Below, piece after piece: positions 1 through 64,000 of a stretch of 64,000 nucleotides of DNA. Within the stretch, counting starts at the first letter, position 1. Each line of letters starts with the position of its first letter. The notes under the pieces are model-generated. The model saw only the letters and a list, made by a program, of their open reading frames with translations, searched no databases and had not been told where the DNA came from. Source of the stretch: a virus; the IMG/VR virus record IMGVR_UViG_3300042484_001385, positions 4,836 to 68,835 of that record, one strand, 5' to 3'. Position numbers and translations under genes: made by a program.

Positions 1-1481
1 TCGTATATAAACTCCTATGCCTTAAAGATCCAGCAAAGTATTTTGGTAAGCCATCTGGAGATGCTATCGACCTAATCAATGTTGCTATTAACGCTCAGCA
101 AGCAAAGAACGTTTTTTTTAAAGGTTTTAAGTCAAAGATTGAAAGATCTCCATGGTTTGTAGGAAAGTATTATGCTAAGGCTGATTCGATTGAGTTTGAT
201 AAATCAATTACTGTTTACTCTGGTCACTCAGAAAGAGAATCGCACGAGGGTTTGAATTTGCTGCTTGCAGTTCTTGATGAGATTTCTGGTTTTGCTTCTG
301 AAGTTAATACAGGAAATGAGCAGGGAAAAACTGCTGATAATATCTATAAGGCTTTCCGTGGATCAGTAGACTCCCGTTTCCCTGACTTAGGTAAGGTTGT
401 TTTGCTTTCATTCCCAAGATACCCAGGAGACTTTATTTCAGAAAAGTATGACGATGTTATTGCTGAGAAAGAAGTTGTTGAAAGAACGCATAAGTTTACT
501 ATCAATCCACTACTTCCAGAAGATAGCCCAGACAACTCGTTTGAAATTTCCTGGGATGAAGATCAGATTCTTTCATATAAATATCCAGGAGTGTTTGCAT
601 TAAAAAGACCTACATGGGAAGTAAACCCCACTCGCAAGATTGATGACTTTATGATTGCATTTATGACAGACCTTGGAGATGCAATGATGCGTTTTGCATG
701 TGTACCAACATTTGCTTCTGATGCATTTTTTAAGCAGGTAGACAAGGTAAGATCGTGTATGACACTACGCAATCCAGTAGATACATTCAAGAGGTTTGAT
801 GAATCTTTTAAGCCTGATCCAGACAAAGTTTATTATGTACATGCTGACCTTGCACAGAAACACGATAAGTGTGCAGTAGCAATTGCTCACGTAGATAAGT
901 GGGTAAACATACAAGTCATTAATAACTATGAACAAGTAGCACCAATTGTAGTAGTAGATGCAGTAGCCTGGTGGGAACCAAAGATAGAAGGACCAGTTAA
1001 TCTTTCAGAAGTTAAACAGTGGATTCAAAATCTAAGAAGGCTTGGCTTTAATATTGGCATGGTATCGTTTGACCGTTGGCAATCGTTTGATATTCAGAAT
1101 GAATTAAAACAGGTTGGAATGAGAACTGATACTGTTTCTGTTGCCAAGAAACATTATGAGGATATGGCTATGCTTGTATATGAAGAAAGACTGGCTATGC
1201 CAGCAATTGAACTACTCTTTGATGAACTAACCCAGTTAAAGATTATGAAAAATAACAGAGTTGATCACCCACGAAAGAAGTCAAAGGACTTGGCAGATGC
1301 CGTGTGTGGAGCAATATTTGGGGCAATATCACATACCCCAAAAGACCAAAATATGGTGGTCGAAGTTCATACCATTAGTGATCGACCTAAGCAGGTTGAC
1401 ACTGGTAGAGACAATGTGATAGAATATAAACCTATGCCAGATGATGTAAAAGATTATCTGGATAGATTCAATCTACTATAA
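1..1481 (+). CDS. terL: Terminase large subunit (5'-truncated by window)
   Basis: Frame open from base 3; Walker B-like LLAVLDE, then RNase H-like nuclease motifs HADLA, SFDRWQS and DHP..KSKDLADA. Confidence 0.85.
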   Translation, partial: VYKLLCLKDPAKYFGKPSGDAIDLINVAINAQQAKNVFFKGFKSKIERSPWFVGKYYAKADSIEFDKSITVYSGHSERESHEGLNLLLAVLDEISGFASEVNTGNEQGKTADNIYKAFRGSVDSRFPDLGKVVLLSFPRYPGDFISEKYDDVIAEKEVVERTHKFTINPLLPEDSPDNSFEISWDEDQILSYKYPGVFALKRPTWEVNPTRKIDDFMIAFMTDLGDAMMRFACVPTFASDAFFKQVDKVRSCMTLRNPVDTFKRFDESFKPDPDKVYYVHADLAQKHDKCAVAIAHVDKWVNIQVINNYEQVAPIVVVDAVAWWEPKIEGPVNLSEVKQWIQNLRRLGFNIGMVSFDRWQSFDIQNELKQVGMRTDTVSVAKKHYEDMAMLVYEERLAMPAIELLFDELTQLKIMKNNRVDHPRKKSKDLADAVCGAIFGAISHTPKDQNMVVEVHTISDRPKQVDTGRDNVIEYKPMPDDVKDYLDRFNLL

Positions 1482-1498
1482 ATAAGGAGAAATACCGA

Positions 1499-2626
1499 AT
1501 GAATTCATTCAAGAAGATCGCACTAGCCATGGTTGCAGCCATGACTTTGGGCACAATCGTAGCAACACCTGCAAGTGCTGCTGTAATGACAGTCGCTGTA
1601 TCATTGGATACCGTAGCAAACACTACGGCATCAGCAATTGCTACACCTGCATCATTGCCAGTGCCTGCAGACAACACAGTTGACGCTGCTGACGCACTTA
1701 AGTTCGTAGCAACAGTTGATACAGGAACATCAGTTTCTGTAACAGCAACAAATGCAACAATCGTGTCTGCACTACACACATCTGCTGCACCAGTAGGAGC
1801 AACATCAGGATCATCATCTTTGACAATTGCAACTGGTACAGGAACAACAGCAACATTTTATGTCTACACAAAGACAACGGCAATTGGCACAGTTGTAATT
1901 AACAACGGTGGAACAACTCTTACATACTATGTACAGGGCACTGCTGGCAAGATTAATACTCTTACAGTATCTGCACCAACATCAGGTGCTGCTGGAACAA
2001 AGCAGGACATTACAGTAACTGCAACAGATACATTTGGTAACAAGGTATCAGGTAAGTCAATTACTGCAACAGTCTTTGCTGCTACAGCAACACTAGACAC
2101 AGCAACAGCAACAACTGGTGCTACACTTTCAGACTTTGGAGTTGCAAAGTTTGTTGCAACACTTCCAGCAACTGGAACACGATCACTAATCACATTCGCA
2201 CCTACTACTTCAACTGATGCAACATCAGCAGACGTAGTTGGACTTCCTGCTCGTGCACTTGCACCATTTGCAGAGATCGCAGTTCGTGATCTAGTCTCAG
2301 AACTTGCTGCTGAAAAGGCTGCAAAGGATGCAGCACTTGCTGCTAAGGCAATTTCAGATGCTGCAGTCGTAAAGGCTGCTGCAGATGCTGCTGCTACTAA
2401 GGTTGCTTCAGATGCTGCTCTTGCAGCAGAAAAGGCTGCTTCTGCTAAGGCACTTGCTGATGCAAAGGCTGCTTCAGATGCAGTTATCCTTGCTAAGGAT
2501 GCAACTATTGCTAAGTTAACAGCAGATAATGCTGCTACACTCAAGTCAATTAAGACTGCTTTCAATGCACTTGCAAAGAAGTGGAATGCAAAGAATCCAA
2601 AGGCAAAGGTTACTTACATTAAGTAA
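1499..2626 (+). CDS. Secreted Ala/Thr-rich surface (S-layer/Ig-like) protein with Ala-rich coiled-coil C-terminus
   Basis: RBS aggag; signal peptide MNSFKKIALAMVAAMTLGTIVATPASA; Thr-rich beta region; AAKAASDAA repeats. Confidence 0.65.
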   Translation: MNSFKKIALAMVAAMTLGTIVATPASAAVMTVAVSLDTVANTTASAIATPASLPVPADNTVDAADALKFVATVDTGTSVSVTATNATIVSALHTSAAPVGATSGSSSLTIATGTGTTATFYVYTKTTAIGTVVINNGGTTLTYYVQGTAGKINTLTVSAPTSGAAGTKQDITVTATDTFGNKVSGKSITATVFAATATLDTATATTGATLSDFGVAKFVATLPATGTRSLITFAPTTSTDATSADVVGLPARALAPFAEIAVRDLVSELAAEKAAKDAALAAKAISDAAVVKAAADAAATKVASDAALAAEKAASAKALADAKAASDAVILAKDATIAKLTADNAATLKSIKTAFNALAKKWNAKNPKAKVTYIK

Positions 2627-2640
2627 TTATTCCAACAACT

Positions 2641-2673
2641 AAGGGGATTGGCTGAGCGCTAGTCCCCTTTTTT
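2641..2673 (+). terminator. Intrinsic terminator
   Basis: aaggggattggc-tgagc-gctagtcccctt hairpin followed by a T-run. Confidence 0.75.
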
Positions 2674-2731
2674 GTGCAATAAAATGGTATAATCATCCTA
2701 TCAGACATCATGTCTGCAAGGGGGAAAGGTA

Positions 2732-4819
2732 ATTAAAAAACTAATACGCATAGTAGCAGCCACATTGTTAGCATTTGGCTGGCTTATTATCTCCCCAGAA
2801 GGTGCTTACTCTGATGACCCCCTCACAGTTGCAGCCCAAGAAATACAAGAACTTAACAATAGTGTAGACGACCTTGGCTATCAAGATGAATTTATATCCT
2901 TAATTGAAGATGCAGAAGATAAATATGATATTGCCGTATCTGCAAAAGAAACCCAGACTCAAACCTCTGGCCTATATAATGATGCCATTGACGCAGAAGC
3001 CACGGCACTTGAAGAAAAAGACTTAGCCCAAGCAGCAGTAGATGGACAAACAGCAACAGTAGCCACAGCACTTGAGCATAAAGATGATGCCTACGATGCA
3101 CTTGGTATAGCCAATATTAATCTACAAACAGCACAGCAAGCCCTAAATAGTGCTGGTGGAACTGGTCTTTCCTACACAGTTTATAACCTATTAAGAAGTG
3201 GAAATTCAGCAGTACCTGGATCTGTAATCTGCTCAGGCACATGGAACTCAAACTATATGCAACTTCCAGTATGTCAAAATAGGTATGAAAACATTGTGGT
3301 TAAATTTGCTGGACAGATAACAGTTCCATCATGGTTTACAACAGTAGCGTTTGCAGGATATACAGACGATGGCTTTAGAATGTATGTTGATGGACAGCCT
3401 GCTGTTAACAACTGGGTAGAGCAAGGGGTGCGGTGGAGTGCATGGTCCCCAACATATGATGTAACCGAAGACAAAACTTTAGATGTAGAGATATGGTGGT
3501 ATAACGGAGGAGGCCCAGGGTCTTATCATCTTGGGTGGACAATACCTGGTGGAATGACAGGAGCAGGCTGTGACTATGCTGGAAATCCACGAGTATGGGG
3601 AGAAGACTTTAGTTGTAATTTAAATACATTCTCATCTGGACCTGGAGCAACTCAAGAACAAACCAACGATTACAACAACGCCCTTGCTGCAAGAAACTCA
3701 GCACAAGATGTGTATAATGATAAACTAAATGTTTATAATCAATCAGTCTCAACACTTAATACTTACAATCAAACCCTGACAACTAAAACTAATAACTATA
3801 ACACTGCTGTATCAAATGTAGCAATTGCGTTACAAAATAAAGAAGATGCAGAAGATGAATATAACCAGTCAATTGTTCATTTAAATAATGCTATTAATGA
3901 TGCATGGAAATATTATTATGAGCAATCAGCAAGAGAACTTAATGCTGCAATTGCTCAAGCAGCAGCCAATGCTGCAGCCAATCAGCCTACCCCAGAACCA
4001 ACACCAGAACCTTCTCCAGAACCAACTGAAGAGCCAACAGATGAGCCAAGTCCAGAACCATCCCCAGATCCAACTGATGAGCCAACTGAAGAACCTACTC
4101 CAGAGCCTTCTCCAGAGCCTACAGTAGACCCTACAGACCAGCCTACACCTGAACCTACCCCAGAGGAACCACCTACTCCTGAACCAACTCCAGAACCAAC
4201 TGAAGAGCCTGCCCCAGAACCTTCACCAGAACCTGGGCCAGATCCAGAACCTGAAGAGAACCCATGGACTGAACCAGATGTAGAAATTACTGATGAAGTT
4301 TTAGCAGCACTTGTTCCTGAAAAAGGAACGGGAACAGAAGAGGATTTATCTAATGTTATTGCTAATCTTACAAGCAAGGATAATAAGTTAGTTATTCTTT
4401 CCCCTGAACAAATCACAGCAGTTAGCCAAACTCTCAAAGCATTAACACAAGAAGCAAAGCAAGAGGTTGCAGAAGACCTTGGCATCAAGCCTTCAGAAGT
4501 TGCACAGATTGCTGAGCAGATGAAGTCTAACCCAGCACTTGCAGAAGCATTTGTTGAGTTTACAGACAGAGCAGAAACTGCAGGGGAGACACCAATGCCT
4601 TTTACATTAGCAGATGCAGTAACAGAAGTACAAACAGAAGCATTCTTAGCAGACCCACTTGGAGCAGTATTTGAAGTTGATGTTACAGAACTCCTATCTA
4701 ATTTCTCTGAATTAGGTATGGACATGACAGATGATCAGAGAGAAAAAGCCCAGGAAGTCATTATCCCAGTAATCATTGTTTCACAGATTGCAAATGTAAT
4801 GATTGGGATGAGGAGGTAA
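2732..4819 (+). CDS. Secreted/membrane-anchored PA14-domain protein with coiled coils and Pro/Glu/Thr linker (probable ATT start at 2732; ORF track starts at 2765)
   Basis: PA14 motif YTDDGFRMYVDG..VNNWVEQ..WWYNGGG; PTPEP repeats; signal-peptide n-region only complete from ATT 2732 after ggggaaagg. Confidence 0.65.
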   Translation: MKKLIRIVAATLLAFGWLIISPEGAYSDDPLTVAAQEIQELNNSVDDLGYQDEFISLIEDAEDKYDIAVSAKETQTQTSGLYNDAIDAEATALEEKDLAQAAVDGQTATVATALEHKDDAYDALGIANINLQTAQQALNSAGGTGLSYTVYNLLRSGNSAVPGSVICSGTWNSNYMQLPVCQNRYENIVVKFAGQITVPSWFTTVAFAGYTDDGFRMYVDGQPAVNNWVEQGVRWSAWSPTYDVTEDKTLDVEIWWYNGGGPGSYHLGWTIPGGMTGAGCDYAGNPRVWGEDFSCNLNTFSSGPGATQEQTNDYNNALAARNSAQDVYNDKLNVYNQSVSTLNTYNQTLTTKTNNYNTAVSNVAIALQNKEDAEDEYNQSIVHLNNAINDAWKYYYEQSARELNAAIAQAAANAAANQPTPEPTPEPSPEPTEEPTDEPSPEPSPDPTDEPTEEPTPEPSPEPTVDPTDQPTPEPTPEEPPTPEPTPEPTEEPAPEPSPEPGPDPEPEENPWTEPDVEITDEVLAALVPEKGTGTEEDLSNVIANLTSKDNKLVILSPEQITAVSQTLKALTQEAKQEVAEDLGIKPSEVAQIAEQMKSNPALAEAFVEFTDRAETAGETPMPFTLADAVTEVQTEAFLADPLGAVFEVDVTELLSNFSELGMDMTDDQREKAQEVIIPVIIVSQIANVMIGMRR
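3985..4280 (+). repeat. PTPEP/PSPEP coding low-complexity linker repeat
   Basis: Degenerate ccagaacc-type repeats encoding a Pro/Glu/Thr-rich linker. Confidence 0.85.
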
Positions 4820-4821
4820 AA

Positions 4822-5028
4822 ATGAAAATAATCAAAAAAGTTGTGAAGGGATTCTTCACATGGCTTAAAGATGCAGGGGTGGAAGTGATTGCACAGGCCT
4901 TTACTCTCCTTGGCTTCTTCATCGCATGGCTAACTTTGACGGGATCAGCAAGAGACATTGTTGGTATTGCAGTACTTGCAACAACAGTAATTTGGCTAAT
5001 AACAATCCCATTAAGAAAGGAGGACTAA
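4822..5028 (+). CDS. Small two-TM membrane protein (holin-like candidate)
   Basis: RBS gaggagg; two hydrophobic segments. Confidence 0.55.
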   Translation: MKIIKKVVKGFFTWLKDAGVEVIAQAFTLLGFFIAWLTLTGSARDIVGIAVLATTVIWLITIPLRKED

Positions 5029-5030
5029 AT

Positions 5031-5315
5031 ATGGCAACTAAAAAGGTAGTAGAGCCTCCTAAGAAGGAGCACCCACAAAAAGCAATAACCAATATCTTAA
5101 TGCGTATAATAGCAGTGTTTGCTGCTTCTGGTCTATCAGTACTTGGTGCTGGAGCAGTAGTTGGAATTGACACAGTTCAGGCAGTATTCTTAGCAGGACT
5201 ATTAGGCGTAGCAACAGTCATTGAAAGACTGGCAAGGGCTTTTTTGGACGATGGAAAACTCACATTGTCAGAGATCAATGATGCGTTTAAGACGGTAGAC
5301 AAAAAGGCTAATTAG
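5031..5315 (+). CDS. Two-TM membrane protein (holin-like candidate)
   Basis: RBS aggagg before ATG 5031; two hydrophobic helices, then a DDGKLTLSEIN tail. Confidence 0.55.
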   Translation: MATKKVVEPPKKEHPQKAITNILMRIIAVFAASGLSVLGAGAVVGIDTVQAVFLAGLLGVATVIERLARAFLDDGKLTLSEINDAFKTVDKKAN

Positions 5316-5331
5316 TCATTATTGACGGTAG

Positions 5332-5361
5332 TTGACAGCCCTCTCTGGGCAATGGTATACT
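5332..5361 (+). promoter_or_regulatory. Sigma70-type promoter
   Basis: TTGACA-18 nt-TATACT with extended TG. Confidence 0.65.
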
Positions 5362-5392
5362 TAAGTATCACCTATCTGGAGAGGGCTTTGTC

Positions 5393-5917
5393 ATGACCTG
5401 TATTGTTGCTTTGCGCCATGAAGATAAAATTTATATGGCTGGAGATCGTGGAGCATCAGACGATGGTGTTATTCTTTCACTTGAATCACCAAAGGTTTGG
5501 AAGGTTGGTCCATATTTAATTGGATATGCTGGCTCTATGGACGGTGACAGAATTAGGCACAATTTTAGACCGACAGCGCCAAACATCAAAGATACAGATA
5601 AGTTTATGCATACAAAATTTATTAAAGAACTCCGTGAATTCTATAACGAGTTTTGGATTGATACATCTAAAGAAGGAGAACTTAGTTTAATCATTGGCAT
5701 TCGTGGTGAAATATATGAGCACAGTTCTGGAGATATGTCTTTATCTAAGTACTCTTTACCATATGTTTCTATTGGCTCTGGATCAGAGTACGCCTATGGT
5801 GTTTTATATGCAACAGACAAACAAAAAAATGCAAGGAATAGAGTTAATCAGGCAGTATCTGCAGCAATTAAATTTAACCCATCGTGCATGGGACCAGTTG
5901 ACATCATAAGCGCTTAG
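5393..5917 (+). CDS. HslV/proteasome-beta-like Ntn-hydrolase peptidase
   Basis: Thr at position 2 (MTCIVAL), AGDR, KVWK, GYAG and SIGSGS..A motifs typical of Thr proteases. Confidence 0.75.
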   Translation: MTCIVALRHEDKIYMAGDRGASDDGVILSLESPKVWKVGPYLIGYAGSMDGDRIRHNFRPTAPNIKDTDKFMHTKFIKELREFYNEFWIDTSKEGELSLIIGIRGEIYEHSSGDMSLSKYSLPYVSIGSGSEYAYGVLYATDKQKNARNRVNQAVSAAIKFNPSCMGPVDIISA

Positions 5918-5932
5918 GAGTATACTTAATAT

Positions 5933-6136
5933 ATGAATCACACACACGATGATTTGTCACCTGAAGAACAAGAGTTCGGTATTTGGCTTGAAAATGGTAT
6001 TGAAAGAGGATGGGTAACTCCACCGTACTGCAATACCCATGATGGCGGATACGAGTATATGGGTGAAGAAGAAATTGAGGAATGGGACCAAGGTGGTGAC
6101 CCATGTTGTCATGTCGTAAGACTGATGATCTCATAA
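5933..6136 (+). CDS. Hypothetical protein
   Basis: ORF with TATACT-N6-ATG leaderless promoter; C..HDG..DPCCH motif. Confidence 0.65.
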   Translation: MNHTHDDLSPEEQEFGIWLENGIERGWVTPPYCNTHDGGYEYMGEEEIEEWDQGGDPCCHVVRLMIS

Positions 6137-6152
6137 ATAGAAAAGGAATATA

Positions 6153-7049
6153 ATGAAGAAAGTACTACTAGCAATACTATCAGTATTGGTTGCATTTACA
6201 TCATTGCAGCCATCTCATGCAGAAGATCAAAAAGTTTTAGCAATTATTGACTCTGCTATTAACTCTACAAAGTTTAATTCAATTATCCATGAAGTTTGTT
6301 TTACAACTGTCAAGTCATCAGTTGTTAATCAAGATATGTCTTGCCCTAACGGAGAACTGTTTATGGAAGGTCCAGGCGCAGCATCTGCACCATGGCCAGT
6401 ATCTATCAACAATGCAACATATCACGGAGATAGTATGGTTAAGGCTGCATTAGCAACTAATCCAAATCTTAAGATTGTTTTTATTAGATTTAACGATGTT
6501 ACAAAACTTGGAAACTCACGAGGAGATTCAAAAGCACTAATTGCAGCAATCGAGTGGGTATCAAATAACGCATCAAAATATAGCATTGATGCATTGTCAA
6601 TTAGCCAATCAGGTACTAGTACCGATATTAAAACAAAGGCTAAGACATTTCATACTGATTGCACAAATTCTTTAGCATTAAGTTCAGTATCTAAATTAAA
6701 CGCAAATAATATTCCTGTCTTTGCTGCAACTGGAAATGATGGGCTAAGCAGCCTAGTTGGTTTTCCAGCCTGCGTTCCTGGAGTTATTGGCGTAGGTGCA
6801 ATGGGATCACCAACACAATTTGAAAAAGCAACAAATAGAGGTCCTGGTCTAGACCTTGTTGCTCTTGGCAAAGTTAGCATTACTAAATATAATGGATCTC
6901 AAACAGACATCTCTGGAAGTTCTGGAGCAAATGTTGTTGCAGCATCAGCATATGTTAGTAAAAATACATACAAGACATTTATAGAGTATTTTAATTCTTT
7001 ATCAAAGGTTATAATCTCTGGAGTGTCTTACCCGTACACATCTAAATAA
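6153..7049 (+). CDS. Secreted S8 subtilisin-like serine protease
   Basis: Signal peptide; AIIDS, YHGDSM, AATGND, PAC..GVIGVGA and SGSSGA motifs. Confidence 0.8.
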   Translation: MKKVLLAILSVLVAFTSLQPSHAEDQKVLAIIDSAINSTKFNSIIHEVCFTTVKSSVVNQDMSCPNGELFMEGPGAASAPWPVSINNATYHGDSMVKAALATNPNLKIVFIRFNDVTKLGNSRGDSKALIAAIEWVSNNASKYSIDALSISQSGTSTDIKTKAKTFHTDCTNSLALSSVSKLNANNIPVFAATGNDGLSSLVGFPACVPGVIGVGAMGSPTQFEKATNRGPGLDLVALGKVSITKYNGSQTDISGSSGANVVAASAYVSKNTYKTFIEYFNSLSKVIISGVSYPYTSK

Positions 7050-7055
7050 TATATA

Positions 7056-7081
7056 AGTCCTGGGCATGACTAAAACTGCCT
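7056..7081 (+). ncRNA. Compact H-type pseudoknot motif, copy after subtilisin stop
   Basis: agtc/gact stem; loop ctgggcat pairs with downstream tgcc(t); member of a 7-copy covarying family. Confidence 0.6.
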
Positions 7082-7085
7082 TCAA

Positions 7086-7158
7086 TGCCCTATAACTCAG
7101 TTGGTAGAGTGCCGAACTGTTAATTCGGATGTCCCTGGATCGAGGCCAGGTGGGGCAG
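7086..7158 (+). tRNA. tRNA-Asn (GTT)
   Basis: Acceptor TGCCCTA/TGGGGCA; anticodon arm CCGAA-CTGTTAA-TTCGG; T arm CCTGG-ATCGAGG-CCAGG with atypical loop; no encoded CCA. Confidence 0.85.
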
Positions 7159-7199
7159 CGTGATATAATAAGATTGTCATACCTATAAGGAGGAATAAC

Positions 7200-7847
7200 A
7201 TGGCAGCAAAAGGTAGTTTAGAAGCAATCATTGAGGTTGCAAAGAAAGAAGTGGGCACAATTGAAGGCCCTAAAGATAACGAAACAAAGTACGGTGCATG
7301 GATTAAGGTTAATTTCCAGCCATGGTGCCAATCATTTGTTTCTTGGGCAGCATTTACTGCTGGAGTAAAGTCATTCCCTAAGTCTGCATCAACAGTAGCA
7401 GCAGCAGATTGGTTTAAGAAGGCTGAGCGTTGGTCAGATGCTCGTAACGATGATCCACAAGCAGGAGACTGGATCTATTTTGATTTTCCAGAAGATGGAG
7501 TAAATCGTATTTCACATGTTGGGCTTTGCATTAAGAATAATGGCGATGGAACAATTCAAGTTATCGAAGGAAATACATCTGGAACCGCAAAGGGAGATCA
7601 GCGCAATGGTGGAATGTGTGTTGAAAAAACTCGTGGCTATGTAAAAAATAACAAGAAGAAGTTGGTTAATGCTGTTGTTGGTTGGGGTCGTCCAGTTTAC
7701 ACTGGTGAAGAAAATGCTCCACTACTAAATAAGTTAGCAGCAACACCAACACCTGCTAAGCCAACTGCAGCACCAAAAGAAATTAAGCCTGTAGTAAATA
7801 AACCAGCAGGTCGCAGTGGCGGAGGAAAAGGTTCAGTAGCACTATAA
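7200..7847 (+). CDS. CHAP-domain endolysin/amidase
   Basis: PWCQSFVSW, GDWIYFDF, SHVGL and IEGNT motifs. Confidence 0.85.
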   Translation: MAAKGSLEAIIEVAKKEVGTIEGPKDNETKYGAWIKVNFQPWCQSFVSWAAFTAGVKSFPKSASTVAAADWFKKAERWSDARNDDPQAGDWIYFDFPEDGVNRISHVGLCIKNNGDGTIQVIEGNTSGTAKGDQRNGGMCVEKTRGYVKNNKKKLVNAVVGWGRPVYTGEENAPLLNKLAATPTPAKPTAAPKEIKPVVNKPAGRSGGGKGSVAL

Positions 7848-8065
7848 TGGAATCAAAAAAGAGAAGCACGTACAAAACATTTACATGGCCAGCAGTTCAC
7901 ATTGGATTTGTTGGTACTTTAGTCTATTTTTTTGAAAAGGCTATTACTGGCGAAGCCCATTGGGAGTACGCTGGAACCTTTGCAATTGTCTATACACTCT
8001 GTGAGATGTTAGGATTTTTCTTACATGAAAGAGCATGGAACAAATTTGGAAAGGAGATCAAGTAA
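7847..8065 (+). CDS. Small membrane protein (DUF2061-like)
   Basis: KRS..KTFTW start and HERAWNK end, with two TM segments. Confidence 0.6.
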   Translation: MESKKRSTYKTFTWPAVHIGFVGTLVYFFEKAITGEAHWEYAGTFAIVYTLCEMLGFFLHERAWNKFGKEIK

Positions 8066-8175
8066 TGCGTATTAAAATAATTAGAGCAGTAGTAAAATTA
8101 CTTGGATATGAGTGGGGTGGAGATAAATTAAATGCCCCAGTTTGGACCGTAAAAGAAAAGAAAAAATCTAAGTAA

Positions 8176-8361
8176 ATGGCATTATACGAATATGACTGCA
8201 TGCCTTGTGGTCAGCGATATACAAAAGAAAGATCAATTAAAGAAAACGATCCAGGGTATGCTTGTGAAACTTGCAATCTACCGCTGGTTCGTGTATACTC
8301 TAATGTAGGAGCAGTATTCAACGGTAGTGGATTTTATTCCACTGATAACAGAAAGCGGTAG
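8176..8361 (+). CDS. FmdB-family zinc-ribbon protein
   Basis: YEYDC..CG..C..C..LVRVYS..FNGSGFYSTD. Confidence 0.8.
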   Translation: MALYEYDCMPCGQRYTKERSIKENDPGYACETCNLPLVRVYSNVGAVFNGSGFYSTDNRKR

Positions 8362-8365
8362 TATA

Positions 8366-8590
8366 ATGTTTACAATGATTAAAGATGAAGTAAAGCAAGA
8401 ATGGCAACTATCCCCAGCGGATCGTTGCGATAGATGCAATGCTGAGGCATTGGTTAAGGTTACAGGTATAAGTGGAGAACTTTTATTTTGTGGTCACCAC
8501 TACAATAAGATTATGGATAAACAAGAAAGTTATAAAAAGATGATGTCTTTTGCGCTTACAATTCTTGATGAGCGAGAAAAACTAGCATAA
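8366..8590 (+). CDS. Small zinc-binding protein of actinobacterial type
   Basis: DRCDRC.AEA..LLFCGHH..LDERE motif. Confidence 0.65.
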   Translation: MFTMIKDEVKQEWQLSPADRCDRCNAEALVKVTGISGELLFCGHHYNKIMDKQESYKKMMSFALTILDEREKLA

Positions 8591-8593
8591 ATA

Positions 8594-9433
8594 GTGAAGT
8601 TCCACTACATGTGGAGAGGCGAGCCATTAAACTCAAAAAGACTTAGGGACCTCTCTTCTAAACTAGAAAATTCTGGGTATTACTCAGTTCTGCTAACCTT
8701 TCATTCAGAAAGTCCAGACTATTTAATAAAATCAGCAGCCGCTTTAATCCCAGGGAATAAATTAAAATATATGATTGCCCTAAGACCATACCACATGAGC
8801 CCTCAGTTTTGTGCAATGGTTACTGAAGGATATAATCAAATAGATAGTAATAGGTTAATATTTAACTGGATTGCTGGAGATTTTCATAACAGAGATGACG
8901 AGCCAAGACAGGTTGACGTATTTGGAAAAACAGAGTCAATTGATCATATAGTTAAAAGAACTGTATTCTTAAGAGATTTTGTTAAACAGTATAATTCTTT
9001 TAATATTGTATCTAAAAAACCAGAAATGGTATTTAGCGGTTTTTCTGATTATACTTTAGAGACTGTAAAAATTTTTAATGGCATATCTTTATGTATGATA
9101 GATGATTATAGGAAAAATATAGACAAATTTGATAAAATAGATAACAGAATGGTCTGTGTTAATCCTATTATCCTAAATTCAAACAAACAGATAGACGAGT
9201 ATAAAACTACAATATCTTTAATTAATCCAAGGTCGTTGTATACTACAATTATAGGAGACAGGGATACTGTAAAGCAGAAACTTCTTAGACTAAAAGATGA
9301 AGGAATAACAGATGTTCTTTTAGATACAAATAGGCCAGAATCTTTTGGAATTGAGAACGAAGCAAGCAATACAAATGATATACTAGTTAATGAACTAGTT
9401 AGAGAAATATCTAAGGAGAAAAGCAATGTATGA
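8594..9433 (+). CDS. Luciferase-like (LLM/SsuD-fold) flavin-dependent protein, divergent
   Basis: LE..GYYSVLL, LKYMIALRPY.MSPQ..A, NRLIFNWIAG and IIGD..TVKQKL..L..EGITDVLL. Confidence 0.6.
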   Translation: MKFHYMWRGEPLNSKRLRDLSSKLENSGYYSVLLTFHSESPDYLIKSAAALIPGNKLKYMIALRPYHMSPQFCAMVTEGYNQIDSNRLIFNWIAGDFHNRDDEPRQVDVFGKTESIDHIVKRTVFLRDFVKQYNSFNIVSKKPEMVFSGFSDYTLETVKIFNGISLCMIDDYRKNIDKFDKIDNRMVCVNPIILNSNKQIDEYKTTISLINPRSLYTTIIGDRDTVKQKLLRLKDEGITDVLLDTNRPESFGIENEASNTNDILVNELVREISKEKSNV

Positions 9434-9833
9434 ATACTATGTAAGAAAAGTAGAGAATGTAGTAGATGGAGATACCATAGATGTTCTTATTGATTTAGGG
9501 TTTGATATTCTGTTTGCATCCCGTGTAAGACTGGCTGGTATTGATACCCCTGAGTCCCGTACTAAGGACCTTGCTGAGAAGGCTTTGGGCTTAGAGGCTA
9601 AAGAATACCTAAAGAAGTCTCTAAAGGACGCCAAGTCCGTTGTAATCAAGACTGAAAAGATGGACTCATCTGAAAAGTATGGTCGCATTTTAGGCTGGGT
9701 CTATGTAGATGGCAACACAGTATCACTTAACGACATGATGATCAATGATGGTTATGCATGGGGATACCTTGGAGATACTAAAGTCAAGGACTTTAATGCA
9801 CTTGCAAAGGCAAGAAAAAAGTCTGGTAAATAA
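9426..9833 (+). CDS. Thermonuclease (SNase family)
   Basis: VVDGDTID, RVRLAGIDTPES, EKYGRILG and GYAW.Y motifs. Confidence 0.9.
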   Translation: MYEYYVRKVENVVDGDTIDVLIDLGFDILFASRVRLAGIDTPESRTKDLAEKALGLEAKEYLKKSLKDAKSVVIKTEKMDSSEKYGRILGWVYVDGNTVSLNDMMINDGYAWGYLGDTKVKDFNALAKARKKSGK

Positions 9834-9834
9834 T

Positions 9835-10059
9835 ATGGGGCTTCAGGAAGAAGCAATGCTTGAACATCTCATGCTTCAAGGGGCTGTTGAATTCCAGGGT
9901 ATTGATGAAATAACTGGAGAGATGATGTATACCATTACAGAAAAAATGAAAGAAGTTAGTCCAGGTATATATGAAGAATTAAAGGATCAGTACGAGCATC
10001 ATATGTTTCAACTGATTGATCAAGGCCCTACCAGAATGACTTGGAGGGTCCGTACGTGA
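9835..10059 (+). CDS. Hypothetical protein (paralog of next gene)
   Basis: L.LQGAVEF.GID..TGE..Y..TEK similar to next ORF. Confidence 0.65.
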   Translation: MGLQEEAMLEHLMLQGAVEFQGIDEITGEMMYTITEKMKEVSPGIYEELKDQYEHHMFQLIDQGPTRMTWRVRT

Positions 10060-10394
10060 ACTTTAAAGATGAAGATGATGCAATAGATCAGTTAATCTTG
10101 TCTGGTGCTTTAGAGGTTGCTGGAATAGACATAAATACAGGAGAGCCAATATATAATTTTACAGAAAAATTAATAGATATAAGTCCAGAGTTGCATAAAG
10201 AAGTTTCTTTATATTTTTCTCGTGAAACTATGTCGTTGTGGAGTCATGGGTTTTTGGACATGGATGTGACTGAAAAAAATCCTATAGTAACTCTTACGCC
10301 AAAAGCATTAGATGATATAGAGGTATCTAAACTAAGCAAAGAATCTCAGGCTACGTTGAGGGAAATAATAAGAGTTATCCTTTCAGATAAGTAG
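10056..10394 (+). CDS. Hypothetical protein
   Basis: GTG start overlapping previous stop; LILSGALEVAGID..TGEPIYNFTEK. Confidence 0.65.
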   Translation: MNFKDEDDAIDQLILSGALEVAGIDINTGEPIYNFTEKLIDISPELHKEVSLYFSRETMSLWSHGFLDMDVTEKNPIVTLTPKALDDIEVSKLSKESQATLREIIRVILSDK

Positions 10395-10412
10395 TATAAT
10401 TGTTTTGGAGAC

Positions 10413-10838
10413 ATGATGGAATATTTTTTAGGATCTGCGATCACCTTGATTGCTATGTTCATTACAACAAGGCTTGCAGTTCCACGCATAAAAAAAACAA
10501 AACATCTACCATTTAGGTATAGTCAAAGCCACATACATATGCTTGTAATGCCTTTAATGCCAGAACTAAAATACCGTAAGAAAAGAATGATTACTCAGTC
10601 AAGCAAGCATGATGAAAAAATTAATATAAAAGTAATAATATTAGAAAATAAAGCATATTTTGTAAAAGATGGAGGGTTTTATTGTGCAGATGTTGATGGC
10701 CATTCAGTAGATAGTCAGAATGCAACCCTAGTTGACACAATAGGTATGGATAAGGTACAATTAGATAAGATGCTGTTTATAATGGATCAACTTAGAGAAG
10801 GGAAAACTAATGATAGTGGGAATACAGGGAACAAGTAG
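10413..10838 (+). CDS. Hypothetical protein with N-terminal TM segment
   Basis: ORF with promoter tagtataat and RBS ggag. Confidence 0.65.
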   Translation: MMEYFLGSAITLIAMFITTRLAVPRIKKTKHLPFRYSQSHIHMLVMPLMPELKYRKKRMITQSSKHDEKINIKVIILENKAYFVKDGGFYCADVDGHSVDSQNATLVDTIGMDKVQLDKMLFIMDQLREGKTNDSGNTGNK

Positions 10839-11160
10839 TTTTGATGACTACCAGGTTTTTCTTAGAGCCATGGCAGTCACAATGTCTTCTTTAAAAGAGG
10901 ATGATCAGTACTTCTATGTTTATTCTGCAGGACCAGCAAACATTAATGCAATGGTTATGGAGTTTGCAAATCTTTCAGAACGAGGGCTAAAGGCTCGTGG
11001 TAAAAGTATTAAGTATAAGCCAGTACCTCCTTCATGGATTACAGAAAATATTTTAGATATAAATTACTTTGCTTTTTTAAGTAAAGAAAAAGAACAGGTA
11101 TCAAAACTTGTCGATGAAGCAAAACAAAATAATGTCGAATACGGCATTTTCCGATACTAA
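10810..11160 (+). CDS. Possible SLOG/YspA-like protein
   Basis: MIVGIQGTSSFDDY start resembles the SLOG G.R.F.DY motif; weak. Confidence 0.45.
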   Translation: MIVGIQGTSSFDDYQVFLRAMAVTMSSLKEDDQYFYVYSAGPANINAMVMEFANLSERGLKARGKSIKYKPVPPSWITENILDINYFAFLSKEKEQVSKLVDEAKQNNVEYGIFRY

Positions 11161-11174
11161 CAGAAAGAATAAAA

Positions 11175-11384
11175 ATGCAAATCAAATCATTAGAACAAAT
11201 GGAAAAAATTGTTAATAGCAACAAGTCTTTAGTTTGGGATGGATGGACTGTAGTCAATTCTTATCCTTCCGAAAAAGGAAGAATAGATCAGAATGGAGCA
11301 TTTGTTAATGGCAAGTGGCATTTACAGCGTCGTTTTGTACCTTCTAAAAACGGATGGGACATACCAGACAAGTTTGTGAGTTAA
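11175..11384 (+). CDS. Hypothetical protein
   Basis: ORF in operon, Trp-rich. Confidence 0.6.
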   Translation: MQIKSLEQMEKIVNSNKSLVWDGWTVVNSYPSEKGRIDQNGAFVNGKWHLQRRFVPSKNGWDIPDKFVS

Positions 11385-11385
11385 C

Positions 11386-11670
11386 ATGCCAAAAGATAAA
11401 TGGAAAGACGATGCTGTATGCTTAGACTATGATACAAATTTATTTTTTGAAAAGTATGAAGATGATGAACTACTAAGACCAGCAATAGATAAACTTTGCT
11501 CTATGTGTCCAGTATCAAAAATGTGTTTTGCTGTTGGAGTTTCACAAAAAGAGTGGGGTATTTGGGGTGGAGTTTACCTTGAAAACGGGCAGATATCTAA
11601 AGAGTTCTCTAAGCATAAGTCTAAAACAGACTGGGCAAACACTTGGCAAAGACTAACAACGGAGCAATAA
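11386..11670 (+). CDS. whiB: WhiB-family transcription factor
   Basis: W...A.C..D..LFF; C..CPV..C; WGIWGG motif. Confidence 0.9.
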   Translation: MPKDKWKDDAVCLDYDTNLFFEKYEDDELLRPAIDKLCSMCPVSKMCFAVGVSQKEWGIWGGVYLENGQISKEFSKHKSKTDWANTWQRLTTEQ

Positions 11671-11671
11671 A

Positions 11672-11908
11672 ATGTATACAGATTCAATGAGAAGAGCGTT
11701 TCATTCTTTAAAAGGTCCAAAAGGTTTTCATCTTCAGGTAATTGATCATGATAATTTTTTAACAGTGAAAGCAAGTGAAAAACAGTTTATGAGTCTTTCT
11801 GGAGAAGAAAGAAAAGAGGCTGTAGAATATATGATTCGTACAAAAAAAGCACTTGAAGATAATGGGGCAATTGTTTTATTAGTTAGAGAAGGTGGGGCAG
11901 AACTATGA
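11672..11908 (+). CDS. Hypothetical protein
   Basis: ORF tightly coupled to whiB. Confidence 0.65.
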   Translation: MYTDSMRRAFHSLKGPKGFHLQVIDHDNFLTVKASEKQFMSLSGEERKEAVEYMIRTKKALEDNGAIVLLVREGGAEL

Positions 11909-12330
11909 TCGAGTTTATATCATTTTTAATTTTTATATTTTTATTTTTTGGATTAGTAGTTAAAAATATTATATCTAGTGTTAAACTATCTTCACTTTAT
12001 AAACAAGTACTTCAATTACACATAGACAAAAATATACTTTCTGAAAAACTTTTTGAAGCATCTGCCTTAAACTTATTAAAAAACGAAAAAGAATCAGATG
12101 CTTTTTTAAAATTTATTTCAGATTCTAGGGACTGGGCATATCAATATATAGATGATGTGCAAGAGGGTATTAATAAATTTATTAAGGAAGTTGAGCCAGA
12201 AATAGCATATTTTGATGAATATGGTGTTGCCAGTTCTGCTTATCCACATTACCATTCAATGAAAAAAATTTCTTTAGCATACAAAGAACTAAAAACTCTA
12301 TTACCTGAAGACTATGATAAAATAGAGTAA
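11905..12330 (+). CDS. Hypothetical membrane-anchored protein
   Basis: N-terminal TM segment; ATGA overlap. Confidence 0.65.
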   Translation: MIEFISFLIFIFLFFGLVVKNIISSVKLSSLYKQVLQLHIDKNILSEKLFEASALNLLKNEKESDAFLKFISDSRDWAYQYIDDVQEGINKFIKEVEPEIAYFDEYGVASSAYPHYHSMKKISLAYKELKTLLPEDYDKIE

Positions 12331-12472
12331 TGATAGTCCTTAAAAGCACGAAGAATCTTAACTTTTCAATATGCGAAGAAGAACTTTGTCAAGAAGAAAG
12401 TACTCAGATTTGGGCAAATTCTGAAAGTCGTATTGTAGATCTATGCGATATGCACTATGCAAAGGCAAAAGA

Positions 12473-13354
12473 ATGAAGTTTTATTATTTTGGTGGAGTAA
12501 TGGGAGACACAGAAAACATAAAGTCTCCGTCAAACTTAAACAGCCATAATTTTTCTGGAGTAATGTTTACCCATGATATCCCAGAAGGAGACATGTTTGT
12601 TAAAACAGCAAAAGATATAAAGCATGGCGAAAATATTAAATACTTAGTTGCAATTCGTCCATACACAATATCTCCCCAGTATCTTTCTATGATAAACAGA
12701 TCTATAAATAAAATAGACAAAGATAGGCTTCAAATTAACTTAATTTCTGGATACATAAAAGATCATGAAGATGGTGTAGGTGGTGTTGTTGGAGATGTTA
12801 ACGACAAATCAAGCGCCCTTGACAGATCAAACTACATGATAGAATTTCTTAAAGTATTAAACGAAATGGATCAAGACAAAGAATCACCAGGATACTGGAA
12901 AGACCCAAACCATAAAAACAAATTAGATGTTTATGTATCAACAACAAATAGTTATGTATTTGAAGCAGTAAAAAAATATGGACATAAAATTATTTTGCCA
13001 TACCACATATATGCTCGTGGTGGATGGTCTGATTTCTTAAAAGATTCTTCTATATTAATCCCCCTTGAGTTGGACGGCACAGAAGTAATGATTGCAATTA
13101 CCCCTATTATTAGAAAAACAGAAGAAGAACTTGACCTACTAACAGACCATGTAGTTAGACCAGTATGGAGAAAGGGAGAGATTCCACAACCTGTTTTGGA
13201 TGCTGCCTACTTTACATATGAACAGTTTGATGATCTTGTTAGAACTCTTGAAAGCAGAGGAATAAACCATATGCTTATTAATGCCGTACCATCAGAAGAA
13301 GTAAATGTAATAGTTCCATTTATTAAACAATATGTAGAGGAAAATAAAAGATGA
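12473..13354 (+). CDS. Second luciferase-like (LLM-fold) protein, divergent
   Basis: IKYLVAIRPYTISPQYLSM..DRLQINLISG shared with 8594-9433. Confidence 0.6.
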   Translation: MKFYYFGGVMGDTENIKSPSNLNSHNFSGVMFTHDIPEGDMFVKTAKDIKHGENIKYLVAIRPYTISPQYLSMINRSINKIDKDRLQINLISGYIKDHEDGVGGVVGDVNDKSSALDRSNYMIEFLKVLNEMDQDKESPGYWKDPNHKNKLDVYVSTTNSYVFEAVKKYGHKIILPYHIYARGGWSDFLKDSSILIPLELDGTEVMIAITPIIRKTEEELDLLTDHVVRPVWRKGEIPQPVLDAAYFTYEQFDDLVRTLESRGINHMLINAVPSEEVNVIVPFIKQYVEENKR

Positions 13355-13509
13355 AAGATGTTATACTATCAATACTAACAGGTTTTGGATGTGGTGTAGT
13401 TTTTGCTGCATTCAAATTGCCAGTACCAGCACCACCAGTTTTTGCGGGAGTCGCAGGAATTATTGGTTTGTGGATTGGCTTTACAGTACTAACAAAAATA
13501 ATATCCTAG
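13351..13509 (+). CDS. XapX-domain (DUF1427) small membrane protein
   Basis: Translated by hand: MKDVILSILTGFGCGVVFAAFKLPVPAPPVFAGVAGIIGLWIG; LPVPAPP motif. Confidence 0.75.
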   Translation: MKDVILSILTGFGCGVVFAAFKLPVPAPPVFAGVAGIIGLWIGFTVLTKIIS

Positions 13510-13519
13510 GAGGAAAATT

Positions 13520-13855
13520 ATGAAAAACATAAACAAAACAATGATCGAATCATACGTAAGAAACCTTATCGGTCAGGTATTTGGAGCAATGGTAATTGTT
13601 TCACAAACATCTGGACTTGATATGCCATTTGGTTTTGGAACAAGTGAATGGCTACTTGTGGCAAACACACTATGGTCATCTCTTGTGCCCGTAGCGCTAA
13701 GATATATCAATAAGAAGGATCCAGCATTTGGACTTGTCGCTGCAGCAGTAGCACAAGAAGTTTCAAAGAAACTTACTTCAGCACCAAAGAAGACTGCCAA
13801 GAAGGCTCCTGCAAAGAAGTCATCTGGTGGAGGAAAGACCAATCAGGTAAAATAA
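13520..13855 (+). CDS. Membrane protein (holin-like) with Lys/Ala-rich tail
   Basis: ESY.R..; PVALRY.N.KD.AFG; PKKTAKKAPAKK tail. Confidence 0.55.
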   Translation: MKNINKTMIESYVRNLIGQVFGAMVIVSQTSGLDMPFGFGTSEWLLVANTLWSSLVPVALRYINKKDPAFGLVAAAVAQEVSKKLTSAPKKTAKKAPAKKSSGGGKTNQVK

Positions 13856-13872
13856 AGTAGTATAATTTATAC

Positions 13873-13986
13873 TATTCCGCTATAAGACTTTAAAAGGTTT
13901 TGCAACGGATGCTCTTATGAGAAGAGAGTTAGCAGGAGTCGAACCTTCGTGGCTAATAGACCTGAGCAGTCGTCTATAAACTGCTC
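13873..13986 (+). ncRNA. Candidate ~115-nt structured small RNA ending in the pseudoknot motif
   Basis: TATAAT at 13861; non-coding; stems ctctt/aagag, ttagc/gctaa, atagac/gtctat plus gagcag/ctgctc pseudoknot. Confidence 0.5.
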
Positions 13987-14008
13987 ATTTCCTATGCTAT
14001 AATATTAG

Positions 14009-14060
14009 TACCTGCCCAAATGGGGGGTAAATTAACTTATTCGCTTGAAAGGGGAATAAT
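14009..14060 (+). promoter_or_regulatory. ROSE-like RNA thermometer candidate in hsp20 leader
   Basis: ttattcgctt-gaaa-ggggaataa hairpin hides the RBS; contains UCGCU with a bulged G. Confidence 0.5.
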
Positions 14061-14465
14061 ATGGTAAAAACAGCACTGGATCTTTTTAATGATCCATTTT
14101 TCAATACCTTCTCAAATTTCCAGAAGGTAACAACAACAACAAACTATCCACCTTATAACCAGATTAAACTAAATGATACAGAGTATATTCTGTCATTTGC
14201 TTTGGCTGGTTTCTCTAAGGATGATGTCTCAGTATCGCTAGACAATCGCAAACTTACAATCAAGGGCGAGAAGCAGGATGCTGAGTTGCCAGAGGGAGCA
14301 GAGTATCTACACAAGGGCATTGCAGCCCGTAAGTTTACTGATATCTTCACCCTTCCTGAGTTTGTTGAGGTTATTGGGGCTGAATTTAAGGACGGTATCT
14401 TAGATATCAAACTTGAAAAGCAGATCCCAGAAGATAAACTACCAAAAACAATAGCAATACAGTAG
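14061..14465 (+). CDS. hsp20: Small heat-shock protein Hsp20 (IbpA-like)
   Basis: NYPPYN, ALAGFSKDD, YLHKGIAARKF and A.FKDGIL.I.L motifs. Confidence 0.92.
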   Translation: MVKTALDLFNDPFFNTFSNFQKVTTTTNYPPYNQIKLNDTEYILSFALAGFSKDDVSVSLDNRKLTIKGEKQDAELPEGAEYLHKGIAARKFTDIFTLPEFVEVIGAEFKDGILDIKLEKQIPEDKLPKTIAIQ

Positions 14466-14477
14466 TACAATATAAAT

Positions 14478-14562
14478 GTCCCCACACAGGACCTTAGTGA
14501 TGGATTAGTTACCCATTGGATAGAGACCGTGGCGCAAGTCAGGTGAATTGCCTGTGTGGGGC
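14478..14562 (+). ncRNA. Candidate ~85-nt structured ncRNA
   Basis: TACAAT-N6 places +1 at G14478; 11-bp closing stem ccccacacagg/cctgtgtgggg; internal hairpin with GCAA tetraloop. Confidence 0.6.
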
Positions 14563-14589
14563 TTAATATTTTGCGGTATACTTAGAGCA

Positions 14590-14865
14590 ATGACTGACAA
14601 AGAGTTAGACCATTATAATAAGCAACAATTAAAGAAGAGGCTTGCCGAAATAAAGGAAAAGTCTGGATGTTTTGACTGCGGAGTATCTAATCATATAGTT
14701 TTAGATTTTGATCACCTTAGAGATAAAAAATATAATATATCAAGAATGGTGCACGATGGATTCTCTTGGAAGGCTATTAAAAAAGAGATAGAGAAGTGCC
14801 AGGTAGTTTGTGCCAATTGCCACAGGATCAGGACTCATAATAGGTTCCTTGGTCTCATAGCATGA
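14590..14865 (+). CDS. Small HNH endonuclease
   Basis: CFDCG..LDFDH..C.VVCANCHRIRT. Confidence 0.8.
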   Translation: MTDKELDHYNKQQLKKRLAEIKEKSGCFDCGVSNHIVLDFDHLRDKKYNISRMVHDGFSWKAIKKEIEKCQVVCANCHRIRTHNRFLGLIA

Positions 14866-14877
14866 TATAATGGTTAT

Positions 14878-15753
14878 ATGTTAGATTTAAAAGAAGGCGA
14901 CTTTGCCATGACAGCACATGGATCAGATGAAGAGATTCATGTTGGTCAAGTAGTTCATGTAATGCGTGAAGGTATGCTTGGTGTACCAGGAGGGGAATAC
15001 TCCCTTGAAGCATCTGCTGAAAATCCAGCGGTACTAATTCAGTTATTTGAACAGGAAGAAAATGGATACTGGGAAGCAACAAACTTATACACAGGATGTA
15101 TGATGGCATTAATGATTCCAATTGACCCACTTCCACAAGAACCAGAAGATGCAGAGGTTGCAATGGCAATGTATGATGCATCAATTGGAAAATCAGACTG
15201 TTGTCCAGAAGAGATGTTAAAGCAAGCACCATGTTGGGATGGATACGTACAGCGTGGAATGAAGCCAGGAGCAAATGGTAAACCAGTTCCTAACTGTGTC
15301 CCTGCTGCAAAAGCAGATGACTTATTTGAAGATGATGATACAGTTGAATACGATACAGACACAGTGTTAAAGGCTGAAGGGTATTCACCTCCAGCGGGAG
15401 CAAGATCTGCTGCTCGTAGAGCAATTAAATTTAAAGAAGATGGTAAGGCAACTGGTGCAGGAACTGCAGTTGGTTGGACTCGTGCAGGTCAGTTAGCAAG
15501 AGGGGAAACAATTTCTCTTAGTACTGTTAAGAGAATGTATTCATATTTCTCACGCCATGAAGTAGACAAGAAGGGTAAGGACTGGGGTAACTCAGCAAAC
15601 CCATCTAATGGCTACATCATGTGGTTAGCATGGGGTGGAGACGCAGGATTCTCTTGGTCAAGAGGAATTGTTAATCGTGAAAAGGATAAGGCATTGTTTG
15701 CTGACTTTGGCAAGGACTACACAAAGGTGCAAACAGAAAGACACACACTATAA
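14878..15753 (+). CDS. Hypothetical phage protein (multi-domain, possibly head-associated)
   Basis: CWDGY..GMK..VPNCVP motif and GTAVGWTRAGQLA..VKRMYSYFSRH..WLAWGG domain recurrent in phages. Confidence 0.55.
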   Translation: MLDLKEGDFAMTAHGSDEEIHVGQVVHVMREGMLGVPGGEYSLEASAENPAVLIQLFEQEENGYWEATNLYTGCMMALMIPIDPLPQEPEDAEVAMAMYDASIGKSDCCPEEMLKQAPCWDGYVQRGMKPGANGKPVPNCVPAAKADDLFEDDDTVEYDTDTVLKAEGYSPPAGARSAARRAIKFKEDGKATGAGTAVGWTRAGQLARGETISLSTVKRMYSYFSRHEVDKKGKDWGNSANPSNGYIMWLAWGGDAGFSWSRGIVNREKDKALFADFGKDYTKVQTERHTL

Positions 15754-15887
15754 TGCCAAAGAAAAAAGCATCAGCATTTAATCCAGTTCAGATTAAAGAT
15801 GGATGGATTGTAAGATTATATAAAGATGGTCGTATTAAATCTAAGATTGCACCATACGAAGTAAAGCATCCTAAAAATATATCATCT

Positions 15888-17309
15888 TCAAGTTAAGATT
15901 TTGAAGTTATATTCTTTTTCCCATTTAATAATATCATTTTTATCGTTTAGCAATGGCTGACCTTTAATATTCAAACTAGTATTGAGCAAAATAGGAACTC
16001 CAGTTTGAAGATAAAACTTATTAATTGCTCTCCATAAACCACGGTGTTGATCTTTATTTACAGTCTGAACTCTTGATGTTCCATCTGCATGAACTACAGA
16101 TGGTATCTTTTCAGGCTGTAAGCATTTAACTGTATACTGCATGTACGGGCTTGTAAAGTCCATATCAAACCATTTAGAAGCACACTCTTCCATAACTACT
16201 GGTGCAAATGGTCTAAATAACTCTCTTTGTTTAATTAGGTTTACTTTGTCTTTAATATTTGGATCCCTTGGATCTGCAAGGATACTTCTGTTTCCCAATG
16301 CTCTTGGACCATATTCTGCTTTACCTGATGCTACGGCTACGATTCCATCTTTTAGTATCCCGTCCACAATTTGCTGAACAGGATACTCTCCTCCAAGATC
16401 ATAGCCAAGATATGGAGTCTTCCAGTTAAGATGCTTTCCATATAGTGCTGCAGCAGCACCCAAAGAACTGCCAGCATCACCAGGGTTAGGCATGATCCAT
16501 ATCATATCAAATATATTCCATAGCAATGTATTCGCTGAAGAGTTAAGTGCACATCCACCCATAAAGACCAAATTCTTTTTACCAGTAATAGAGTATGCCA
16601 TGTGCATAAAATCATTTAGTCTCTGTTGATATACAACCTGAACTGCTGCAGCAATATCAAACCTATCTTGCTCAGTAATTATCATACCCCAGTCATGTAT
16701 TCCCTTATGAAAGTTATATTTCTGTTGGTCATACTGTGGGAAATATTTATCTACTTCTTTATAATACCTTTTCCAGTCTCCGTATGCAGCCATACCCATC
16801 ATAATATATTCTTCTTGATTTGGTATAAGACCAATCAGTTGTGTGAATGCAGAATAGAACAGCCCAAAACTAACTGAATAGTTTTGCTTATATTTAAGTC
16901 TAATCTTGTTTCCTTCTCCAACCCAAATTGTCGAGGTATTGTATTCTCCAATAGCGTCAAGAACAACAATAACAGCATCATTAAATGCACTTGTATAGTA
17001 TCCTGCTGCTGCATGGGAATAGTGGTGCTTAAAATAGTGTACTGGAACATGTATTGGGAATTTGGGCTTCCAATCGCTTGCGCCACCGTGAAGCATCATT
17101 CTAGATTTTTTAAGTAGGGGCTTTTCATAATACGCAATTGCATCTGGGGTTCCATAGTTCAAAGCATCTAAAATGATTTCTTTATTGTTGTACCAATCAT
17201 TTTTTTGCTTGCTATATCTTTCTGCATGTCCCGCAAAAAGTATCTCACCGTCTTTAATTAAAGAAATAGAGGCATCGTGTGAAGTTTCGTTGATCCCAAG
17301 AATTATCAT
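15888..17309 (-). CDS. Carbamoyltransferase (NodU/CmcH family)
   Basis: ILGIN..HDAS, HHYSHAA, VLDAIGE, GGCALN, EYGPRALGNRSILADP, RPFAP and LNTSLN. Confidence 0.92.
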   Translation of the reverse strand: MIILGINETSHDASISLIKDGEILFAGHAERYSKQKNDWYNNKEIILDALNYGTPDAIAYYEKPLLKKSRMMLHGGASDWKPKFPIHVPVHYFKHHYSHAAAGYYTSAFNDAVIVVLDAIGEYNTSTIWVGEGNKIRLKYKQNYSVSFGLFYSAFTQLIGLIPNQEEYIMMGMAAYGDWKRYYKEVDKYFPQYDQQKYNFHKGIHDWGMIITEQDRFDIAAAVQVVYQQRLNDFMHMAYSITGKKNLVFMGGCALNSSANTLLWNIFDMIWIMPNPGDAGSSLGAAAALYGKHLNWKTPYLGYDLGGEYPVQQIVDGILKDGIVAVASGKAEYGPRALGNRSILADPRDPNIKDKVNLIKQRELFRPFAPVVMEECASKWFDMDFTSPYMQYTVKCLQPEKIPSVVHADGTSRVQTVNKDQHRGLWRAINKFYLQTGVPILLNTSLNIKGQPLLNDKNDIIKWEKEYNFKILT

Positions 17310-17387
17310 TAGTATATAAACTGTTTCTTTTTCTTTTTTCTATTCTTAAAAAATAGAAAAATTTTATAAAAACCCCATCGAATATTA

Positions 17388-18281
17388 TTAATCATTACTT
17401 ATCTCCTTATACTTTTCAAGAAATTTTTCTGCCAATCTTTTATTGGTCTGGATTCCCCAGTGTCCAATGCCTGTTTTTTTATTATAATCAGCAGCAAATA
17501 ATAATAATTTACTTTCTATAGATTTATCAACTTCTAAATTTTTTGATGACAATGCTGTCTCCCATTTTTTTACAATATCTGATGTTTTTAAAAATTTTTT
17601 TAATATGTCACTTGAAGTATCTGCTAAATATTCTTGAATTTTATCAAATTCTTCATAAATACTCCAAATAAAAACTATGTTGTTAGAATTACAATATTGT
17701 TCTAACATTTTTATAAACATAAAATTATAAAATAAAGTAAATTCTTTTGGAATTACATATGCTGGATCGTGAGGGGCTTTAGAAAATTGTGCCACATCAT
17801 AATTAAAGTATGCCATTGATGGAATACCTGTATTTATATTAAGATTTAAAGATCCATGTGGATGAATTAATTTTCCTGGGATTGCAGGATACTCTAGTCT
17901 ATATAGTGGAAACAAGGCCAGAATTACTTTTGGGTTTCCTATTTCTTTAAAATAGTTAAATGCTTTGTGCACCTGTCCATTTATACTATCTCCTTGGTAT
18001 GCCAGTCTAGAGTATTTTTTATTTATACTTTTACAAAAAATATCTGACCAAGTAAATTCATTTGGAAGCCCAGAGCCATATGTTTGAGAACATCCTAGAA
18101 TCAATATATCATTATCTTTATTAAAAGGCTCAGACCTATAACCATGCTCATTAATATAATAAGGAATTTCTAGTAGTTGGTCATCACTTGAATAAATAGT
18201 TTTGTTGAGATCGTTTGGTGATCTATTCATTGCAGATTCAAGCAAATTTCTATTAAATAAAAATTCATTAAAATTGTTCAT
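17388..18281 (-). CDS. Hypothetical protein, SGNH-like fold
   Basis: INEHGYRS, ILILGCSQTYG and C-terminal GHWG motif. Confidence 0.55.
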   Translation of the reverse strand: MNNFNEFLFNRNLLESAMNRSPNDLNKTIYSSDDQLLEIPYYINEHGYRSEPFNKDNDILILGCSQTYGSGLPNEFTWSDIFCKSINKKYSRLAYQGDSINGQVHKAFNYFKEIGNPKVILALFPLYRLEYPAIPGKLIHPHGSLNLNINTGIPSMAYFNYDVAQFSKAPHDPAYVIPKEFTLFYNFMFIKMLEQYCNSNNIVFIWSIYEEFDKIQEYLADTSSDILKKFLKTSDIVKKWETALSSKNLEVDKSIESKLLLFAADYNKKTGIGHWGIQTNKRLAEKFLEKYKEISND

Positions 18282-18294
18282 TATTCAATTATAG

Positions 18295-18367
18295 CACCCC
18301 TGGCAGGAATCGAACCTGCGACGCTTGGCTTAGAAGTCCAACGTTCTGTCCACTGAACTACAGAGGT
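18295..18367 (-). tRNA. tRNA-Arg (TCT)
   Basis: Reverse complement ACCTCTG..TTGGA-CTTCTAA-GCCAA..GGTTCGATTCC..CAGGGGT. Confidence 0.88.
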
Positions 18368-18368
18368 T

Positions 18369-18445
18369 TGGTACATCTGGAAGGACTTGAACCTTCGGCT
18401 CTCTGCATATAAGGCAGGTACTCTAACCAACTGAGTTACAGATGT
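18369..18445 (-). tRNA. tRNA-Ile (TAT), encoded CCA
   Basis: Reverse complement ACATCTG..CCTGC-CTTATAT-GCAGA..GGTTCAAGTCC..CAGATGT-A-CCA. Confidence 0.85.
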
Positions 18446-18446
18446 G

Positions 18447-18520
18447 TACACCAGGTAGGACTTGAACCTACGATAGCCGAATTATGAGTTCGGTGCCTTA
18501 ACCAACTTGGCTACTGGTGC
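18447..18520 (-). tRNA. tRNA with CAT anticodon (Met or Ile2)
   Basis: Reverse complement GCACCAG..CCGAA-CTCATAA-TTCGG..GGTTCAAGTCC..CTGGTGT-A. Confidence 0.88.
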
Positions 18521-19014
18521 TAGTACTTATTTAATTAATATGCCAAGCATAATGCCAATAATAAAACACCCAATACCTACAGTCCAATGATAATAAGTTT
18601 TCATATGTTCTTTAATAATGTATTGTTTTAATTCTTTTGATATTTTCTTTAAATCTTCCTGGTCTACCATTTGAATTAGCCCTTCTTTTATGGATTAAAT
18701 CCCTCTAATGCTCCAGAAACAACTGCTTCTCTAATAGAGGCCTGTTGACGCTCAAACCTTGACAAATAAGGTTTTGCTTTAATTCTTTTTCTGTTTTTAT
18801 CTGCTCTCTTAATTTTATGCTGAGATACTTTGTTGTTTGACTTTTTCATTTTGATCCTTGATTTTCTGCTACGTTGTCACATGGACAAATAATTGATTCT
18901 GGAAGTTCATGAACTCTTGTTATGATTGTAATCATTGTTTCACAAGAAGCACACTTATAAATCTTTTTTACTCTTTTATTCATAGTCTAATCATACCATT
19001 CTCTGTAGTGTAAG

Positions 19015-19473
19015 TCAATTCTTTATTCCGTCCCAAGTTCCTATTTTAGTTGTAGGAATATTGTGATCTTCCCATAACTTTATTACATTCGGGTTATCAT
19101 CAACAGCATGTGTTACATGCCATAGTTTGTTTATTTTATCAAGCATATCCTTTTTTGCTTCATAATCTGGCCTATTGTCATTATCTGCTCTCATAAAAAG
19201 TGCATGACATCTAATGTTGTTTTTAGCAAGCCACATAGATGTTAGCCCACGATACTTTTCTTTGCGAGAGGTAACAATTAAAATAGAATGCCCATCGCTA
19301 ACAGAATTATTAAGCATCTCCAGTACACCTATATTTGGCAGGGCATCTATAGAAGCCTCGTGAAAAGCATCGTAATCCCTATTAGAGCCACGAACATAGT
19401 GCAGGTATGGATCTACATTGGCTAAAGTGCCATCTACGTCATAGATGTGTGCTGTCGGCTTAATCTTGATCAA
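19015..19473 (-). CDS. HAD-family phosphatase (PseT 3'-phosphatase-like domain)
   Basis: DVDGTLA, IVTSR, LFMR..D.RPD...K and VDDNP motifs. Confidence 0.85.
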   Translation of the reverse strand: MIKIKPTAHIYDVDGTLANVDPYLHYVRGSNRDYDAFHEASIDALPNIGVLEMLNNSVSDGHSILIVTSRKEKYRGLTSMWLAKNNIRCHALFMRADNDNRPDYEAKKDMLDKINKLWHVTHAVDDNPNVIKLWEDHNIPTTKIGTWDGIKN

Positions 19474-19724
19474 CCTTATATGTCATAATAAAATAGCATA
19501 GTGAGTATCCAATAATAATGCATGCTGGAATTAAAAATAAAATTTTAATCATTCGAAATCCTCCTGTCTTTCAAACATAGTTGTTGTATGGTTATCTTTT
19601 CCTCTTGCTACCTGTGCAGCAAGCATACGCATTCCTAATGCATTTAGTTGTGCATTATCTTCGCCAAGGGATAGACTTTCTATCTCCCGTGCAATCTCTT
19701 CTCTTAGAATCATATCATCTAAAC

Positions 19725-19946
19725 TCATTTTTTCTCCAATTTATCAATTATATAGTATGTGCCCCATAAGATATAAGGCTTATTTAAAATTACCCACATT
19801 TTTCCATGGTATTTATAACGCCAACCATAATGGCCATCTTCATCTAAGCACATAGCCTTAAACAGATGGTTACCAGCAAAGCCACCACAAATGTTCCCTA
19901 TTATTCTAAGTGGAATGATCTTAGTCTTTTGATGTTTTGTTATCAT
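19725..19946 (-). CDS. Hypothetical protein
   Basis: ORF in minus-strand small-gene cluster. Confidence 0.5.
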   Translation of the reverse strand: MITKHQKTKIIPLRIIGNICGGFAGNHLFKAMCLDEDGHYGWRYKYHGKMWVILNKPYILWGTYYIIDKLEKK

Positions 19947-20249
19947 CTTTCTCCCATATCTTTTTGCCGTCTCTATAAACTGGCCAATAGCCCAAGGCTC
20001 TCCAGTCCATCTTCGTAATCTTAGGTTCTCTTGGCATTAGTACACCATACATTCCCATCACTCATAGTTTGATGAGTATTCCAGTACAAAGGATCTTTTA
20101 TAGACATTTTACACTTACTACATTCATTTTTTTTCATTGTCTATGCCTTTTCTTATTGCCAAACTTAGATTTAACATCTGCCTTAGCCTGATTTACTATG
20201 GCGTTCGTAATCTCTTCAAGATTAAACTCTTTGTCAAAATCTTCTTCGT

Positions 20250-20468
20250 TCATGTCAACTCCTTTTCAATAGCCTGAATAGTTGGGCATGGATAGAACCA
20301 GCCATCACATTCAATACAACTGCTACCCCAATCTCCATTAGGTAAAGTTATTTCTTGTGGTTTGTGTAATTCCAACACAGCACGAATTACTATGTACGGA
20401 TGACTTAAAGTTCTACTTTTCATATAGGTCGGACTTTTTGTAGCCTCTAATAACTCTTCGTGTGTCAT
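20250..20468 (-). CDS. Hypothetical protein (C..C..YPCPT motif)
   Basis: MTHEELL start; AVLELHKP..C..C..YPCPTIQAI. Confidence 0.6.
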   Translation of the reverse strand: MTHEELLEATKSPTYMKSRTLSHPYIVIRAVLELHKPQEITLPNGDWGSSCIECDGWFYPCPTIQAIEKELT

Positions 20469-20677
20469 TAGTAACCTCCAAGACATTCGTTGCGTGTGTG
20501 AAATAATCTAATCTTTGTCATAATTTTGCGGGATGGGGCAGACATATCTTCTTTACAAGTTAAACACCTATAAGACCATTCATTAGTAAAGAAATCGTGG
20601 ATATATCCCTTGGCATTGGCATATTTCTTTGATACAAAGGTGGCAAATGGATCAGGGATATCGTAATGTTTATGCAT
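20468..20677 (-). CDS. Hypothetical protein
   Basis: ORF MHKHYDIPDPF..C..C; overlaps neighbours. Confidence 0.5.
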   Translation of the reverse strand: MHKHYDIPDPFATFVSKKYANAKGYIHDFFTNEWSYRCLTCKEDMSAPSRKIMTKIRLFHTRNECLGGY

Positions 20678-20900
20678 CTCGTCTCCAGTGCAGGTATGAT
20701 CTAATATAAACAGCACCATATGCTACTGCTGCAAAGATAAACCCATACTGGTTTGTCACTAAAGCATATGCTATCCACAAGCACTCATTGAATAATAAAA
20801 CGAACCATCCCCATAGGGTTTTTCTTCCAACAAAGTAAATACCAGATACACCAATACAGGCAAGTACCCAGTGTGCATAGTCAGCAATCCATTGAATCAT
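20670..20900 (-). CDS. Small three-TM membrane protein (PnuC half-like)
   Basis: GRK..WGW..LW..YA..QYG..Y.RSY..W pattern; leaderless promoter. Confidence 0.55.
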   Translation of the reverse strand: MIQWIADYAHWVLACIGVSGIYFVGRKTLWGWFVLLFNECLWIAYALVTNQYGFIFAAVAYGAVYIRSYLHWRRDA

Positions 20901-20927
20901 ATATCCAGTATACCTTAAGGTCAGGGT

Positions 20928-21167
20928 TTAGTCAACTGCTGTTTTTTGTTTCCACTTGGTCTTTACCCAAGTACCTATTTTATTAGTGTTAACTTTTTCT
21001 CTCAGTACTTCTGCAAAATCAGTTACTATATCAGATCCAAGATACTCTTCGCCTGTTTCTAAATCAATTAGTTTCCATTTTCCAGGAGCCTTAGTATGTA
21101 TTATTAGTTCAACTGGTCTGTCAAATGAATCTACTTCTGACCCATCTTTAAGTATCCTTTTATTCAT
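20928..21167 (-). CDS. Hypothetical protein
   Basis: HTKAPGKWKLIDLETGEEYLG. Confidence 0.6.
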   Translation of the reverse strand: MNKRILKDGSEVDSFDRPVELIIHTKAPGKWKLIDLETGEEYLGSDIVTDFAEVLREKVNTNKIGTWVKTKWKQKTAVD

Positions 21168-21376
21168 TTATGAGACAAGGCCCATAGATAAGTGCTGTAG
21201 GCATACATCAGCCACTATAAAGTCGGCGTGATCTACTACGACATCGTAATGCGTTGCATCCTTTTCGCAAAAAAAACACTTAGACTTGTTCATACATCGA
21301 TTATATCATGTTTTAAGATTCGGCGCGAAATAGAAGTAACAAACCTTCCCATGCCCCACAGGGGCAATAGCGGTTA

Positions 21377-21823
21377 CTATTCTTGATTTGCCCACTTTCT
21401 TAAATTACACAGTCCATGTGCTGGTCTTACATTTTCTAAAGTATCTGACCCACCTTTAGCCAGTGGAATCAAGTGATCTATATGCAAACCATTCTCCCAG
21501 CCCTCTATGCCAGTTTTGCGGGGAGCCATAAAATCAATGCCTAAACCACATAAGTAACAATTTCCCCCATGTAAGGCAATAACCTGGAGTTCATTATAGT
21601 TGTTAGTAATCTTTGATCTGCGTGATCTATTTTTAGATCGCTCTCTTGCTCTGACTTTATCAAGGTTTCTTATACGATAGTTGGCTGTTACATGTGCACG
21701 ATTATTTTTCTGATATCGTAATCTGTTATAAGCACTTGATGCAGCCAAACACTCAAGACAAGGTTTAGTCTTGTGGTTATGGTGTTTGCGATAACCAGCA
21801 TAGGTTCCACAGTTAGAGTACAT
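21377..21823 (-). CDS. HNH endonuclease
   Basis: CYLCG, HIDHLIPLAKGGSD..ENVRPAH..CN..K. Confidence 0.88.
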   Translation of the reverse strand: MYSNCGTYAGYRKHHNHKTKPCLECLAASSAYNRLRYQKNNRAHVTANYRIRNLDKVRARERSKNRSRRSKITNNYNELQVIALHGGNCYLCGLGIDFMAPRKTGIEGWENGLHIDHLIPLAKGGSDTLENVRPAHGLCNLRKWANQE

Positions 21824-21871
21824 TAATCCAGTATCCCATATTTGGCACGGTATGTCAAGTATAATGAGTAC

Positions 21872-22189
21872 ATGGATGAAGCAGTCTTATATATACTATA
21901 TAACCCCATATATAAGGCTGTCAAGGTGGGTATATCAGATATATCAGGCAGAAGGTTTGCAAGCCATAGGACCAAAGGTTGGATATTGATCAAGTATTGG
22001 CATTTTTTCGAACGGGATAGGGCAAGAGCCGTAGAATCTATAGTACTAAATACACTAAGGCAAAGATATGGACACTTTCTGGATAAGGCGGATATGCCTC
22101 AAAACGGATACACAGAGACCTTTGATGCCTCAAAGATAACTCGTAGGGCCTTGATCCGTATGGTCAATAAGGCAATAAAGGAATCTTGA
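21872..22189 (+). CDS. GIY-YIG/T5orf172-like nuclease domain protein
   Basis: LYIL..VKVGIS..RR..H..E..GYTETF; TATAAT-N6-ATG. Confidence 0.65.
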   Translation: MDEAVLYILYNPIYKAVKVGISDISGRRFASHRTKGWILIKYWHFFERDRARAVESIVLNTLRQRYGHFLDKADMPQNGYTETFDASKITRRALIRMVNKAIKES

Positions 22190-22198
22190 TCCCCTGGC

Positions 22199-22864
22199 CT
22201 ATATGGATGAAGTTAAACCATTTTCTTGAAGAAAATCTAAGTATTTCATCCTTTTACCGTAATTGTTTATCATATGATGTGATAGGTAAAAGTTTGTTTT
22301 ATACCTTTTATGGTGCTTGGCTACTATATCTTCTTGATGGGTGTTATCTGTTAATTTCATAAAAAATGTTTTTGAGACTGCCTGACTATGGTAAACCTTG
22401 TCAATAAATAGAACCCATGTACCCCAATCCTTAAGGCCATCTGGTCTATCAAGCATGGCTTTAAAGATATTTAACATAGGCTGTGAGTGTTTTTTAGTTA
22501 TATAATTATGGTTGTTTTCATCTGGAACTACCACCATCTGCATAGACTTATCTATATCTTTTAGTAGGTAGTCAAGTGGCTTGACACAGACAGAATCCAT
22601 ATCAGCATAACAGCCTCCATGCTCGTAGGTTACTACATACCTCCAGATATCTGACTGAAACGTTGGAGATAGGGTTTTGTATACTTCATATATTCCTGGA
22701 TATGTTCTGATTAATTCATCTCTTTGCTCATGGTCTACATATCTATAATCCCATTCAGGATTAAGGTTTTTCCATGTACCAGCGATATTGGAGATATGCT
22801 CAGGCAGTTGATCTTGTTTGTAGTTATGGGTCTGCCAGATGATTTTAGGAAATGAGTGTGACAT
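22199..22864 (-). CDS. Glycosyltransferase, GT32/OCH1-like (DXD)
   Basis: PKIIWQT, W..LNPEW.Y, SDIWRY..YEHGGCYADMD. Confidence 0.85.
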   Translation of the reverse strand: MSHSFPKIIWQTHNYKQDQLPEHISNIAGTWKNLNPEWDYRYVDHEQRDELIRTYPGIYEVYKTLSPTFQSDIWRYVVTYEHGGCYADMDSVCVKPLDYLLKDIDKSMQMVVVPDENNHNYITKKHSQPMLNIFKAMLDRPDGLKDWGTWVLFIDKVYHSQAVSKTFFMKLTDNTHQEDIVAKHHKRYKTNFYLSHHMINNYGKRMKYLDFLQENGLTSSI

Positions 22865-22911
22865 ATTTAAAGTATAACATCCAGATTTTAAGAATATGAT
22901 AGACTGTAACT

Positions 22912-23160
22912 ATGAAACCAGAACTATGTAATGCAAGCCCAGAAGGAGTAGGCCATGCAGGTGAATATGGCAAAATAGGGTTTTGTAGGTGTGGCAGATT
23001 TATATCACATGAAGTCAAGAACGGGTGTACGGTTTTAGAAACTGCTAATGATATAGAGTATCTGCCAAAGCCAGATGATTGTCAGTGTGCCCCTACAAAT
23101 TGTCCTTGTGGAGAGTTTTTATCTCATAGCGTGTTTGATCCATGTACCGCAAAAATATAG
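22912..23160 (+). CDS. Cys-rich hypothetical protein
   Basis: TAGACT-N6-ATG; repeated C.CG.F.SH motif. Confidence 0.5.
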   Translation: MKPELCNASPEGVGHAGEYGKIGFCRCGRFISHEVKNGCTVLETANDIEYLPKPDDCQCAPTNCPCGEFLSHSVFDPCTAKI

Positions 23161-23214
23161 TTATCCACAACCCAATAGGCTAAAAATATCATAGTTATCC
23201 ACAAGTTATCCACA
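23161..23214. promoter_or_regulatory. Three perfect DnaA boxes (TTATCCACA)
   Basis: Exact matches at 23161, 23195 and 23206. Confidence 0.75.
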
Positions 23215-23239
23215 GATAAATGTTACTGATAATATTATT

Positions 23240-23970
23240 AGATAGGGTAGAAGTGGAGTGAAGTGGAGAGTAGTGGAGGATGGCGCACTTTTAACGAAGG
23301 GCGTTCGTAATGCCAAACCTCAAACCTCATATCCCCAAACCTTCAAACCTTATACCACATATCCCCCATATTGTCAAACCTCATATACCATTGTAAGGTT
23401 TGGGCATTATACATGCAAAACCATGGTTTGTCAAGTCTTTTATATGCATGAAAAGCCCATAAAAAGTTCAGGGATTTTTTACGAAAGGATCATAATGTCT
23501 ACAAAAAATTCAAAAAAAGTTTATAAAGGTTTGGTATTTCAGGGAAAAATTTAGAGTCGTTCGTAATACCTTTATAGGGGTTTGTTATTAGAATAGAGTG
23601 AGTTGTTCGTACTTTGAATCCCCGCCTGCGGCGTCCTTAACAGGATTGTTATTCATTTGTTTGGCGGGGGAGACAGGAAAGAAAGCCTTGAGAGTAACAA
23701 CACTATACAACATACCACATATAGCACCAACGGCTTTATCAAACCCTATAGAGTCATGATCTGAATCATGTCTATGGGAAGAGTTCTGATACATTTGTGA
23801 GAAATGGTCTCTAGGCATATCCTTATTATACACCTGGATATGAAGGTTTGACAAATAAGGTTTGATATGGTAAACTTCTGGCGATTTTTTTCAAACCATC
23901 GTAATACATTCTGGGGAAATTTTTATAAGGTTCGTAATACCCCGCTAGAAGGTTTGACAAGGTTTGATAT
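23240..23970. repeat. Iteron-like short repeats (TCAAACC/GGTTTGA, TTCGTAAT, AGTGGAG); origin-like region
   Basis: Many caaacct/aggtttg copies in both orientations; (g/a)tcgtaat near 23303, 23559, 23898 and 23930. Confidence 0.55.
23588..23818 (-). CDS. Hypothetical protein
   Basis: TATAAT-N6-ATG on minus strand; MPRDHFSQMY... Confidence 0.45.
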   Translation of the reverse strand: MPRDHFSQMYQNSSHRHDSDHDSIGFDKAVGAICGMLYSVVTLKAFFPVSPAKQMNNNPVKDAAGGDSKYEQLTLF

Positions 23971-24022
23971 GTGTGATATATTCTAGATCACCTAGGGGGC
24001 ACCCCGAAGGGTGCTGCCCAAA

Positions 24023-24319
24023 TTACTCTGCTTTTCTTTCGTTTTTCTTTTCTTCTACGATTGCAAGCAGGTCGTCAAGGTTATCAACATCAAGAACATC
24101 ATCCTCTGTAACTTCCATTGCATCAAGGAACATTGCGAAGGTTTCATTTACATACTCCTCTGCCATTGGTAGTGGTGTTACTACTCCCGTTGCAATAAAC
24201 CATGCAAGCGGCAAGCCCACATCGTTGTATGAGATGAATGGCTTTAAGTCCTCATCATCTCTGAACTCATACCAAAACTGTCCTAAAATGCCACATCTAT
24301 CTGAAAAATCTACTTCCAT
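24023..24319 (-). CDS. Hypothetical acidic protein
   Basis: ORF; YNDVGLPLAW motif; hairpin terminator follows at ~23995-24020. Confidence 0.7.
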   Translation of the reverse strand: MEVDFSDRCGILGQFWYEFRDDEDLKPFISYNDVGLPLAWFIATGVVTPLPMAEEYVNETFAMFLDAMEVTEDDVLDVDNLDDLLAIVEEKKNERKAE

Positions 24320-24552
24320 AGTTCTGTGTAATCCTCTCCTAAGTATCCTGTCATCATTTTATCATACTCTTCACCCGCTGTCAATGCAACGACTTCAAGT
24401 CTGCGTGATACGATAACAGGGTGGTTATGTACCAAGTGAAAGCCAAGTGCTTCCAAGTTAAGCCCCATGTCCTCAGTTAGCAACTTTGCTAAACGATTTG
24501 AAAATTGTATTTCTTTTGTGCTTTCGGGTTTTCTACGAACGCTGTAAGTCAT
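24310..24552 (-). CDS. Hypothetical protein
   Basis: RBS gaggag; overlaps next gene. Confidence 0.65.
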   Translation of the reverse strand: MTYSVRRKPESTKEIQFSNRLAKLLTEDMGLNLEALGFHLVHNHPVIVSRRLEVVALTAGEEYDKMMTGYLGEDYTELWK

Positions 24553-24673
24553 GTCTCTCCTCTTTATCTATTATACAGTAAAGGACAGGGTGGCGCAACC
24601 CCCACAGGCCACGCCATCCCTATCTTTATTTATTTAATCAGCAGGTGACCCATACCTGTTGATCGATGGAGCG

Positions 24674-25036
24674 CTATGCGCTAACGTTTTGTGGTAGGTA
24701 GGCATTAATAAATAACTGCCAGTCAACCTGTAGTTTCTTGCCTGCCTCATAGATAGTCTCTTTAGCCATGTCGATAACTACCGTGGTTTCTCCTAATTCA
24801 AAGTTAGGACCAGAAATAGCATAAATACCAAACCCTAACTCACCAAGGACATCATCCTGAGTAAGATAACCAATAACCATACGGGTAAAATATGCAACAT
24901 CGTTCCAGCGTGGTTTTGCATGCTGCAGGGCCATTGCTAAGTCCCGCTGCCATTCGGTCTCACCCCAGTGGCTATAGAGTACTACAGAGGCCTCATCTTC
25001 AGCATCTTTAAATACATAGTTAATCCGTGCTCCCAT
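24674..25036 (-). CDS. Hypothetical phage protein
   Basis: MGARINY..LYSHWG motif. Confidence 0.7.
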   Translation of the reverse strand: MGARINYVFKDAEDEASVVLYSHWGETEWQRDLAMALQHAKPRWNDVAYFTRMVIGYLTQDDVLGELGFGIYAISGPNFELGETTVVIDMAKETIYEAGKKLQVDWQLFINAYLPQNVSA

Positions 25037-25360
25037 TAGTTGTCCTCCTCCTCATCAAAAATAATTACTACTTTAGTTACTCGTCCGTCCTCGTTAATGT
25101 TTGCATATACAGGGTAGAGTCCGTCTCCGTATCCCGTTGAAAATGCTACTGCTAAATTTCCTAATTGTCCAAAGCCCTTGCCAAGTGTAGCGTTACAGGC
25201 ACCAAGGTAACCATACTCGCCAACTTTATTTACATGGTCCTCAAAGTTATCTATCTCTGAATTCCATGGCTTCCAATCATCTAAATAGCATGGGTCGCCA
25301 ACAATTGCTTGTCCGCTATCTACTGCAAATTGTCCAATAAGGGTCATGTTTTCTGTTTTC
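25036..25360 (-). CDS. DUF4241-like protein
   Basis: VDSGQ..GDPCY and FSTGYGDG.YPVYA; start approximate. Confidence 0.6.
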
Positions 25361-25739
25361 ATTTTTGCTCCTCGCATAAGTGGGTTTCATCTATATCAAT
25401 AATATCATCACACAGGTCACATGTCAAGTCGGGCTCTCCAACCTGTACTTGAATGGTCAGACCATCTGGGCACGGTACCTCAGTGATAAAGTATCCTAAT
25501 CTATTTACAAATCCCCAGCCATTCCATATGTAGGTACCACCGTCATCGCCAGAACCATACATCCAAATATTTGCAGGGGATTGAGATTTAACAAAAGCAA
25601 CCTCATCACCATATGTCTCAAACATAATACCATTGCCACTCTCATCTTGGAATGAGGCATTAGTATCTATATGATTATAAATAGGTTTGTAAGTGGCTTC
25701 CCACTCGTCCATTGTCATTTCAATAAAATTATTAGACAT
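25359..25739 (-). CDS. Hypothetical phage protein
   Basis: FETYG.E..FV, G.GFVNRLGYFITE. Confidence 0.65.
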   Translation of the reverse strand: MSNNFIEMTMDEWEATYKPIYNHIDTNASFQDESGNGIMFETYGDEVAFVKSQSPANIWMYGSGDDGGTYIWNGWGFVNRLGYFITEVPCPDGLTIQVQVGEPDLTCDLCDDIIDIDETHLCEEQK

Positions 25740-26016
25740 AGTACTGCTCCTCAATATGCTTGCGGTCTATAGATAAATTATAGGTCAAGCAGTACAGTTC
25801 TGTCAATGCGTCAAGATAGCCTTCGGCATAGGTACGCTCCATGCTGTCCATGGCCTCTCCTGAGTCCTCTTCTTGTTCTTTCTTAGACTCAAGTTCTATC
25901 TCTGCGTCAATCATGGCTACTTTAAGATGACCATGTATTAAATCTATTAGTGGGATAGAGATGTCCTCTAAACCTTTTTCTAAATGTGGCGGTATAAAAG
26001 GATACTTAGCGCTCAT
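25732..26016 (-). CDS. Hypothetical protein
   Basis: ORF in operon. Confidence 0.6.
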   Translation of the reverse strand: MSAKYPFIPPHLEKGLEDISIPLIDLIHGHLKVAMIDAEIELESKKEQEEDSGEAMDSMERTYAEGYLDALTELYCLTYNLSIDRKHIEEQYYV

Positions 26017-26206
26017 CTAATACTCCTAACAAGTGGTAGCAAGCAATCATCTGTCCGTTAAGAGAAACATCCTCTATCTCTAAGTCCCTGTACTCATCCG
26101 AGTCAAGGTCATCATAGAATCCCATTTGTTTCTGTAGTTCCTCAGAGTCTTGCTCCAAGGATATTAAGTGCGCTTTGATATATTCTTTGAATGTATTTAG
26201 GTCCAT
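26006..26206 (-). CDS. Hypothetical protein
   Basis: ORF in operon. Confidence 0.6.
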   Translation of the reverse strand: MDLNTFKEYIKAHLISLEQDSEELQKQMGFYDDLDSDEYRDLEIEDVSLNGQMIACYHLLGVLDER

Positions 26207-26209
26207 ATA

Positions 26210-26416
26210 TTAATTATACGGGTTGCTGTTGATTTTTACAACTTCTGAGGGTGTGATACTCATCACATTTGGCTGTACCGTTGGCTCCAGGGCAGTACGA
26301 GTTACCCATGTATCATGTGAGCAAATACAAACGGGATCTAAAGCAGGTTCATATTGACTGGTAATCTCAATCAATGCATCACAGTCTGCACAAACATAAC
26401 TATATTTACTCCACAT
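26210..26416 (-). CDS. Hypothetical Zn-ribbon-like protein
   Basis: C..CD..C.C; contains a perfect TGTGA-N6-TCACA at 26252. Confidence 0.55.
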   Translation of the reverse strand: MWSKYSYVCADCDALIEITSQYEPALDPVCICSHDTWVTRTALEPTVQPNVMSITPSEVVKINSNPYN

Positions 26417-26868
26417 TAGTCAAAGTACCCTTCTGCCCATAGGCCCTGGAGAAAGTCTTGTGCCATTAGAATACCCTCTTTATCACCAGGGTCAGTTATA
26501 TACTTATATGCATTATGAACGGCATTGCTCATCTTATCTAAATCATCAATAGTGTAGCCTAACATTACTCCCCCCAATATTTTACAATAGTATTCATGGT
26601 AGTATGGAGATGGCAATCACAAGGGTCTCCCCCCATGTTTTCATCAAATTCAAAATGAGAATAGTTGTCCTCATAGATTTCATTAACGAGTTCGGATATT
26701 GTGTATGGTCTGTATGTTTGAGTCATATACTAATTATGACAGAATTTCAGGGAAATGTCAAGTCTATCGTAATCGGAAAATCTGGGAAATGTTATTTGAT
26801 CATCTTAATAAGTATTATCAAAAATGTCAATTCGGACATATTGGACATCTAGAATTGCCTAGGCGGTG

Positions 26869-26942
26869 CGAAGTGTACGGGACTTGAACCCGTGATCTCT
26901 ACCGTGACAGGGTAGCGCATTAACCAACTATGCTAACACTCC
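26869..26942 (-). tRNA. tRNA-Asp (GTC)
   Basis: Reverse complement GGAGTGT..CTACC-CTGTCAC-GGTAG..GGTTCAAGTCC..ACACTTC-G. Confidence 0.88.
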
Positions 26943-26946
26943 ATGC

Positions 26947-26974
26947 GAGCAGTTTTAAATCTTGCTCAGGATTT
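26947..26974 (-). ncRNA. Pseudoknot motif copy after DUF932 stop
   Basis: rc aaatc-ctgagcaa-gattt-aaaac-tgctc. Confidence 0.6.
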
Positions 26975-26979
26975 ATTTA

Positions 26980-27993
26980 TTATGCGTTAGTTAATTCACG
27001 CACAATTTTTAGCAAACGATTTTTCTCTGCGTTAATTGCAGGGTCAAATCCGCTTGCGCTTGCAAGGATAGATTCGTTAGAACCACCACGAGCAGAACGA
27101 TACCAATCAAGGCGTTCAGTTAGTGCATTGAAAGCACCCCAAGCGTTACCAGCAATCATGCCGTTAAATTCGCCTGTGTAAATGTCGTTGATTGTATCAA
27201 CTTTATTTTCCCACTTCTTGAAAGCACCCTTAGCATCTGCTTCAGGCTTTGGGTATGCAGCAAGAATGATGTCATTAAACATTTTAGCAGACACTTCTTT
27301 TTCAATCATAGCCTTAGCCATGAGGTCAAAAGAGTCCATGTATTTATGAGCCATGCCAAGAGTCTCACGAGCAACGGCAACCTTACCGCTTGCTGTCTGT
27401 GTGTGACGAATCTTGAATGATTGCTTAACGCCATTTTTCTTTTTGGTAGTGTTTAGCGCAAGGTTGAGAGTGTTAGCGCATACAACACGAACAGGTGTAA
27501 TGCTTGCCTGAATAGCGATTGAGCCGTCATGTGATGTGTTGATAAGTAAATAAGTATTTACCTTATCTGCAACACCATTAGGGTCAAGAATTGTTTCACG
27601 CTCTAATGCTAATGCACCGAATACAACACGACCACCCTTGATTGAGCCAGCCGTTTCCCAACGACCACCACCATCAAGAATGTTATCACCAAATGAGAAT
27701 AAATCCTCGTTTTGCATAACATGATAACGCTCACCAACGACACCCAAAATGTCTGTCTGTGAATTATCTGTAGGGTTAGTACGCAATACATACTGATAGT
27801 TTTTATCGCTTGTGAGATGTGTAGGGGTTTCCAAATCTTCCAGACGAACATTCCAATTAGAAAGGTTAGCCAAATCTAACATTTCTTTTGTGGTTTTTTC
27901 TTCTGTAAATACAGTACCCAATCCATGCCAAGCAGGTTCTCTAAATGATGCAAAACTTGCTACGCCATTTTGAGTTTCGAGTTCATGTGCCAT
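26980..27993 (-). CDS. DUF932 / phage-plasmid-like protein
   Basis: MAHELE..REPAWHGLG, ETAGS..GGR, LLINTSHDGS, TPVRVVCANTL, IRHT and AWGAFNALTE. Confidence 0.85.
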   Translation of the reverse strand: MAHELETQNGVASFASFREPAWHGLGTVFTEEKTTKEMLDLANLSNWNVRLEDLETPTHLTSDKNYQYVLRTNPTDNSQTDILGVVGERYHVMQNEDLFSFGDNILDGGGRWETAGSIKGGRVVFGALALERETILDPNGVADKVNTYLLINTSHDGSIAIQASITPVRVVCANTLNLALNTTKKKNGVKQSFKIRHTQTASGKVAVARETLGMAHKYMDSFDLMAKAMIEKEVSAKMFNDIILAAYPKPEADAKGAFKKWENKVDTINDIYTGEFNGMIAGNAWGAFNALTERLDWYRSARGGSNESILASASGFDPAINAEKNRLLKIVRELTNA

Positions 27994-28185
27994 GAGTTAT
28001 TTTTCCTTTTCTGTTGTTGTTTATACTAAGTTTAGCAGATAGGTCTGACAAATGCAAATCGGGATAGTTAAACATGGTCAAATTGGACATTTTTTAGGGT
28101 GATCTTAATCACAGATCGTAAATCGGTGTGTTAACTTGACAAAGTTATCCACAGGCTGCCTAGAAAATTTTTGCGGGGAATAGAG

Positions 28186-28212
28186 GAGCAGTTTTAAAAC
28201 ATGCTCAGGTTT
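28186..28212 (-). ncRNA. Pseudoknot motif copy
   Basis: rc aaac-ctgagcat-gttt-taaaac-tgctc. Confidence 0.6.
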
Positions 28213-28230
28213 ATTATTAGTAGCCCCCTA

Positions 28231-28668
28231 CTAAACCTCTATGTTGTCAATACTGGAGGACAGATAAGAAATTGAGTCTGAATTATATTCAACTGAGTCA
28301 AAATCAATTTCGTGAATTATATTTTGTACTTCGTCATCATTACGTGCATTAACAGTTACAGAATACATAACAGTTACTTCGACTTCGAATTCTTTTGTTA
28401 ACTCAAAACCGCAGATGTCTGCAATCTCTTGTGCAGTGTCTTCTGATATGGTGCCGTCACTGATTTGTTCCAAGGTCCACTCATGCATTTCATTACGCAT
28501 ACGGGAGCGCTCTGCAGACTCACCATAAGAGCGTTGAGTTACTTTTTGAATGTGCTCTTCTAATTGCTGAATACGGTTCTTGTTTTCTACTAACTGAGTT
28601 TCTAAAAACTCTCGTGTCATGTATTGATTATCTGTTTTTACTACTGAAGGAATTTGTTGCTGGTCCAT
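28231..28668 (-). CDS. Hypothetical protein
   Basis: MDQQQIP start after RBS gaggt; ORF track extends into the promoter. Confidence 0.65.
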   Translation of the reverse strand: MDQQQIPSVVKTDNQYMTREFLETQLVENKNRIQQLEEHIQKVTQRSYGESAERSRMRNEMHEWTLEQISDGTISEDTAQEIADICGFELTKEFEVEVTVMYSVTVNARNDDEVQNIIHEIDFDSVEYNSDSISYLSSSIDNIEV

Positions 28669-28732
28669 GAGGGCTACCTCTTTCTGTTTGTTGGTTAGTT
28701 TAATTATAGGGTATGGCACTGACAAATGTCAA

Positions 28733-29230
28733 TTACCAAGATGATGAATAATAGAATGATAACTTATCTACTTCAGGCAAGGCAAAGATACGCTTCAACT
28801 GAGTAATAGTATTTTCAATGTCTCTCCAATACCATTCGTCGATATCTGTGCTACCAAAGAAGAATCCACCCTGTGGCTGGAGCAGGGAGGGGTCCCTGTT
28901 TTCAAATGAGTGCTCGCATATGATTAGCAACTCTTTTAGTTTATCTTGTGAGACATAGTAATCACCGCAGTCATCCTCACCGTTTTGGATTTCTCTTACG
29001 AACCAAGAATGTATCTGATTAGCCTTGCGCCAATAGGCACAGGTAACCGATACCTCTGCTCCATAGATATCTGTAGCGACATCTGTTAGTTGTGTTATTT
29101 CCATTAGGTCGTTGAATTTAGGATATACGGCTTCAGGTGATGAATAAGATAATTCATCATTTGACTGTAGTGCTTGCCAATTAATCTTGGCTAAGTGTTT
29201 TCTTGCGTTGAGATACATATCTAATCCCAT
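28733..29230 (-). CDS. Hypothetical phage protein
   Basis: MGLDMYL, YWRKANQIHSWF, GFFFGS..DEWY and YYSSSW motifs recurrent in phages. Confidence 0.75.
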   Translation of the reverse strand: MGLDMYLNARKHLAKINWQALQSNDELSYSSPEAVYPKFNDLMEITQLTDVATDIYGAEVSVTCAYWRKANQIHSWFVREIQNGEDDCGDYYVSQDKLKELLIICEHSFENRDPSLLQPQGGFFFGSTDIDEWYWRDIENTITQLKRIFALPEVDKLSFYYSSSW

Positions 29231-29342
29231 TGGGGCTCCTTATTGTTTGTTTATTTTAATTATACTGTAGTGGTCTGACAAATTTGGCCCACTACCCCAG
29301 GGGATCTGGCTAACCATAGCGTGAAACGCAGGGGAGAGGGTT

Positions 29343-29369
29343 AAGCAGTTTAGCCTCATGCTTAGGAGG
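29343..29369 (-). ncRNA. Pseudoknot motif copy with compensatory changes
   Basis: rc cctc-ctaagcat-gagg-ctaaac-tgctt. Confidence 0.65.
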
Positions 29370-29378
29370 ATTATCTAA

Positions 29379-29801
29379 TTACAGATAACGAGCAACCGCA
29401 TTATAGGTGCTTGTATTAACTACTTCCTCATCTGTCATCTTGAGGATACGAATTGCGTTTTCGATTTCCTCTTTCATTTCACGATAAGTATGAGAACCCA
29501 TTTGCTCAAAGTCACGCTCAGGCTCTTTTGGTAGTTCTGATTGTGTAACTGTTAGGTCAAAGTCAATGTTAAGACTATTGTTCCATGAGCGATAGTTAGT
29601 GCGAAAGTTCTCTGCCTTCTTGATGTTTGCTACGGCATAAGCAGAAAGTTCCTTCTGCCACTTTTCTCTTGCCTTTGTGTATTTTGCTTCGTTTGCTTCT
29701 TGATTAGCATAGTTAGTGTTAAGTTCTGCTAACTTAGTCTCAAGTGCCTTGATTACCTTTGGTGTTGCTATCTTTACTGAGATTGCTTTTCCTCTTGCCA
29801 T
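29379..29801 (-). CDS. Hypothetical protein
   Basis: ORF with RBS aagga. Confidence 0.7.
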   Translation of the reverse strand: MARGKAISVKIATPKVIKALETKLAELNTNYANQEANEAKYTKAREKWQKELSAYAVANIKKAENFRTNYRSWNNSLNIDFDLTVTQSELPKEPERDFEQMGSHTYREMKEEIENAIRILKMTDEEVVNTSTYNAVARYL

Positions 29802-29835
29802 GTGGGTCTATTCCTTTACTGTTAGGGGGTGAGTT

Positions 29836-29862
29836 GAGCAGTTTGTATTCATGCTCAGGAAT
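29836..29862 (-). ncRNA. Pseudoknot motif copy
   Basis: rc attc-ctgagcat-gaat-acaaac-tgctc. Confidence 0.6.
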
Positions 29863-29873
29863 TAGTAATTAGA

Positions 29874-30038
29874 TTACTTAGCCGTCCAAGTTGTGTAACG
29901 GGCTGAACCATTAACATCTAACTTTACACGAACATTACCATTTGCTTGTGGCTCAATGGCTACGATTGTTCCTGTGACCTTTGACTTCTGTGTTGTGTAG
30001 AGGTCGCCTACCTTGTATGTTGCTGTTGCTACTGACAT
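29874..30038 (-). CDS. Small beta-barrel-like hypothetical protein (54 aa)
   Basis: Translated by hand: MSVATATYKVGDLYTTQKSKVTGTIVAIE...; RBS aaggag. Confidence 0.65.
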   Translation of the reverse strand: MSVATATYKVGDLYTTQKSKVTGTIVAIEPQANGNVRVKLDVNGSARYTTWTAK

Positions 30039-30356
30039 TTATTTCTCCTTTGTTGTTGTTGTATGTATTAAGTATAACATTTCCTACTGACATTTTTCAA
30101 GTTGATACCTGAATAATCTCACTATGTGGAATTGTTATTTGGTTATACCTAAGTATAGCAAAAAATGTCATAAATCTCAAATTTTGGGGGGGTTTCTGGG
30201 TGTGTCCTTAATCACATCTTAAAGGCGTGACGAAATTTGACAAATAAAAAATTTTGCGCTAGGCGATCTAGGCGCTCCGTTTCACAACGGTGCAGAAAAA
30301 ATAGAAATTAAAAATATTGCAGTTAAAAATAAAATAATTACTTCTTGCATTTCATC

Positions 30357-31079
30357 TCATTTCTTAGTCGCAGAAAAAATTATGTCACTCTTAGAGTATA
30401 CACAAAGTGAGCAAGAAACGCAAGCGCTTCCATTTGTTGAGATAAGTGGAATTTGTTTATTATTCTCAGGACACTTAGCAGCAGGACGGCCAATCATTTC
30501 TTTTACATCGGCTTGACCAATAGCAAAATTCTTAGCAAGGTATGCCATGCGTACGCCACTATTAATTTTTAGGTCAACGGCGGTTTTTACATTCTCACTG
30601 TCTGCAGAGAAATACAATGATAGATTAGTTACATCCTTAAGAATAAGGGCTGCACTCTTCACACGTGTATATACCCAAAATTGAATATCAGGGTGCTTGT
30701 CAATAACTACTTTCCACGCATATGCATAAGTATCGTTAAAGAAGTCTCCGTCCCAATGAATACGGAATAGCATAGGGGCCTCACGCTTTACACAATCAGC
30801 CTTGAAATCAGAAATCATTTCATTAAGTAGGCGGACCATGGTTTCGCCGTCTGCGTCTTTAAGCAGATCCCAATTGTGCAATAGGTTTTTCTTTACTGTC
30901 GGGAATACCTTTTCCAATTTGCCTGCGTAGCAAACACTCTCGCAGACAGACGTTGCGCCAGGACATGAATAAGCCTTTCCTGCGGGTAGTCCGAAGGTGT
31001 TAGCGATACTTGCTTGTTTTCCATTTGGTGTGACAAGATTAGCAACCTTTCTATCTTTAGAGCGTAGTAGTTTAGTCAT
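30357..31079 (-). CDS. GP88-like Cys-containing phage protein
   Basis: FGLPAG..CPGA..C..CYA, FRIHWDGDF, FWVYTR, C..C..C..C. Confidence 0.7.
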   Translation of the reverse strand: MTKLLRSKDRKVANLVTPNGKQASIANTFGLPAGKAYSCPGATSVCESVCYAGKLEKVFPTVKKNLLHNWDLLKDADGETMVRLLNEMISDFKADCVKREAPMLFRIHWDGDFFNDTYAYAWKVVIDKHPDIQFWVYTRVKSAALILKDVTNLSLYFSADSENVKTAVDLKINSGVRMAYLAKNFAIGQADVKEMIGRPAAKCPENNKQIPLISTNGSACVSCSLCVYSKSDIIFSATKK

Positions 31080-31493
31080 TAGTTATAACTCTCCTTGCAG
31101 TTAGCGCAAATGGAATTAAGTTTACAGTAGCATGACTTAGCGCTTGGGCGAATCATGTCTGTCTCATAGTAGTCATCATAGAAGTCAATGGAATCAAATG
31201 TCATGGGGGCACGACCTTTCTTAGTAGTTATTTTTTAAGTATAGCAGTTCGGACTGACATTTTTTACCCTTGCGAGAATAAGCCTTTTTAGACTTGACAG
31301 GGGTAGCCGCATTAGATCGGCGCAATTCCATAAGCCTGCGTAATTCTTCGGGAGTTTTCTTTGTAGTCATAAACTAATCTTAGCATACATGTGGATAAAA
31401 TGTCAAATCTTAAACTGTGATCAATCTCACATCGACGGGCTAGGTAAAATGCCTAGGCGATTTTGTGCAGGGAAGCACACAAAATCACTTTTA

Positions 31494-31733
31494 CTATTCT
31501 TCTTCAATAAAAACATACAACGGAATTAAATCAGTATAAGCATACTGAGTAACTTCCTTTTCACCAAATTCATTTTGTGTTTGTATGTCATAGTTATCGC
31601 CTGTTGAATCGCTTTCAATAAAAATTACTTCAACAATGTCATTGTCAATTTTAATTAAATCACCAAGCATTATTTGGTCTGGTGTTAAATTATCTGCGTT
31701 GATCAATTCCATGCTTACAATTGTATCAGACAT
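31494..31733 (-). CDS. Hypothetical protein
   Basis: ORF in operon. Confidence 0.6.
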   Translation of the reverse strand: MSDTIVSMELINADNLTPDQIMLGDLIKIDNDIVEVIFIESDSTGDNYDIQTQNEFGEKEVTQYAYTDLIPLYVFIEEE

Positions 31734-32003
31734 TTAGTCCTCCTCTGGTAACCAAAAAGATAAGTGGTGTTGTTCAATTACTGCCCACGCTGGCGCATGG
31801 CTCATGCCCTTATAGAATACTCCATCAGGCATAGCAATAAATCGGTCATAGTCCTCATCATAGTATGCATCAATAGCATCAATGCAAGGTTGTACCATGC
31901 TTAGCGGTACGGGTGGATAGTGATTACCCTGTAAGTGATAAGCAATCTGAGTTTCTAAGTCTAATACTGAGTCCTGTATTCCTAACGCTGTTATGCTTCC
32001 CAT
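31734..32003 (-). CDS. Hypothetical protein
   Basis: HLQGNHYPPVP motif. Confidence 0.65.
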   Translation of the reverse strand: MGSITALGIQDSVLDLETQIAYHLQGNHYPPVPLSMVQPCIDAIDAYYDEDYDRFIAMPDGVFYKGMSHAPAWAVIEQHHLSFWLPEED

Positions 32004-32221
32004 TATCGTGTTACCACCATTCCTGTTTTGTAAAAAGTTTTTGTGTGCATTTTGCCTGAAGGTTCAGACAAGTTAATTGTTGAGTATTCTTTAGCAAGTC
32101 CATGGTCAATAAACTTTTGATAACTTTCAACGGCAGATAAAGCGTCACTATAACGCCCTACCCAAGTAGTGGAAGCATCTGAGTCATAGGTACAAGTAAC
32201 TGAGTATAGGTATTCGTTCAT
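32003..32221 (-). CDS. Hypothetical protein
   Basis: TAATG overlaps with neighbours. Confidence 0.6.
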   Translation of the reverse strand: MNEYLYSVTCTYDSDASTTWVGRYSDALSAVESYQKFIDHGLAKEYSTINLSEPSGKMHTKTFYKTGMVVTR

Positions 32222-32412
32222 TAGTTATTCTCCTTATAGTTTTCGTTCATGATACTTTCAGCGTACCATGCACAGTATTCATTTTCAAGCGACACGCCTT
32301 TAGCGCATGAGCAAAACTCTGAGTCAAAGTCCTCGCCACCATTACCAAAAAAGATGACACCCTCATCATAGCAATCTGAGCAATCAAGCAAAAAGTCAAT
32401 TAAGTTTCCCAT
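32221..32412 (-). CDS. Hypothetical Cys-containing protein
   Basis: C..C..C.C. Confidence 0.55.
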   Translation of the reverse strand: MGNLIDFLLDCSDCYDEGVIFFGNGGEDFDSEFCSCAKGVSLENEYCAWYAESIMNENYKENN

Positions 32413-32416
32413 TTAT

Positions 32417-32629
32417 TTATTCTCCAACCCGTACTGATAGAATACGATAAGTGTCCTTTAGATTAAATACTGAAGGATAGTGTGGGCGAACCTGAACACG
32501 ATAACTTTCTAACCCTGAGCCATAAAAGACATCAGACTTTTCTGCATCTATAATTTCGCCTGTTAAAGTGCGTGAGCGATAAGTTTTTCCTACAAGTAGG
32601 CTTTCTATTGTATAGACATTTGCTGACAT
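32417..32629 (-). CDS. Hypothetical protein
   Basis: MSANVY after RBS gagg; first gene of a TGTCAG-promoter unit. Confidence 0.6.
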   Translation of the reverse strand: MSANVYTIESLLVGKTYRSRTLTGEIIDAEKSDVFYGSGLESYRVQVRPHYPSVFNLKDTYRILSVRVGE

Positions 32630-32894
32630 GAGCAACCTCTTTCTTTGTTGTTATTTATTTATCCTACCATTAGGGTCTGACAAACTTTTGTTATTTATTT
32701 TTTCTTACTATGTAAGTTTAGCCTGTTACTGATAATTTATCAACCTACTGCCGAGTAGTCTTAAATAATGAGACGCTCAACCCATGTGATAAAACTCACA
32801 AAATTTCGGGCGTGTCGTAAACAACTTCTTAAATGACCTGTGGATAACTTGGTCTGACCTGTGGAAAACGGCCTAGGCTACCTAGGAAAAATTT

Positions 32895-32922
32895 GAGCAG
32901 TTTTAAATCATGCTCAGGATTT
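32895..32922 (-). ncRNA. Pseudoknot motif copy
   Basis: rc aaatc-ctgagcat-gattt-aaaac-tgctc. Confidence 0.6.
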
Positions 32923-32926
32923 TATT

Positions 32927-33076
32927 TTATTTTAGTCTCTCAGTTCGCAATGCAACCTGCAATCTGCGAATTTCTTTTTCTAATTTGATGTTGTGTTTCC
33001 AAAACGCAATCATCATTCCAACAGATCCAGCGAGTGCAATTACGATTGCGATTAGTGTTCCATTATCTAAAATCAT
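32927..33076 (-). CDS. Small membrane protein (49 aa)
   Basis: Translated by hand: MILDNGTLIAIVIALAGSVGMMIAFWK... Confidence 0.55.
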   Translation of the reverse strand: MILDNGTLIAIVIALAGSVGMMIAFWKHNIKLEKEIRRLQVALRTERLK

Positions 33077-33273
33077 TACACACCTGCCAATTCTTTATAG
33101 CAAGCAATAGCAAATCTGTCAGAGTCAAATCGTGGGTTATCACTTTCAAACATTAGAGAAAATTCATCTACCAAATCAGCAAATAAAATTTCTCCTTGCT
33201 CATCAAAAACAGATGTAGCAAAATAATTGCTAAGAATTTCTGAAACCTTTACATAGTCTTTGCGTGTCATCAT
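33076..33273 (-). CDS. Hypothetical phage protein
   Basis: MTRKDY..DNPRFD.DRF..AC motif. Confidence 0.7.
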   Translation of the reverse strand: MMTRKDYVKVSEILSNYFATSVFDEQGEILFADLVDEFSLMFESDNPRFDSDRFAIACYKELAGV

Positions 33274-33479
33274 TATTCGGCCACCTTTAGGATTGCATAA
33301 GTGCCACGAGCATTTATTTCATCAAGGATTGGAGTAAGCGCAGGCACAAGTAAATCCTTTAGCATACCTTCAAGCATGATGATTAAATCTGAGTGAGGTA
33401 TTGCTAAGGCTTGCTTAGCGATTGGGTGAGTTTCATCAAATTCTGTTACGAATTTTAGTGTGTGTTCTACTTTAGTCAT
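33273..33479 (-). CDS. Hypothetical protein
   Basis: ORF in operon. Confidence 0.6.
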   Translation of the reverse strand: MTKVEHTLKFVTEFDETHPIAKQALAIPHSDLIIMLEGMLKDLLVPALTPILDEINARGTYAILKVAE

Positions 33480-33618
33480 TTATTTTATTTCCTATTCTTT
33501 TAGTTTGATTCGGGAGTGCTAAATAGTTTAGTGCATGAACACTTAACAATTGTTATTGTATCTGATAGCGTTTCGATAGTAGCGAGGGTATCGCATGAGT
33601 CGCATAGAAAGATTTCCA

Positions 33619-33804
33619 TTATAGGCTACGGCTTCCGCGTAGTGTTCCGCTAACGCCTAAAGCGTCACACGATACTTTTACAGATACGCCAACAGGTAAT
33701 TGTGTTGGGTATTGTGAGATGAATTGAGCAACCGCACCTTTTGAGGGCATAGCGATTTTTTTTGTTGAACCGCTAAAGGTTTCAAGTGTTATAGTGTAAG
33801 TCAT
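33619..33804 (-). CDS. Hypothetical protein
   Basis: RBS gaaagg; first gene of a promoter unit. Confidence 0.6.
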   Translation of the reverse strand: MTYTITLETFSGSTKKIAMPSKGAVAQFISQYPTQLPVGVSVKVSCDALGVSGTLRGSRSL

Positions 33805-34277
33805 TTTTGACTACCTTTCGTTTGTTTGTATAGTAAGTTTAACAGATAGGGCTGACAAATTAGGCACTTATTTGCTGAGGCTCATTGTGATACTCGTCAC
33901 ACTTATTTGCTCAGGCTCATTGCTTATTTATCTTTATTTAATTGTTATACCTACAAGGATACCAGAAAAATCTCACAAAATCAAATCGACACGCCGTGTT
34001 CGGGAAAAATAATTGTGTGACCTTAAACACATAAGTTATCCACATCACCCTGTGGAAAACGGCCTAGATCGCCTAGGTAAAAATTGCAGAGTTTTTATTT
34101 CTGCAATTCTTTTTTTATTATGCTCCGTTATGCATCCAAATTACAAAAGCAAATGAAGTCATTGCAATTAAAATTACCAACAATTTATTTCTCCTCAATT
34201 TCATCTAACAATTCCCAAAGTATTGGTTCTAATTCTTTAGATACCAAATCTAATTTTTCTTGAAGTGTTTTCATTTG

Positions 34278-34415
34278 TTAAGCCTCCAATTGCTTATAGT
34301 CAATGACATGAAAGTCTAATTGTCTCTCAAGGGGCATAGCCTTTAGCCATGATAGGGCAGACTCAAAATCATCTGCTTCTACATCAACGAATAACTCAAA
34401 ATTAAAAATAGCCAT
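34278..34415 (-). CDS. Small protein, paralog A1 (45 aa)
   Basis: MAIFNFELFVDVEADDFESALSWLKAMPLERQLDF. Confidence 0.6.
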   Translation of the reverse strand: MAIFNFELFVDVEADDFESALSWLKAMPLERQLDFHVIDYKQLEA

Positions 34416-35277
34416 TTAGTTATTCTCCTTTCTTGTATAGGTAGTCCCATGCCTTACGGCATAACACAATTGAATTGCAATTGTCACAACAGATAACCCC
34501 ATGAGGGTTAAGGTCTAAGTCATACATGTCTATTGTGGTAGTAACCGCACCACATACGGATTTAACTGGTACATAAGTACTCATTTATTTAACTCCTCAA
34601 ATAGTTCTTTGCACTTATTAGGATTTTCCCAATAAGGCTTGCCCTCATGGTAGAGGGCTGGTGATAACACCACTTGACCGCAAGGGCATAAGTTCATCAT
34701 GCCTTTAGGGTAATCGCTTACAGTAGCAAATTTTGTCCAAATACTCATTTAGTCACATACCAATCTGTCCATGTAGGAAATTGCTCAGGGTCACTATCGT
34801 AGTAGTAACGCTCAATGTTGGTATCGCAATTAACGCATAGTGTAAATTGCTCATCTCCAATTTCTGAGATAGCGGAAACAAGAGGCTCATGCGCCTTGCA
34901 TAGTGTGTTTAGTGTAGTCATTTTGACCTACCTTTCATAGTGGATTTCTTTACCACATTTTTTCTTATACTGTAAGTGTAGCATGGGGGTCTGACAAATG
35001 TCTAATCCAAAATGCTATCAATTCGGACATTGTGAGGTGTATCACAAGTGATAAGGGTCACATTTGTATGGTCATAAATAAGAATGACCAATGGTATCGG
35101 TGTGTCGGCTTGACAAAAACGGCCTAGGTAATTTTGCAGGGTATGATCCTGCAAAACTATCATGATTCTTTTTTATTTCTAATAACTATTTGAATACATT
35201 CCTCAACAGCGATGTATGCATTTTGATCATTACTGTTTTTATATTCCCAGTATAAATCTTTTAATTCTTGAATTGTT

Positions 35278-35472
35278 TTATTCATCTTCTTCCTCTTCTT
35301 CTAATGTGCTTTCAAAATCTGACAAGCCTACACGATAAGCAATTGGGTCACACTCTTGCAATATTTGTGAGGGATAAAAAGTCATGTCACCAATCTTATA
35401 GACAGGATATGAGTCATCAAGCATATCATTAAATAATTGCTTAGCAGCGAAAGCCATTTCAAAATCTAACAT
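35278..35472 (-). CDS. Hypothetical phage protein
   Basis: F..MLDD.YP..PSQIL.ECDPIAYR. Confidence 0.65.
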   Translation of the reverse strand: MLDFEMAFAAKQLFNDMLDDSYPVYKIGDMTFYPSQILQECDPIAYRVGLSDFESTLEEEEEDE

Positions 35473-35609
35473 TAGTTTAACTCCAGTTCTGTATAATCAA
35501 CAACAATAAAATCAAGGCGTTCTAAAGGCATAACCTTTAACCATGATAAGGCGGACTCAAAATTATCGTCCTCAATGGTAACGGAAATGTCAAAATTAAA
35601 TACTGGCAT
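35472..35609 (-). CDS. Small protein, paralog A2 (45 aa)
   Basis: MPVFNFDISVTIEDDNFESALSWLKVMPLERLDF. Confidence 0.6.
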   Translation of the reverse strand: MPVFNFDISVTIEDDNFESALSWLKVMPLERLDFIVVDYTELELN

Positions 35610-35775
35610 TAGTTATCTCCCTTTTGTTTTGCAATTGTAAGAATTAACTCTAACTGTTCTGTTGTAAGCAGTGCTGTTGCACAACCCCAAGCAAATGCAA
35701 GTGAAAGTGCGCTATCTTTATAGTGCTCATTGGCAAGAGTGTTTATCTCTTGCACTATCTCAAAATTAGTTTTCA

Positions 35776-35981
35776 TTACTTTGTTACCTTTCTTTCTTTA
35801 CGGATTAACCAAACCCACATGATGATTAGAGGGGTATTTAGAATTATTGCTCCTGCAATAATGTGAAGTATTCCTATAGTTAGGTTCATTAGTTTTCTTC
35901 TTTCTTTAGTAATGAGAGGGCAAGGGCAAGGCTTTGCTTGCGTGTGGCTTCGACATGAGCCTTGTATTCTTCAAGTGTCAT
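35776..35981 (-). repeat. Duplicated mini-gene pair, copy 1 (30 aa + 37 aa TM peptide)
   Basis: MTLEEYKAHVEA (35889-35981) and MNLTIGILHIIAGAIILNTPLIIMWVWL (35776-35889). Confidence 0.7.
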
Positions 35982-36259
35982 TTATTAACGACCTTTCTTT
36001 TCTTTATACTGTAATTGTAGCAGGTAGCACTGACAAAAGATAACTACTGGCGAGTAATTCCATGATGTGAGACGCTCAGAGTATGTGATAAATCTCACAC
36101 GGACGCCCTAGGTAATTTTGCAGGGGATCTGCAAAACTATTTTAAATTAACTAACTGCAATACCTACAATAGTGCAAATAGCAACCGCAACAAATGCGCT
36201 GATTAGTCCTGCTTCTGGATAGTCTTCTACCAAATCGATAAATGATGTAAATGGGTTCA

Positions 36260-36454
36260 TTACTTTACCAACCCTTCGAACCATTGAGAGTATCCACCGC
36301 TAAAGAATACTTCTTCGCCTTGTGCATTAGTAAGCGTTGCAGTTACGAACTCATGTTCATCATTTACCTCTAATACCTCTTTAACAAGATACATGTGGTC
36401 GTTAGAGATAAATAGTTTTCCAACATTAGTTTTATTTATTAGTGAGAGTGACAT
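36260..36454 (-). CDS. Hypothetical protein
   Basis: ORF, TAATG-coupled. Confidence 0.55.
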   Translation of the reverse strand: MSLSLINKTNVGKLFISNDHMYLVKEVLEVNDEHEFVTATLTNAQGEEVFFSGGYSQWFEGLVK

Positions 36455-36805
36455 TAGTTTGTTACCTTACTTTCTTTACGGGCTAACCAAACCCACATGA
36501 TAATTAAAGGTGTATTTAGAATTAGTGCGCCTGCAATAATTTGAAGTAGTGCTATAGTTAGGTTCATTAGTTTTCTTCTTTCATTAGTAAGTAAGCATTG
36601 TTAAGGGGGCGATTGTTATTTGAAAACATGGCTTCAATAACCGCTTTATCTTTTACTGATTGAGCAATTCTTTTTTCTTGTTGCTCTTTTAGAATTCTGT
36701 CAAATGTGCTCATTTGTCTGAGCCTTTCTTTAGTAGGGACATGGCTTGCAAGGTGCTTGCCTTGCGTTGCGCCTCAACGTGCGCCTTGTATTCTTCAAGT
36801 GTCAT
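36454..36805 (-). repeat. Duplicated mini-gene pair, copy 2 with an inserted 48-aa ORF
   Basis: MTLEEYKAHVEA (36710-36805) and MNLTIALLQIIAGALILNTPLIIMWVWL (36454-36567). Confidence 0.7.
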
Positions 36806-37462
36806 TTATTAACGACCTTTCTTTGTTGTTATGCTGTAATTGTAGCAGTTACCACTGACATTTTTGGGACATTCTCGGGCGTGTCGGGAAAGTATTTTTG
36901 TGACCTTAGTCACACGCACACCATACTGAGCCTGCCTCGTCTTGTCCTGTTTCTACCTCACACACATCGCAAAACCATGTGCTGGTAAATGTTACTGTTG
37001 GGTATAGTGCCTTTAGTGTCATGTTATTGACCTTTCTTTTTGTTATACCGCAATTATAGCAGGAGGGACTGACAAATTGCGGGTACTGGAGGGGTGTGTC
37101 GTGCAATTATTTTTGTGATTTACAACACAGGTAGTACCCCATTAGCCTGTGGATAACTTTTCCTAGATTGAAAACGCCTACTGGGGGTGGTAGTAACCCT
37201 ATTGACAAATATGCACTGATGTGTTAGACTTAGATCTATGTGCTCACTATATATTTCATGATTTTATTATATATATACACATCATACATCTGAACAAAAT
37301 ATTCAGATTTTAGGCTATTTAGGTTTTACAAAATTTTTCAGAATTATGCTATAATAGTTTTTATGACAAACGAAACTTATGATGGCCCAATGTGCTGTTC
37401 AGGATGCACCTGTACAACATCCCATAGTTCAAAGCCACCAGCAACCTTAGAAGACTAATATC

Positions 37463-37684
37463 ATGGGTACTGGATTTCTAGATAACGTAGAAAATGCCTG
37501 GGACATAGAAGTAAGACCAGAACCACAAAACCCTAAATTCGAATCAAGTCCTTTCCCATTAATAGATAACATGGGTAGAGAAAAGTTTTGGGAAGATCTT
37601 GGAAGACCAGAAGAAGAGTCTTCTTTGGCTATAAAATTATTTTCAGAAACATGTTGCACAGATTGTAGTTGTAAAAATGGATAG
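37463..37684 (+). CDS. Hypothetical protein with Cys-rich C-terminus
   Basis: ORF; CCTDCSC. Confidence 0.5.
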   Translation: MGTGFLDNVENAWDIEVRPEPQNPKFESSPFPLIDNMGREKFWEDLGRPEEESSLAIKLFSETCCTDCSCKNG

Positions 37685-37843
37685 CGATCAACAAAAACTA
37701 ACTCCTGAGCAAGCACAAGCAATTTTGTTATTTCAAATTGAACAAAGACTTAGACAACATATAGCATTACAGGTTGAGTCAAAATTTCACGGTAAATATC
37801 ACAATGAGTCACACGAAATAGCACAATTCATTCGTAACATAAC

Positions 37844-38041
37844 TTAAACTTCTACTGACTCCCACATACGTATATCTACAAACCCATGTCTAGATAGATC
37901 TGCTAACTCTTGAGTATCTGCTTCAATAACCAATCTTACATTTGACTCAATGTCAAAGCCTGGTTTGTACTCTGTCTTAGCATTTTCTAAATATGTTTCC
38001 TTGATATTCTCAAGAAGTGGTTTGTAATAAAACTTAGGCAA
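37844..38041 (-). CDS. Hypothetical protein
   Basis: ORF in operon. Confidence 0.55.
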   Translation of the reverse strand: MPKFYYKPLLENIKETYLENAKTEYKPGFDIESNVRLVIEADTQELADLSRHGFVDIRMWESVEV

Positions 38042-38232
38042 TTACACCACTATCCTTCAACTTGTCATATATGTTTGACATCATAAAATTAAGGCTTGGT
38101 TGACTTGCATTAATCTGCTTTTCCATATCTTCAGCACTGATTCCAGCCTGAAGACCCATTGCTCTGTTATCTTCATTGATGCTATCTAACATAAGTACAA
38201 TTACTTCTTCTTTTGTCATTTCTTTTACCATT
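38034..38232 (-). CDS. Hypothetical protein
   Basis: MTKEEVIVLM...; start approximate. Confidence 0.55.
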
Positions 38233-38428
38233 TCTCTATTGGACATTTTGCTTCTTGCAATGTGGTTTTCAACTTCATGAAACATCCACACTTCCTACAT
38301 TTTGCAAGTCGTTTATTAAACCACTCACACTCATTACATATTTTTAGACGGGATTCAATGAGTTCACGATTTGATCTTGGTTGATTAGGATCAAATAAGT
38401 CGCTAAACTTAACATCACTCACTTCCAC
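38225..38428 (-). CDS. Cys-rich small protein (DUF6171-like)
   Basis: RLKICNEC..CRKCGCFM.LKT.L..AKCPI.KW. Confidence 0.7.
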   Translation of the reverse strand: MEVSDVKFSDLFDPNQPRSNRELIESRLKICNECEWFNKRLAKCRKCGCFMKLKTTLQEAKCPIEKW

Positions 38429-39189
38429 TCCACCTCTTGATCATATGTAACCGAATACTCTCCACCGAATATCTCGGCATATGACACTATATCTCTATTA
38501 TACCTTATGACGGTATTGATACCAACTTTGTCACACATGTACTTCATACCCTGGACTAGTGGCTCAAAACTCATCTCCTGGCCTGCTAGGGCATTGTTTA
38601 GGGTATCCAGGTATCTTTGCTTGCCATATCTTTTACTTGTAAATGATTGATCAACATAATCAAACCTTGCTTGTGCATCATTTCTTTTTGCAATGTCCGA
38701 ATTGTCCATTATGTACTTAACTGCAGGATGATCCATCCGTTTAGACCAGTTTCGCATGTTATCGCTGTACTTCTCCATGTTCTTTAGAGTTGAATCAGCG
38801 AAAGCCATGCGTATAAGGTCTATATTGGAGGTTTGAACCTCTGTTGCGAAACTTATCAAAAAAGCGGTTGCGAAAGGAAACTTGTCGCTATACGTCGAAA
38901 CGCCAAAGTGCACATTTGGATTAAACGACTCGACTGACATATTGTCCTCAAGTAAGCGCATATGATTTCCAAGAGAAACAAACTCTTGTCTATTCATATC
39001 GCAGTCGACGAACAAACAATCTTCTGCATTGATCCCGTCGGCGAGACATAAAATATTTTTATCATATGAACCGACTATTTTCGAACCGTTAAAACGCTCT
39101 AATAATTTTGCGGTCATAAAACCATCCATGTCGGGGGATATAATTAGATTCTTAGAATACTCAAGTGTTTCGAGTATGGCTGTTTTCAT
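38419..39189 (-). CDS. DHH-like phosphoesterase (divergent)
   Basis: ISPDMDG, LFVDCDM, LGNH, NPN..KFPFATA and ADS. Confidence 0.5.
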   Translation of the reverse strand: MKTAILETLEYSKNLIISPDMDGFMTAKLLERFNGSKIVGSYDKNILCLADGINAEDCLFVDCDMNRQEFVSLGNHMRLLEDNMSVESFNPNVHFGVSTYSDKFPFATAFLISFATEVQTSNIDLIRMAFADSTLKNMEKYSDNMRNWSKRMDHPAVKYIMDNSDIAKRNDAQARFDYVDQSFTSKRYGKQRYLDTLNNALAGQEMSFEPLVQGMKYMCDKVGINTVIRYNRDIVSYAEIFGGEYSVTYDQEVEWK

Positions 39190-39221
39190 TTTTGTAAAAT
39201 ACCCCTTATAATAATCTAGTT

Positions 39222-39491
39222 ATGACAATTCAAGACTGGGCTTCGTTAATCGTCGCAATACTTACAATTGTATCATCAATCGGTCTATCTATCAAGTGGA
39301 TGGTAAAACATTATTTAAGCGAACTTAAGCCAAATTCTGGATCATCATTAAAAGACCAGGTTTCAAGATTAGAGAATGCCTTAGACGAACAAAGAGTAGA
39401 TTCTGAAAGATCAAGAGATAGGCAAGAAAAGAAACTCGACGAAATGTATAGAATTTTAATTGAGCATATTGCCAAAGTTGATAAGAATTAA
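39222..39491 (+). CDS. Membrane-anchored coiled-coil protein
   Basis: N-terminal TM segment, then ELKPNSGSSLKDQVSRLE. Confidence 0.7.
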   Translation: MTIQDWASLIVAILTIVSSIGLSIKWMVKHYLSELKPNSGSSLKDQVSRLENALDEQRVDSERSRDRQEKKLDEMYRILIEHIAKVDKN

Positions 39492-39764
39492 TTCTCCTAT
39501 ATACTATATATAATATATCTTCTATATAAAAACCTTAAAGATAGTTCTTCTTTCTTATATATTTTAAGTATACACCATCCGACATTCTGATGTTTTATGA
39601 CAAACCAGTATAAAACGGACATTACAGACAATAACAATTTGATAACTTTTATATAGATGTCCGTATTGTCCTGATATGATATAATTTATATTGACTAGTA
39701 CTCTGGTTTGTCTCTCATACCCACCAGCCTGAGTACTAGTCATTTTTTATGGTATAATCTCAAT

Positions 39765-40145
39765 ATGAGTACTTGTGGTCCCGAAATTTTTGGAGCAGAT
39801 CCAGCCCGTATAAAGTGGCAAATCGTAAGAGGAGATACCTCCCCATTACGTGTTGAATTTCTTGAAGACGACGAAGTGACATTTTTTGATACATCAGAAT
39901 GGACCTTTGAGGCTACAACCTATGATCCACAATCAGATGTTTTAGATCAATTAGAAGTTACTGCAGGAGAAGGATATGTGGATATTATGGCTCCAGCATC
40001 AATTACAGAACTTTGGGGAACTGGTTATAAATCAGTTGTAACAGAACTAACTTTTGATTTACAAGTAACAACAGATAACACAGTTTGGACACCACTAATA
40101 GGAACAATATCTGTTTTTGGTGATGTAACAGGGGGTAGTTTATAA
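39765..40145 (+). CDS. Virion baseplate adaptor-like (BppU-like) protein
   Basis: IVRGDT..FDLQVT..VWT..G.ISV.GDVT; paralogous to 41918 and 48492. Confidence 0.6.
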
Positions 40146-41158
40146 TGGCAGTTATTAAGATTGTTCCAATGCCTGGAGTGGCAGTAGCGGGACCAGCAGG
40201 ACCACAAGGTCCTAGAGGATATCAAGGCGATACAGGTTTGACAGGTCCACAGGGACCACAAGGCGAACCAGGAGAACCAGGTCTTAACGGACCTGAAGGA
40301 GAAACTGGTCCACAGGGTCCAGCAGGTGCAGACGGTGCAGGGTTTGGAATTTTTTATTTAGGAAATTACAATCCAACAAGTGGATACTTGCCAGACATTG
40401 CAGTAGTTAGAGGATCAGACGGACAACTATACCTTGCTAAGGCAAGTGGACAACTTGGTGATCCAGTTGGTAACACTGCACAATGGGAAGTTTGGATTCC
40501 TAAAGGTGCAGACGGAACAAATGGTGCTAACGGTGCAGACGCACTTTGGAATTTCCTTGGAGAATATAACGGTGGAGCAGACTATAACATTGGAGATGTC
40601 GTAACTTATAATGGTGGAACATATTACAGAATTCTACCTTTAAACGCAGGATATGCTCCAGGAACTGAATATTGGACAACCATTGCAGCACCAGGAGCAG
40701 ATGCAGATGTTTCTTTTCAATCAGTTAGATGGACACCAAACTTTACTGCAACTGGTTTAACATTTACTGGTTCTGACTCTACACATCCAACCTACAACTC
40801 TTATTATGTTAAGGCTGGAAAGATGGTTACTTTTGCTATTGAGGTTGATTGTTCTACCGTCACAAATTTTGGAACAGGTCAATTTAAACTACAACTACCA
40901 TTTACACCAGCAGTTGGTTTTAATCATTTCTCTGGTTGGGCACAAATTGATACTGCGGTAAATCCAGATATAACAAATGGACATGTTATTCTTAATGTTG
41001 ATCATGCTGGAGTTACAGATATACTTGACTTACACTATTTAAAGCAAGCAGGTGGCGCACATACTCCAATTATTGAAGGACTATTTTTGCAGGGCACACC
41101 AGTAACATTAACTACATCTAGCAAGATATATGTTAATGGTACTTATATTTCTGAATAA
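40145..41158 (+). CDS. Collagen-repeat tail fibre protein with carbohydrate-binding-like modules
   Basis: GXY repeats; [18 protein letters not shown] modules. Confidence 0.75.
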
Positions 41159-41178
41159 TACCGTGAGATAATGTCTTC

Positions 41179-41910
41179 ATGGCTGTTTCTAAATCTATGG
41201 ACTTTCCATCTGGAAAAAAGTCTTCATACGCTGCACAAGTAGAACAGAGTCAGGCAACTGGATTACCAGATAATACTTTATCGTTTCTTCCTGTACCAGG
41301 CCCAGTAGGGCCACAGGGACCTGCAGGCAAAGACGGCAAAGATGGAAAGCAAGGAGATCAAGGTCCAGAAGGAAAAGAGGGACCAAAAGGTGCACAAGGT
41401 CCAGCAGGCAAAGACGGTCTAAGTTCTCTTTCATCTTCAGGACAGCAAGCAGGTTGGGCTTCATACACAAACGCTATTGACAAACCAACAAAATTAGGTA
41501 TCTCTCAAGGAGACGATGGCTGGGTAACTCTTATTCTCGACACAAAGGATAAAAAACAAAATGAGAAATATCTTCCAAAAGATTGCACCAGCCTTTGGAA
41601 CAGCCACCAAAGAGCCCTAAACTTTCACGGTATAAAAGAAGGATCTCAAGTATTTGTAACGTATAATTTTGAATTAACTACCTACACTCCTAATACAGAG
41701 GTTTGGCTAAGAACATATTTTGCAAGCAAGGACCAGGAGTTTGTTCAATTGGTAGGATCTTTTAAATATCAAGGAACTTATGTCCTTTCTTCTACCCAGC
41801 AGATTTTTATAGAGGATATTTCTATGTGGGGCAACGGAGCAGTTCCTCAAATTAGAACAGATTTTGATGCATCCGTAATTTTCAATTCAGTATACGTCAG
41901 CGTGGTATAA
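41179..41910 (+). CDS. Collagen-repeat virion protein
   Basis: GPVGPQGPAGKDGKDG... repeats. Confidence 0.75.
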   Translation: MAVSKSMDFPSGKKSSYAAQVEQSQATGLPDNTLSFLPVPGPVGPQGPAGKDGKDGKQGDQGPEGKEGPKGAQGPAGKDGLSSLSSSGQQAGWASYTNAIDKPTKLGISQGDDGWVTLILDTKDKKQNEKYLPKDCTSLWNSHQRALNFHGIKEGSQVFVTYNFELTTYTPNTEVWLRTYFASKDQEFVQLVGSFKYQGTYVLSSTQQIFIEDISMWGNGAVPQIRTDFDASVIFNSVYVSVV

Positions 41911-41917
41911 TAAAACT

Positions 41918-42547
41918 ATGGCATTTCCAGGCGAACTTAATATAAATTACTACAAGGGTGACACCCATGAGTTTAAGGTCTACCCTCAAAAGACTGATGG
42001 CTCAACATTTTATTTAACTGACTATAGCAACTCTACATTTACAATTGCTGAATCTCGTGGAGCAGCAGGAGTAGCATTAGGACAAATAAATGCCAGTGCA
42101 AGGATATTTAGTGATTACATACTTTGTGCTATAACTCCAGAAAATGGAAAACTTATGGATGCAACAAAAACATACGTTTATGATATTCAGGTTTATGCTC
42201 AGGGATCAGACACATATGATAAAGTCTTTACTCTTTTAACTGGTTCTATATCAGTAACAGATGATGTAACTCAAGATATTGGAACTCCAAATAGAGCGAT
42301 TCCAACCTATAGGGTTATTTATCACAATACAAATGCAACTAGCGGGGTTGTACCAACAGATACAAATGAATATCTTCCAAATCAAAATGTTATTGTTGCA
42401 AACAATGGAACTCTTGCAAGAATTGGATATACTTTTGCTGGATGGACAAAATTTTCAGACGGTACTGGAACAGTATACACATCAGGGTCAACAATACCTC
42501 TTGTAAATGAAGACATAAAACTTTATGCTAAATGGACAGCGGTATGA
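41918..42547 (+). CDS. BppU-like protein with C-terminal Listeria-Bacteroides (InlB B-type) repeat
   Basis: YKGDT..YVYDIQV..GSISVTDDVT; Y.V.Y..N..GYTFAGW..LYAKW. Confidence 0.65.
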   Translation: MAFPGELNINYYKGDTHEFKVYPQKTDGSTFYLTDYSNSTFTIAESRGAAGVALGQINASARIFSDYILCAITPENGKLMDATKTYVYDIQVYAQGSDTYDKVFTLLTGSISVTDDVTQDIGTPNRAIPTYRVIYHNTNATSGVVPTDTNEYLPNQNVIVANNGTLARIGYTFAGWTKFSDGTGTVYTSGSTIPLVNEDIKLYAKWTAV

Positions 42548-43128
42548 CAGAAGTTTTTGTATCAACTGACGATGTAAAAGTTATTGGCGGTACAGAAACG
42601 GTCAATGTTGAAGTTGATTTTGGTCCACAGGGAGATAGAGGAAACCTTTTTCTTGTTGGTTACGGACATCCAAATAACGCAGGGCTAACAGACATACAAT
42701 CTCTTGACATATACATAAATATTGAACCAACAGATGAAGACTATCTTAATCTATATCAATATGTAGATCAAAGTGGAACTAAAACTTGGACTTTAGTTGG
42801 ACCACTTACTACAGATAAGTTTAGTTCTATAAGAAATGTAACCTTTGTAAATGGACAGGCATCTAGCAATATAGAGTTTAAGGTTTTAAATATAGTGCCT
42901 GCTGGACTTATTGGATCACTTACAGCATCAAGTTTTAATATTCAGTGTACCTTCCAAAACTCAGAAAATCCAGTTGCACACTCAATTGTTATTAATCCAA
43001 TCACAGTACAGGTTTCAACAGGAGACGTTATATTGCCTATAGGAATAAATGCTGCTGAATTTTCAGAAAGCACATGGACAGGGCTTAGTGGAACCCACGT
43101 AGTTCATTTCTTAATTACGGTGGTATAA
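42544..43128 (+). CDS. Putative virion structural protein
   Basis: DFGPQGDRG motif; lies in tail cluster. Confidence 0.55.
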   Translation: MTEVFVSTDDVKVIGGTETVNVEVDFGPQGDRGNLFLVGYGHPNNAGLTDIQSLDIYINIEPTDEDYLNLYQYVDQSGTKTWTLVGPLTTDKFSSIRNVTFVNGQASSNIEFKVLNIVPAGLIGSLTASSFNIQCTFQNSENPVAHSIVINPITVQVSTGDVILPIGINAAEFSESTWTGLSGTHVVHFLITVV

Positions 43129-43147
43129 TCTAAGATGGTGATATATA

Positions 43148-43879
43148 ATGGCTAAATATGTTGATGGTTCGGAAAATGGATCTGGTTTATACACAACCAG
43201 AGTTCCTGAGTATACCGACGCAGCCGATATTCAAGAGGCTTTAAAACTCTACCATTATGGTTCAAATGTTGTTCCAACGGTAAACACGCTTGGTGGTCTT
43301 AATGGCATCAATACACAATCAATAGCAGGACATCTTAAGAAATTAGAAAACGATATTGATGCCCTACCAACAATGTCTGAGGTTACTGACCTTATTGATG
43401 GTGTAACAGGAGAATATTCAGAACTTGCTGGTGTGGGAATTGACTGGAATTCTGTTGATTTTCAATTTGATATTAGTCCAAGACTAACTCTTATATCCCC
43501 AAAAGAACTAACAAATATTTCTGCAACTGCAGCAACTGGAGCAATCGATATTGATATTATTGCTTCTTCTGTTAACATTCGCACCTCAAATGCCACTGCA
43601 AATTGGACAATAAACATTCGTGGTGATGCAACAACGACTCTTAATTCGTTAATGACAACAGGGGAGCAAATATCTGTTGTATTTGAATCTTCTCAAGGCG
43701 GAACTGCATATTATCCAACAGCACTTACTATTGACGGTGCATCAGTAACTCCTAAATGGTTAGGTGGAATAGCCCCTTCTTCAGGAAACATTAACTCAAC
43801 TGATGTTTATGTTTATACAATTAGGAAAACAGGTACATCAACATTTACCGTACTTGCATCACAAAATAAGTTTGCTTAA
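43148..43879 (+). CDS. Putative tail fibre/tail-associated protein
   Basis: [13 protein letters not shown]; shares [14 protein letters not shown] with 52167; C-terminal beta domain. Confidence 0.6.
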
Positions 43880-43896
43880 AGCAGGTAGGGAGAATC

Positions 43897-44853
43897 ATGA
43901 GTCCATTATTTCGTGACCCAAGTGGTATAGGAATATTTCTAGCATTTCCCACACCTACTCCTACACCTACACCTACTCCTACACCTACTGCTACTCCTAC
44001 ACCTACTGCTACTCCTACACCTACTGCTACTCCTACGCCTACTGCTACTCCTACGCCTACTCCTACACCTACTGCTACACCAACACCAACACCAACACCA
44101 ACACCAACACCAACACCAACACCAACACCAACTCCAACGCCAACTCCAACGCCAGGAACAGGTTACGTATACTTTACCTATTGTTATGAGGGAACTCCAA
44201 CATCAGATACATTCTTTGTTGATGAAAACAACGTTATCGTTCAAGACATAAATAATGCTTGCGCTGCATATGCTGCTGTAGTTGCTGGCTTGCCAGGTGG
44301 AGGTGGAACAAACTACTCTTGCTCAATTGTTTCAATGCCTGCGTTACCAACAGATTGCACTCCAACACCAACACCAACACCAACACCAACACCAACACCA
44401 ACACCAACACCAACACCAACACCAACACCAACACCAACACCAACACCAACACCAACACCAACACCAACACCAACCTTAACAACATATTATGCATGTTGTA
44501 CTAATGGAGCGTCAGTTAGTGGTTCTTATGAGGACTCATTTGCAGCAGTAACAGGTCTAAATGCTGCATGTAATGCTAATGAACCAGGAAACACTGTATC
44601 AGGAGGAGTGTTTACTACACCTCAAAGTTGTTCTGCACCACCGTTCTTCCCACCGTTCTTCCCGTTCTTCCCGTTCTTCCCTTACTTTGCTCCAACACCA
44701 ACACCTACTGCCACACCAACACCTACTGCCACACCAACACCTACTGCTACACCAACCCCAACTGCTACACCTGCACCAGGATTTTGTGGTGATGGGGGCC
44801 CAACATGTGGCGGAGCATTTGGTAATTGTGTTCCTGGACCATGTGGAGAGTAA
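43897..44853 (+). CDS. Mucin-like (PT)n protein with Cys-rich domains, short PFF tract and Cys/Gly C-terminus
   Basis: Three PT/TAT repeat tracts; [17 protein letters not shown]; ends [22 protein letters not shown]. Confidence 0.75.
43948..44776 (+). repeat. Coding tandem repeats ccaaca/cctact (Pro-Thr)
   Basis: Tracts at ~43948-44154, 44359-44475 and 44692-44776. Confidence 0.9.
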
Positions 44854-44881
44854 TGATATACTTATATTATAAGGAGAAATA

Positions 44882-45295
44882 ATGTACGCTTGTATAGTAA
44901 AAAATAATAATAATACATGGGACATATTTACTGTGTTTCCATATATTCCAGATGAAAAAAAACAAAGAATTGACTCTGCAATAGAAAGTGGTCTTCCAAT
45001 TTTTTCTAGAAATTTAACAGAATTTGGAAGATCAGTTAGAAGTGGTGCTATTTGGGACGGAACACAGTTTAATGGTGGAGACCCAACGTCGCTAATAGAA
45101 GGTGCATCAAGAGGACAGTACTCCTACATATGCAACAATATGATTATTCTTACACTTCTTACACAACTTGATACTGATCTTGATATTCAAATGTCAGCAA
45201 TATTTGAAAGTGAAACAACAATAATTAAGGTTCCAGAAGGACAAACAGCATCTGTTGGCGATATATGGGATGGACAAAAAGTAGTTAGTCTATAA
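44882..45295 (+). CDS. Hypothetical protein, paralog of 54861-55289
   Basis: GAIWDGTQFNGG..FESETT..PEGQTASVGDIWDG. Confidence 0.7.
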   Translation: MYACIVKNNNNTWDIFTVFPYIPDEKKQRIDSAIESGLPIFSRNLTEFGRSVRSGAIWDGTQFNGGDPTSLIEGASRGQYSYICNNMIILTLLTQLDTDLDIQMSAIFESETTIIKVPEGQTASVGDIWDGQKVVSL

Positions 45296-45310
45296 AAAGA
45301 GAGGATAAGA

Positions 45311-46513
45311 ATGTCAAAGTGGGAAGAGTGGAAAAAGGCTCAAGGAGAAACAAGACCCTGGCATATACTTGATTCAAATAAGTATATAGAGGACGAAAAT
45401 TTAGGGAAAAAAAGACTTGAAATATGTAAAACATGTCCAGAACTAATAAAATTAACTACGCAGTGTAAAAAGTGTGGATGTTTTATGGCAGCCAAAACAA
45501 AAATACAAGCAGCATCTTGCCCAATAGGTAAATGGGGTGCAGAGCAAAAAACAATAGAAGAGTTATCAGATGACACTTCATCAAAAATTTTTATAAATAT
45601 TCCATCATATAAAGATCCAGAAATATGGCTAACGGTTGAAAATTTTATTAATAATGCTAAGCATCCAGAAAGAATATTTTTTGCTATAACACTTCAGTCT
45701 ATAGATCAAAAAGATGATAGGTTAAAGGCTTCTTTTTATAATAATGTTAAAGCAGATATTATTGAGCCAGGATCCTTGATTGGATGCCAGCCAGCAAGAA
45801 AAAATTCTCATAAGTTTTATAACAATGAAGATTACTATTTAAACATGGACTCTCATATGAGATCTATAAAAAACTGGGATGTTGAAATAATTCGAGAATA
45901 CGAAAAAAATAAAGTAGAGCATGGAGTCTCAGTATTTACAGCCTATGCTCCGCCTTATGATTTGCTTGAAGATGGTACAGACCTCATTGATTCAAATATA
46001 ACAAGCAATCCAACATTTTACATGTCTGAGTCAAACACAGAAAATTTTTATAAAAACCTTGTACCTCAATTTACATCTCAGTACACAGGTTCTGGCAAGA
46101 ACGTATTTTCACCATACGTATCTGGACATTTCTTTTTTACTGAAAAACAAGTTATTGAAAAGGTTCCTTTCATGTCAGAAATTACATTCACAGAGGAAGA
46201 GCCTCTTATGGCACTTAGATTCTTTACTGCTGGATTTAACTTAATAACACCAAGCAAGGTTTTTGTTTATCACAGGTATGGAAGAGGAGGAAGAAGTTTA
46301 TTTTGGGAAGATTTTCCAGAAAAGTTTTTTCCAGAAGATCAAAAATCTAGAGACTATTTTAAAGAATTAGTAAAAAATAACAGAATAGATCCAGAAAATG
46401 GATTATTTGCAGAAAGATCTTTAGAAGATTATGAGAAGTACTCTGGAATTAGTTTTTCTTCTGGAACACTGCATGATGGAGTAAAATCTGGATTACCATC
46501 TGGATCTTTTTGA
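45311..46513 (+). CDS. DUF6171-like Cys domain fused to GT60-type (Skp1-hydroxyproline/polypeptide GlcNAc-transferase-like) glycosyltransferase
   Basis: N-terminal RLEICKTC..QCKKCGCFM..CPIGKW; IFINIPSYKDPE, A.HPERIF, G...AR, EDYYLNMDSHMR..WD, EE..MALR.FT.G and YH.Y. Confidence 0.75.
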   Translation: MSKWEEWKKAQGETRPWHILDSNKYIEDENLGKKRLEICKTCPELIKLTTQCKKCGCFMAAKTKIQAASCPIGKWGAEQKTIEELSDDTSSKIFINIPSYKDPEIWLTVENFINNAKHPERIFFAITLQSIDQKDDRLKASFYNNVKADIIEPGSLIGCQPARKNSHKFYNNEDYYLNMDSHMRSIKNWDVEIIREYEKNKVEHGVSVFTAYAPPYDLLEDGTDLIDSNITSNPTFYMSESNTENFYKNLVPQFTSQYTGSGKNVFSPYVSGHFFFTEKQVIEKVPFMSEITFTEEEPLMALRFFTAGFNLITPSKVFVYHRYGRGGRSLFWEDFPEKFFPEDQKSRDYFKELVKNNRIDPENGLFAERSLEDYEKYSGISFSSGTLHDGVKSGLPSGSF

Positions 46514-46517
46514 GATA

Positions 46518-47306
46518 ATGAATATCCAAGATTTAAAAACAGTTGCAATCGTAACATCTTTTATAGATATAGGAAGAGGAAACTGGCAGGGTTGGGCCAA
46601 CAGAACACAGGACAACTATTTTGAGTATTTTAAAAATTTATCACATCTAGAAAACCCTTTATATATATATGTTGATGATAGTTTAAAGTCAAGGGTTTTA
46701 GATTTAAGGCAGGGTAGGCCAACATATTTTATAGAGTCAAACGTTTATGATGATTTTAAATATTTATATAATGAAATACTTAGAGTTCATAGCCTAGATT
46801 CTTTTAAAAAATCTATACCTGCTCATCTTCTTAATCATCCAGAATATTGGAGCCCAGACTATGTTTTTGTTACATTGTTAAAATATAAAATAGTAAAACT
46901 TGCTATTAATCAATTTAAAATAAAAGAAGATTTAGTATCTTGGATTGATTTTGGATATAAAAGAGATAATGTTTTTATTGGAAACTACCTATCCCTTCCT
47001 TTTCCAAAAAATAAAATAACAGTTTTTTCTCAAAAAGAAATAAAAGACCCAGACATATCCTTTTCTGTATTAAATAACGATGTATACATTATGGGTTCTC
47101 CAATAATAGGATCTAAAGATAACTGGATAGAATTAATAAATCTGTGTGATGAATCTTGCGCTGATTTGTTTAATATGGATATTATAGATGATGATCAAGG
47201 AATATGGCTTATGTCATATCTAAAAAACAAAGAACTATTTAATGTCATTGTGACAGAAGAATGGTTCCCTTTATTTAAATACAACACAAGCCATACTATT
47301 ACTTAG
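46518..47306 (+). CDS. HtrL/YibB (WlaTC-like) putative glycosyltransferase
   Basis: IVTSFIDIGR..W..R...YF.YF..L..LENP, PEYW..DY..K, SWIDFGY and DDDQ. Confidence 0.75.
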   Translation: MNIQDLKTVAIVTSFIDIGRGNWQGWANRTQDNYFEYFKNLSHLENPLYIYVDDSLKSRVLDLRQGRPTYFIESNVYDDFKYLYNEILRVHSLDSFKKSIPAHLLNHPEYWSPDYVFVTLLKYKIVKLAINQFKIKEDLVSWIDFGYKRDNVFIGNYLSLPFPKNKITVFSQKEIKDPDISFSVLNNDVYIMGSPIIGSKDNWIELINLCDESCADLFNMDIIDDDQGIWLMSYLKNKELFNVIVTEEWFPLFKYNTSHTIT

Positions 47307-47862
47307 GAAATTTACTCATCCAAAACTTGGTTCTTGGAGTGATGCCCTTCCATGAGGACCAATCTTCTCCACCATTTGTCATATAGTATGCAATTTCTGC
47401 ATTCTTTACTGGATTGAATAGTTCAGCGTTAGAGTCAAGATCAAACTTGGTTCTACGATCAGGACCAAGGGAATCAATCATATTAATTTGGAACATACCA
47501 TAGGACGAGTCTCCAGTCTTATGATTGCCGTTAAAAGCCAATGGTCGCCCATTAGACTCTTTTTTAGCCACTGCCCAAGCAACAACAAGGTCTTTACCCT
47601 TGAAGCCTACTAATGAAAGCAGTTCTTTTAGTTCTAAATCAGTCAGAGAAACCTTGTTCTCAAAACTCTCTAGTTTTTTTGCTTTAGAAACCAAAAAAAC
47701 CTCTTTCGAGGCGGTTTCCGATGTCTGAGCCTGTTCCAGGCCAAGATTGTTCTTTGTATCAAGATCTGAAATAGCATTAGCAGAGTTAGACATAACCGTT
47801 ACTAGTGCTACGATACTGAGTGTGCTAATGATCTCTTTGTTTCTTTCGATAAATTTAATCAT
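47299..47862 (-). CDS. Secreted lytic transglycosylase (lysozyme-like fold)
   Basis: Signal/TM segment; AVAKKES.G..A.NGN..GDSSYGMFQINM..LFNPVKNA..DWSSW. Confidence 0.8.
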   Translation of the reverse strand: MIKFIERNKEIISTLSIVALVTVMSNSANAISDLDTKNNLGLEQAQTSETASKEVFLVSKAKKLESFENKVSLTDLELKELLSLVGFKGKDLVVAWAVAKKESNGRPLAFNGNHKTGDSSYGMFQINMIDSLGPDRRTKFDLDSNAELFNPVKNAEIAYYMTNGGEDWSSWKGITPRTKFWMSKFPK

Positions 47863-47963
47863 AGTTTCCTCCTTAGAAAACAATAACACCCTGGTAGGTG
47901 TTACTTACTAGTATAACATAATTTTGAGCAAAAGGTCAAATCTGGGTGTATAATTATTTTATT

Positions 47964-48479
47964 ATGACCACATATGACTTTTCAGCCACAGGAATAAAAT
48001 ATCCTCTTGAAACTTCTCCTGTAAATGTGCATGGAGATTTAAAAAAGTTAGCAGAATCACTTGACGCTATACTTCCAGCATACGGGGTATCATATTTTCA
48101 GATTCAAGTAAAAAATAATAGTGGTGCAAGTATTTCTGCTGGTGTTCCAGTTTATGCAACTGGATATAGCACAAAAACAACAATAGCAAAAGCACTTCCT
48201 TCTACATCCTCTCCAATACTTGGTTTATTAAAAAATACCACAGCAAACGGATCTGACGGCATTGTAGTTGTTGCTGGAGTTATGGAAGGCGTGAATACTC
48301 AAAGTTTCTTGGCAGGTCAAACATTGTATGTTGGAGAATCTGGGGGACTAACAAATGTTAGACCTACTAATGGATCAGCAGCAGTTGGAATAGTTGCATA
48401 TGCAGCAGCAGAAGGAATTATTATAGTAGAAGCAAAAGGAAACGGTACCTGGGGAGCACTCAGAGACGGTTTGTCGTGA
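47964..48479 (+). CDS. Putative virion protein
   Basis: VKNNSG..I.AG.PVY..G..GQTLYV..GGLT..RP. Confidence 0.6.
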   Translation: MTTYDFSATGIKYPLETSPVNVHGDLKKLAESLDAILPAYGVSYFQIQVKNNSGASISAGVPVYATGYSTKTTIAKALPSTSSPILGLLKNTTANGSDGIVVVAGVMEGVNTQSFLAGQTLYVGESGGLTNVRPTNGSAAVGIVAYAAAEGIIIVEAKGNGTWGALRDGLS

Positions 48480-48491
48480 TATAATAACAAT

Positions 48492-48902
48492 ATGGCAACT
48501 TTAAGAGGATCTCAATCATCATACGACATAGGAAATAAACCTCCTACAGTTATTTGGACTGTAGTTCGTGGAGATACTTCTGGATTTAAGGTTTATGTAA
48601 CAGATGATGCAAAGGTCCCGCTAATTTTAAAAGGCCCTGGATCTGAATGGGACATTGCTATGAAAATTAAAAGACCAAATTCAACACCTGGAATAATCAC
48701 AGATGACGCTGTAACAGTAATGGCATTGCATCCAGTCGCAGATGAAGATGACCTAGTTGGAGAATTTACAGTTTGGCTTACAGCAGAAGAATCTAATGTC
48801 TTACAAACAGGAGACATCTTTGATATTCAAGTGTCAGATCCAACAAGAGTTTGGACAGTTGCTCAGGGCAGCATGAAGATTCTTGAAGATGTAACAGATT
48901 AA
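48492..48902 (+). CDS. BppU-like baseplate adaptor protein
   Basis: VVRGDT..FDIQVS..VWTV.QG.M.ILEDVT. Confidence 0.6.
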   Translation: MATLRGSQSSYDIGNKPPTVIWTVVRGDTSGFKVYVTDDAKVPLILKGPGSEWDIAMKIKRPNSTPGIITDDAVTVMALHPVADEDDLVGEFTVWLTAEESNVLQTGDIFDIQVSDPTRVWTVAQGSMKILEDVTD

Positions 48903-49126
48903 TGGCAACAGCAGTAATCCTTGACGACTTAAAGAACAAGACAGAGCGAATCTTTCCAATAGATTATGCAGTAGTTCAAGTAGAAGACTTTACAAGAACA
49001 ACTGTTATAACTGAGGTTTTACCATTTAGAGTTAAGTTTACAGCCATTCAAATTGTGGCTATTGGTTTAGGTAATACCCCGCCAATTCCGCTACAGGTTA
49101 TTGGCTACAGCAACTATATTCTTTAA
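48902..49126 (+). CDS. Hypothetical virion protein
   Basis: ORF coupled by TAATG. Confidence 0.55.
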   Translation: MATAVILDDLKNKTERIFPIDYAVVQVEDFTRTTVITEVLPFRVKFTAIQIVAIGLGNTPPIPLQVIGYSNYIL

Positions 49127-49158
49127 CTAGATAATTAAAAGGGTGATATAATTACCAC

Positions 49159-49605
49159 ATGGCTAAAATATCAATTTCAAACGTAAAGGCCCTGTTTCAA
49201 ACAGGAGACAGACCTACTCAAGAAAATTATGTAGATCTAATTGATACCGCAGCAGCCCAAGCAACAGACTTAGGTTCTTCAGGTAACAATGAAAACACAA
49301 TTGATGGCATTGAGAACGTAACTGTAATTGATAGTTTTGATGCCACAGTTTGGCGCATGGTCAAGTATATTATTTCAATATCAAAGACCTCTGCAGGGGA
49401 CAACAAGTTCTATGCAACTGAATTAACTATTCTTGCTGAAGGTACAAATGTATCTGTAAGCGAGTACGGCACTATCGACACGAATGGGAATATTGGCACC
49501 ATTAATGTCTCTCGCACTGGAAATACCGTGGCCTTAACAGTCACTCCAGATCCTGCGATCAAGCCAGTCACAGTTCGTTACGCACGAATTGGACTTAAGG
49601 CATAA
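49159..49605 (+). CDS. Virion protein
   Basis: FQTGDRPTQ..Y.DLIDT; C-terminal domain like that of 49622 (SEYG/TEYG). Confidence 0.6.
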   Translation: MAKISISNVKALFQTGDRPTQENYVDLIDTAAAQATDLGSSGNNENTIDGIENVTVIDSFDATVWRMVKYIISISKTSAGDNKFYATELTILAEGTNVSVSEYGTIDTNGNIGTINVSRTGNTVALTVTPDPAIKPVTVRYARIGLKA

Positions 49606-49621
49606 CTAAGGAGATATAAAA

Positions 49622-51622
49622 ATGGCAACAGTAAATAAAGATTTTAAAATTAAGAGTGGTTTAATCGTTGAAGGTTCATCAGCAACCGTTGGCGGATTTG
49701 ACATTCTTACAAAGAAGCAAACAGATACAGACTACATTGTTAGTCTTGCTGGAGGAGGAGCAACATCTGCTAATGAAGTAAATAAGGTTGTAAAGCGTGA
49801 TGGCTCAGGAAACTTTGCTGCTGGAACAATTACAGCAAACCTAACAGGTAACGTAACTGGTAATTTAACTGGTAATGCAGATACAGCAACAGTACTTGAT
49901 ACAGCAAGAACTATTGCTGGTCAATCATTTGATGGTAGTGCTAACATTAGCATTGCTCCAACAGACCTAACAGGAGTAACTGCTACAGCAGCAGAAATTA
50001 ATCTTCTTGATGGTGTAACAGCAACTACAGAAGAATTAAATATTCTTGATGGAGTAACTGCATCTGCAGGAGAACTTAACATTCTTGATGGTGCAACACT
50101 TTCAACAGCAGAATTGAATATTCTTGATGGTGTAACAGCGACAGCATCAGAACTTAACATTCTTGATGGTGCAACACTTTCAACGGCAGAACTTAACTAC
50201 GTAGACGGAGTAACATCTGCAATTCAAACACAGATTGACACTAAGGCACCAACAGCCTCACCAACATTTACAGGTACAGTTTCAGGTATTACAAAGGCAA
50301 TGGTTGATCTTGGAAACGTAGACAATACATCTGATGCTAACAAGCCAGTTTCAACCGCTACTCAAACAGCGCTTGACCTAAAGGCTCCACTTGCTTCACC
50401 TGCATTAACTGGTACACCAACTGCTCCTACAGCAACTGCGGGAACAAATACAACACAGGTAGCAACAACAGCGTTCGTAGGAACAGCAGTAGCAAACCTT
50501 GTAGATTCTGCACCAGCACTTCTTGACACACTCAACGAATTGGCAGCAGCAATTGGAGATAACCCAAACTATGCAACAGATCTTGCTGCATCAGTAGGAC
50601 TAAAAGCAAATATTGATTCTCCAACATTTACAGGTACAGTAACACTTCCTGCAAATACAATCACTCAGACAATGATGAGCGATGACTCAGTTGGAACTAA
50701 TGAAATTGGTGGACTTGCAGTAACAAATGCAAAGATTGCAGACTTAACAATAACAGATGCAAAAATTTCTGCAACAGCAGCAATTGCTCAGTCTAAGATT
50801 GCAAACTTAACTACAGACCTTGCAGATAAGGCTCCACTTGCATCACCAGCACTTACTGGTGTCCCAACAGCCCCAACCGCTGCAGCAAATACTGACACAA
50901 CTCAGATTGCTACAACAGCATTTGCTAAAGCAGAGGCTGACGCAGCACAATCAGCAGCAGAGGCTACAGCATCAGCAGATGCTACTTCAAAGGCAAATGC
51001 AGCACAAGCAGCAGCAATTGCACACGCAGATGCACTTACAACATCTGATGTAGCAGAAGGAACAGCACAGTACTTCACAGATGCTCGTGCCAAGTCTTCA
51101 GCAGCAAGTCTTTTGACTGGTGCAACGCTTACAAACATCACAATTACAGGTTCAGGTTCAGGACTCACTATTACCGCAGAAAACGGTGTAGCAGATTCTA
51201 CAACAACTAACCTTGCAGAAGGTACAAATCTTTACTTCACAGATGCTCGTGCACGTGCTGCGGTAGATGGAACAACTCGTTCGTTTACAGCAGTTGAGAT
51301 TGACTCAGTTGCTAAGCAGGTTGCAGCAACTCTTGAAGCAGCAACAGCAGGAGTTCAGACAGCCCACGCTTTCGCAAAGGCCGATTATCGTTCAGCAGAA
51401 TATCTTGTAAAGGTTGCCAATGGAAATCATACAGATATTTCAAAGGTACTTTTAACACTTGATTCTTCAGATAACATTGCAATCACTGAATACGGAATGG
51501 TCTCAACAGGGTCATCTCTTGGATCAGTTTCAGCATCAATCTCAGGAGCAAACGTACAACTTCTAGTAACAACTGCCAACAATACTTCAGTAGTAACTGT
51601 TGTCGGAACATTGCTTAAGTAA
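49622..51622 (+). CDS. Long tail fibre protein
   Basis: ELNILDG 13-aa repeats, APLASPALTGTPTAPT, TLNELAAAIG and LAEGTNLYFTDARAR modules. Confidence 0.8.
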   Translation: MATVNKDFKIKSGLIVEGSSATVGGFDILTKKQTDTDYIVSLAGGGATSANEVNKVVKRDGSGNFAAGTITANLTGNVTGNLTGNADTATVLDTARTIAGQSFDGSANISIAPTDLTGVTATAAEINLLDGVTATTEELNILDGVTASAGELNILDGATLSTAELNILDGVTATASELNILDGATLSTAELNYVDGVTSAIQTQIDTKAPTASPTFTGTVSGITKAMVDLGNVDNTSDANKPVSTATQTALDLKAPLASPALTGTPTAPTATAGTNTTQVATTAFVGTAVANLVDSAPALLDTLNELAAAIGDNPNYATDLAASVGLKANIDSPTFTGTVTLPANTITQTMMSDDSVGTNEIGGLAVTNAKIADLTITDAKISATAAIAQSKIANLTTDLADKAPLASPALTGVPTAPTAAANTDTTQIATTAFAKAEADAAQSAAEATASADATSKANAAQAAAIAHADALTTSDVAEGTAQYFTDARAKSSAASLLTGATLTNITITGSGSGLTITAENGVADSTTTNLAEGTNLYFTDARARAAVDGTTRSFTAVEIDSVAKQVAATLEAATAGVQTAHAFAKADYRSAEYLVKVANGNHTDISKVLLTLDSSDNIAITEYGMVSTGSSLGSVSASISGANVQLLVTTANNTSVVTVVGTLLK

Positions 51623-51656
51623 TAAAAATAAAAATAGTTGGAAGAGGGAGTAGTAA

Positions 51657-52109
51657 ATGGCAACAGTCGATAAAGACTTTAAGGTCAAGAATGGACTAGT
51701 AGTAACTAACGGCGGTACATTCGGAAATGCAGTAACAGTAGGAGCACCAACTCTTGCAGGGCATGCAGCAACCAAAGAGTATGTTGATTCCTTAACAGGT
51801 ATGTCAGTATCATCAACGGCTCCCTCTTCACCAACTAATGGAAAACAGTGGTTAGACACAACAACAAACAGAATTAATTTTTATTATGATGGTTCTTGGT
51901 ATACCCAAGCAACTATTGATGATACAAATAACTTACCACAGCACATTCACGATACCGCAATTGATGGAACTGGTTTCATTGTATCTCAGTTCTATGAAGG
52001 TGGATCATTTAACAGCCCATTGGGTATAGGTTTGGATGCAGGTGGACCAGACACAACAGTTTGGACAGTTGTATTCGATGGCGGTAGCGCAACAGATAAC
52101 TTCAATTAA
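51657..52109 (+). CDS. Tail-associated protein
   Basis: N-terminus MATVDKDFKVKNGL matches 49622; AATKEYVD; APSSP..G..W.DT. Confidence 0.65.
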   Translation: MATVDKDFKVKNGLVVTNGGTFGNAVTVGAPTLAGHAATKEYVDSLTGMSVSSTAPSSPTNGKQWLDTTTNRINFYYDGSWYTQATIDDTNNLPQHIHDTAIDGTGFIVSQFYEGGSFNSPLGIGLDAGGPDTTVWTVVFDGGSATDNFN

Positions 52110-52166
52110 ATAGGGGTTATAATAAGATAAGTTAATGGGCAGCCCCCATAAAGGAGAAATAAAAAT

Positions 52167-53834
52167 ATGGCAACAAGAATGCAACAGCGCAGAGGAACTG
52201 CAGCACAATGGACGGCTGCAAACCCTGTTTTAGCAGCAGGTGAAATCGGTTTTGAAACCGACACAAGTAAGTTTAAGATGGGTAATGGCTCCTCAGCATG
52301 GTCTGCATTAACATATTTTGCTAACGCAGCCGAACTCGCAGCAATTGTTGATGGCGCACCAGGACTACTGAACACCCTTAATGAGTTAGCAGCAGCAATT
52401 GGAGACGATCCAGACTTTATTAACACAGTAGCACAAGGTTTGACTTCACACCAAAATGATTCAACCATGATACATGGAATTGCAGATACAGCAGCCTTGG
52501 CATTGTTGTCAAACGTAGAGGCAGCATCACAGTCTGCTGCTTCAGCACTATCAACACATGCTGCAGACACAACATTAATTCATGGAATTGCAGACACTGC
52601 CCTTCTTGCAACAACAGCAAATGTAGAGGCAGCAATTCAGGCTGCTTCTGGAGCACTGTCAACACATGCTGCAGACACAACATTAATTCATGGAATTGCA
52701 GACACAGCAGCACTTATAACTCAGACACAACTTACAGATGCAATTACAGGAGCAACTGTAGATCAGCAATCCCTTGCAGGAACAGGAATTGACTGGAACT
52801 CAGTTGATGAAAGATTTGATATTGATTCAACAATTGCAACAAAGACTTATGCCGACAACGCAGTAACAACCCATAATTCTGATACAACAAATGTTCATGG
52901 TATTGATAACACAGCAGATCTTGCTACAAAGTCATATGCTGATACAGCAGAAGCAGATGCAATTACAGCAGCAGGCACAGCAGCAGACTCTAAGGTTGCA
53001 GCAGCAGTTGCAGCACTTACAAAGTCTTCAGTAGGCCTTGCAAATGTTGATAACACTTCAGATGCTAACAAACCAGTTTCAACTGCTACTCAAACAGCAC
53101 TTGACCTAAAGGCTCCAAAGTCTACACCAACATTTACTGGAACAGTTACAGCATCAAACGATCTTGTTGTTGATGGTAACTTAACTGTAAATGGTACAAC
53201 ATTTAACGCATCATCAACATCTATTACAATCGAAGACAACCTTGTGCAACTTGCTCACCAAAATGCAGCAAATACAGTTGATCTTGGTATAGTAGTTGGA
53301 TACAATGATGGTTCAGCAAAGCATGCAGGTTTTGTAAGAGACGTGTCTGATGCTAAATGGAAGTTGTTTAAGGGAGTAACAACAGAGCCTTCAACAACAG
53401 TAGACTTTACAGAAGGCTCACTTGATGATCTTAAGGTTGCAGCATTTGAGGCAACAACAGTAACTCCTTCATCTGGTGTGGTTTTCTCAGATGGTACACA
53501 GACAAAAGAAGGCGTTCCTTCAAGAACTCCTATCGTTCAAAAGACAGCCTCATATGCACTTTCAACACTAACACATAGAGACTCAATGATTGAGGTTGAT
53601 TCTACATCAGCAACAACCTTGACAATCCCACTAGATTCAACAGTAGACTATCCAATTGGAACAACTATTGATATTCTTCAGACTAATACAGGACAGGTTA
53701 CAATCGCACCAGTTTCTGGTTCAGTTACAGTAAATGCAACACCAGGTCTAAAGTTGAGAACCAGATGGTCTTCTGCAACTCTTATGAAGAGAGCAGCAAA
53801 CACATGGGTTGTCTACGGCGACTTGACAGCGTAA
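52167..53834 (+). CDS. Tail fibre protein with Mtd/hyaluronidase-type N-terminal domain
   Basis: QQRRGTAAQW..ANPVLAAGEIGFETDT..KMGNG..W..L.Y; HGIADT repeats; C-terminal ..W.V.GDL. Confidence 0.8.
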   Translation: MATRMQQRRGTAAQWTAANPVLAAGEIGFETDTSKFKMGNGSSAWSALTYFANAAELAAIVDGAPGLLNTLNELAAAIGDDPDFINTVAQGLTSHQNDSTMIHGIADTAALALLSNVEAASQSAASALSTHAADTTLIHGIADTALLATTANVEAAIQAASGALSTHAADTTLIHGIADTAALITQTQLTDAITGATVDQQSLAGTGIDWNSVDERFDIDSTIATKTYADNAVTTHNSDTTNVHGIDNTADLATKSYADTAEADAITAAGTAADSKVAAAVAALTKSSVGLANVDNTSDANKPVSTATQTALDLKAPKSTPTFTGTVTASNDLVVDGNLTVNGTTFNASSTSITIEDNLVQLAHQNAANTVDLGIVVGYNDGSAKHAGFVRDVSDAKWKLFKGVTTEPSTTVDFTEGSLDDLKVAAFEATTVTPSSGVVFSDGTQTKEGVPSRTPIVQKTASYALSTLTHRDSMIEVDSTSATTLTIPLDSTVDYPIGTTIDILQTNTGQVTIAPVSGSVTVNATPGLKLRTRWSSATLMKRAANTWVVYGDLTA

Positions 53835-53866
53835 TAAAAAATTCAATAAGAAATTAGGAGATAGAC

Positions 53867-54805
53867 ATGGCAGCAGGTAAGAAGACAGGTAGAAAGTCCC
53901 AAGCGTCAAATGACTTTTTGGAGCCTTTAGCACCAACAGGTGTAAGTGCAACAAACGTTGGAACAGGAAGGGCTTATAACGATGGAGCAGCAACTGTTTC
54001 ATTCTCTTTACCAGAACTTTCTCCTGCTGCTACCTCTTTTACAGTAACAGCAAGCACAGGTCAGACTGGAACTGGAGCATCCTCTCCAGTCACAGTTACT
54101 GGCATTCCTGTTAATGCTTCTGTAACATTTACAGTAACAGCAACTAATGCTGCAGGAACTTCTGCTGCATCATCTGCCTCTTCTGCAATTGCTATTACAA
54201 CAAGACCACAAACTCCTCAGTCAGTATCTGCATCTACAGTTTCTGCAAATGTTAACAGAATTAGTTGGACTCCTGGAGCCAGCGGAGGCAGTGCGATTAC
54301 ATCTTATACAATTACTGGTTCTGACGGAACAAGTTATACTGGTATTTCAGGATCAGCATCATCTTATGATGCAGCAGATAGCACACCTTCTGGAACTTCT
54401 CCAGGAGCACAGACTTACACTATTGTTGCTATCACTGCTGTAGGAACTTCTGATTCAGCAACAACAGGTACTGTTACTACTATTGCACCATTCTTCCCGC
54501 CATTTTTCCCACCATTCTTTCCATTCTTCCCACCATTTTTCCCACCGTTCTTCCCGTTCTTCCCACCGTTCTTCCCGTTCTTCCCGTTCTTCCCGTTCTT
54601 CCCACCGTTCTTCCCGTTCTTCCCGTTCTTCCCACCGTTCTTCCCGTTCTTCCCGTTCTTCCCGTTCTTCCCACCGTTCTTCCCGTTCTTCCCGTTCTTC
54701 CCACCGTTCTTCCCACCATCTTTTGGTCCTAACTTCTCTGCAGTATGTGGCCAGCCAGCATGTGGTGGAGGTTGCTTCGGAGGTTGTAACAACTGCTTCT
54801 GCTAA
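53867..54805 (+). CDS. Fibronectin type III protein with 77-aa Pro/Phe repeat and Cys-rich C-terminus
   Basis: Two FN3-like domains (APTGVSAT..FTVTATNAAGTS; PQTPQSV..ISWTPG..ITSYTI); (P)PFF x22; ends CGQPACGGGCFGGCNNCFC. Confidence 0.8.
   Translation: MAAGKKTGRKSQASNDFLEPLAPTGVSATNVGTGRAYNDGAATVSFSLPELSPAATSFTVTASTGQTGTGASSPVTVTGIPVNASVTFTVTATNAAGTSAASSASSAIAITTRPQTPQSVSASTVSANVNRISWTPGASGGSAITSYTITGSDGTSYTGISGSASSYDAADSTPSGTSPGAQTYTIVAITAVGTSDSATTGTVTTIAPFFPPFFPPFFPFFPPFFPPFFPFFPPFFPFFPFFPFFPPFFPFFPFFPPFFPFFPFFPFFPPFFPFFPFFPPFFPPSFGPNFSAVCGQPACGGGCFGGCNNCFC
54488..54718 (+). repeat. Coding 9/12-nt tandem repeat (ccgttcttc / ccaccgttcttc) encoding PFF/PPFF
   Basis: 231 nt encoding only Pro and Phe. 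Confidence 0.95.
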
Positions 54806-54860
54806 TGAAACAGTATTGCATAATCTATATGATACAATTAAGTTATAAAAAGGAGATAAA

Positions 54861-55289
54861 ATGAATGCTGCACTACTTGTAAAAAAATCTAACAATGAGT
54901 GGGAGGTTGTTGAAAAATATAACCTTCCTGCTGAAATGTATGATAACTTTATAGAAATATATCAAGGTCCAAACCCAATAGTTGGAATGCCAACAGAGGG
55001 ACATATTAATGAGGCATTCACAGGTGCCACATGGAATGGATCATCTTTTTCTGGTGGAGTTAAACCAGCATGGATGACTGATGATTTAGATATGGACCCT
55101 TTTAGAACATATGTTCTTCTTTCAGATAACCTTGTGTTTATGACACTCTCTAGCATAGTAAATACCGTAGTTCAAGAAAAAATGGATGCAGTATTTGCAT
55201 CAGAAGTAACACTCGTTCCAATTCTTCCTGGACAAGAAGCAAAAATTGGTAATATTTGGAACGGTAGCGAATTCTTAGAGAGTCTCTAG
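54861..55289 (+). CDS. Hypothetical protein, paralog of 44882-45295
   Basis: GATWNGSSFSGG..FASEVT..PGQEAKIGNIWNG. Confidence 0.7.
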   Translation: MNAALLVKKSNNEWEVVEKYNLPAEMYDNFIEIYQGPNPIVGMPTEGHINEAFTGATWNGSSFSGGVKPAWMTDDLDMDPFRTYVLLSDNLVFMTLSSIVNTVVQEKMDAVFASEVTLVPILPGQEAKIGNIWNGSEFLESL

Positions 55290-55290
55290 A

Positions 55291-55533
55291 ATGTCAGCCT
55301 GGGAAGAATGGAAAAAAAACCTTGGCGATTCAAGGATTTGGCATTTATTAGATCCTGAAAAAACTATACAAGATCAAGAAATAATTAACAAAAGAATGGA
55401 AATTTGTAGGGCCTGTGATTTTTTTATTCCTTTAACTCAGCAATGTAAGAAATGCGGATGTGTCATGACATTTAAAACTAAATTAGCAGGAGCAGGTTGT
55501 CCCATAAATAAGTGGGCACCTCACAATGACTAA
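55291..55533 (+). CDS. Cys-rich small protein (DUF6171-like)
   Basis: MSAWEEWKK..RMEICRAC..QCKKCGCVM.FKTKL..CPINKW. Confidence 0.75.
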   Translation: MSAWEEWKKNLGDSRIWHLLDPEKTIQDQEIINKRMEICRACDFFIPLTQQCKKCGCVMTFKTKLAGAGCPINKWAPHND

Positions 55534-55554
55534 AAACATAGAAAAGGTACAACG

Positions 55555-56268
55555 ATGACAGTTTATGATGAAAACGAAACACCATGGTTTACTAAAGATA
55601 GATCAGAGACTACAATAAATAGGTATCCGTCAAAAACTATTGGCAACAATATATTAGTTGAAAATCCAGCATTAGGAATTAACTTGTATAGAAATGTATT
55701 TTCAAAGGAAGACTCTGAAAGATATATCAAAATCCTTGAGTCAAATTTAGGAGGTAACGGAAAATATAAATGGTCAGAAGCAAAGGTAACAAATTCTGAT
55801 GTTCCAATTAAAAAGGCTAGAGATGCTGTAGATTTTAGATTTAAGCAAGAAAATTTAGGACCAAGGGATGAGCATAATTCTGAACTTTTAGATTTGCACG
55901 AAGAGATCTATCAAAAATTAAAATTTTGTGTTGACGATTATGCACGTTACTGGGGTATTAACGTTGTATATTATGAGGCCTTTAACTTTGTAAAGTATGA
56001 AGGAAAAGGAACACACTTTAATATTCATGCTGATCATGGCCCAATGTACAACTGTACAGTATCTGCTGTTATTTATATAAACGAAGATTACGAGGGTGGA
56101 GAGATTAAGTTTCCAAGAATGGACAACTACACACATAGTCCAAAAATAGGAGACATCGTTCTTTGCCCATCAAACTATATCTATGAGCATGCTTCATTGC
56201 CTATGAAAGAGGGAACAAAGTATTGTGTTGTCGTAATGACAGACATTAATGAACTAGGACACAAGTAG
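55555..56268 (+). CDS. 2OG-Fe(II) oxygenase, prolyl-4-hydroxylase-like
   Basis: HADH, SAVIYINEDYEGGE, YEH and GTKY. Confidence 0.9.
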   Translation: MTVYDENETPWFTKDRSETTINRYPSKTIGNNILVENPALGINLYRNVFSKEDSERYIKILESNLGGNGKYKWSEAKVTNSDVPIKKARDAVDFRFKQENLGPRDEHNSELLDLHEEIYQKLKFCVDDYARYWGINVVYYEAFNFVKYEGKGTHFNIHADHGPMYNCTVSAVIYINEDYEGGEIKFPRMDNYTHSPKIGDIVLCPSNYIYEHASLPMKEGTKYCVVVMTDINELGHK

Positions 56269-57035
56269 TGTCTCTAGTTGCTAAGTTCAGATCACTTAGG
56301 CCCTGGATAAACAAAGAAAGCATTTCTGTTCCAGTTCCAACCCAAAAAGAAATTCCAGATTGGTATAAAGACGCAGACAGGTTTGCAAAAATGCCAAACG
56401 GTGAGTACTATAAGGCACCAAAAGAGGTTTGCCCATTTCCTAAAGAAGGCACAACTGATGATTATGGAAAGATACCTACATGGAAAGCGTGTCCTGCTAT
56501 TATGGATGCCTTTTCAACTGGCTATGTTTTTAAAACCCCATGTGATCTAAAATTTGCCAAAAATTCTCAAGGAATAATTAATGTCACAATTGACGACCCT
56601 AACTATAAAGACTTTTGTACTCAAAGACCTCCTATGCCACAGTTTGAGCATCCTAAAGGATACTATCAGTACCACTTTGCTTGGAGTTCTCCATGGGGTT
56701 TAGAGTTACCAGAAGGATACAGTGCACTCTTTATGACACCAATGAATCGGTATGACCTTCCTTTTCTAAATACAACTGGAGTTGTAGATTCTGATAAGGT
56801 TCATCTTCTTGGAAGTTTTCCATTTTTTATTATAGAGGGTTGGGAAGGAACCCTTCCTGCTGGAACTCCCTATATGCAGGTGCTTCCATTTAAAAGAGAA
56901 AATTGGGAACACGAGATAGAAATTTTAGGACAGTCTGATATATATGGTAAAATGGTAGATAACGCAAATTTCTATCGGCAACCTGATGGAGGAGTGTATA
57001 TTAAAAAAGTTTGGTCCCGCAGAGAATATAAATAG
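56268..57035 (+). CDS. DUF6065-related (dUTPase-fold-like) protein
   Basis: KACPAI.DAFSTGY, PWG..PEGYS.L...PMN, GVVDSD and GTPYMQVLPFKRE. Confidence 0.55.
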   Translation: MSLVAKFRSLRPWINKESISVPVPTQKEIPDWYKDADRFAKMPNGEYYKAPKEVCPFPKEGTTDDYGKIPTWKACPAIMDAFSTGYVFKTPCDLKFAKNSQGIINVTIDDPNYKDFCTQRPPMPQFEHPKGYYQYHFAWSSPWGLELPEGYSALFMTPMNRYDLPFLNTTGVVDSDKVHLLGSFPFFIIEGWEGTLPAGTPYMQVLPFKRENWEHEIEILGQSDIYGKMVDNANFYRQPDGGVYIKKVWSRREYK

Positions 57036-57044
57036 GAGATAAAA

Positions 57045-57716
57045 ATGCAAACATGGACAGAAAAACAAGATCTTGGCAGTGGTATCTTTTGCTACAAAGG
57101 TGTTATTAAAAAAGAGTTTGAGGTAATTAAAAAACTTGAAGAAAATCTTGGATCAGTTGCTGGATATGGAGAACTATCTCCAGAAGGAAAACGATACCAC
57201 TGGATGCCAGCATATGTTGGATATCAAGAACTTATGCCAGACTATAGAGATTGCGTAGACTTTAAGTTTAAAAAGACAGATCTTGAATATGACAAAAGTC
57301 CTACAAGCCTAAATCTTCAAGAACTCTGGCAAGATCTGTATGATGCAAAACTACCAGCAGTTCAAGATTATTCAAAAATGTATAATATTAACAATCTTCA
57401 GTATTGGGAAGCCTTTAACTTTATTAAGTATGGTCCAGGACAGCATTTTATGGAGCATCACGACCATGGGTTTTCTTATAATTGCACAGTTTCTTTAGTT
57501 GCATATCCAAACGATGACTATGATGGCGGAGAACTATACTTTAGATTACAAAACTTAAAGATTAAACCAGAAGCAGGAGATCTTTTTATATTTCCTTCAA
57601 ACTTTATGTATGCACATCAGGCTATGCCAGTTACAGATGGTGTAAAGTATTCAATTGTAACAATGCTTGATTATAATAAAAAATACCATACTCCAGAAAT
57701 GTATGCGGGTGATTAA
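57045..57716 (+). CDS. 2OG-Fe(II) oxygenase, P4H-like
   Basis: HHDH, YPNDDYDGGE, FPSNFMYAH and GVKYS. Confidence 0.9.
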   Translation: MQTWTEKQDLGSGIFCYKGVIKKEFEVIKKLEENLGSVAGYGELSPEGKRYHWMPAYVGYQELMPDYRDCVDFKFKKTDLEYDKSPTSLNLQELWQDLYDAKLPAVQDYSKMYNINNLQYWEAFNFIKYGPGQHFMEHHDHGFSYNCTVSLVAYPNDDYDGGELYFRLQNLKIKPEAGDLFIFPSNFMYAHQAMPVTDGVKYSIVTMLDYNKKYHTPEMYAGD

Positions 57717-57718
57717 AA

Positions 57719-58447
57719 ATTTTTAACATTCAGGTTGAAAAAACTCAAGAAGCCCCATTTGATATTGCTCCAATGTCTATAAAAAGAGACTGGATGGACA
57801 GTACATCTGAAGGTCATGCCTATAGATGTTTTCCAGTAACACAATCAAATGTTATTGGCTGGAGTCTTTTTTGCAAACAAGATATAGAGTTTTTATGGAA
57901 TGGAATAAATGATCAGACATCAGACAATGTTGAAATAATCTCTGCACCAGCAGGCTCTTATGGAGGAAGAGGTCAATCCTCAATTAGTTTTAATACTGGG
58001 CTAATTTTTAGAACAGATGAAAATATTAGTCTTTTTACTATTAATCCAGTAAACTATTTTAATGATGATTTCGAGACAATATCTAATTTAATCAGTACTT
58101 CGTTTTATGACAACCCACTGCCATTAGCAATAAAATCAAAAAATCCAAATAAAAAAATAATTATTAAATCTGGAACGCCAATAGCAACAATAATTCCTAT
58201 ATCTCTTTCTGATTTAAATAATACATCTATAAAAATTATTAACTACAAAGACGAAAACAGAGAAAGAATGCTGGCTAATGTTGCATATGGAGAAGCAGCA
58301 CAAGTTGTTAATTCTTCTGGTCAGTGGACAGATTGGTATAGAGATGCTGTAAATGAAAAAGGTCAGTCTCTTGGTTCTCACGAGGTTAAAGTTTTAAGAT
58401 TGTCTGTAGATGATAATACTAAAAATAAAGAAAGTGATATAATCTAA
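57719..58447 (+). CDS. DUF6065-like protein (possible ATT start 57719; ATG at 57773)
   Basis: KRDWMD..HAYRCFPV..SN..GW; GTPIA.IIP. Confidence 0.6.
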   Translation: MFNIQVEKTQEAPFDIAPMSIKRDWMDSTSEGHAYRCFPVTQSNVIGWSLFCKQDIEFLWNGINDQTSDNVEIISAPAGSYGGRGQSSISFNTGLIFRTDENISLFTINPVNYFNDDFETISNLISTSFYDNPLPLAIKSKNPNKKIIIKSGTPIATIIPISLSDLNNTSIKIINYKDENRERMLANVAYGEAAQVVNSSGQWTDWYRDAVNEKGQSLGSHEVKVLRLSVDDNTKNKESDII

Positions 58448-58449
58448 TT

Positions 58450-59121
58450 ATGAATAATGAAGATAATGTTGTATTTAGAAAACCATCAATGACTCCATCT
58501 GGCTGGTTTGGTAACAGCAAAGATATGATTGTTGAGTTAGAAAATTTTATGACTGAACAAGAAATAGAGTTTTTAGAAAAGGCTGCAAAGTCTTTAACCA
58601 TTTGGGATGTAACACAAAGCCATGTCAACGAAAATGGAACTGTAGTGTATGACTCTGAATATTGGAAAGACAGAGTAGCCACTAGCCCAACTTTAGATAA
58701 AAATGATCCAACAATTGCTCCAGTAATTGCAGGATTGTTTCAAAGACTTAAGCCAATTGTTGAAGAGTTTTATAAGGTAAAGGTTACCCCTACTGGCACA
58801 ACTATTGTTAGATGGCTCCCAGGGCAGTTTCAGAAGCCTCATGCAGACAAAGAACTACATGAAGGACCAGATGCTGGACTTCCAAATGACTTTCCAAACT
58901 ATGATCTTTCAAGCCTATTTTATTTAAATGAAGACTACGAAGGTGGAGAGTTATACTTCCCATTGCAAGGTGTTCAGTTTAAGCCAAAGAAAGGTGCTGC
59001 TTATTTTTTTCCAGGGGATATGAATTACGTTCATGGAGTAACAGAGATTAAGAGTGGGATTAGATATACTTGCCCATTCTTCTGGGAAATTACAGAGCAC
59101 ACAGGAGACAGAAAGCCATGA
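58450..59121 (+). CDS. 2OG-Fe(II) oxygenase, P4H-like
   Basis: PHADK, YLNEDYEGGELYFP, YVHGV and GIRYT. Confidence 0.9.
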   Translation: MNNEDNVVFRKPSMTPSGWFGNSKDMIVELENFMTEQEIEFLEKAAKSLTIWDVTQSHVNENGTVVYDSEYWKDRVATSPTLDKNDPTIAPVIAGLFQRLKPIVEEFYKVKVTPTGTTIVRWLPGQFQKPHADKELHEGPDAGLPNDFPNYDLSSLFYLNEDYEGGELYFPLQGVQFKPKKGAAYFFPGDMNYVHGVTEIKSGIRYTCPFFWEITEHTGDRKP

Positions 59122-59990
59122 CAGAATCTCTGGATGTAATTGAAATTTATCCAAAGATTTTTGTGTATAAAAATCTTTTTAAAGATATTAATAAAACATA
59201 TAATCTTTTAAAAGAATCTGAAGGTGAAGAAGACGGACTATTTAGCCCATGGTCCCAATGGTCTAGGTTTGGTGAATATATAAATCCAATATTTAGAACA
59301 TATAACGATAACCTAAAAATAGAACATGTAAAAAATGTAAAAACTTCAACAGAAAAACAAGAAGAGCACAAAAAAATTCTTTTAGAAATTTTAAATAATT
59401 TTTTAACAGCAACAAAAGACTACATTGAAAAAAATAATGTTGAGTTTAATGAAAATAAAATTATTCCAGACATCAAAGATCAAAATGGAAATCCAATCAA
59501 AGAGTGGGAATACACTGGGCCCTCTATAGCAAGATACAGAACAGACTTTGAGGATCCACTAGCAATGACATACCATACAGACTACATAAGAGAGCCAATA
59601 GTAACCCCAGGCCATAAGTTTGCAATTACTGCTTTGACATACTTTAATGACGATTATGAAGGTGGAGAAATTGATTTTATAGCAAATGGAGAAGCATACA
59701 TGTACAAACCAGAGGCTGGAGATGTTCTTGTTTTTCCATCAGGTCATCCAGAACTCCTGATGTCTGAAAATTCTATATACCTTCATGGGGTTATGCCTGC
59801 AATAAATAATTCAAAATATCTTTCAAGAATGTACTGGACAAAGTATTCTCCTGGAGATCCAGAGTGGTTTAAAAATGAAGAAAAATTTGGTAAGGAAAAA
59901 TGGCAGAAAATGCAAGAGCAAATTATGGAACAGTTTAGAAATGAAAATCCAAATAGAAATAATACTGATAAAGAAAGAAGGATAAAATGA
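59118..59990 (+). CDS. 2OG-Fe(II) oxygenase, P4H-like
   Basis: YHTD, YFNDDYEGGE and YLHGV; ATGA overlap. Confidence 0.88.
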   Translation: MTESLDVIEIYPKIFVYKNLFKDINKTYNLLKESEGEEDGLFSPWSQWSRFGEYINPIFRTYNDNLKIEHVKNVKTSTEKQEEHKKILLEILNNFLTATKDYIEKNNVEFNENKIIPDIKDQNGNPIKEWEYTGPSIARYRTDFEDPLAMTYHTDYIREPIVTPGHKFAITALTYFNDDYEGGEIDFIANGEAYMYKPEAGDVLVFPSGHPELLMSENSIYLHGVMPAINNSKYLSRMYWTKYSPGDPEWFKNEEKFGKEKWQKMQEQIMEQFRNENPNRNNTDKERRIK

Positions 59991-60733
59991 ACCTAGATAA
60001 TAAAAAAAGAATAACTAAAGACATAGTTGTTTATGAAAACTTTATTGATGCAGAAACTGCTGCTAAACTTGTAAAGGTTTTAGATAAGCATGCAGAACTT
60101 GGATTGATTACGTGGATGCCTATATCTTTCTATGAGTCTTACTCTTCAGTATTACCACAAGACAATGATGAGCATGTCGAAAACGAAGGGCTGCCAAGTG
60201 ATATATTTTCACAAATCAAACAAGGCATTATTGATGCCGTTGCAAGTGTTCACGACCTTGACCCAAAGGTAATTTCTCAAATTGGATACCACACACAAAA
60301 GTGGGAGCCAGGAGCATATGCAAGAAAGCATTCTGACAACACCGATGAGCATGGTCACTCTGGTGCTTTTACAAGAAGTAGATATGCAGCCTTTTTATAT
60401 CTGAACGATGATTTTGAAGGCGGTATGTTACAGTTCCCAGATCAAGATATAAGTCTTCAACCTAAAGTTGGAATGCTTGCTGCATTTGACGGGGGATTTA
60501 ACAATATGCACGAAGTAACTCTTATAACCAGTGGGGTTAGATATACTATTGGTTCATTCTGGGATGATCGTGAAGAGGATGCCTATCCTCAAGAATTAAG
60601 AGATGCATGGGCTGCAGAAATGAAAGAGACCAGAGCCAAGCAAGAAATTGAAAGAGCAGAGTGGCAAGAACTCTTAAAGCAAGGCTGGAAATTAGATGCT
60701 GATGGAAATAAATATAAGGCTGAGGATTTGTAA
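59987..60733 (+). CDS. 2OG-Fe(II) oxygenase, P4H-like
   Basis: KHSD, YLNDDFEGG, MHEV and GVRYT. Confidence 0.9.
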   Translation: MNLDNKKRITKDIVVYENFIDAETAAKLVKVLDKHAELGLITWMPISFYESYSSVLPQDNDEHVENEGLPSDIFSQIKQGIIDAVASVHDLDPKVISQIGYHTQKWEPGAYARKHSDNTDEHGHSGAFTRSRYAAFLYLNDDFEGGMLQFPDQDISLQPKVGMLAAFDGGFNNMHEVTLITSGVRYTIGSFWDDREEDAYPQELRDAWAAEMKETRAKQEIERAEWQELLKQGWKLDADGNKYKAEDL

Positions 60734-61396
60734 ATGGAAGCATTTTTAAAAAAAGAGTTTGATGACGCTGGCTACGATACTGAGGTTTTCCACGACCAGG
60801 TTTTGTTTGTAAAAGATTTTTTACAATCAGAAGAATTAAATACTATATTAGAAATAATTGAGACTACTCCAAACGAAGATTGGTCGATAGAGTATACAAA
60901 GAATCTTGCTAGATTCTGTATGGAAAAGTTTGGAAGAGATGATGTAGATAACCTTGTTGCCGAAGGAAAGTTTGAAATTACCCAGGGATGGGAAGACAAG
61001 AACCTAAATATTACAACTAAAGCAATAAGCACAACGCTTCAGGGTAGACTAGGCAAACTACTAGAACTGGCAGATCCATCCTTAGAACTTGCTGGATTTG
61101 GAACACTCCAAAGAATGCAGGCTGGGGTTGAGTTGAAGGCACATACAGACCAACACACAGATCCATCTATTAGATATGCTGCTATACTATACATTAATGA
61201 TGACTACAAGGATGGAACTTTGTTCTTTAAGAATAAAGAAAATTCAGACTTAAGGCCAAAACCAGGAACATTGCTTATTTTCCCAGGAAACGAGGAATAT
61301 GAGCATGGAGTAAGGTTTGTAGGAGAAGGGCCCATAAGATATGTTACCGTAGGATTTATGAAAGTAACAGGGTTTTATGAAAAAAATAAATACTAA
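60734..61396 (+). CDS. 2OG-Fe(II) oxygenase, P4H-like
   Basis: AHTD, YINDDYKDG, YEHGV and IRYV. Confidence 0.9.
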   Translation: MEAFLKKEFDDAGYDTEVFHDQVLFVKDFLQSEELNTILEIIETTPNEDWSIEYTKNLARFCMEKFGRDDVDNLVAEGKFEITQGWEDKNLNITTKAISTTLQGRLGKLLELADPSLELAGFGTLQRMQAGVELKAHTDQHTDPSIRYAAILYINDDYKDGTLFFKNKENSDLRPKPGTLLIFPGNEEYEHGVRFVGEGPIRYVTVGFMKVTGFYEKNKY

Positions 61397-61407
61397 GGAG
61401 ATACAAA

Positions 61408-62037
61408 ATGGACAGAGAAATACTTGAGGAAAAGGTTTACTATTACACCAATGTAATTGAAGACCCTAAGAAACTTGTCGATGCAATTGAAAATGACAAC
61501 AATGATGCATGGGGTGAATGGATGGCATGTAGTGGTCAGCACTATGTCTATGGAACAGATAAGACTATTGCCTTAACTTCAGATGCAAATGAAAAAGATA
61601 AGTATATTTATAACACTTTACAAAAAGCATTTGACGATGTGGCAAGAGATTACGCAAAGGCTCAGGGTATTACCGATGAACCAAAACTATTTCCTCAATA
61701 TCCTATCAAGAAGTATCAGGCAGGAACATTTATGGGTGCCCACTTTGATCAGCAAGAAGGAGATGAAAGACTTAAGGTTTCATTTGTTATGTATTTAAAT
61801 GATGACTATGAGGGTGGAGAAATATCTTTTACAATTTCTTCTCCAGAAGGAGTCCTAAAGGAACAAGGTGCAGACCCAGATTTTGAGATTGCCAAAATAA
61901 ATAAAAACTATACATTTGCTGTAAAGCCAAAAGCAGGAAGCATTATTGTATTTCCACCATCACCACCTTATCACCATACAGCCCACTTAGTAAAAAGTGG
62001 TGAAAAGATAATGGTTCCTCAACACTGGATTCACTAA
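61408..62037 (+). CDS. 2OG-Fe(II) oxygenase, P4H-like
   Basis: AHFD, YLNDDYEGGE, YHH and GEK. Confidence 0.9.
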   Translation: MDREILEEKVYYYTNVIEDPKKLVDAIENDNNDAWGEWMACSGQHYVYGTDKTIALTSDANEKDKYIYNTLQKAFDDVARDYAKAQGITDEPKLFPQYPIKKYQAGTFMGAHFDQQEGDERLKVSFVMYLNDDYEGGEISFTISSPEGVLKEQGADPDFEIAKINKNYTFAVKPKAGSIIVFPPSPPYHHTAHLVKSGEKIMVPQHWIH

Positions 62038-62039
62038 TA

Positions 62040-62702
62040 TTGAAAACAGCAATAGTAACAGGAGCCAGCAAGGGTGTTGGTTATTCAACAGTAAAACTTT
62101 TATCTGAAAATGGATATAGAGTAATTGCTGTTTCAAGAGATTTATCTAAAGTCTCTAATTTAGTTTCTGACAATGTTGAAGTTTATTCTATGGATATAAC
62201 TAATTCTTCTGAAATAAAAAAGTTTTATGAAAAATATAAGGATATCACTTTAGATCTACTAGTAAATAATGCAGGGGGAGGCTCTGGCCCAACCAGTATT
62301 ATAAATGAAACAATGGATAACTTTAGAAGAGCATACGACATAAATGTTTCTGGTCCAATGTATTTATCTCAACTATTTGTTCCTTGTATGAAAAAATCAG
62401 AGTCTGCCACTATTATATTTATTAGTTCTCTTGGTGGAAAGTTTCCTTACAGATCAGGAGGAAACTACACAAACGCAAAACGAGGAATGATGGCACTTGT
62501 TGACACAATGAGGCTAGAGTTTCCAGAATATGGAATTAAAGTTACTGAGATTTGTCCAGGAACAATTGATACACAAGAAGAAAAAAGAGACATTGCTATA
62601 ACTGCTGAGGACATGGCTGAGTCTATAAGATGGGTAGCAAGTCTACCTAAACATGTTAACATAAACCATATAGAGATAAATCATATACTTAGTGGTAAAT
62701 AA
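62040..62702 (+). CDS. Short-chain dehydrogenase/reductase (YdfG-like)
   Basis: TGASKGVG, LVNNAG, YTNAK and ICPG. Confidence 0.9.
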   Translation: MKTAIVTGASKGVGYSTVKLLSENGYRVIAVSRDLSKVSNLVSDNVEVYSMDITNSSEIKKFYEKYKDITLDLLVNNAGGGSGPTSIINETMDNFRRAYDINVSGPMYLSQLFVPCMKKSESATIIFISSLGGKFPYRSGGNYTNAKRGMMALVDTMRLEFPEYGIKVTEICPGTIDTQEEKRDIAITAEDMAESIRWVASLPKHVNINHIEINHILSGK

Positions 62703-62801
62703 TTTTTAACTCTCAACCTCTTATTTAGGGGAGAGTTTTGCTTTTTTGAAAACTCTGCTATACTTAGGTCTTAATCCGTTTTTGAAAGGACGATACATAT
62801 T

Positions 62802-64000
62802 ATGTCAGATTTCTTTAGTTTTAAACTTCCAGAGGACTTCGTAGAAAAGTACAAGAGCCAAGAAAGCCCATTCGGGTTTAAGGATGCAGCAGAAAATTCA
62901 CTTGGAGAGATTACTTTTATTCGTACATATTCTCGCATGAAGGAAGATGGAACTAAGGAAAGATGGCATGAGGTTTGTCGTCGTGTAATCGAGGGTATGT
63001 ATTCAGTTCAAAAGAATCATGCTAAAGAAAACCGTTTGCCATGGAATGACTATAAGGCTCAGAAGTCTGCACAAGAAGCATTCCAAAGAATGTTTGAATT
63101 GAAGTGGACTCCACCAGGTCGTGGTATGTGGGCATTTGGAACTCCTATGACTATGGAGAAGAAGAACTCAGCAGCACTACAAAACTGTGCAATGGTTTCA
63201 ACAAAGGATCTTGATAAGAATGATCCAGGAGCATTATTTGCTTGGGTCATGGATGCCTTGATGCTTGGTATTGGTGTAGGGTTTGATACAGTGGGACAGG
63301 ATAAGAATTTCTCAATCTATACCCCAACAGAACCAGAACAGGTGTTCGAAATTCCAGACACTCGTGAAGGATGGGTAGAGTCAGTACGCCTTCTTATCAA
63401 CTCTTACTTGAGAGCAAACCAGAGTATCCAGAAGTTTAACTATGATTTGATCAGACCTCTTGGAGCCCCTATTAAGGGCTTTGGAGGCGTTGCATCAGGG
63501 CCTGCACCTCTTATCAAGTTGCACGACCAGATAGACCGTGTAATCGGCTCTAGAGGCGGAGAAACACTAGACTCTCGTGCCATTGTAGACTTGGTAAACC
63601 TTATTGGTACCTGCGTGGTATCAGGGAACGTAAGACGCTCAGCAACACTTGCTTTGGGTAATGCAGGGGATGAAACATTTATGAACTTAAAGAACTCAGA
63701 GATGTTCCCAGAGCGTAACTCATTTGATCCAGAGAATCCAGGTTGGGCTTGGATGTCCAATAATTCTATTTCAGCAGAAGTAGGAACAAAGTACCAAGAC
63801 TATGTAGATTTAATTACAGAAAACGGAGAACCAGGTTTTATCTGGCTTGATGTTGCTCGTAATTATGGACGACTAAAGGATGCGCCAGACGGTAAGGATT
63901 ATCGTGTGATGGGATTCAACCCATGTGCGGAGCAGCCATTGGAATCATACGAATTATGTACACTTGTAGAAGTGCACTTGAATCGTCATGAATCTAAGGA
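62802..64000 (+). CDS. nrdJ: Class II (adenosylcobalamin-dependent) ribonucleoside-triphosphate reductase, 3'-truncated
   Basis: Translated by hand: RTYSR, WTPPGRG, ALQNC, GIGVGFD, GGVASGP, GNVRRSA and NPCAEQPL. Confidence 0.9.
   Translation, partial: MSDFFSFKLPEDFVEKYKSQESPFGFKDAAENSLGEITFIRTYSRMKEDGTKERWHEVCRRVIEGMYSVQKNHAKENRLPWNDYKAQKSAQEAFQRMFELKWTPPGRGMWAFGTPMTMEKKNSAALQNCAMVSTKDLDKNDPGALFAWVMDALMLGIGVGFDTVGQDKNFSIYTPTEPEQVFEIPDTREGWVESVRLLINSYLRANQSIQKFNYDLIRPLGAPIKGFGGVASGPAPLIKLHDQIDRVIGSRGGETLDSRAIVDLVNLIGTCVVSGNVRRSATLALGNAGDETFMNLKNSEMFPERNSFDPENPGWAWMSNNSISAEVGTKYQDYVDLITENGEPGFIWLDVARNYGRLKDAPDGKDYRVMGFNPCAEQPLESYELCTLVEVHLNRHESK

Follow-up and report, generated by a model that had tools for sequence, protein, structure and literature searches.

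Seven copies of a small structured motif lie behind phage genes

The window (the whole 64,000-nt stretch of DNA analysed, part of a 68,835-base viral contig) contains seven copies of a short structured motif, all at the positions reported in the initial annotation. They are dispersed, one per intergenic region, 0.5-7 kb apart and each behind a different gene. Stop distances in the following list are the bases between the stop codon and the closing C of stem 1.

7056-7081, plus strand: copy 1; stem 1 AGUC/GACU; loop CU + GGGCA + U; linker AAAAC; 3' strand UGCCU, with one G-U pair; TAA of a 298-aa ORF 9 nt upstream; tRNA-Asn starting 4 nt downstream
13956-13986, plus strand: copy 2; stem 1 AUAGAC/GUCUAU; loop CU + GAGCA + GUC; linker AAAC; 3' strand UGCUC; Hsp20 gene 75 nt downstream
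26947-26974, minus strand: copy 3; stem 1 AAAUC/GAUUU; loop and 3' strand GAGCA/UGCUC; 9 nt past the TAA (tandem TAA TAA) of the DUF932 gene at 26980-27993, a 337-aa ORF; tRNA-Asp starting 4 nt downstream
28186-28212, minus strand: copy 4; stem 1 AAAC/GUUU; GAGCA/UGCUC; TAG TAG of a 164-aa ORF 21 nt upstream
29343-29369, minus strand: copy 5; stem 1 CCUC/GAGG; compensated loop helix AAGCA/UGCUU; TAA of a 140-aa ORF 12 nt upstream
29836-29862, minus strand: copy 6; stem 1 AUUC/GAAU; GAGCA/UGCUC; TAA of a 54-aa ORF 14 nt upstream
32895-32922, minus strand: copy 7; stem 1 AAAUC/GAUUU; GAGCA/UGCUC; TAA of a 49-aa ORF 8 nt upstream

Six copies had been described as lying soon after a stop codon, and a same-strand ORF does end 8-21 nt upstream of each. 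The exception is copy 2: the sequence before it has only TAA/TAG triplets and a 20-aa ORF that extends into the copy, and one must go back 100 nt to reach the end of an ORF of 60 aa or more. This copy was found again, with identical flanks, in seven IMG/VR loci. The two copies said to directly precede tRNAs are copies 1 and 3, and ARAGORN called no tRNA at any of the seven copies themselves. Downstream of the window copies, at variable distance, are a tRNA, the Hsp20 gene, DUF932 or uncharacterised ORFs. The ATG of the 140-aa ORF that ends before copy 5 follows copy 6 after 34 nt, and a CCUAGG hairpin with a U-run follows copy 7.

A fixed-spacing pattern gave five matches in the window against 0.00 expected (100 shuffles). 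No eighth copy was detected in the window or in the whole contig; a relaxed regular-expression match at 2480-2498 (minus strand) was dismissed as lying inside an ORF and misfitting the motif. A covariance model of the motif missed copy 1 at E<=1.

The motif folds as a compact pseudoknot

Judged from its pattern of base changes, the motif is almost certainly a compact H-type RNA pseudoknot of ~27 nt. Stem 1 has 4-6 bp with an invariant closing C-G pair, loop 1 is CU, stem 2 has 5 bp (consensus GAGCA/UGCUC), a single base forms the junction and an A-rich loop 3 ends in AAAC. The initial annotation had proposed this fold, with compensatory changes in both helices, and several hundred related copies strongly support it. 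Within the window, the seven copies have six different stem 1 sequences, every one of them paired, and the pairing of the loop with the 3' end varies as well (GAGCA/UGCUC five times, AAGCA/UGCUU in copy 5, and GGGCA/UGCCU, with its G-U pair, in copy 1).

Stem 1 columns 6-19 were paired in 104/104 sequences and columns 7-18 in 103/104; the 6-19 pair occurs as each of the four Watson-Crick types. The covariation score of this stem was 0.356, compared with 0.087 in shuffles, and was reached by 0 of 500. Stem 2 occurs in at least nine compensated variants, with both-sided changes at all five pairs and 87% of cells paired. A descriptor blind to the stem 2 bases returned 30 non-consensus matches, 24 of them fully paired, which 0/2000 shuffles achieved. 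Over the whole structure, 90.5% of cells were paired, versus 27-47% with the 3' partners slid. G-U/U-G wobbles in stem 2 exceed A-C/C-A mismatches by 29 to 5, so it is the sense-strand RNA that folds.

Hardly any variation affects the CU, closing C-G, inner A-U and AAAC. These conserved bases cluster at the helix junction, and the outer pairs of either helix change without evident constraint, as in a small tertiary fold that is complete in itself. The junction base itself is variable (T 103, A 68, C 21 and G 4 among 196 instances), as is the outer pair of stem 2 (G-C 23, A-U 10, G-U 7 and U-A 2; n=49). Stem 1 is often just four AU-rich pairs, and by nearest-neighbour energy the nested part is predicted to fold at only -4.7 to -6.5 kcal/mol.

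The motif is widespread in phages and bacteria

The Rfam search suggested in the initial annotation returned no match for the motif, either at gathering score over the whole window or at E<=10 over 26800-33000, which holds five copies (Rfam 15). Beyond that annotation, we found the motif across many phage types, in mobile elements and in many bacterial phyla. It is present in at least 120 IMG/VR contigs, in the cyanophages S-EIV1, S-CRM01 and S-RIM4, in one mycobacteriophage, one T7-like Paracoccus phage and one gut phage, and in at least 118 bacterial contigs spanning many phyla. Hosts include cyanobacteria, actinobacteria, proteobacteria and gut bacteria. S-EIV1 carries several copies along its early operons, as in the window, and three isolates carry one copy each.

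Placement follows stop codons

The motif shares its strand with the closest ORF upstream in 134 cases versus 7. A stop codon lies 8-13 nt before the closing C in 58 of 144 unique contexts; 37 matches in bacterial contigs have a stop at this distance, and six phage isolates with very different hosts share the spacing. Two further features extend the earlier description. First, there is a sharp floor to the spacing: between the stop and the first paired base lie 4 nt or more in 92/93 cases, most often 5-6 nt (55/93 at 4-9 nt, and a long tail of 38/93 above 9 nt). Relative to the stop, the motif occurs in all three frames. Second, the stop can be inside the knot, as in 22/121 bacterial matches, where the UGA of a 20-aa ORF lies within it. 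The 20-aa ORFs constitute a candidate conserved micro-protein without family assignment, and some of these units have a terminator hairpin right after the knot.

The motif sits between two close co-oriented genes in several phages, and a same-strand tRNA starts 4-14 nt past it in 17/146 cases. The knot of S-CRM01 is embedded in a tRNA cluster, directly behind tRNA 3' ends (spacers 0-4 nt) and with no ORF upstream. DUF932 accounts for 16 of 81 upstream ORFs, and ArdA, RadC, DUF3768 and DUF2958 were each found once in a set of 44 upstream genes. The motif has no constant companion gene, and the genes upstream and around it are of many kinds. An A follows the 3' strand in 68%, then a C in 48%, with G in only 1%; ACCA is the commonest tetramer there (14/143). 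Positions +3 to +9 past the knot are only 38-45% T, and terminator-like sites occur within 70 nt of 2/102 phage and 13/120 bacterial instances. The initial annotation had placed the copies at RNA 3' ends; the transcript data consist of contigs from relatives of ~93-95% identity, and these run across several copies.

The motif differs from known RNA systems

The initial annotation had likened the motif to the preQ1-I aptamer (RF00522). The likeness in topology stands, as both have a short hairpin whose loop pairs with sequence past an A-rich tail, but it is limited to topology because the Rfam model was unmatched. The motif has a 5-pair stem 2 and a single variable junction base. We rejected a preQ1-I riboswitch since RF00522 matched neither the window at gathering score nor 26800-33000 at E<=10, and the motif sits 8-21 nt past stops, not in the 5' leader of queuosine or transport genes.

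Luteovirus-type frameshift knots are alike in size (~27-28 nt), in their 2-nt loop 1, single junction base and A-rich loop along stem 1, and in a gap of ~5-9 nt to the A-site codon. The present motif differs in lying behind a stop codon instead of a slippery heptamer, and in occurring in DNA phages and bacteria. A -1 programmed frameshift signal was rejected on the stops that replace slippery sites, the placement in all three frames, and the lack of a frame running on beyond the knot, as seen from the tRNAs 4 nt past copies 1 and 3 and the tandem stops at copies 3 and 4. An intrinsic (Rho-independent) terminator was rejected on the low T content at +3 to +9 and the few terminator-like sites.

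T4 intercistronic C(UUCG)G hairpins and E. coli REP elements are short, repeated, sense-oriented structures located after stops in polycistronic RNA. They resemble the motif in this position and perhaps in a sequence conserved for intrinsic stability; the motif differs in being a pseudoknot, in being common to many phyla and phage types, in its sharp spacing limit and in sometimes containing the stop. The acceptor-arm knot of tymovirus tRNA-like structures, together with small RNase P substrates, shares the H-type fold, an A (often ACC or ACCA) after the 3' strand, a 9-11 bp stack and a location beside tRNA genes. The motif, by contrast, is RNA-internal, lacks a T-arm, has ACCA in ~10% of cases and keeps its conserved bases at the junction.

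Prophage hammerhead ribozymes are reported to occur in several copies, intergenic and in one orientation, beside genes such as ardA (PMC3088659). Hammerheads and STAXI pseudoknot repeats are structured intergenic RNAs of mobile-element operons near genes of the anti-restriction, SSB and integrase type (PMC3088659, PMC2864571). The motif is like them as a multicopy structured RNA between genes of mobile-element operons, but it is far shorter, its copies are scattered singly instead of in tandem, and its placement is linked to stop codons. Rfam models of hammerhead, twister, pistol, hatchet and HDV-like ribozymes were unmatched. STAXI was likewise rejected, with no Rfam match and dispersed copies instead of tandem repeats, and a type III toxin-antitoxin RNA (ToxI-like) is set apart by the layout of 0.5-7 kb intervals and the diverse neighbours.

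A possible boundary element of the upstream cistron

As a tentative explanation, possible though short of probable, we propose that the knot sets the 3' limit of the upstream cistron and shields it. Transcribed within the mRNA, it would act in cis as a boundary marker, folding once the terminating ribosome has left. The folded knot would then halt 3'-to-5' exonucleases short of the stop codon. These could enter at a downstream cut, for example by RNase P at the next tRNA, or at the transcript end; after RNase P cleavage at a following tRNA, the upstream mRNA would carry the knot at its 3' end. The knot may also insulate neighbouring cistrons, tRNAs and start sites from one another. Under this proposal, it would be the intrinsic stability of the fold, as in conserved tetraloops, that keeps the sequence alike in unrelated hosts, and the range from cyanobacterial to gut-bacterial hosts speaks against a host-specific partner. 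As canonical terminators are rare behind the phage motifs, the knot would be the sole structure near the gene end.

Several observations count against a barrier. Given the weak nearest-neighbour energy, a barrier could be strong only through putative tertiary contacts, and by analogy with known frameshift knots the A-rich loop 3 along stem 1 would be expected to strengthen the 5' (ribosome) side instead of the exonuclease side. A barrier would be redundant where the stop is inside the knot and a terminator hairpin follows, as in some 20-aa ORF units, and at the bacterial instances with terminator-like sites. The S-CRM01 knots follow tRNA 3' ends, with no ORF upstream. A passive barrier has no need of an invariant CU and AAAC, and the transcript data are contigs of relatives that cross several copies.

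The loop 3 geometry and the spacing suggest instead that the knot could sit at the mRNA entry channel with the stop in the A site, pausing or blocking the terminating ribosome. It might thereby prevent read-through, sliding or re-initiation into a following tRNA, start site or terminator; in a variant, translation of the upstream ORF would switch the knot on or off as a translation sensor. The distance from frameshift site to stimulatory knot has the same geometry as the stop-to-motif spacer, with its 4-nt floor and mode of 5-6 nt. A 2-nt loop 1, 1-nt junction and A-rich loop 3 along stem 1 form the architecture of knots that resist the ribosomal helicase, and the motif has it. The ribosome is a universal partner, consistent with equal spacing across many host phyla, and the UGA within the bacterial knots also fits. 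We nevertheless consider such an action on the ribosome unlikely: the spacers have a long tail (38/93 above 9 nt), at least two registers occur (stop before or inside the knot), the S-CRM01 copies are behind tRNAs and not ORFs, and with tandem stops at copies 3 and 4 read-through is unlikely to be a problem there. We know of no established benefit of pausing at a stop codon.

The tRNA neighbourhood could also reflect another universal partner. The knot might mimic a tRNA acceptor arm and act as a punctuation mark for tRNA-processing enzymes, with RNase P cutting between loop 1 and stem 2, and RNase Z or exonucleases acting after the base following stem 2. Polycistronic phage RNA would thus be cut into units, as by tRNAs in mitochondria. 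The 9-11 bp of stacked helices, the A and C after the 3' strand, the ACCA tetramer, the tRNAs starting 4-14 nt downstream, the S-CRM01 cluster and the host range are consistent with this. A U before the helix and a G-C first pair are preferred RNase P determinants, and most copies have both; the U precedes stem 2 in 192/196 instances, most of which were retrieved with a pattern fixing that U. Such mimicry is nonetheless quite unlikely, since conservation peaks at the helix junction whereas the enzymes read the outer end of stem 2, the outer pair varies, ACCA follows only about a tenth of the copies, there is no T-loop equivalent, and the predicted cut would hit the stop codon in the 20-aa ORF family.

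The near-invariant CU, closing C-G, inner A-U and AAAC, set between helix ends that vary, would also suit binding of a conserved protein or small ligand, such as RNA polymerase (in processive antitermination), ribosomal protein S1 or a mobile-element factor. Several copies along early operons (the window and S-EIV1) and the early or anti-restriction neighbours (DUF932, and single cases of ArdA, RadC, DUF3768 and DUF2958) agree with such a partner. We regard it as very unlikely, as no gene co-occurs and neighbours are diverse, three isolates have just a single copy, and a T7-like carrier phage would use its own polymerase. The aptamer option of the initial annotation is further weakened because the single junction base, the expected ligand-pocket site, varies, and because the motif follows genes instead of preceding them as riboswitches do.

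The genomic habit resembles that of gene-flanking prophage hammerheads, and ArdA is among the upstream genes here. That the knot is a very small self-cleaving RNA, or part of one, used in the same way is highly improbable: 27 nt is far under any known natural self-cleaving class, the Rfam ribozyme models were unmatched even at E<=10, and the unpaired conserved core is limited to CU, one base and AAAC. A DNA-level element (a protein-binding inverted repeat, gene-cassette recombination site or single-stranded DNA hairpin) is barely credible, despite the position at borders of small, variable genes and weak signs in relatives' RNA contigs of joints skipping segments with copies 3, 4, 6 and 7 (flanks 20-45 nt), given two interleaved covarying helices that a duplex binding site does not need, the excess of sense-strand wobbles, an orientation that follows genes, and the single-copy isolates.

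Implications

Alongside the boundary element, a broader interpretation is possible but doubtful. The minimal pseudoknot could be an undescribed, near-universal bacterial and phage signal read at translation termination, via the ribosome or as miniature tRNA-like punctuation, which cells would use in a conserved 20-aa micro-gene with a buried UGA stop and which mobile elements would have spread after early and anti-defence genes.

The motif is small enough to have slipped past RNA catalogues. As a compact, portable and host-independent module, it could be built into synthetic operons as an insulator or stabiliser. If our reading is true, a 27-nt fold joins the few structured motifs common to phages, to conjugative or integrated elements and to the chromosomes of many bacterial phyla. 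Its placement after and around stops offers a testable handle on how phages and mobile elements shape, punctuate and protect polycistronic early transcripts, and the same question stands for the ribozymes found in the same positions.

Seven copies of one pseudoknot in the window

We located exactly seven copies of a ~27-nt H-type RNA pseudoknot of a single architecture by direct reading and a regular-expression scan of the whole window, and they lie where the initial annotation had placed them. Scanning the whole 68,835-base contig revealed no eighth copy.

Copies of the pseudoknot in the window
7056-7081 (+), copy 1
13956-13986 (+), copy 2
26947-26974 (-), copy 3
28186-28212 (-), copy 4
29343-29369 (-), copy 5
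29836-29862 (-), copy 6
32895-32922 (-), copy 7

Each copy has a hairpin (stem 1) of 4-6 bp whose last pair is always C-G; we call the C, the last stem-1 base before the loop, the closing C. The loop consists of CU, a five-base segment and then a single base, or three bases in copy 2. After the stem's 3' arm come 0-2 bases, AAAC and a five-base strand complementary to the loop segment (stem 2). The fixed-spacing form of this layout matched five times in the window, against 0.00 expected from 100 dinucleotide-preserving shuffles. As initially annotated, stem 1 is variable yet always paired, with six sequences across the seven copies (7/7 paired), and the loop and 3' strand covary (GAGCA/UGCUC five times, AAGCA/UGCUU once, GGGCA/UGCCU once). 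The reported genomic setting also held: six copies follow the stop codon of a same-strand ORF, 8-21 nt from stop to closing C, and two precede tRNAs, with tRNA-Asn 4 nt past copy 1 and tRNA-Asp 4 nt past copy 3 (ARAGORN, Rfam). Copy 2 is preceded only by stop triplets and a 20-aa ORF. Folding of the 75-82 nt past copies 2, 4, 5 and 7 detected no significant structure (z-scores -1.0 to +0.2).

Several other sequence features were observed in the window. The octamer CCTGAGCA alone occurs 17 times (6.35 expected), and ten extra sites, including those at 3230, 22797, 33908, 34782, 37704, 42196 and 48860, have neither hairpin nor 3' partner. DnaA-box-like nonamers (TTATCCACA and its complement, plus the relative TTTTCCACA) lie in intergenic sequence downstream of copies 4 and 7, at ~28146-28154 (-), 32838-32846 (-) and 32861-32866 (-). 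A CCUAGG-UAG-CCUAGG hairpin followed by CCGUUUU is located at 32873-32887 (-), 8 nt past copy 7, and CCTAGGYA-like words also occur at 26856, 28157 and 31450. Just upstream of copy 2, the reverse complement of 13933-13950 resembles a tRNA T-arm (GGTTCGACTCC); ARAGORN predicted no tRNA there, and the segment may be a tRNA remnant.

Covariation supports both helices

An exact pattern scan of IMG/VR that allowed spacings of 4-14 nt returned at least 146 matches in at least 120 loci. Although this range was permitted, 103 of the 146 matches listed have a 7-nt spacing, and this shared spacing is not chance. Among 104 distinct sequences with the 7-nt spacing, the two stem-1 pairs adjoining the closing C-G were paired in 104/104 and 103/104, using all four Watson-Crick types. 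The stem-1 covariation score was 0.356 versus 0.087 for shuffled sequences (reached by 0/500 shuffles), and sliding the stem-1 partner reduced pairing from 91% to 27-39%.

Because the scan pattern fixed the loop helix, stem 2 was tested separately with a descriptor that ignored its ten bases. This yielded 104 unique matches, 74 consensus and 30 others. Stem 2 was fully paired in 24 of the 30 non-consensus matches (shuffles: mean 10.9, maximum 16, 0/2000 reaching 24). Compensated variants were AAGCA/UGCUU, GGGCA/UGCCC, GGACA/UGUCC, AGACA/UGUCU, GAGUA/UACUC, GGGUA/UACCC, GGCCA/UGGCC, AGCUA/UAGCU and AAAUA/UAUUU. In a 49-sequence set comprising 47 non-consensus descriptor matches (false positives included) and two consensus sequences, each of the five stem-2 pairs shows changes in both partners, and pairing holds in 87% of stem-2 cells.

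Across 290 unique instances in which any one mismatch was allowed, non-Watson-Crick positions of stem 2 were G-U or U-G in 29 cases versus A-C or C-A in 5. The folding strand is therefore the sense strand and the element is RNA. The same comparison at the outer pair of stem 1 (30 versus 22) was uninformative.

We also observed a variant class with the 3' strand GGCUC after AAAA instead of UGCUC after AAAC, which leaves four pairs and an A-G. One copy of this class is compensated (AAGCA with GGCUU).

Copies of the GGCUC class, by collected locus
L033, 3672-3705
L006, 11345-11378 and 12079-12100
L069, 4519-4552
L059, 1974-2007
L053, 2947-2968

Conserved bases cluster at the helix junction

Of 144 contexts, 92 have a 4-bp stem 1, 31 a 5-bp, 19 a 6-bp and 2 a 7-bp stem, and the A-rich loop 3, which ends in AAAC, is mostly 4-6 nt long. 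The CU, the closing C-G and AAAC are near invariant, an upper bound since most sequences were retrieved by patterns fixing them. Isolates retrieved independently of those patterns differ in the outer pairs of the two helices but keep the inner A-U and C-G pairs, the loop-1 C and AAAC; conserved bases thus cluster at the helix junction. The junction base, the single base between the helices, is T in 103, A in 68, C in 21 and G in 4. The base past the 3' strand is A in 68%, with which the loop-1 U could form a sixth pair, and the next nine positions are G-poor (1-16%). A third helix past the knot was considered and rejected, as the seeming palindromes proved to be where tRNA-Asp genes begin.

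The motif occurs in diverse phages and bacteria

The Rfam comparison proposed in the initial annotation found no Rfam 15 family matching the copies, either across the whole window at gathering score or in 26800-33000 at E<=10, and 19 bacterial loci gave no match at gathering score. When 20 kb of window sequence was compared with 50,697 phage records by megablast, no match emerged. Isolate carriers were found with a covariance model and BLAST of one copy.

Isolate phages carrying the motif
Synechococcus phage S-EIV1: seven copies at 25.9-43 kb, on one strand (counted by eye)
Freshwater cyanomyovirus S-CRM01: 3-5 copies, two directly past tRNA 3' ends
S-RIM4: one copy
Mycobacterium phage Labelle: one copy
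Paracoccus phage ParMal1 (Autographiviridae): one copy
Gut phage NatCom_3357: one copy

Syn9, S-PM2 and P-SSM2 gave only weak partial matches, and S-TIM5 none. In bacteria (one genome per prokaryote species), a stricter 18-base pattern identified at least 118 contigs with the motif; chance would yield an estimated ~17 (596 billion bases, both strands, equal base frequencies). At least three stem-1 pairs are formed in 112 of the 121 bacterial matches listed. Carriers are labelled Saccharibacteria, Aminicenantes, Lachnospiraceae, Anaerolineae, Actinomycetes, Desulfobacterota, cyanobacteria, Bacteroidota, Proteobacteria and others. Five Saccharibacteria contigs (L158, L193, L207, L225 and L242) share one copy with near-identical flanks, which in two of the five falls within a frame open for 150 aa or more; this may be a conserved gene incidentally holding the motif or a real embedded copy.

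The window has the look of a freshwater cyanophage fragment, with genes for Hsp20, a carbamoyltransferase, a 2OG-Fe(II) oxygenase, a class II ribonucleotide reductase, tail fibres and five tRNAs and a G+C content of 38%. Close relatives occur among freshwater metatranscriptome contigs: the best match, from a freshwater sample, shares 0.29 of words, and contigs are 90-99% alike to 26800-33000 (uncovered parts and short-flank joints were left out of the evidence). These contigs carry no molecule starts or ends and therefore have no bearing on 3' ends or cleavage. One contig that carries sequencing-adapter letters terminates at 32859 and another at 29235, which hints at RNA 3' ends and proves nothing.

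Copies follow stop codons on the same strand

Among the phage matches listed, the nearest upstream ORF is on the motif strand in 134 cases versus 7. In 58 of the 144 unique phage contexts listed, a stop precedes the closing C by 8-13 nt, a count that misses small genes because only ORFs of at least 50 aa were counted. The spacer from stop to first paired base measures 4 nt or more in 92/93 (one outlier, -2) and 4-9 nt in 55/93. The annotated CDS ends 9 nt from the closing C in Labelle, ParMal1 and NatCom_3357 alike, 6 nt in S-EIV1 and 13 nt in S-RIM4. Among the matches listed on bacterial contigs, 37 have a stop 8-13 nt before the closing C.

Downstream, the next start lies at widely varying distances, never closer than ~10 nt, with a peak at 20-30 nt (26 cases). 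Of the 146 instances listed, 17 have a same-strand tRNA beginning 4-14 nt downstream, and one more has a tRNA at 33 nt. Canonical terminators follow 2/102 phage and 13/120 bacterial instances. In S-CRM01, knots at 129620-129653 and 130334-130368 (L143:1502-1534 and L148) lie 0-4 nt past tRNA 3' ends within a tRNA cluster, with no ORF upstream.

Frameshifting, read-through and recoding were rejected: stops upstream of the knot are TAA (60), TAG (15) and TGA (6), each of the three frames occurs, and the stop is followed by tandem stops and tRNAs. A T4-type, MotA-like middle promoter acting through a TGCTY box was also rejected; TATAAT stands at a fitting distance in copy 2 only, and promoter-like sites in 26500-33500 were not above shuffles (30 versus 21.1, s.d. 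5.8).

The upstream genes are diverse, with DUF932 (phrog_1221) in 16 of 81 among the phage loci listed. Among the 44 upstream ORFs on bacterial contigs, DUF7249 appears six times, and ArdA, RadC, DUF3768, DUF2958 and a phage minor capsid protein each appear once. This is a set typical of early/anti-restriction regions of mobile elements. PMC3088659 describes hammerhead ribozymes flanking ardA in polycistronic RNAs of prophages, and these ribozymes are, like the motif, sited in early/anti-restriction regions. For the DUF932 gene upstream of copy 3 (26980-27993 (-)), the nearest relatives among isolates (~52% identity) come from Streptomyces, Mycobacterium and other actinophages rather than from cyanophages.

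A 20-aa ORF ends inside the knot

In 22 of the 121 bacterial matches listed (loci L159, L163, L186, L187, L201, L211, L265 and 15 others), the knot and the end of a 20-aa ORF overlap; this ORF is preceded by a Shine-Dalgarno sequence of its own and has the consensus M-K-R-F/Y-x-x-P-R-x-A/S-H-C-x-x-G-C-x-x-x-S. The loop-1 U and the first two stem-2 bases form its UGA stop in 20/22, and TAG lies just upstream in the other two. Codon positions 1, 2 and 3 show pairwise differences of 0.34, 0.28 and 0.55, as would be expected of a translated frame. Neighbours are ordinary chromosomal genes (a cytidylyltransferase-like gene in 8/70), and a terminator hairpin was seen by eye just downstream of some units. 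The peptides matched no Pfam or NCBIfam family; the unit has no Rfam family, with only terminator-like sub-threshold matches for one unit at E<=10 (Rfam 15). A long ORF ending at the in-knot UGA was rejected, as only 6/121 frames are open for at least 60 codons, none from the 20-aa family.

Possible roles of the motif

Any role must account for a junction-centred conserved fold whose carriers span many phyla and phage types, a close yet non-exclusive link to stops, a G-poor tail, and downstream partners that vary (tRNA, start codon, promoter-like sites, sometimes a terminator). We tentatively favour a putative cis-acting boundary element of the upstream cistron that would block 3' exonucleases. 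This preference is based on the strand rule, stop proximity with a minimum gap, nearby tRNAs, few phage terminators and the host range. The knot would refold behind the terminating ribosome and then halt 3' exonucleases, its sequence being kept for intrinsic stability; RNase P cutting at a downstream tRNA would leave it at the new 3' end. Against this boundary role stand the low nearest-neighbour stability of the knot, its redundancy with terminators in the 20-aa units, the S-CRM01 copies that follow tRNAs, and the A-rich loop, which would strengthen the ribosome-facing side.

Action of the knot on the terminating ribosome seems unlikely; the ribosome-facing loop and the stop spacing speak in its favour. 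We consider it somewhat less likely still that the knot mimics a tRNA acceptor for RNase P or RNase Z: tRNAs lie nearby, but the enzyme-read outer stem-2 pair and the following bases are less conserved than the junction. The knot could instead be a candidate protein, polymerase or ligand site, which we regard as improbable; the variable junction base weakens the aptamer idea. Self-cleavage is very improbable, and a DNA-level role, set against the G-U excess in stem 2, is the least probable of all.

The fold resembles that of luteoviral frameshift knots, and the preQ1-I likeness described in the initial annotation applies to topology and is limited to it. In genomic habit, the motif is like T4 intercistronic hairpins, REP elements, tRNA-like knots and prophage ribozymes. 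For tRNA-like structures its features are mixed; by testable membership criteria it belongs to none of the other families compared. Text searches of the literature turned up no description of the motif, and searching its 8-9-mers as text returned only unrelated primer lists. An unannotated entry may exist among the 10,006 candidate viral RNAs surveyed in PMC10690425. We file the motif as a new RNA family among gene-end structured elements, and it may possibly, though doubtfully, represent a new kind of termination-linked or punctuation signal.
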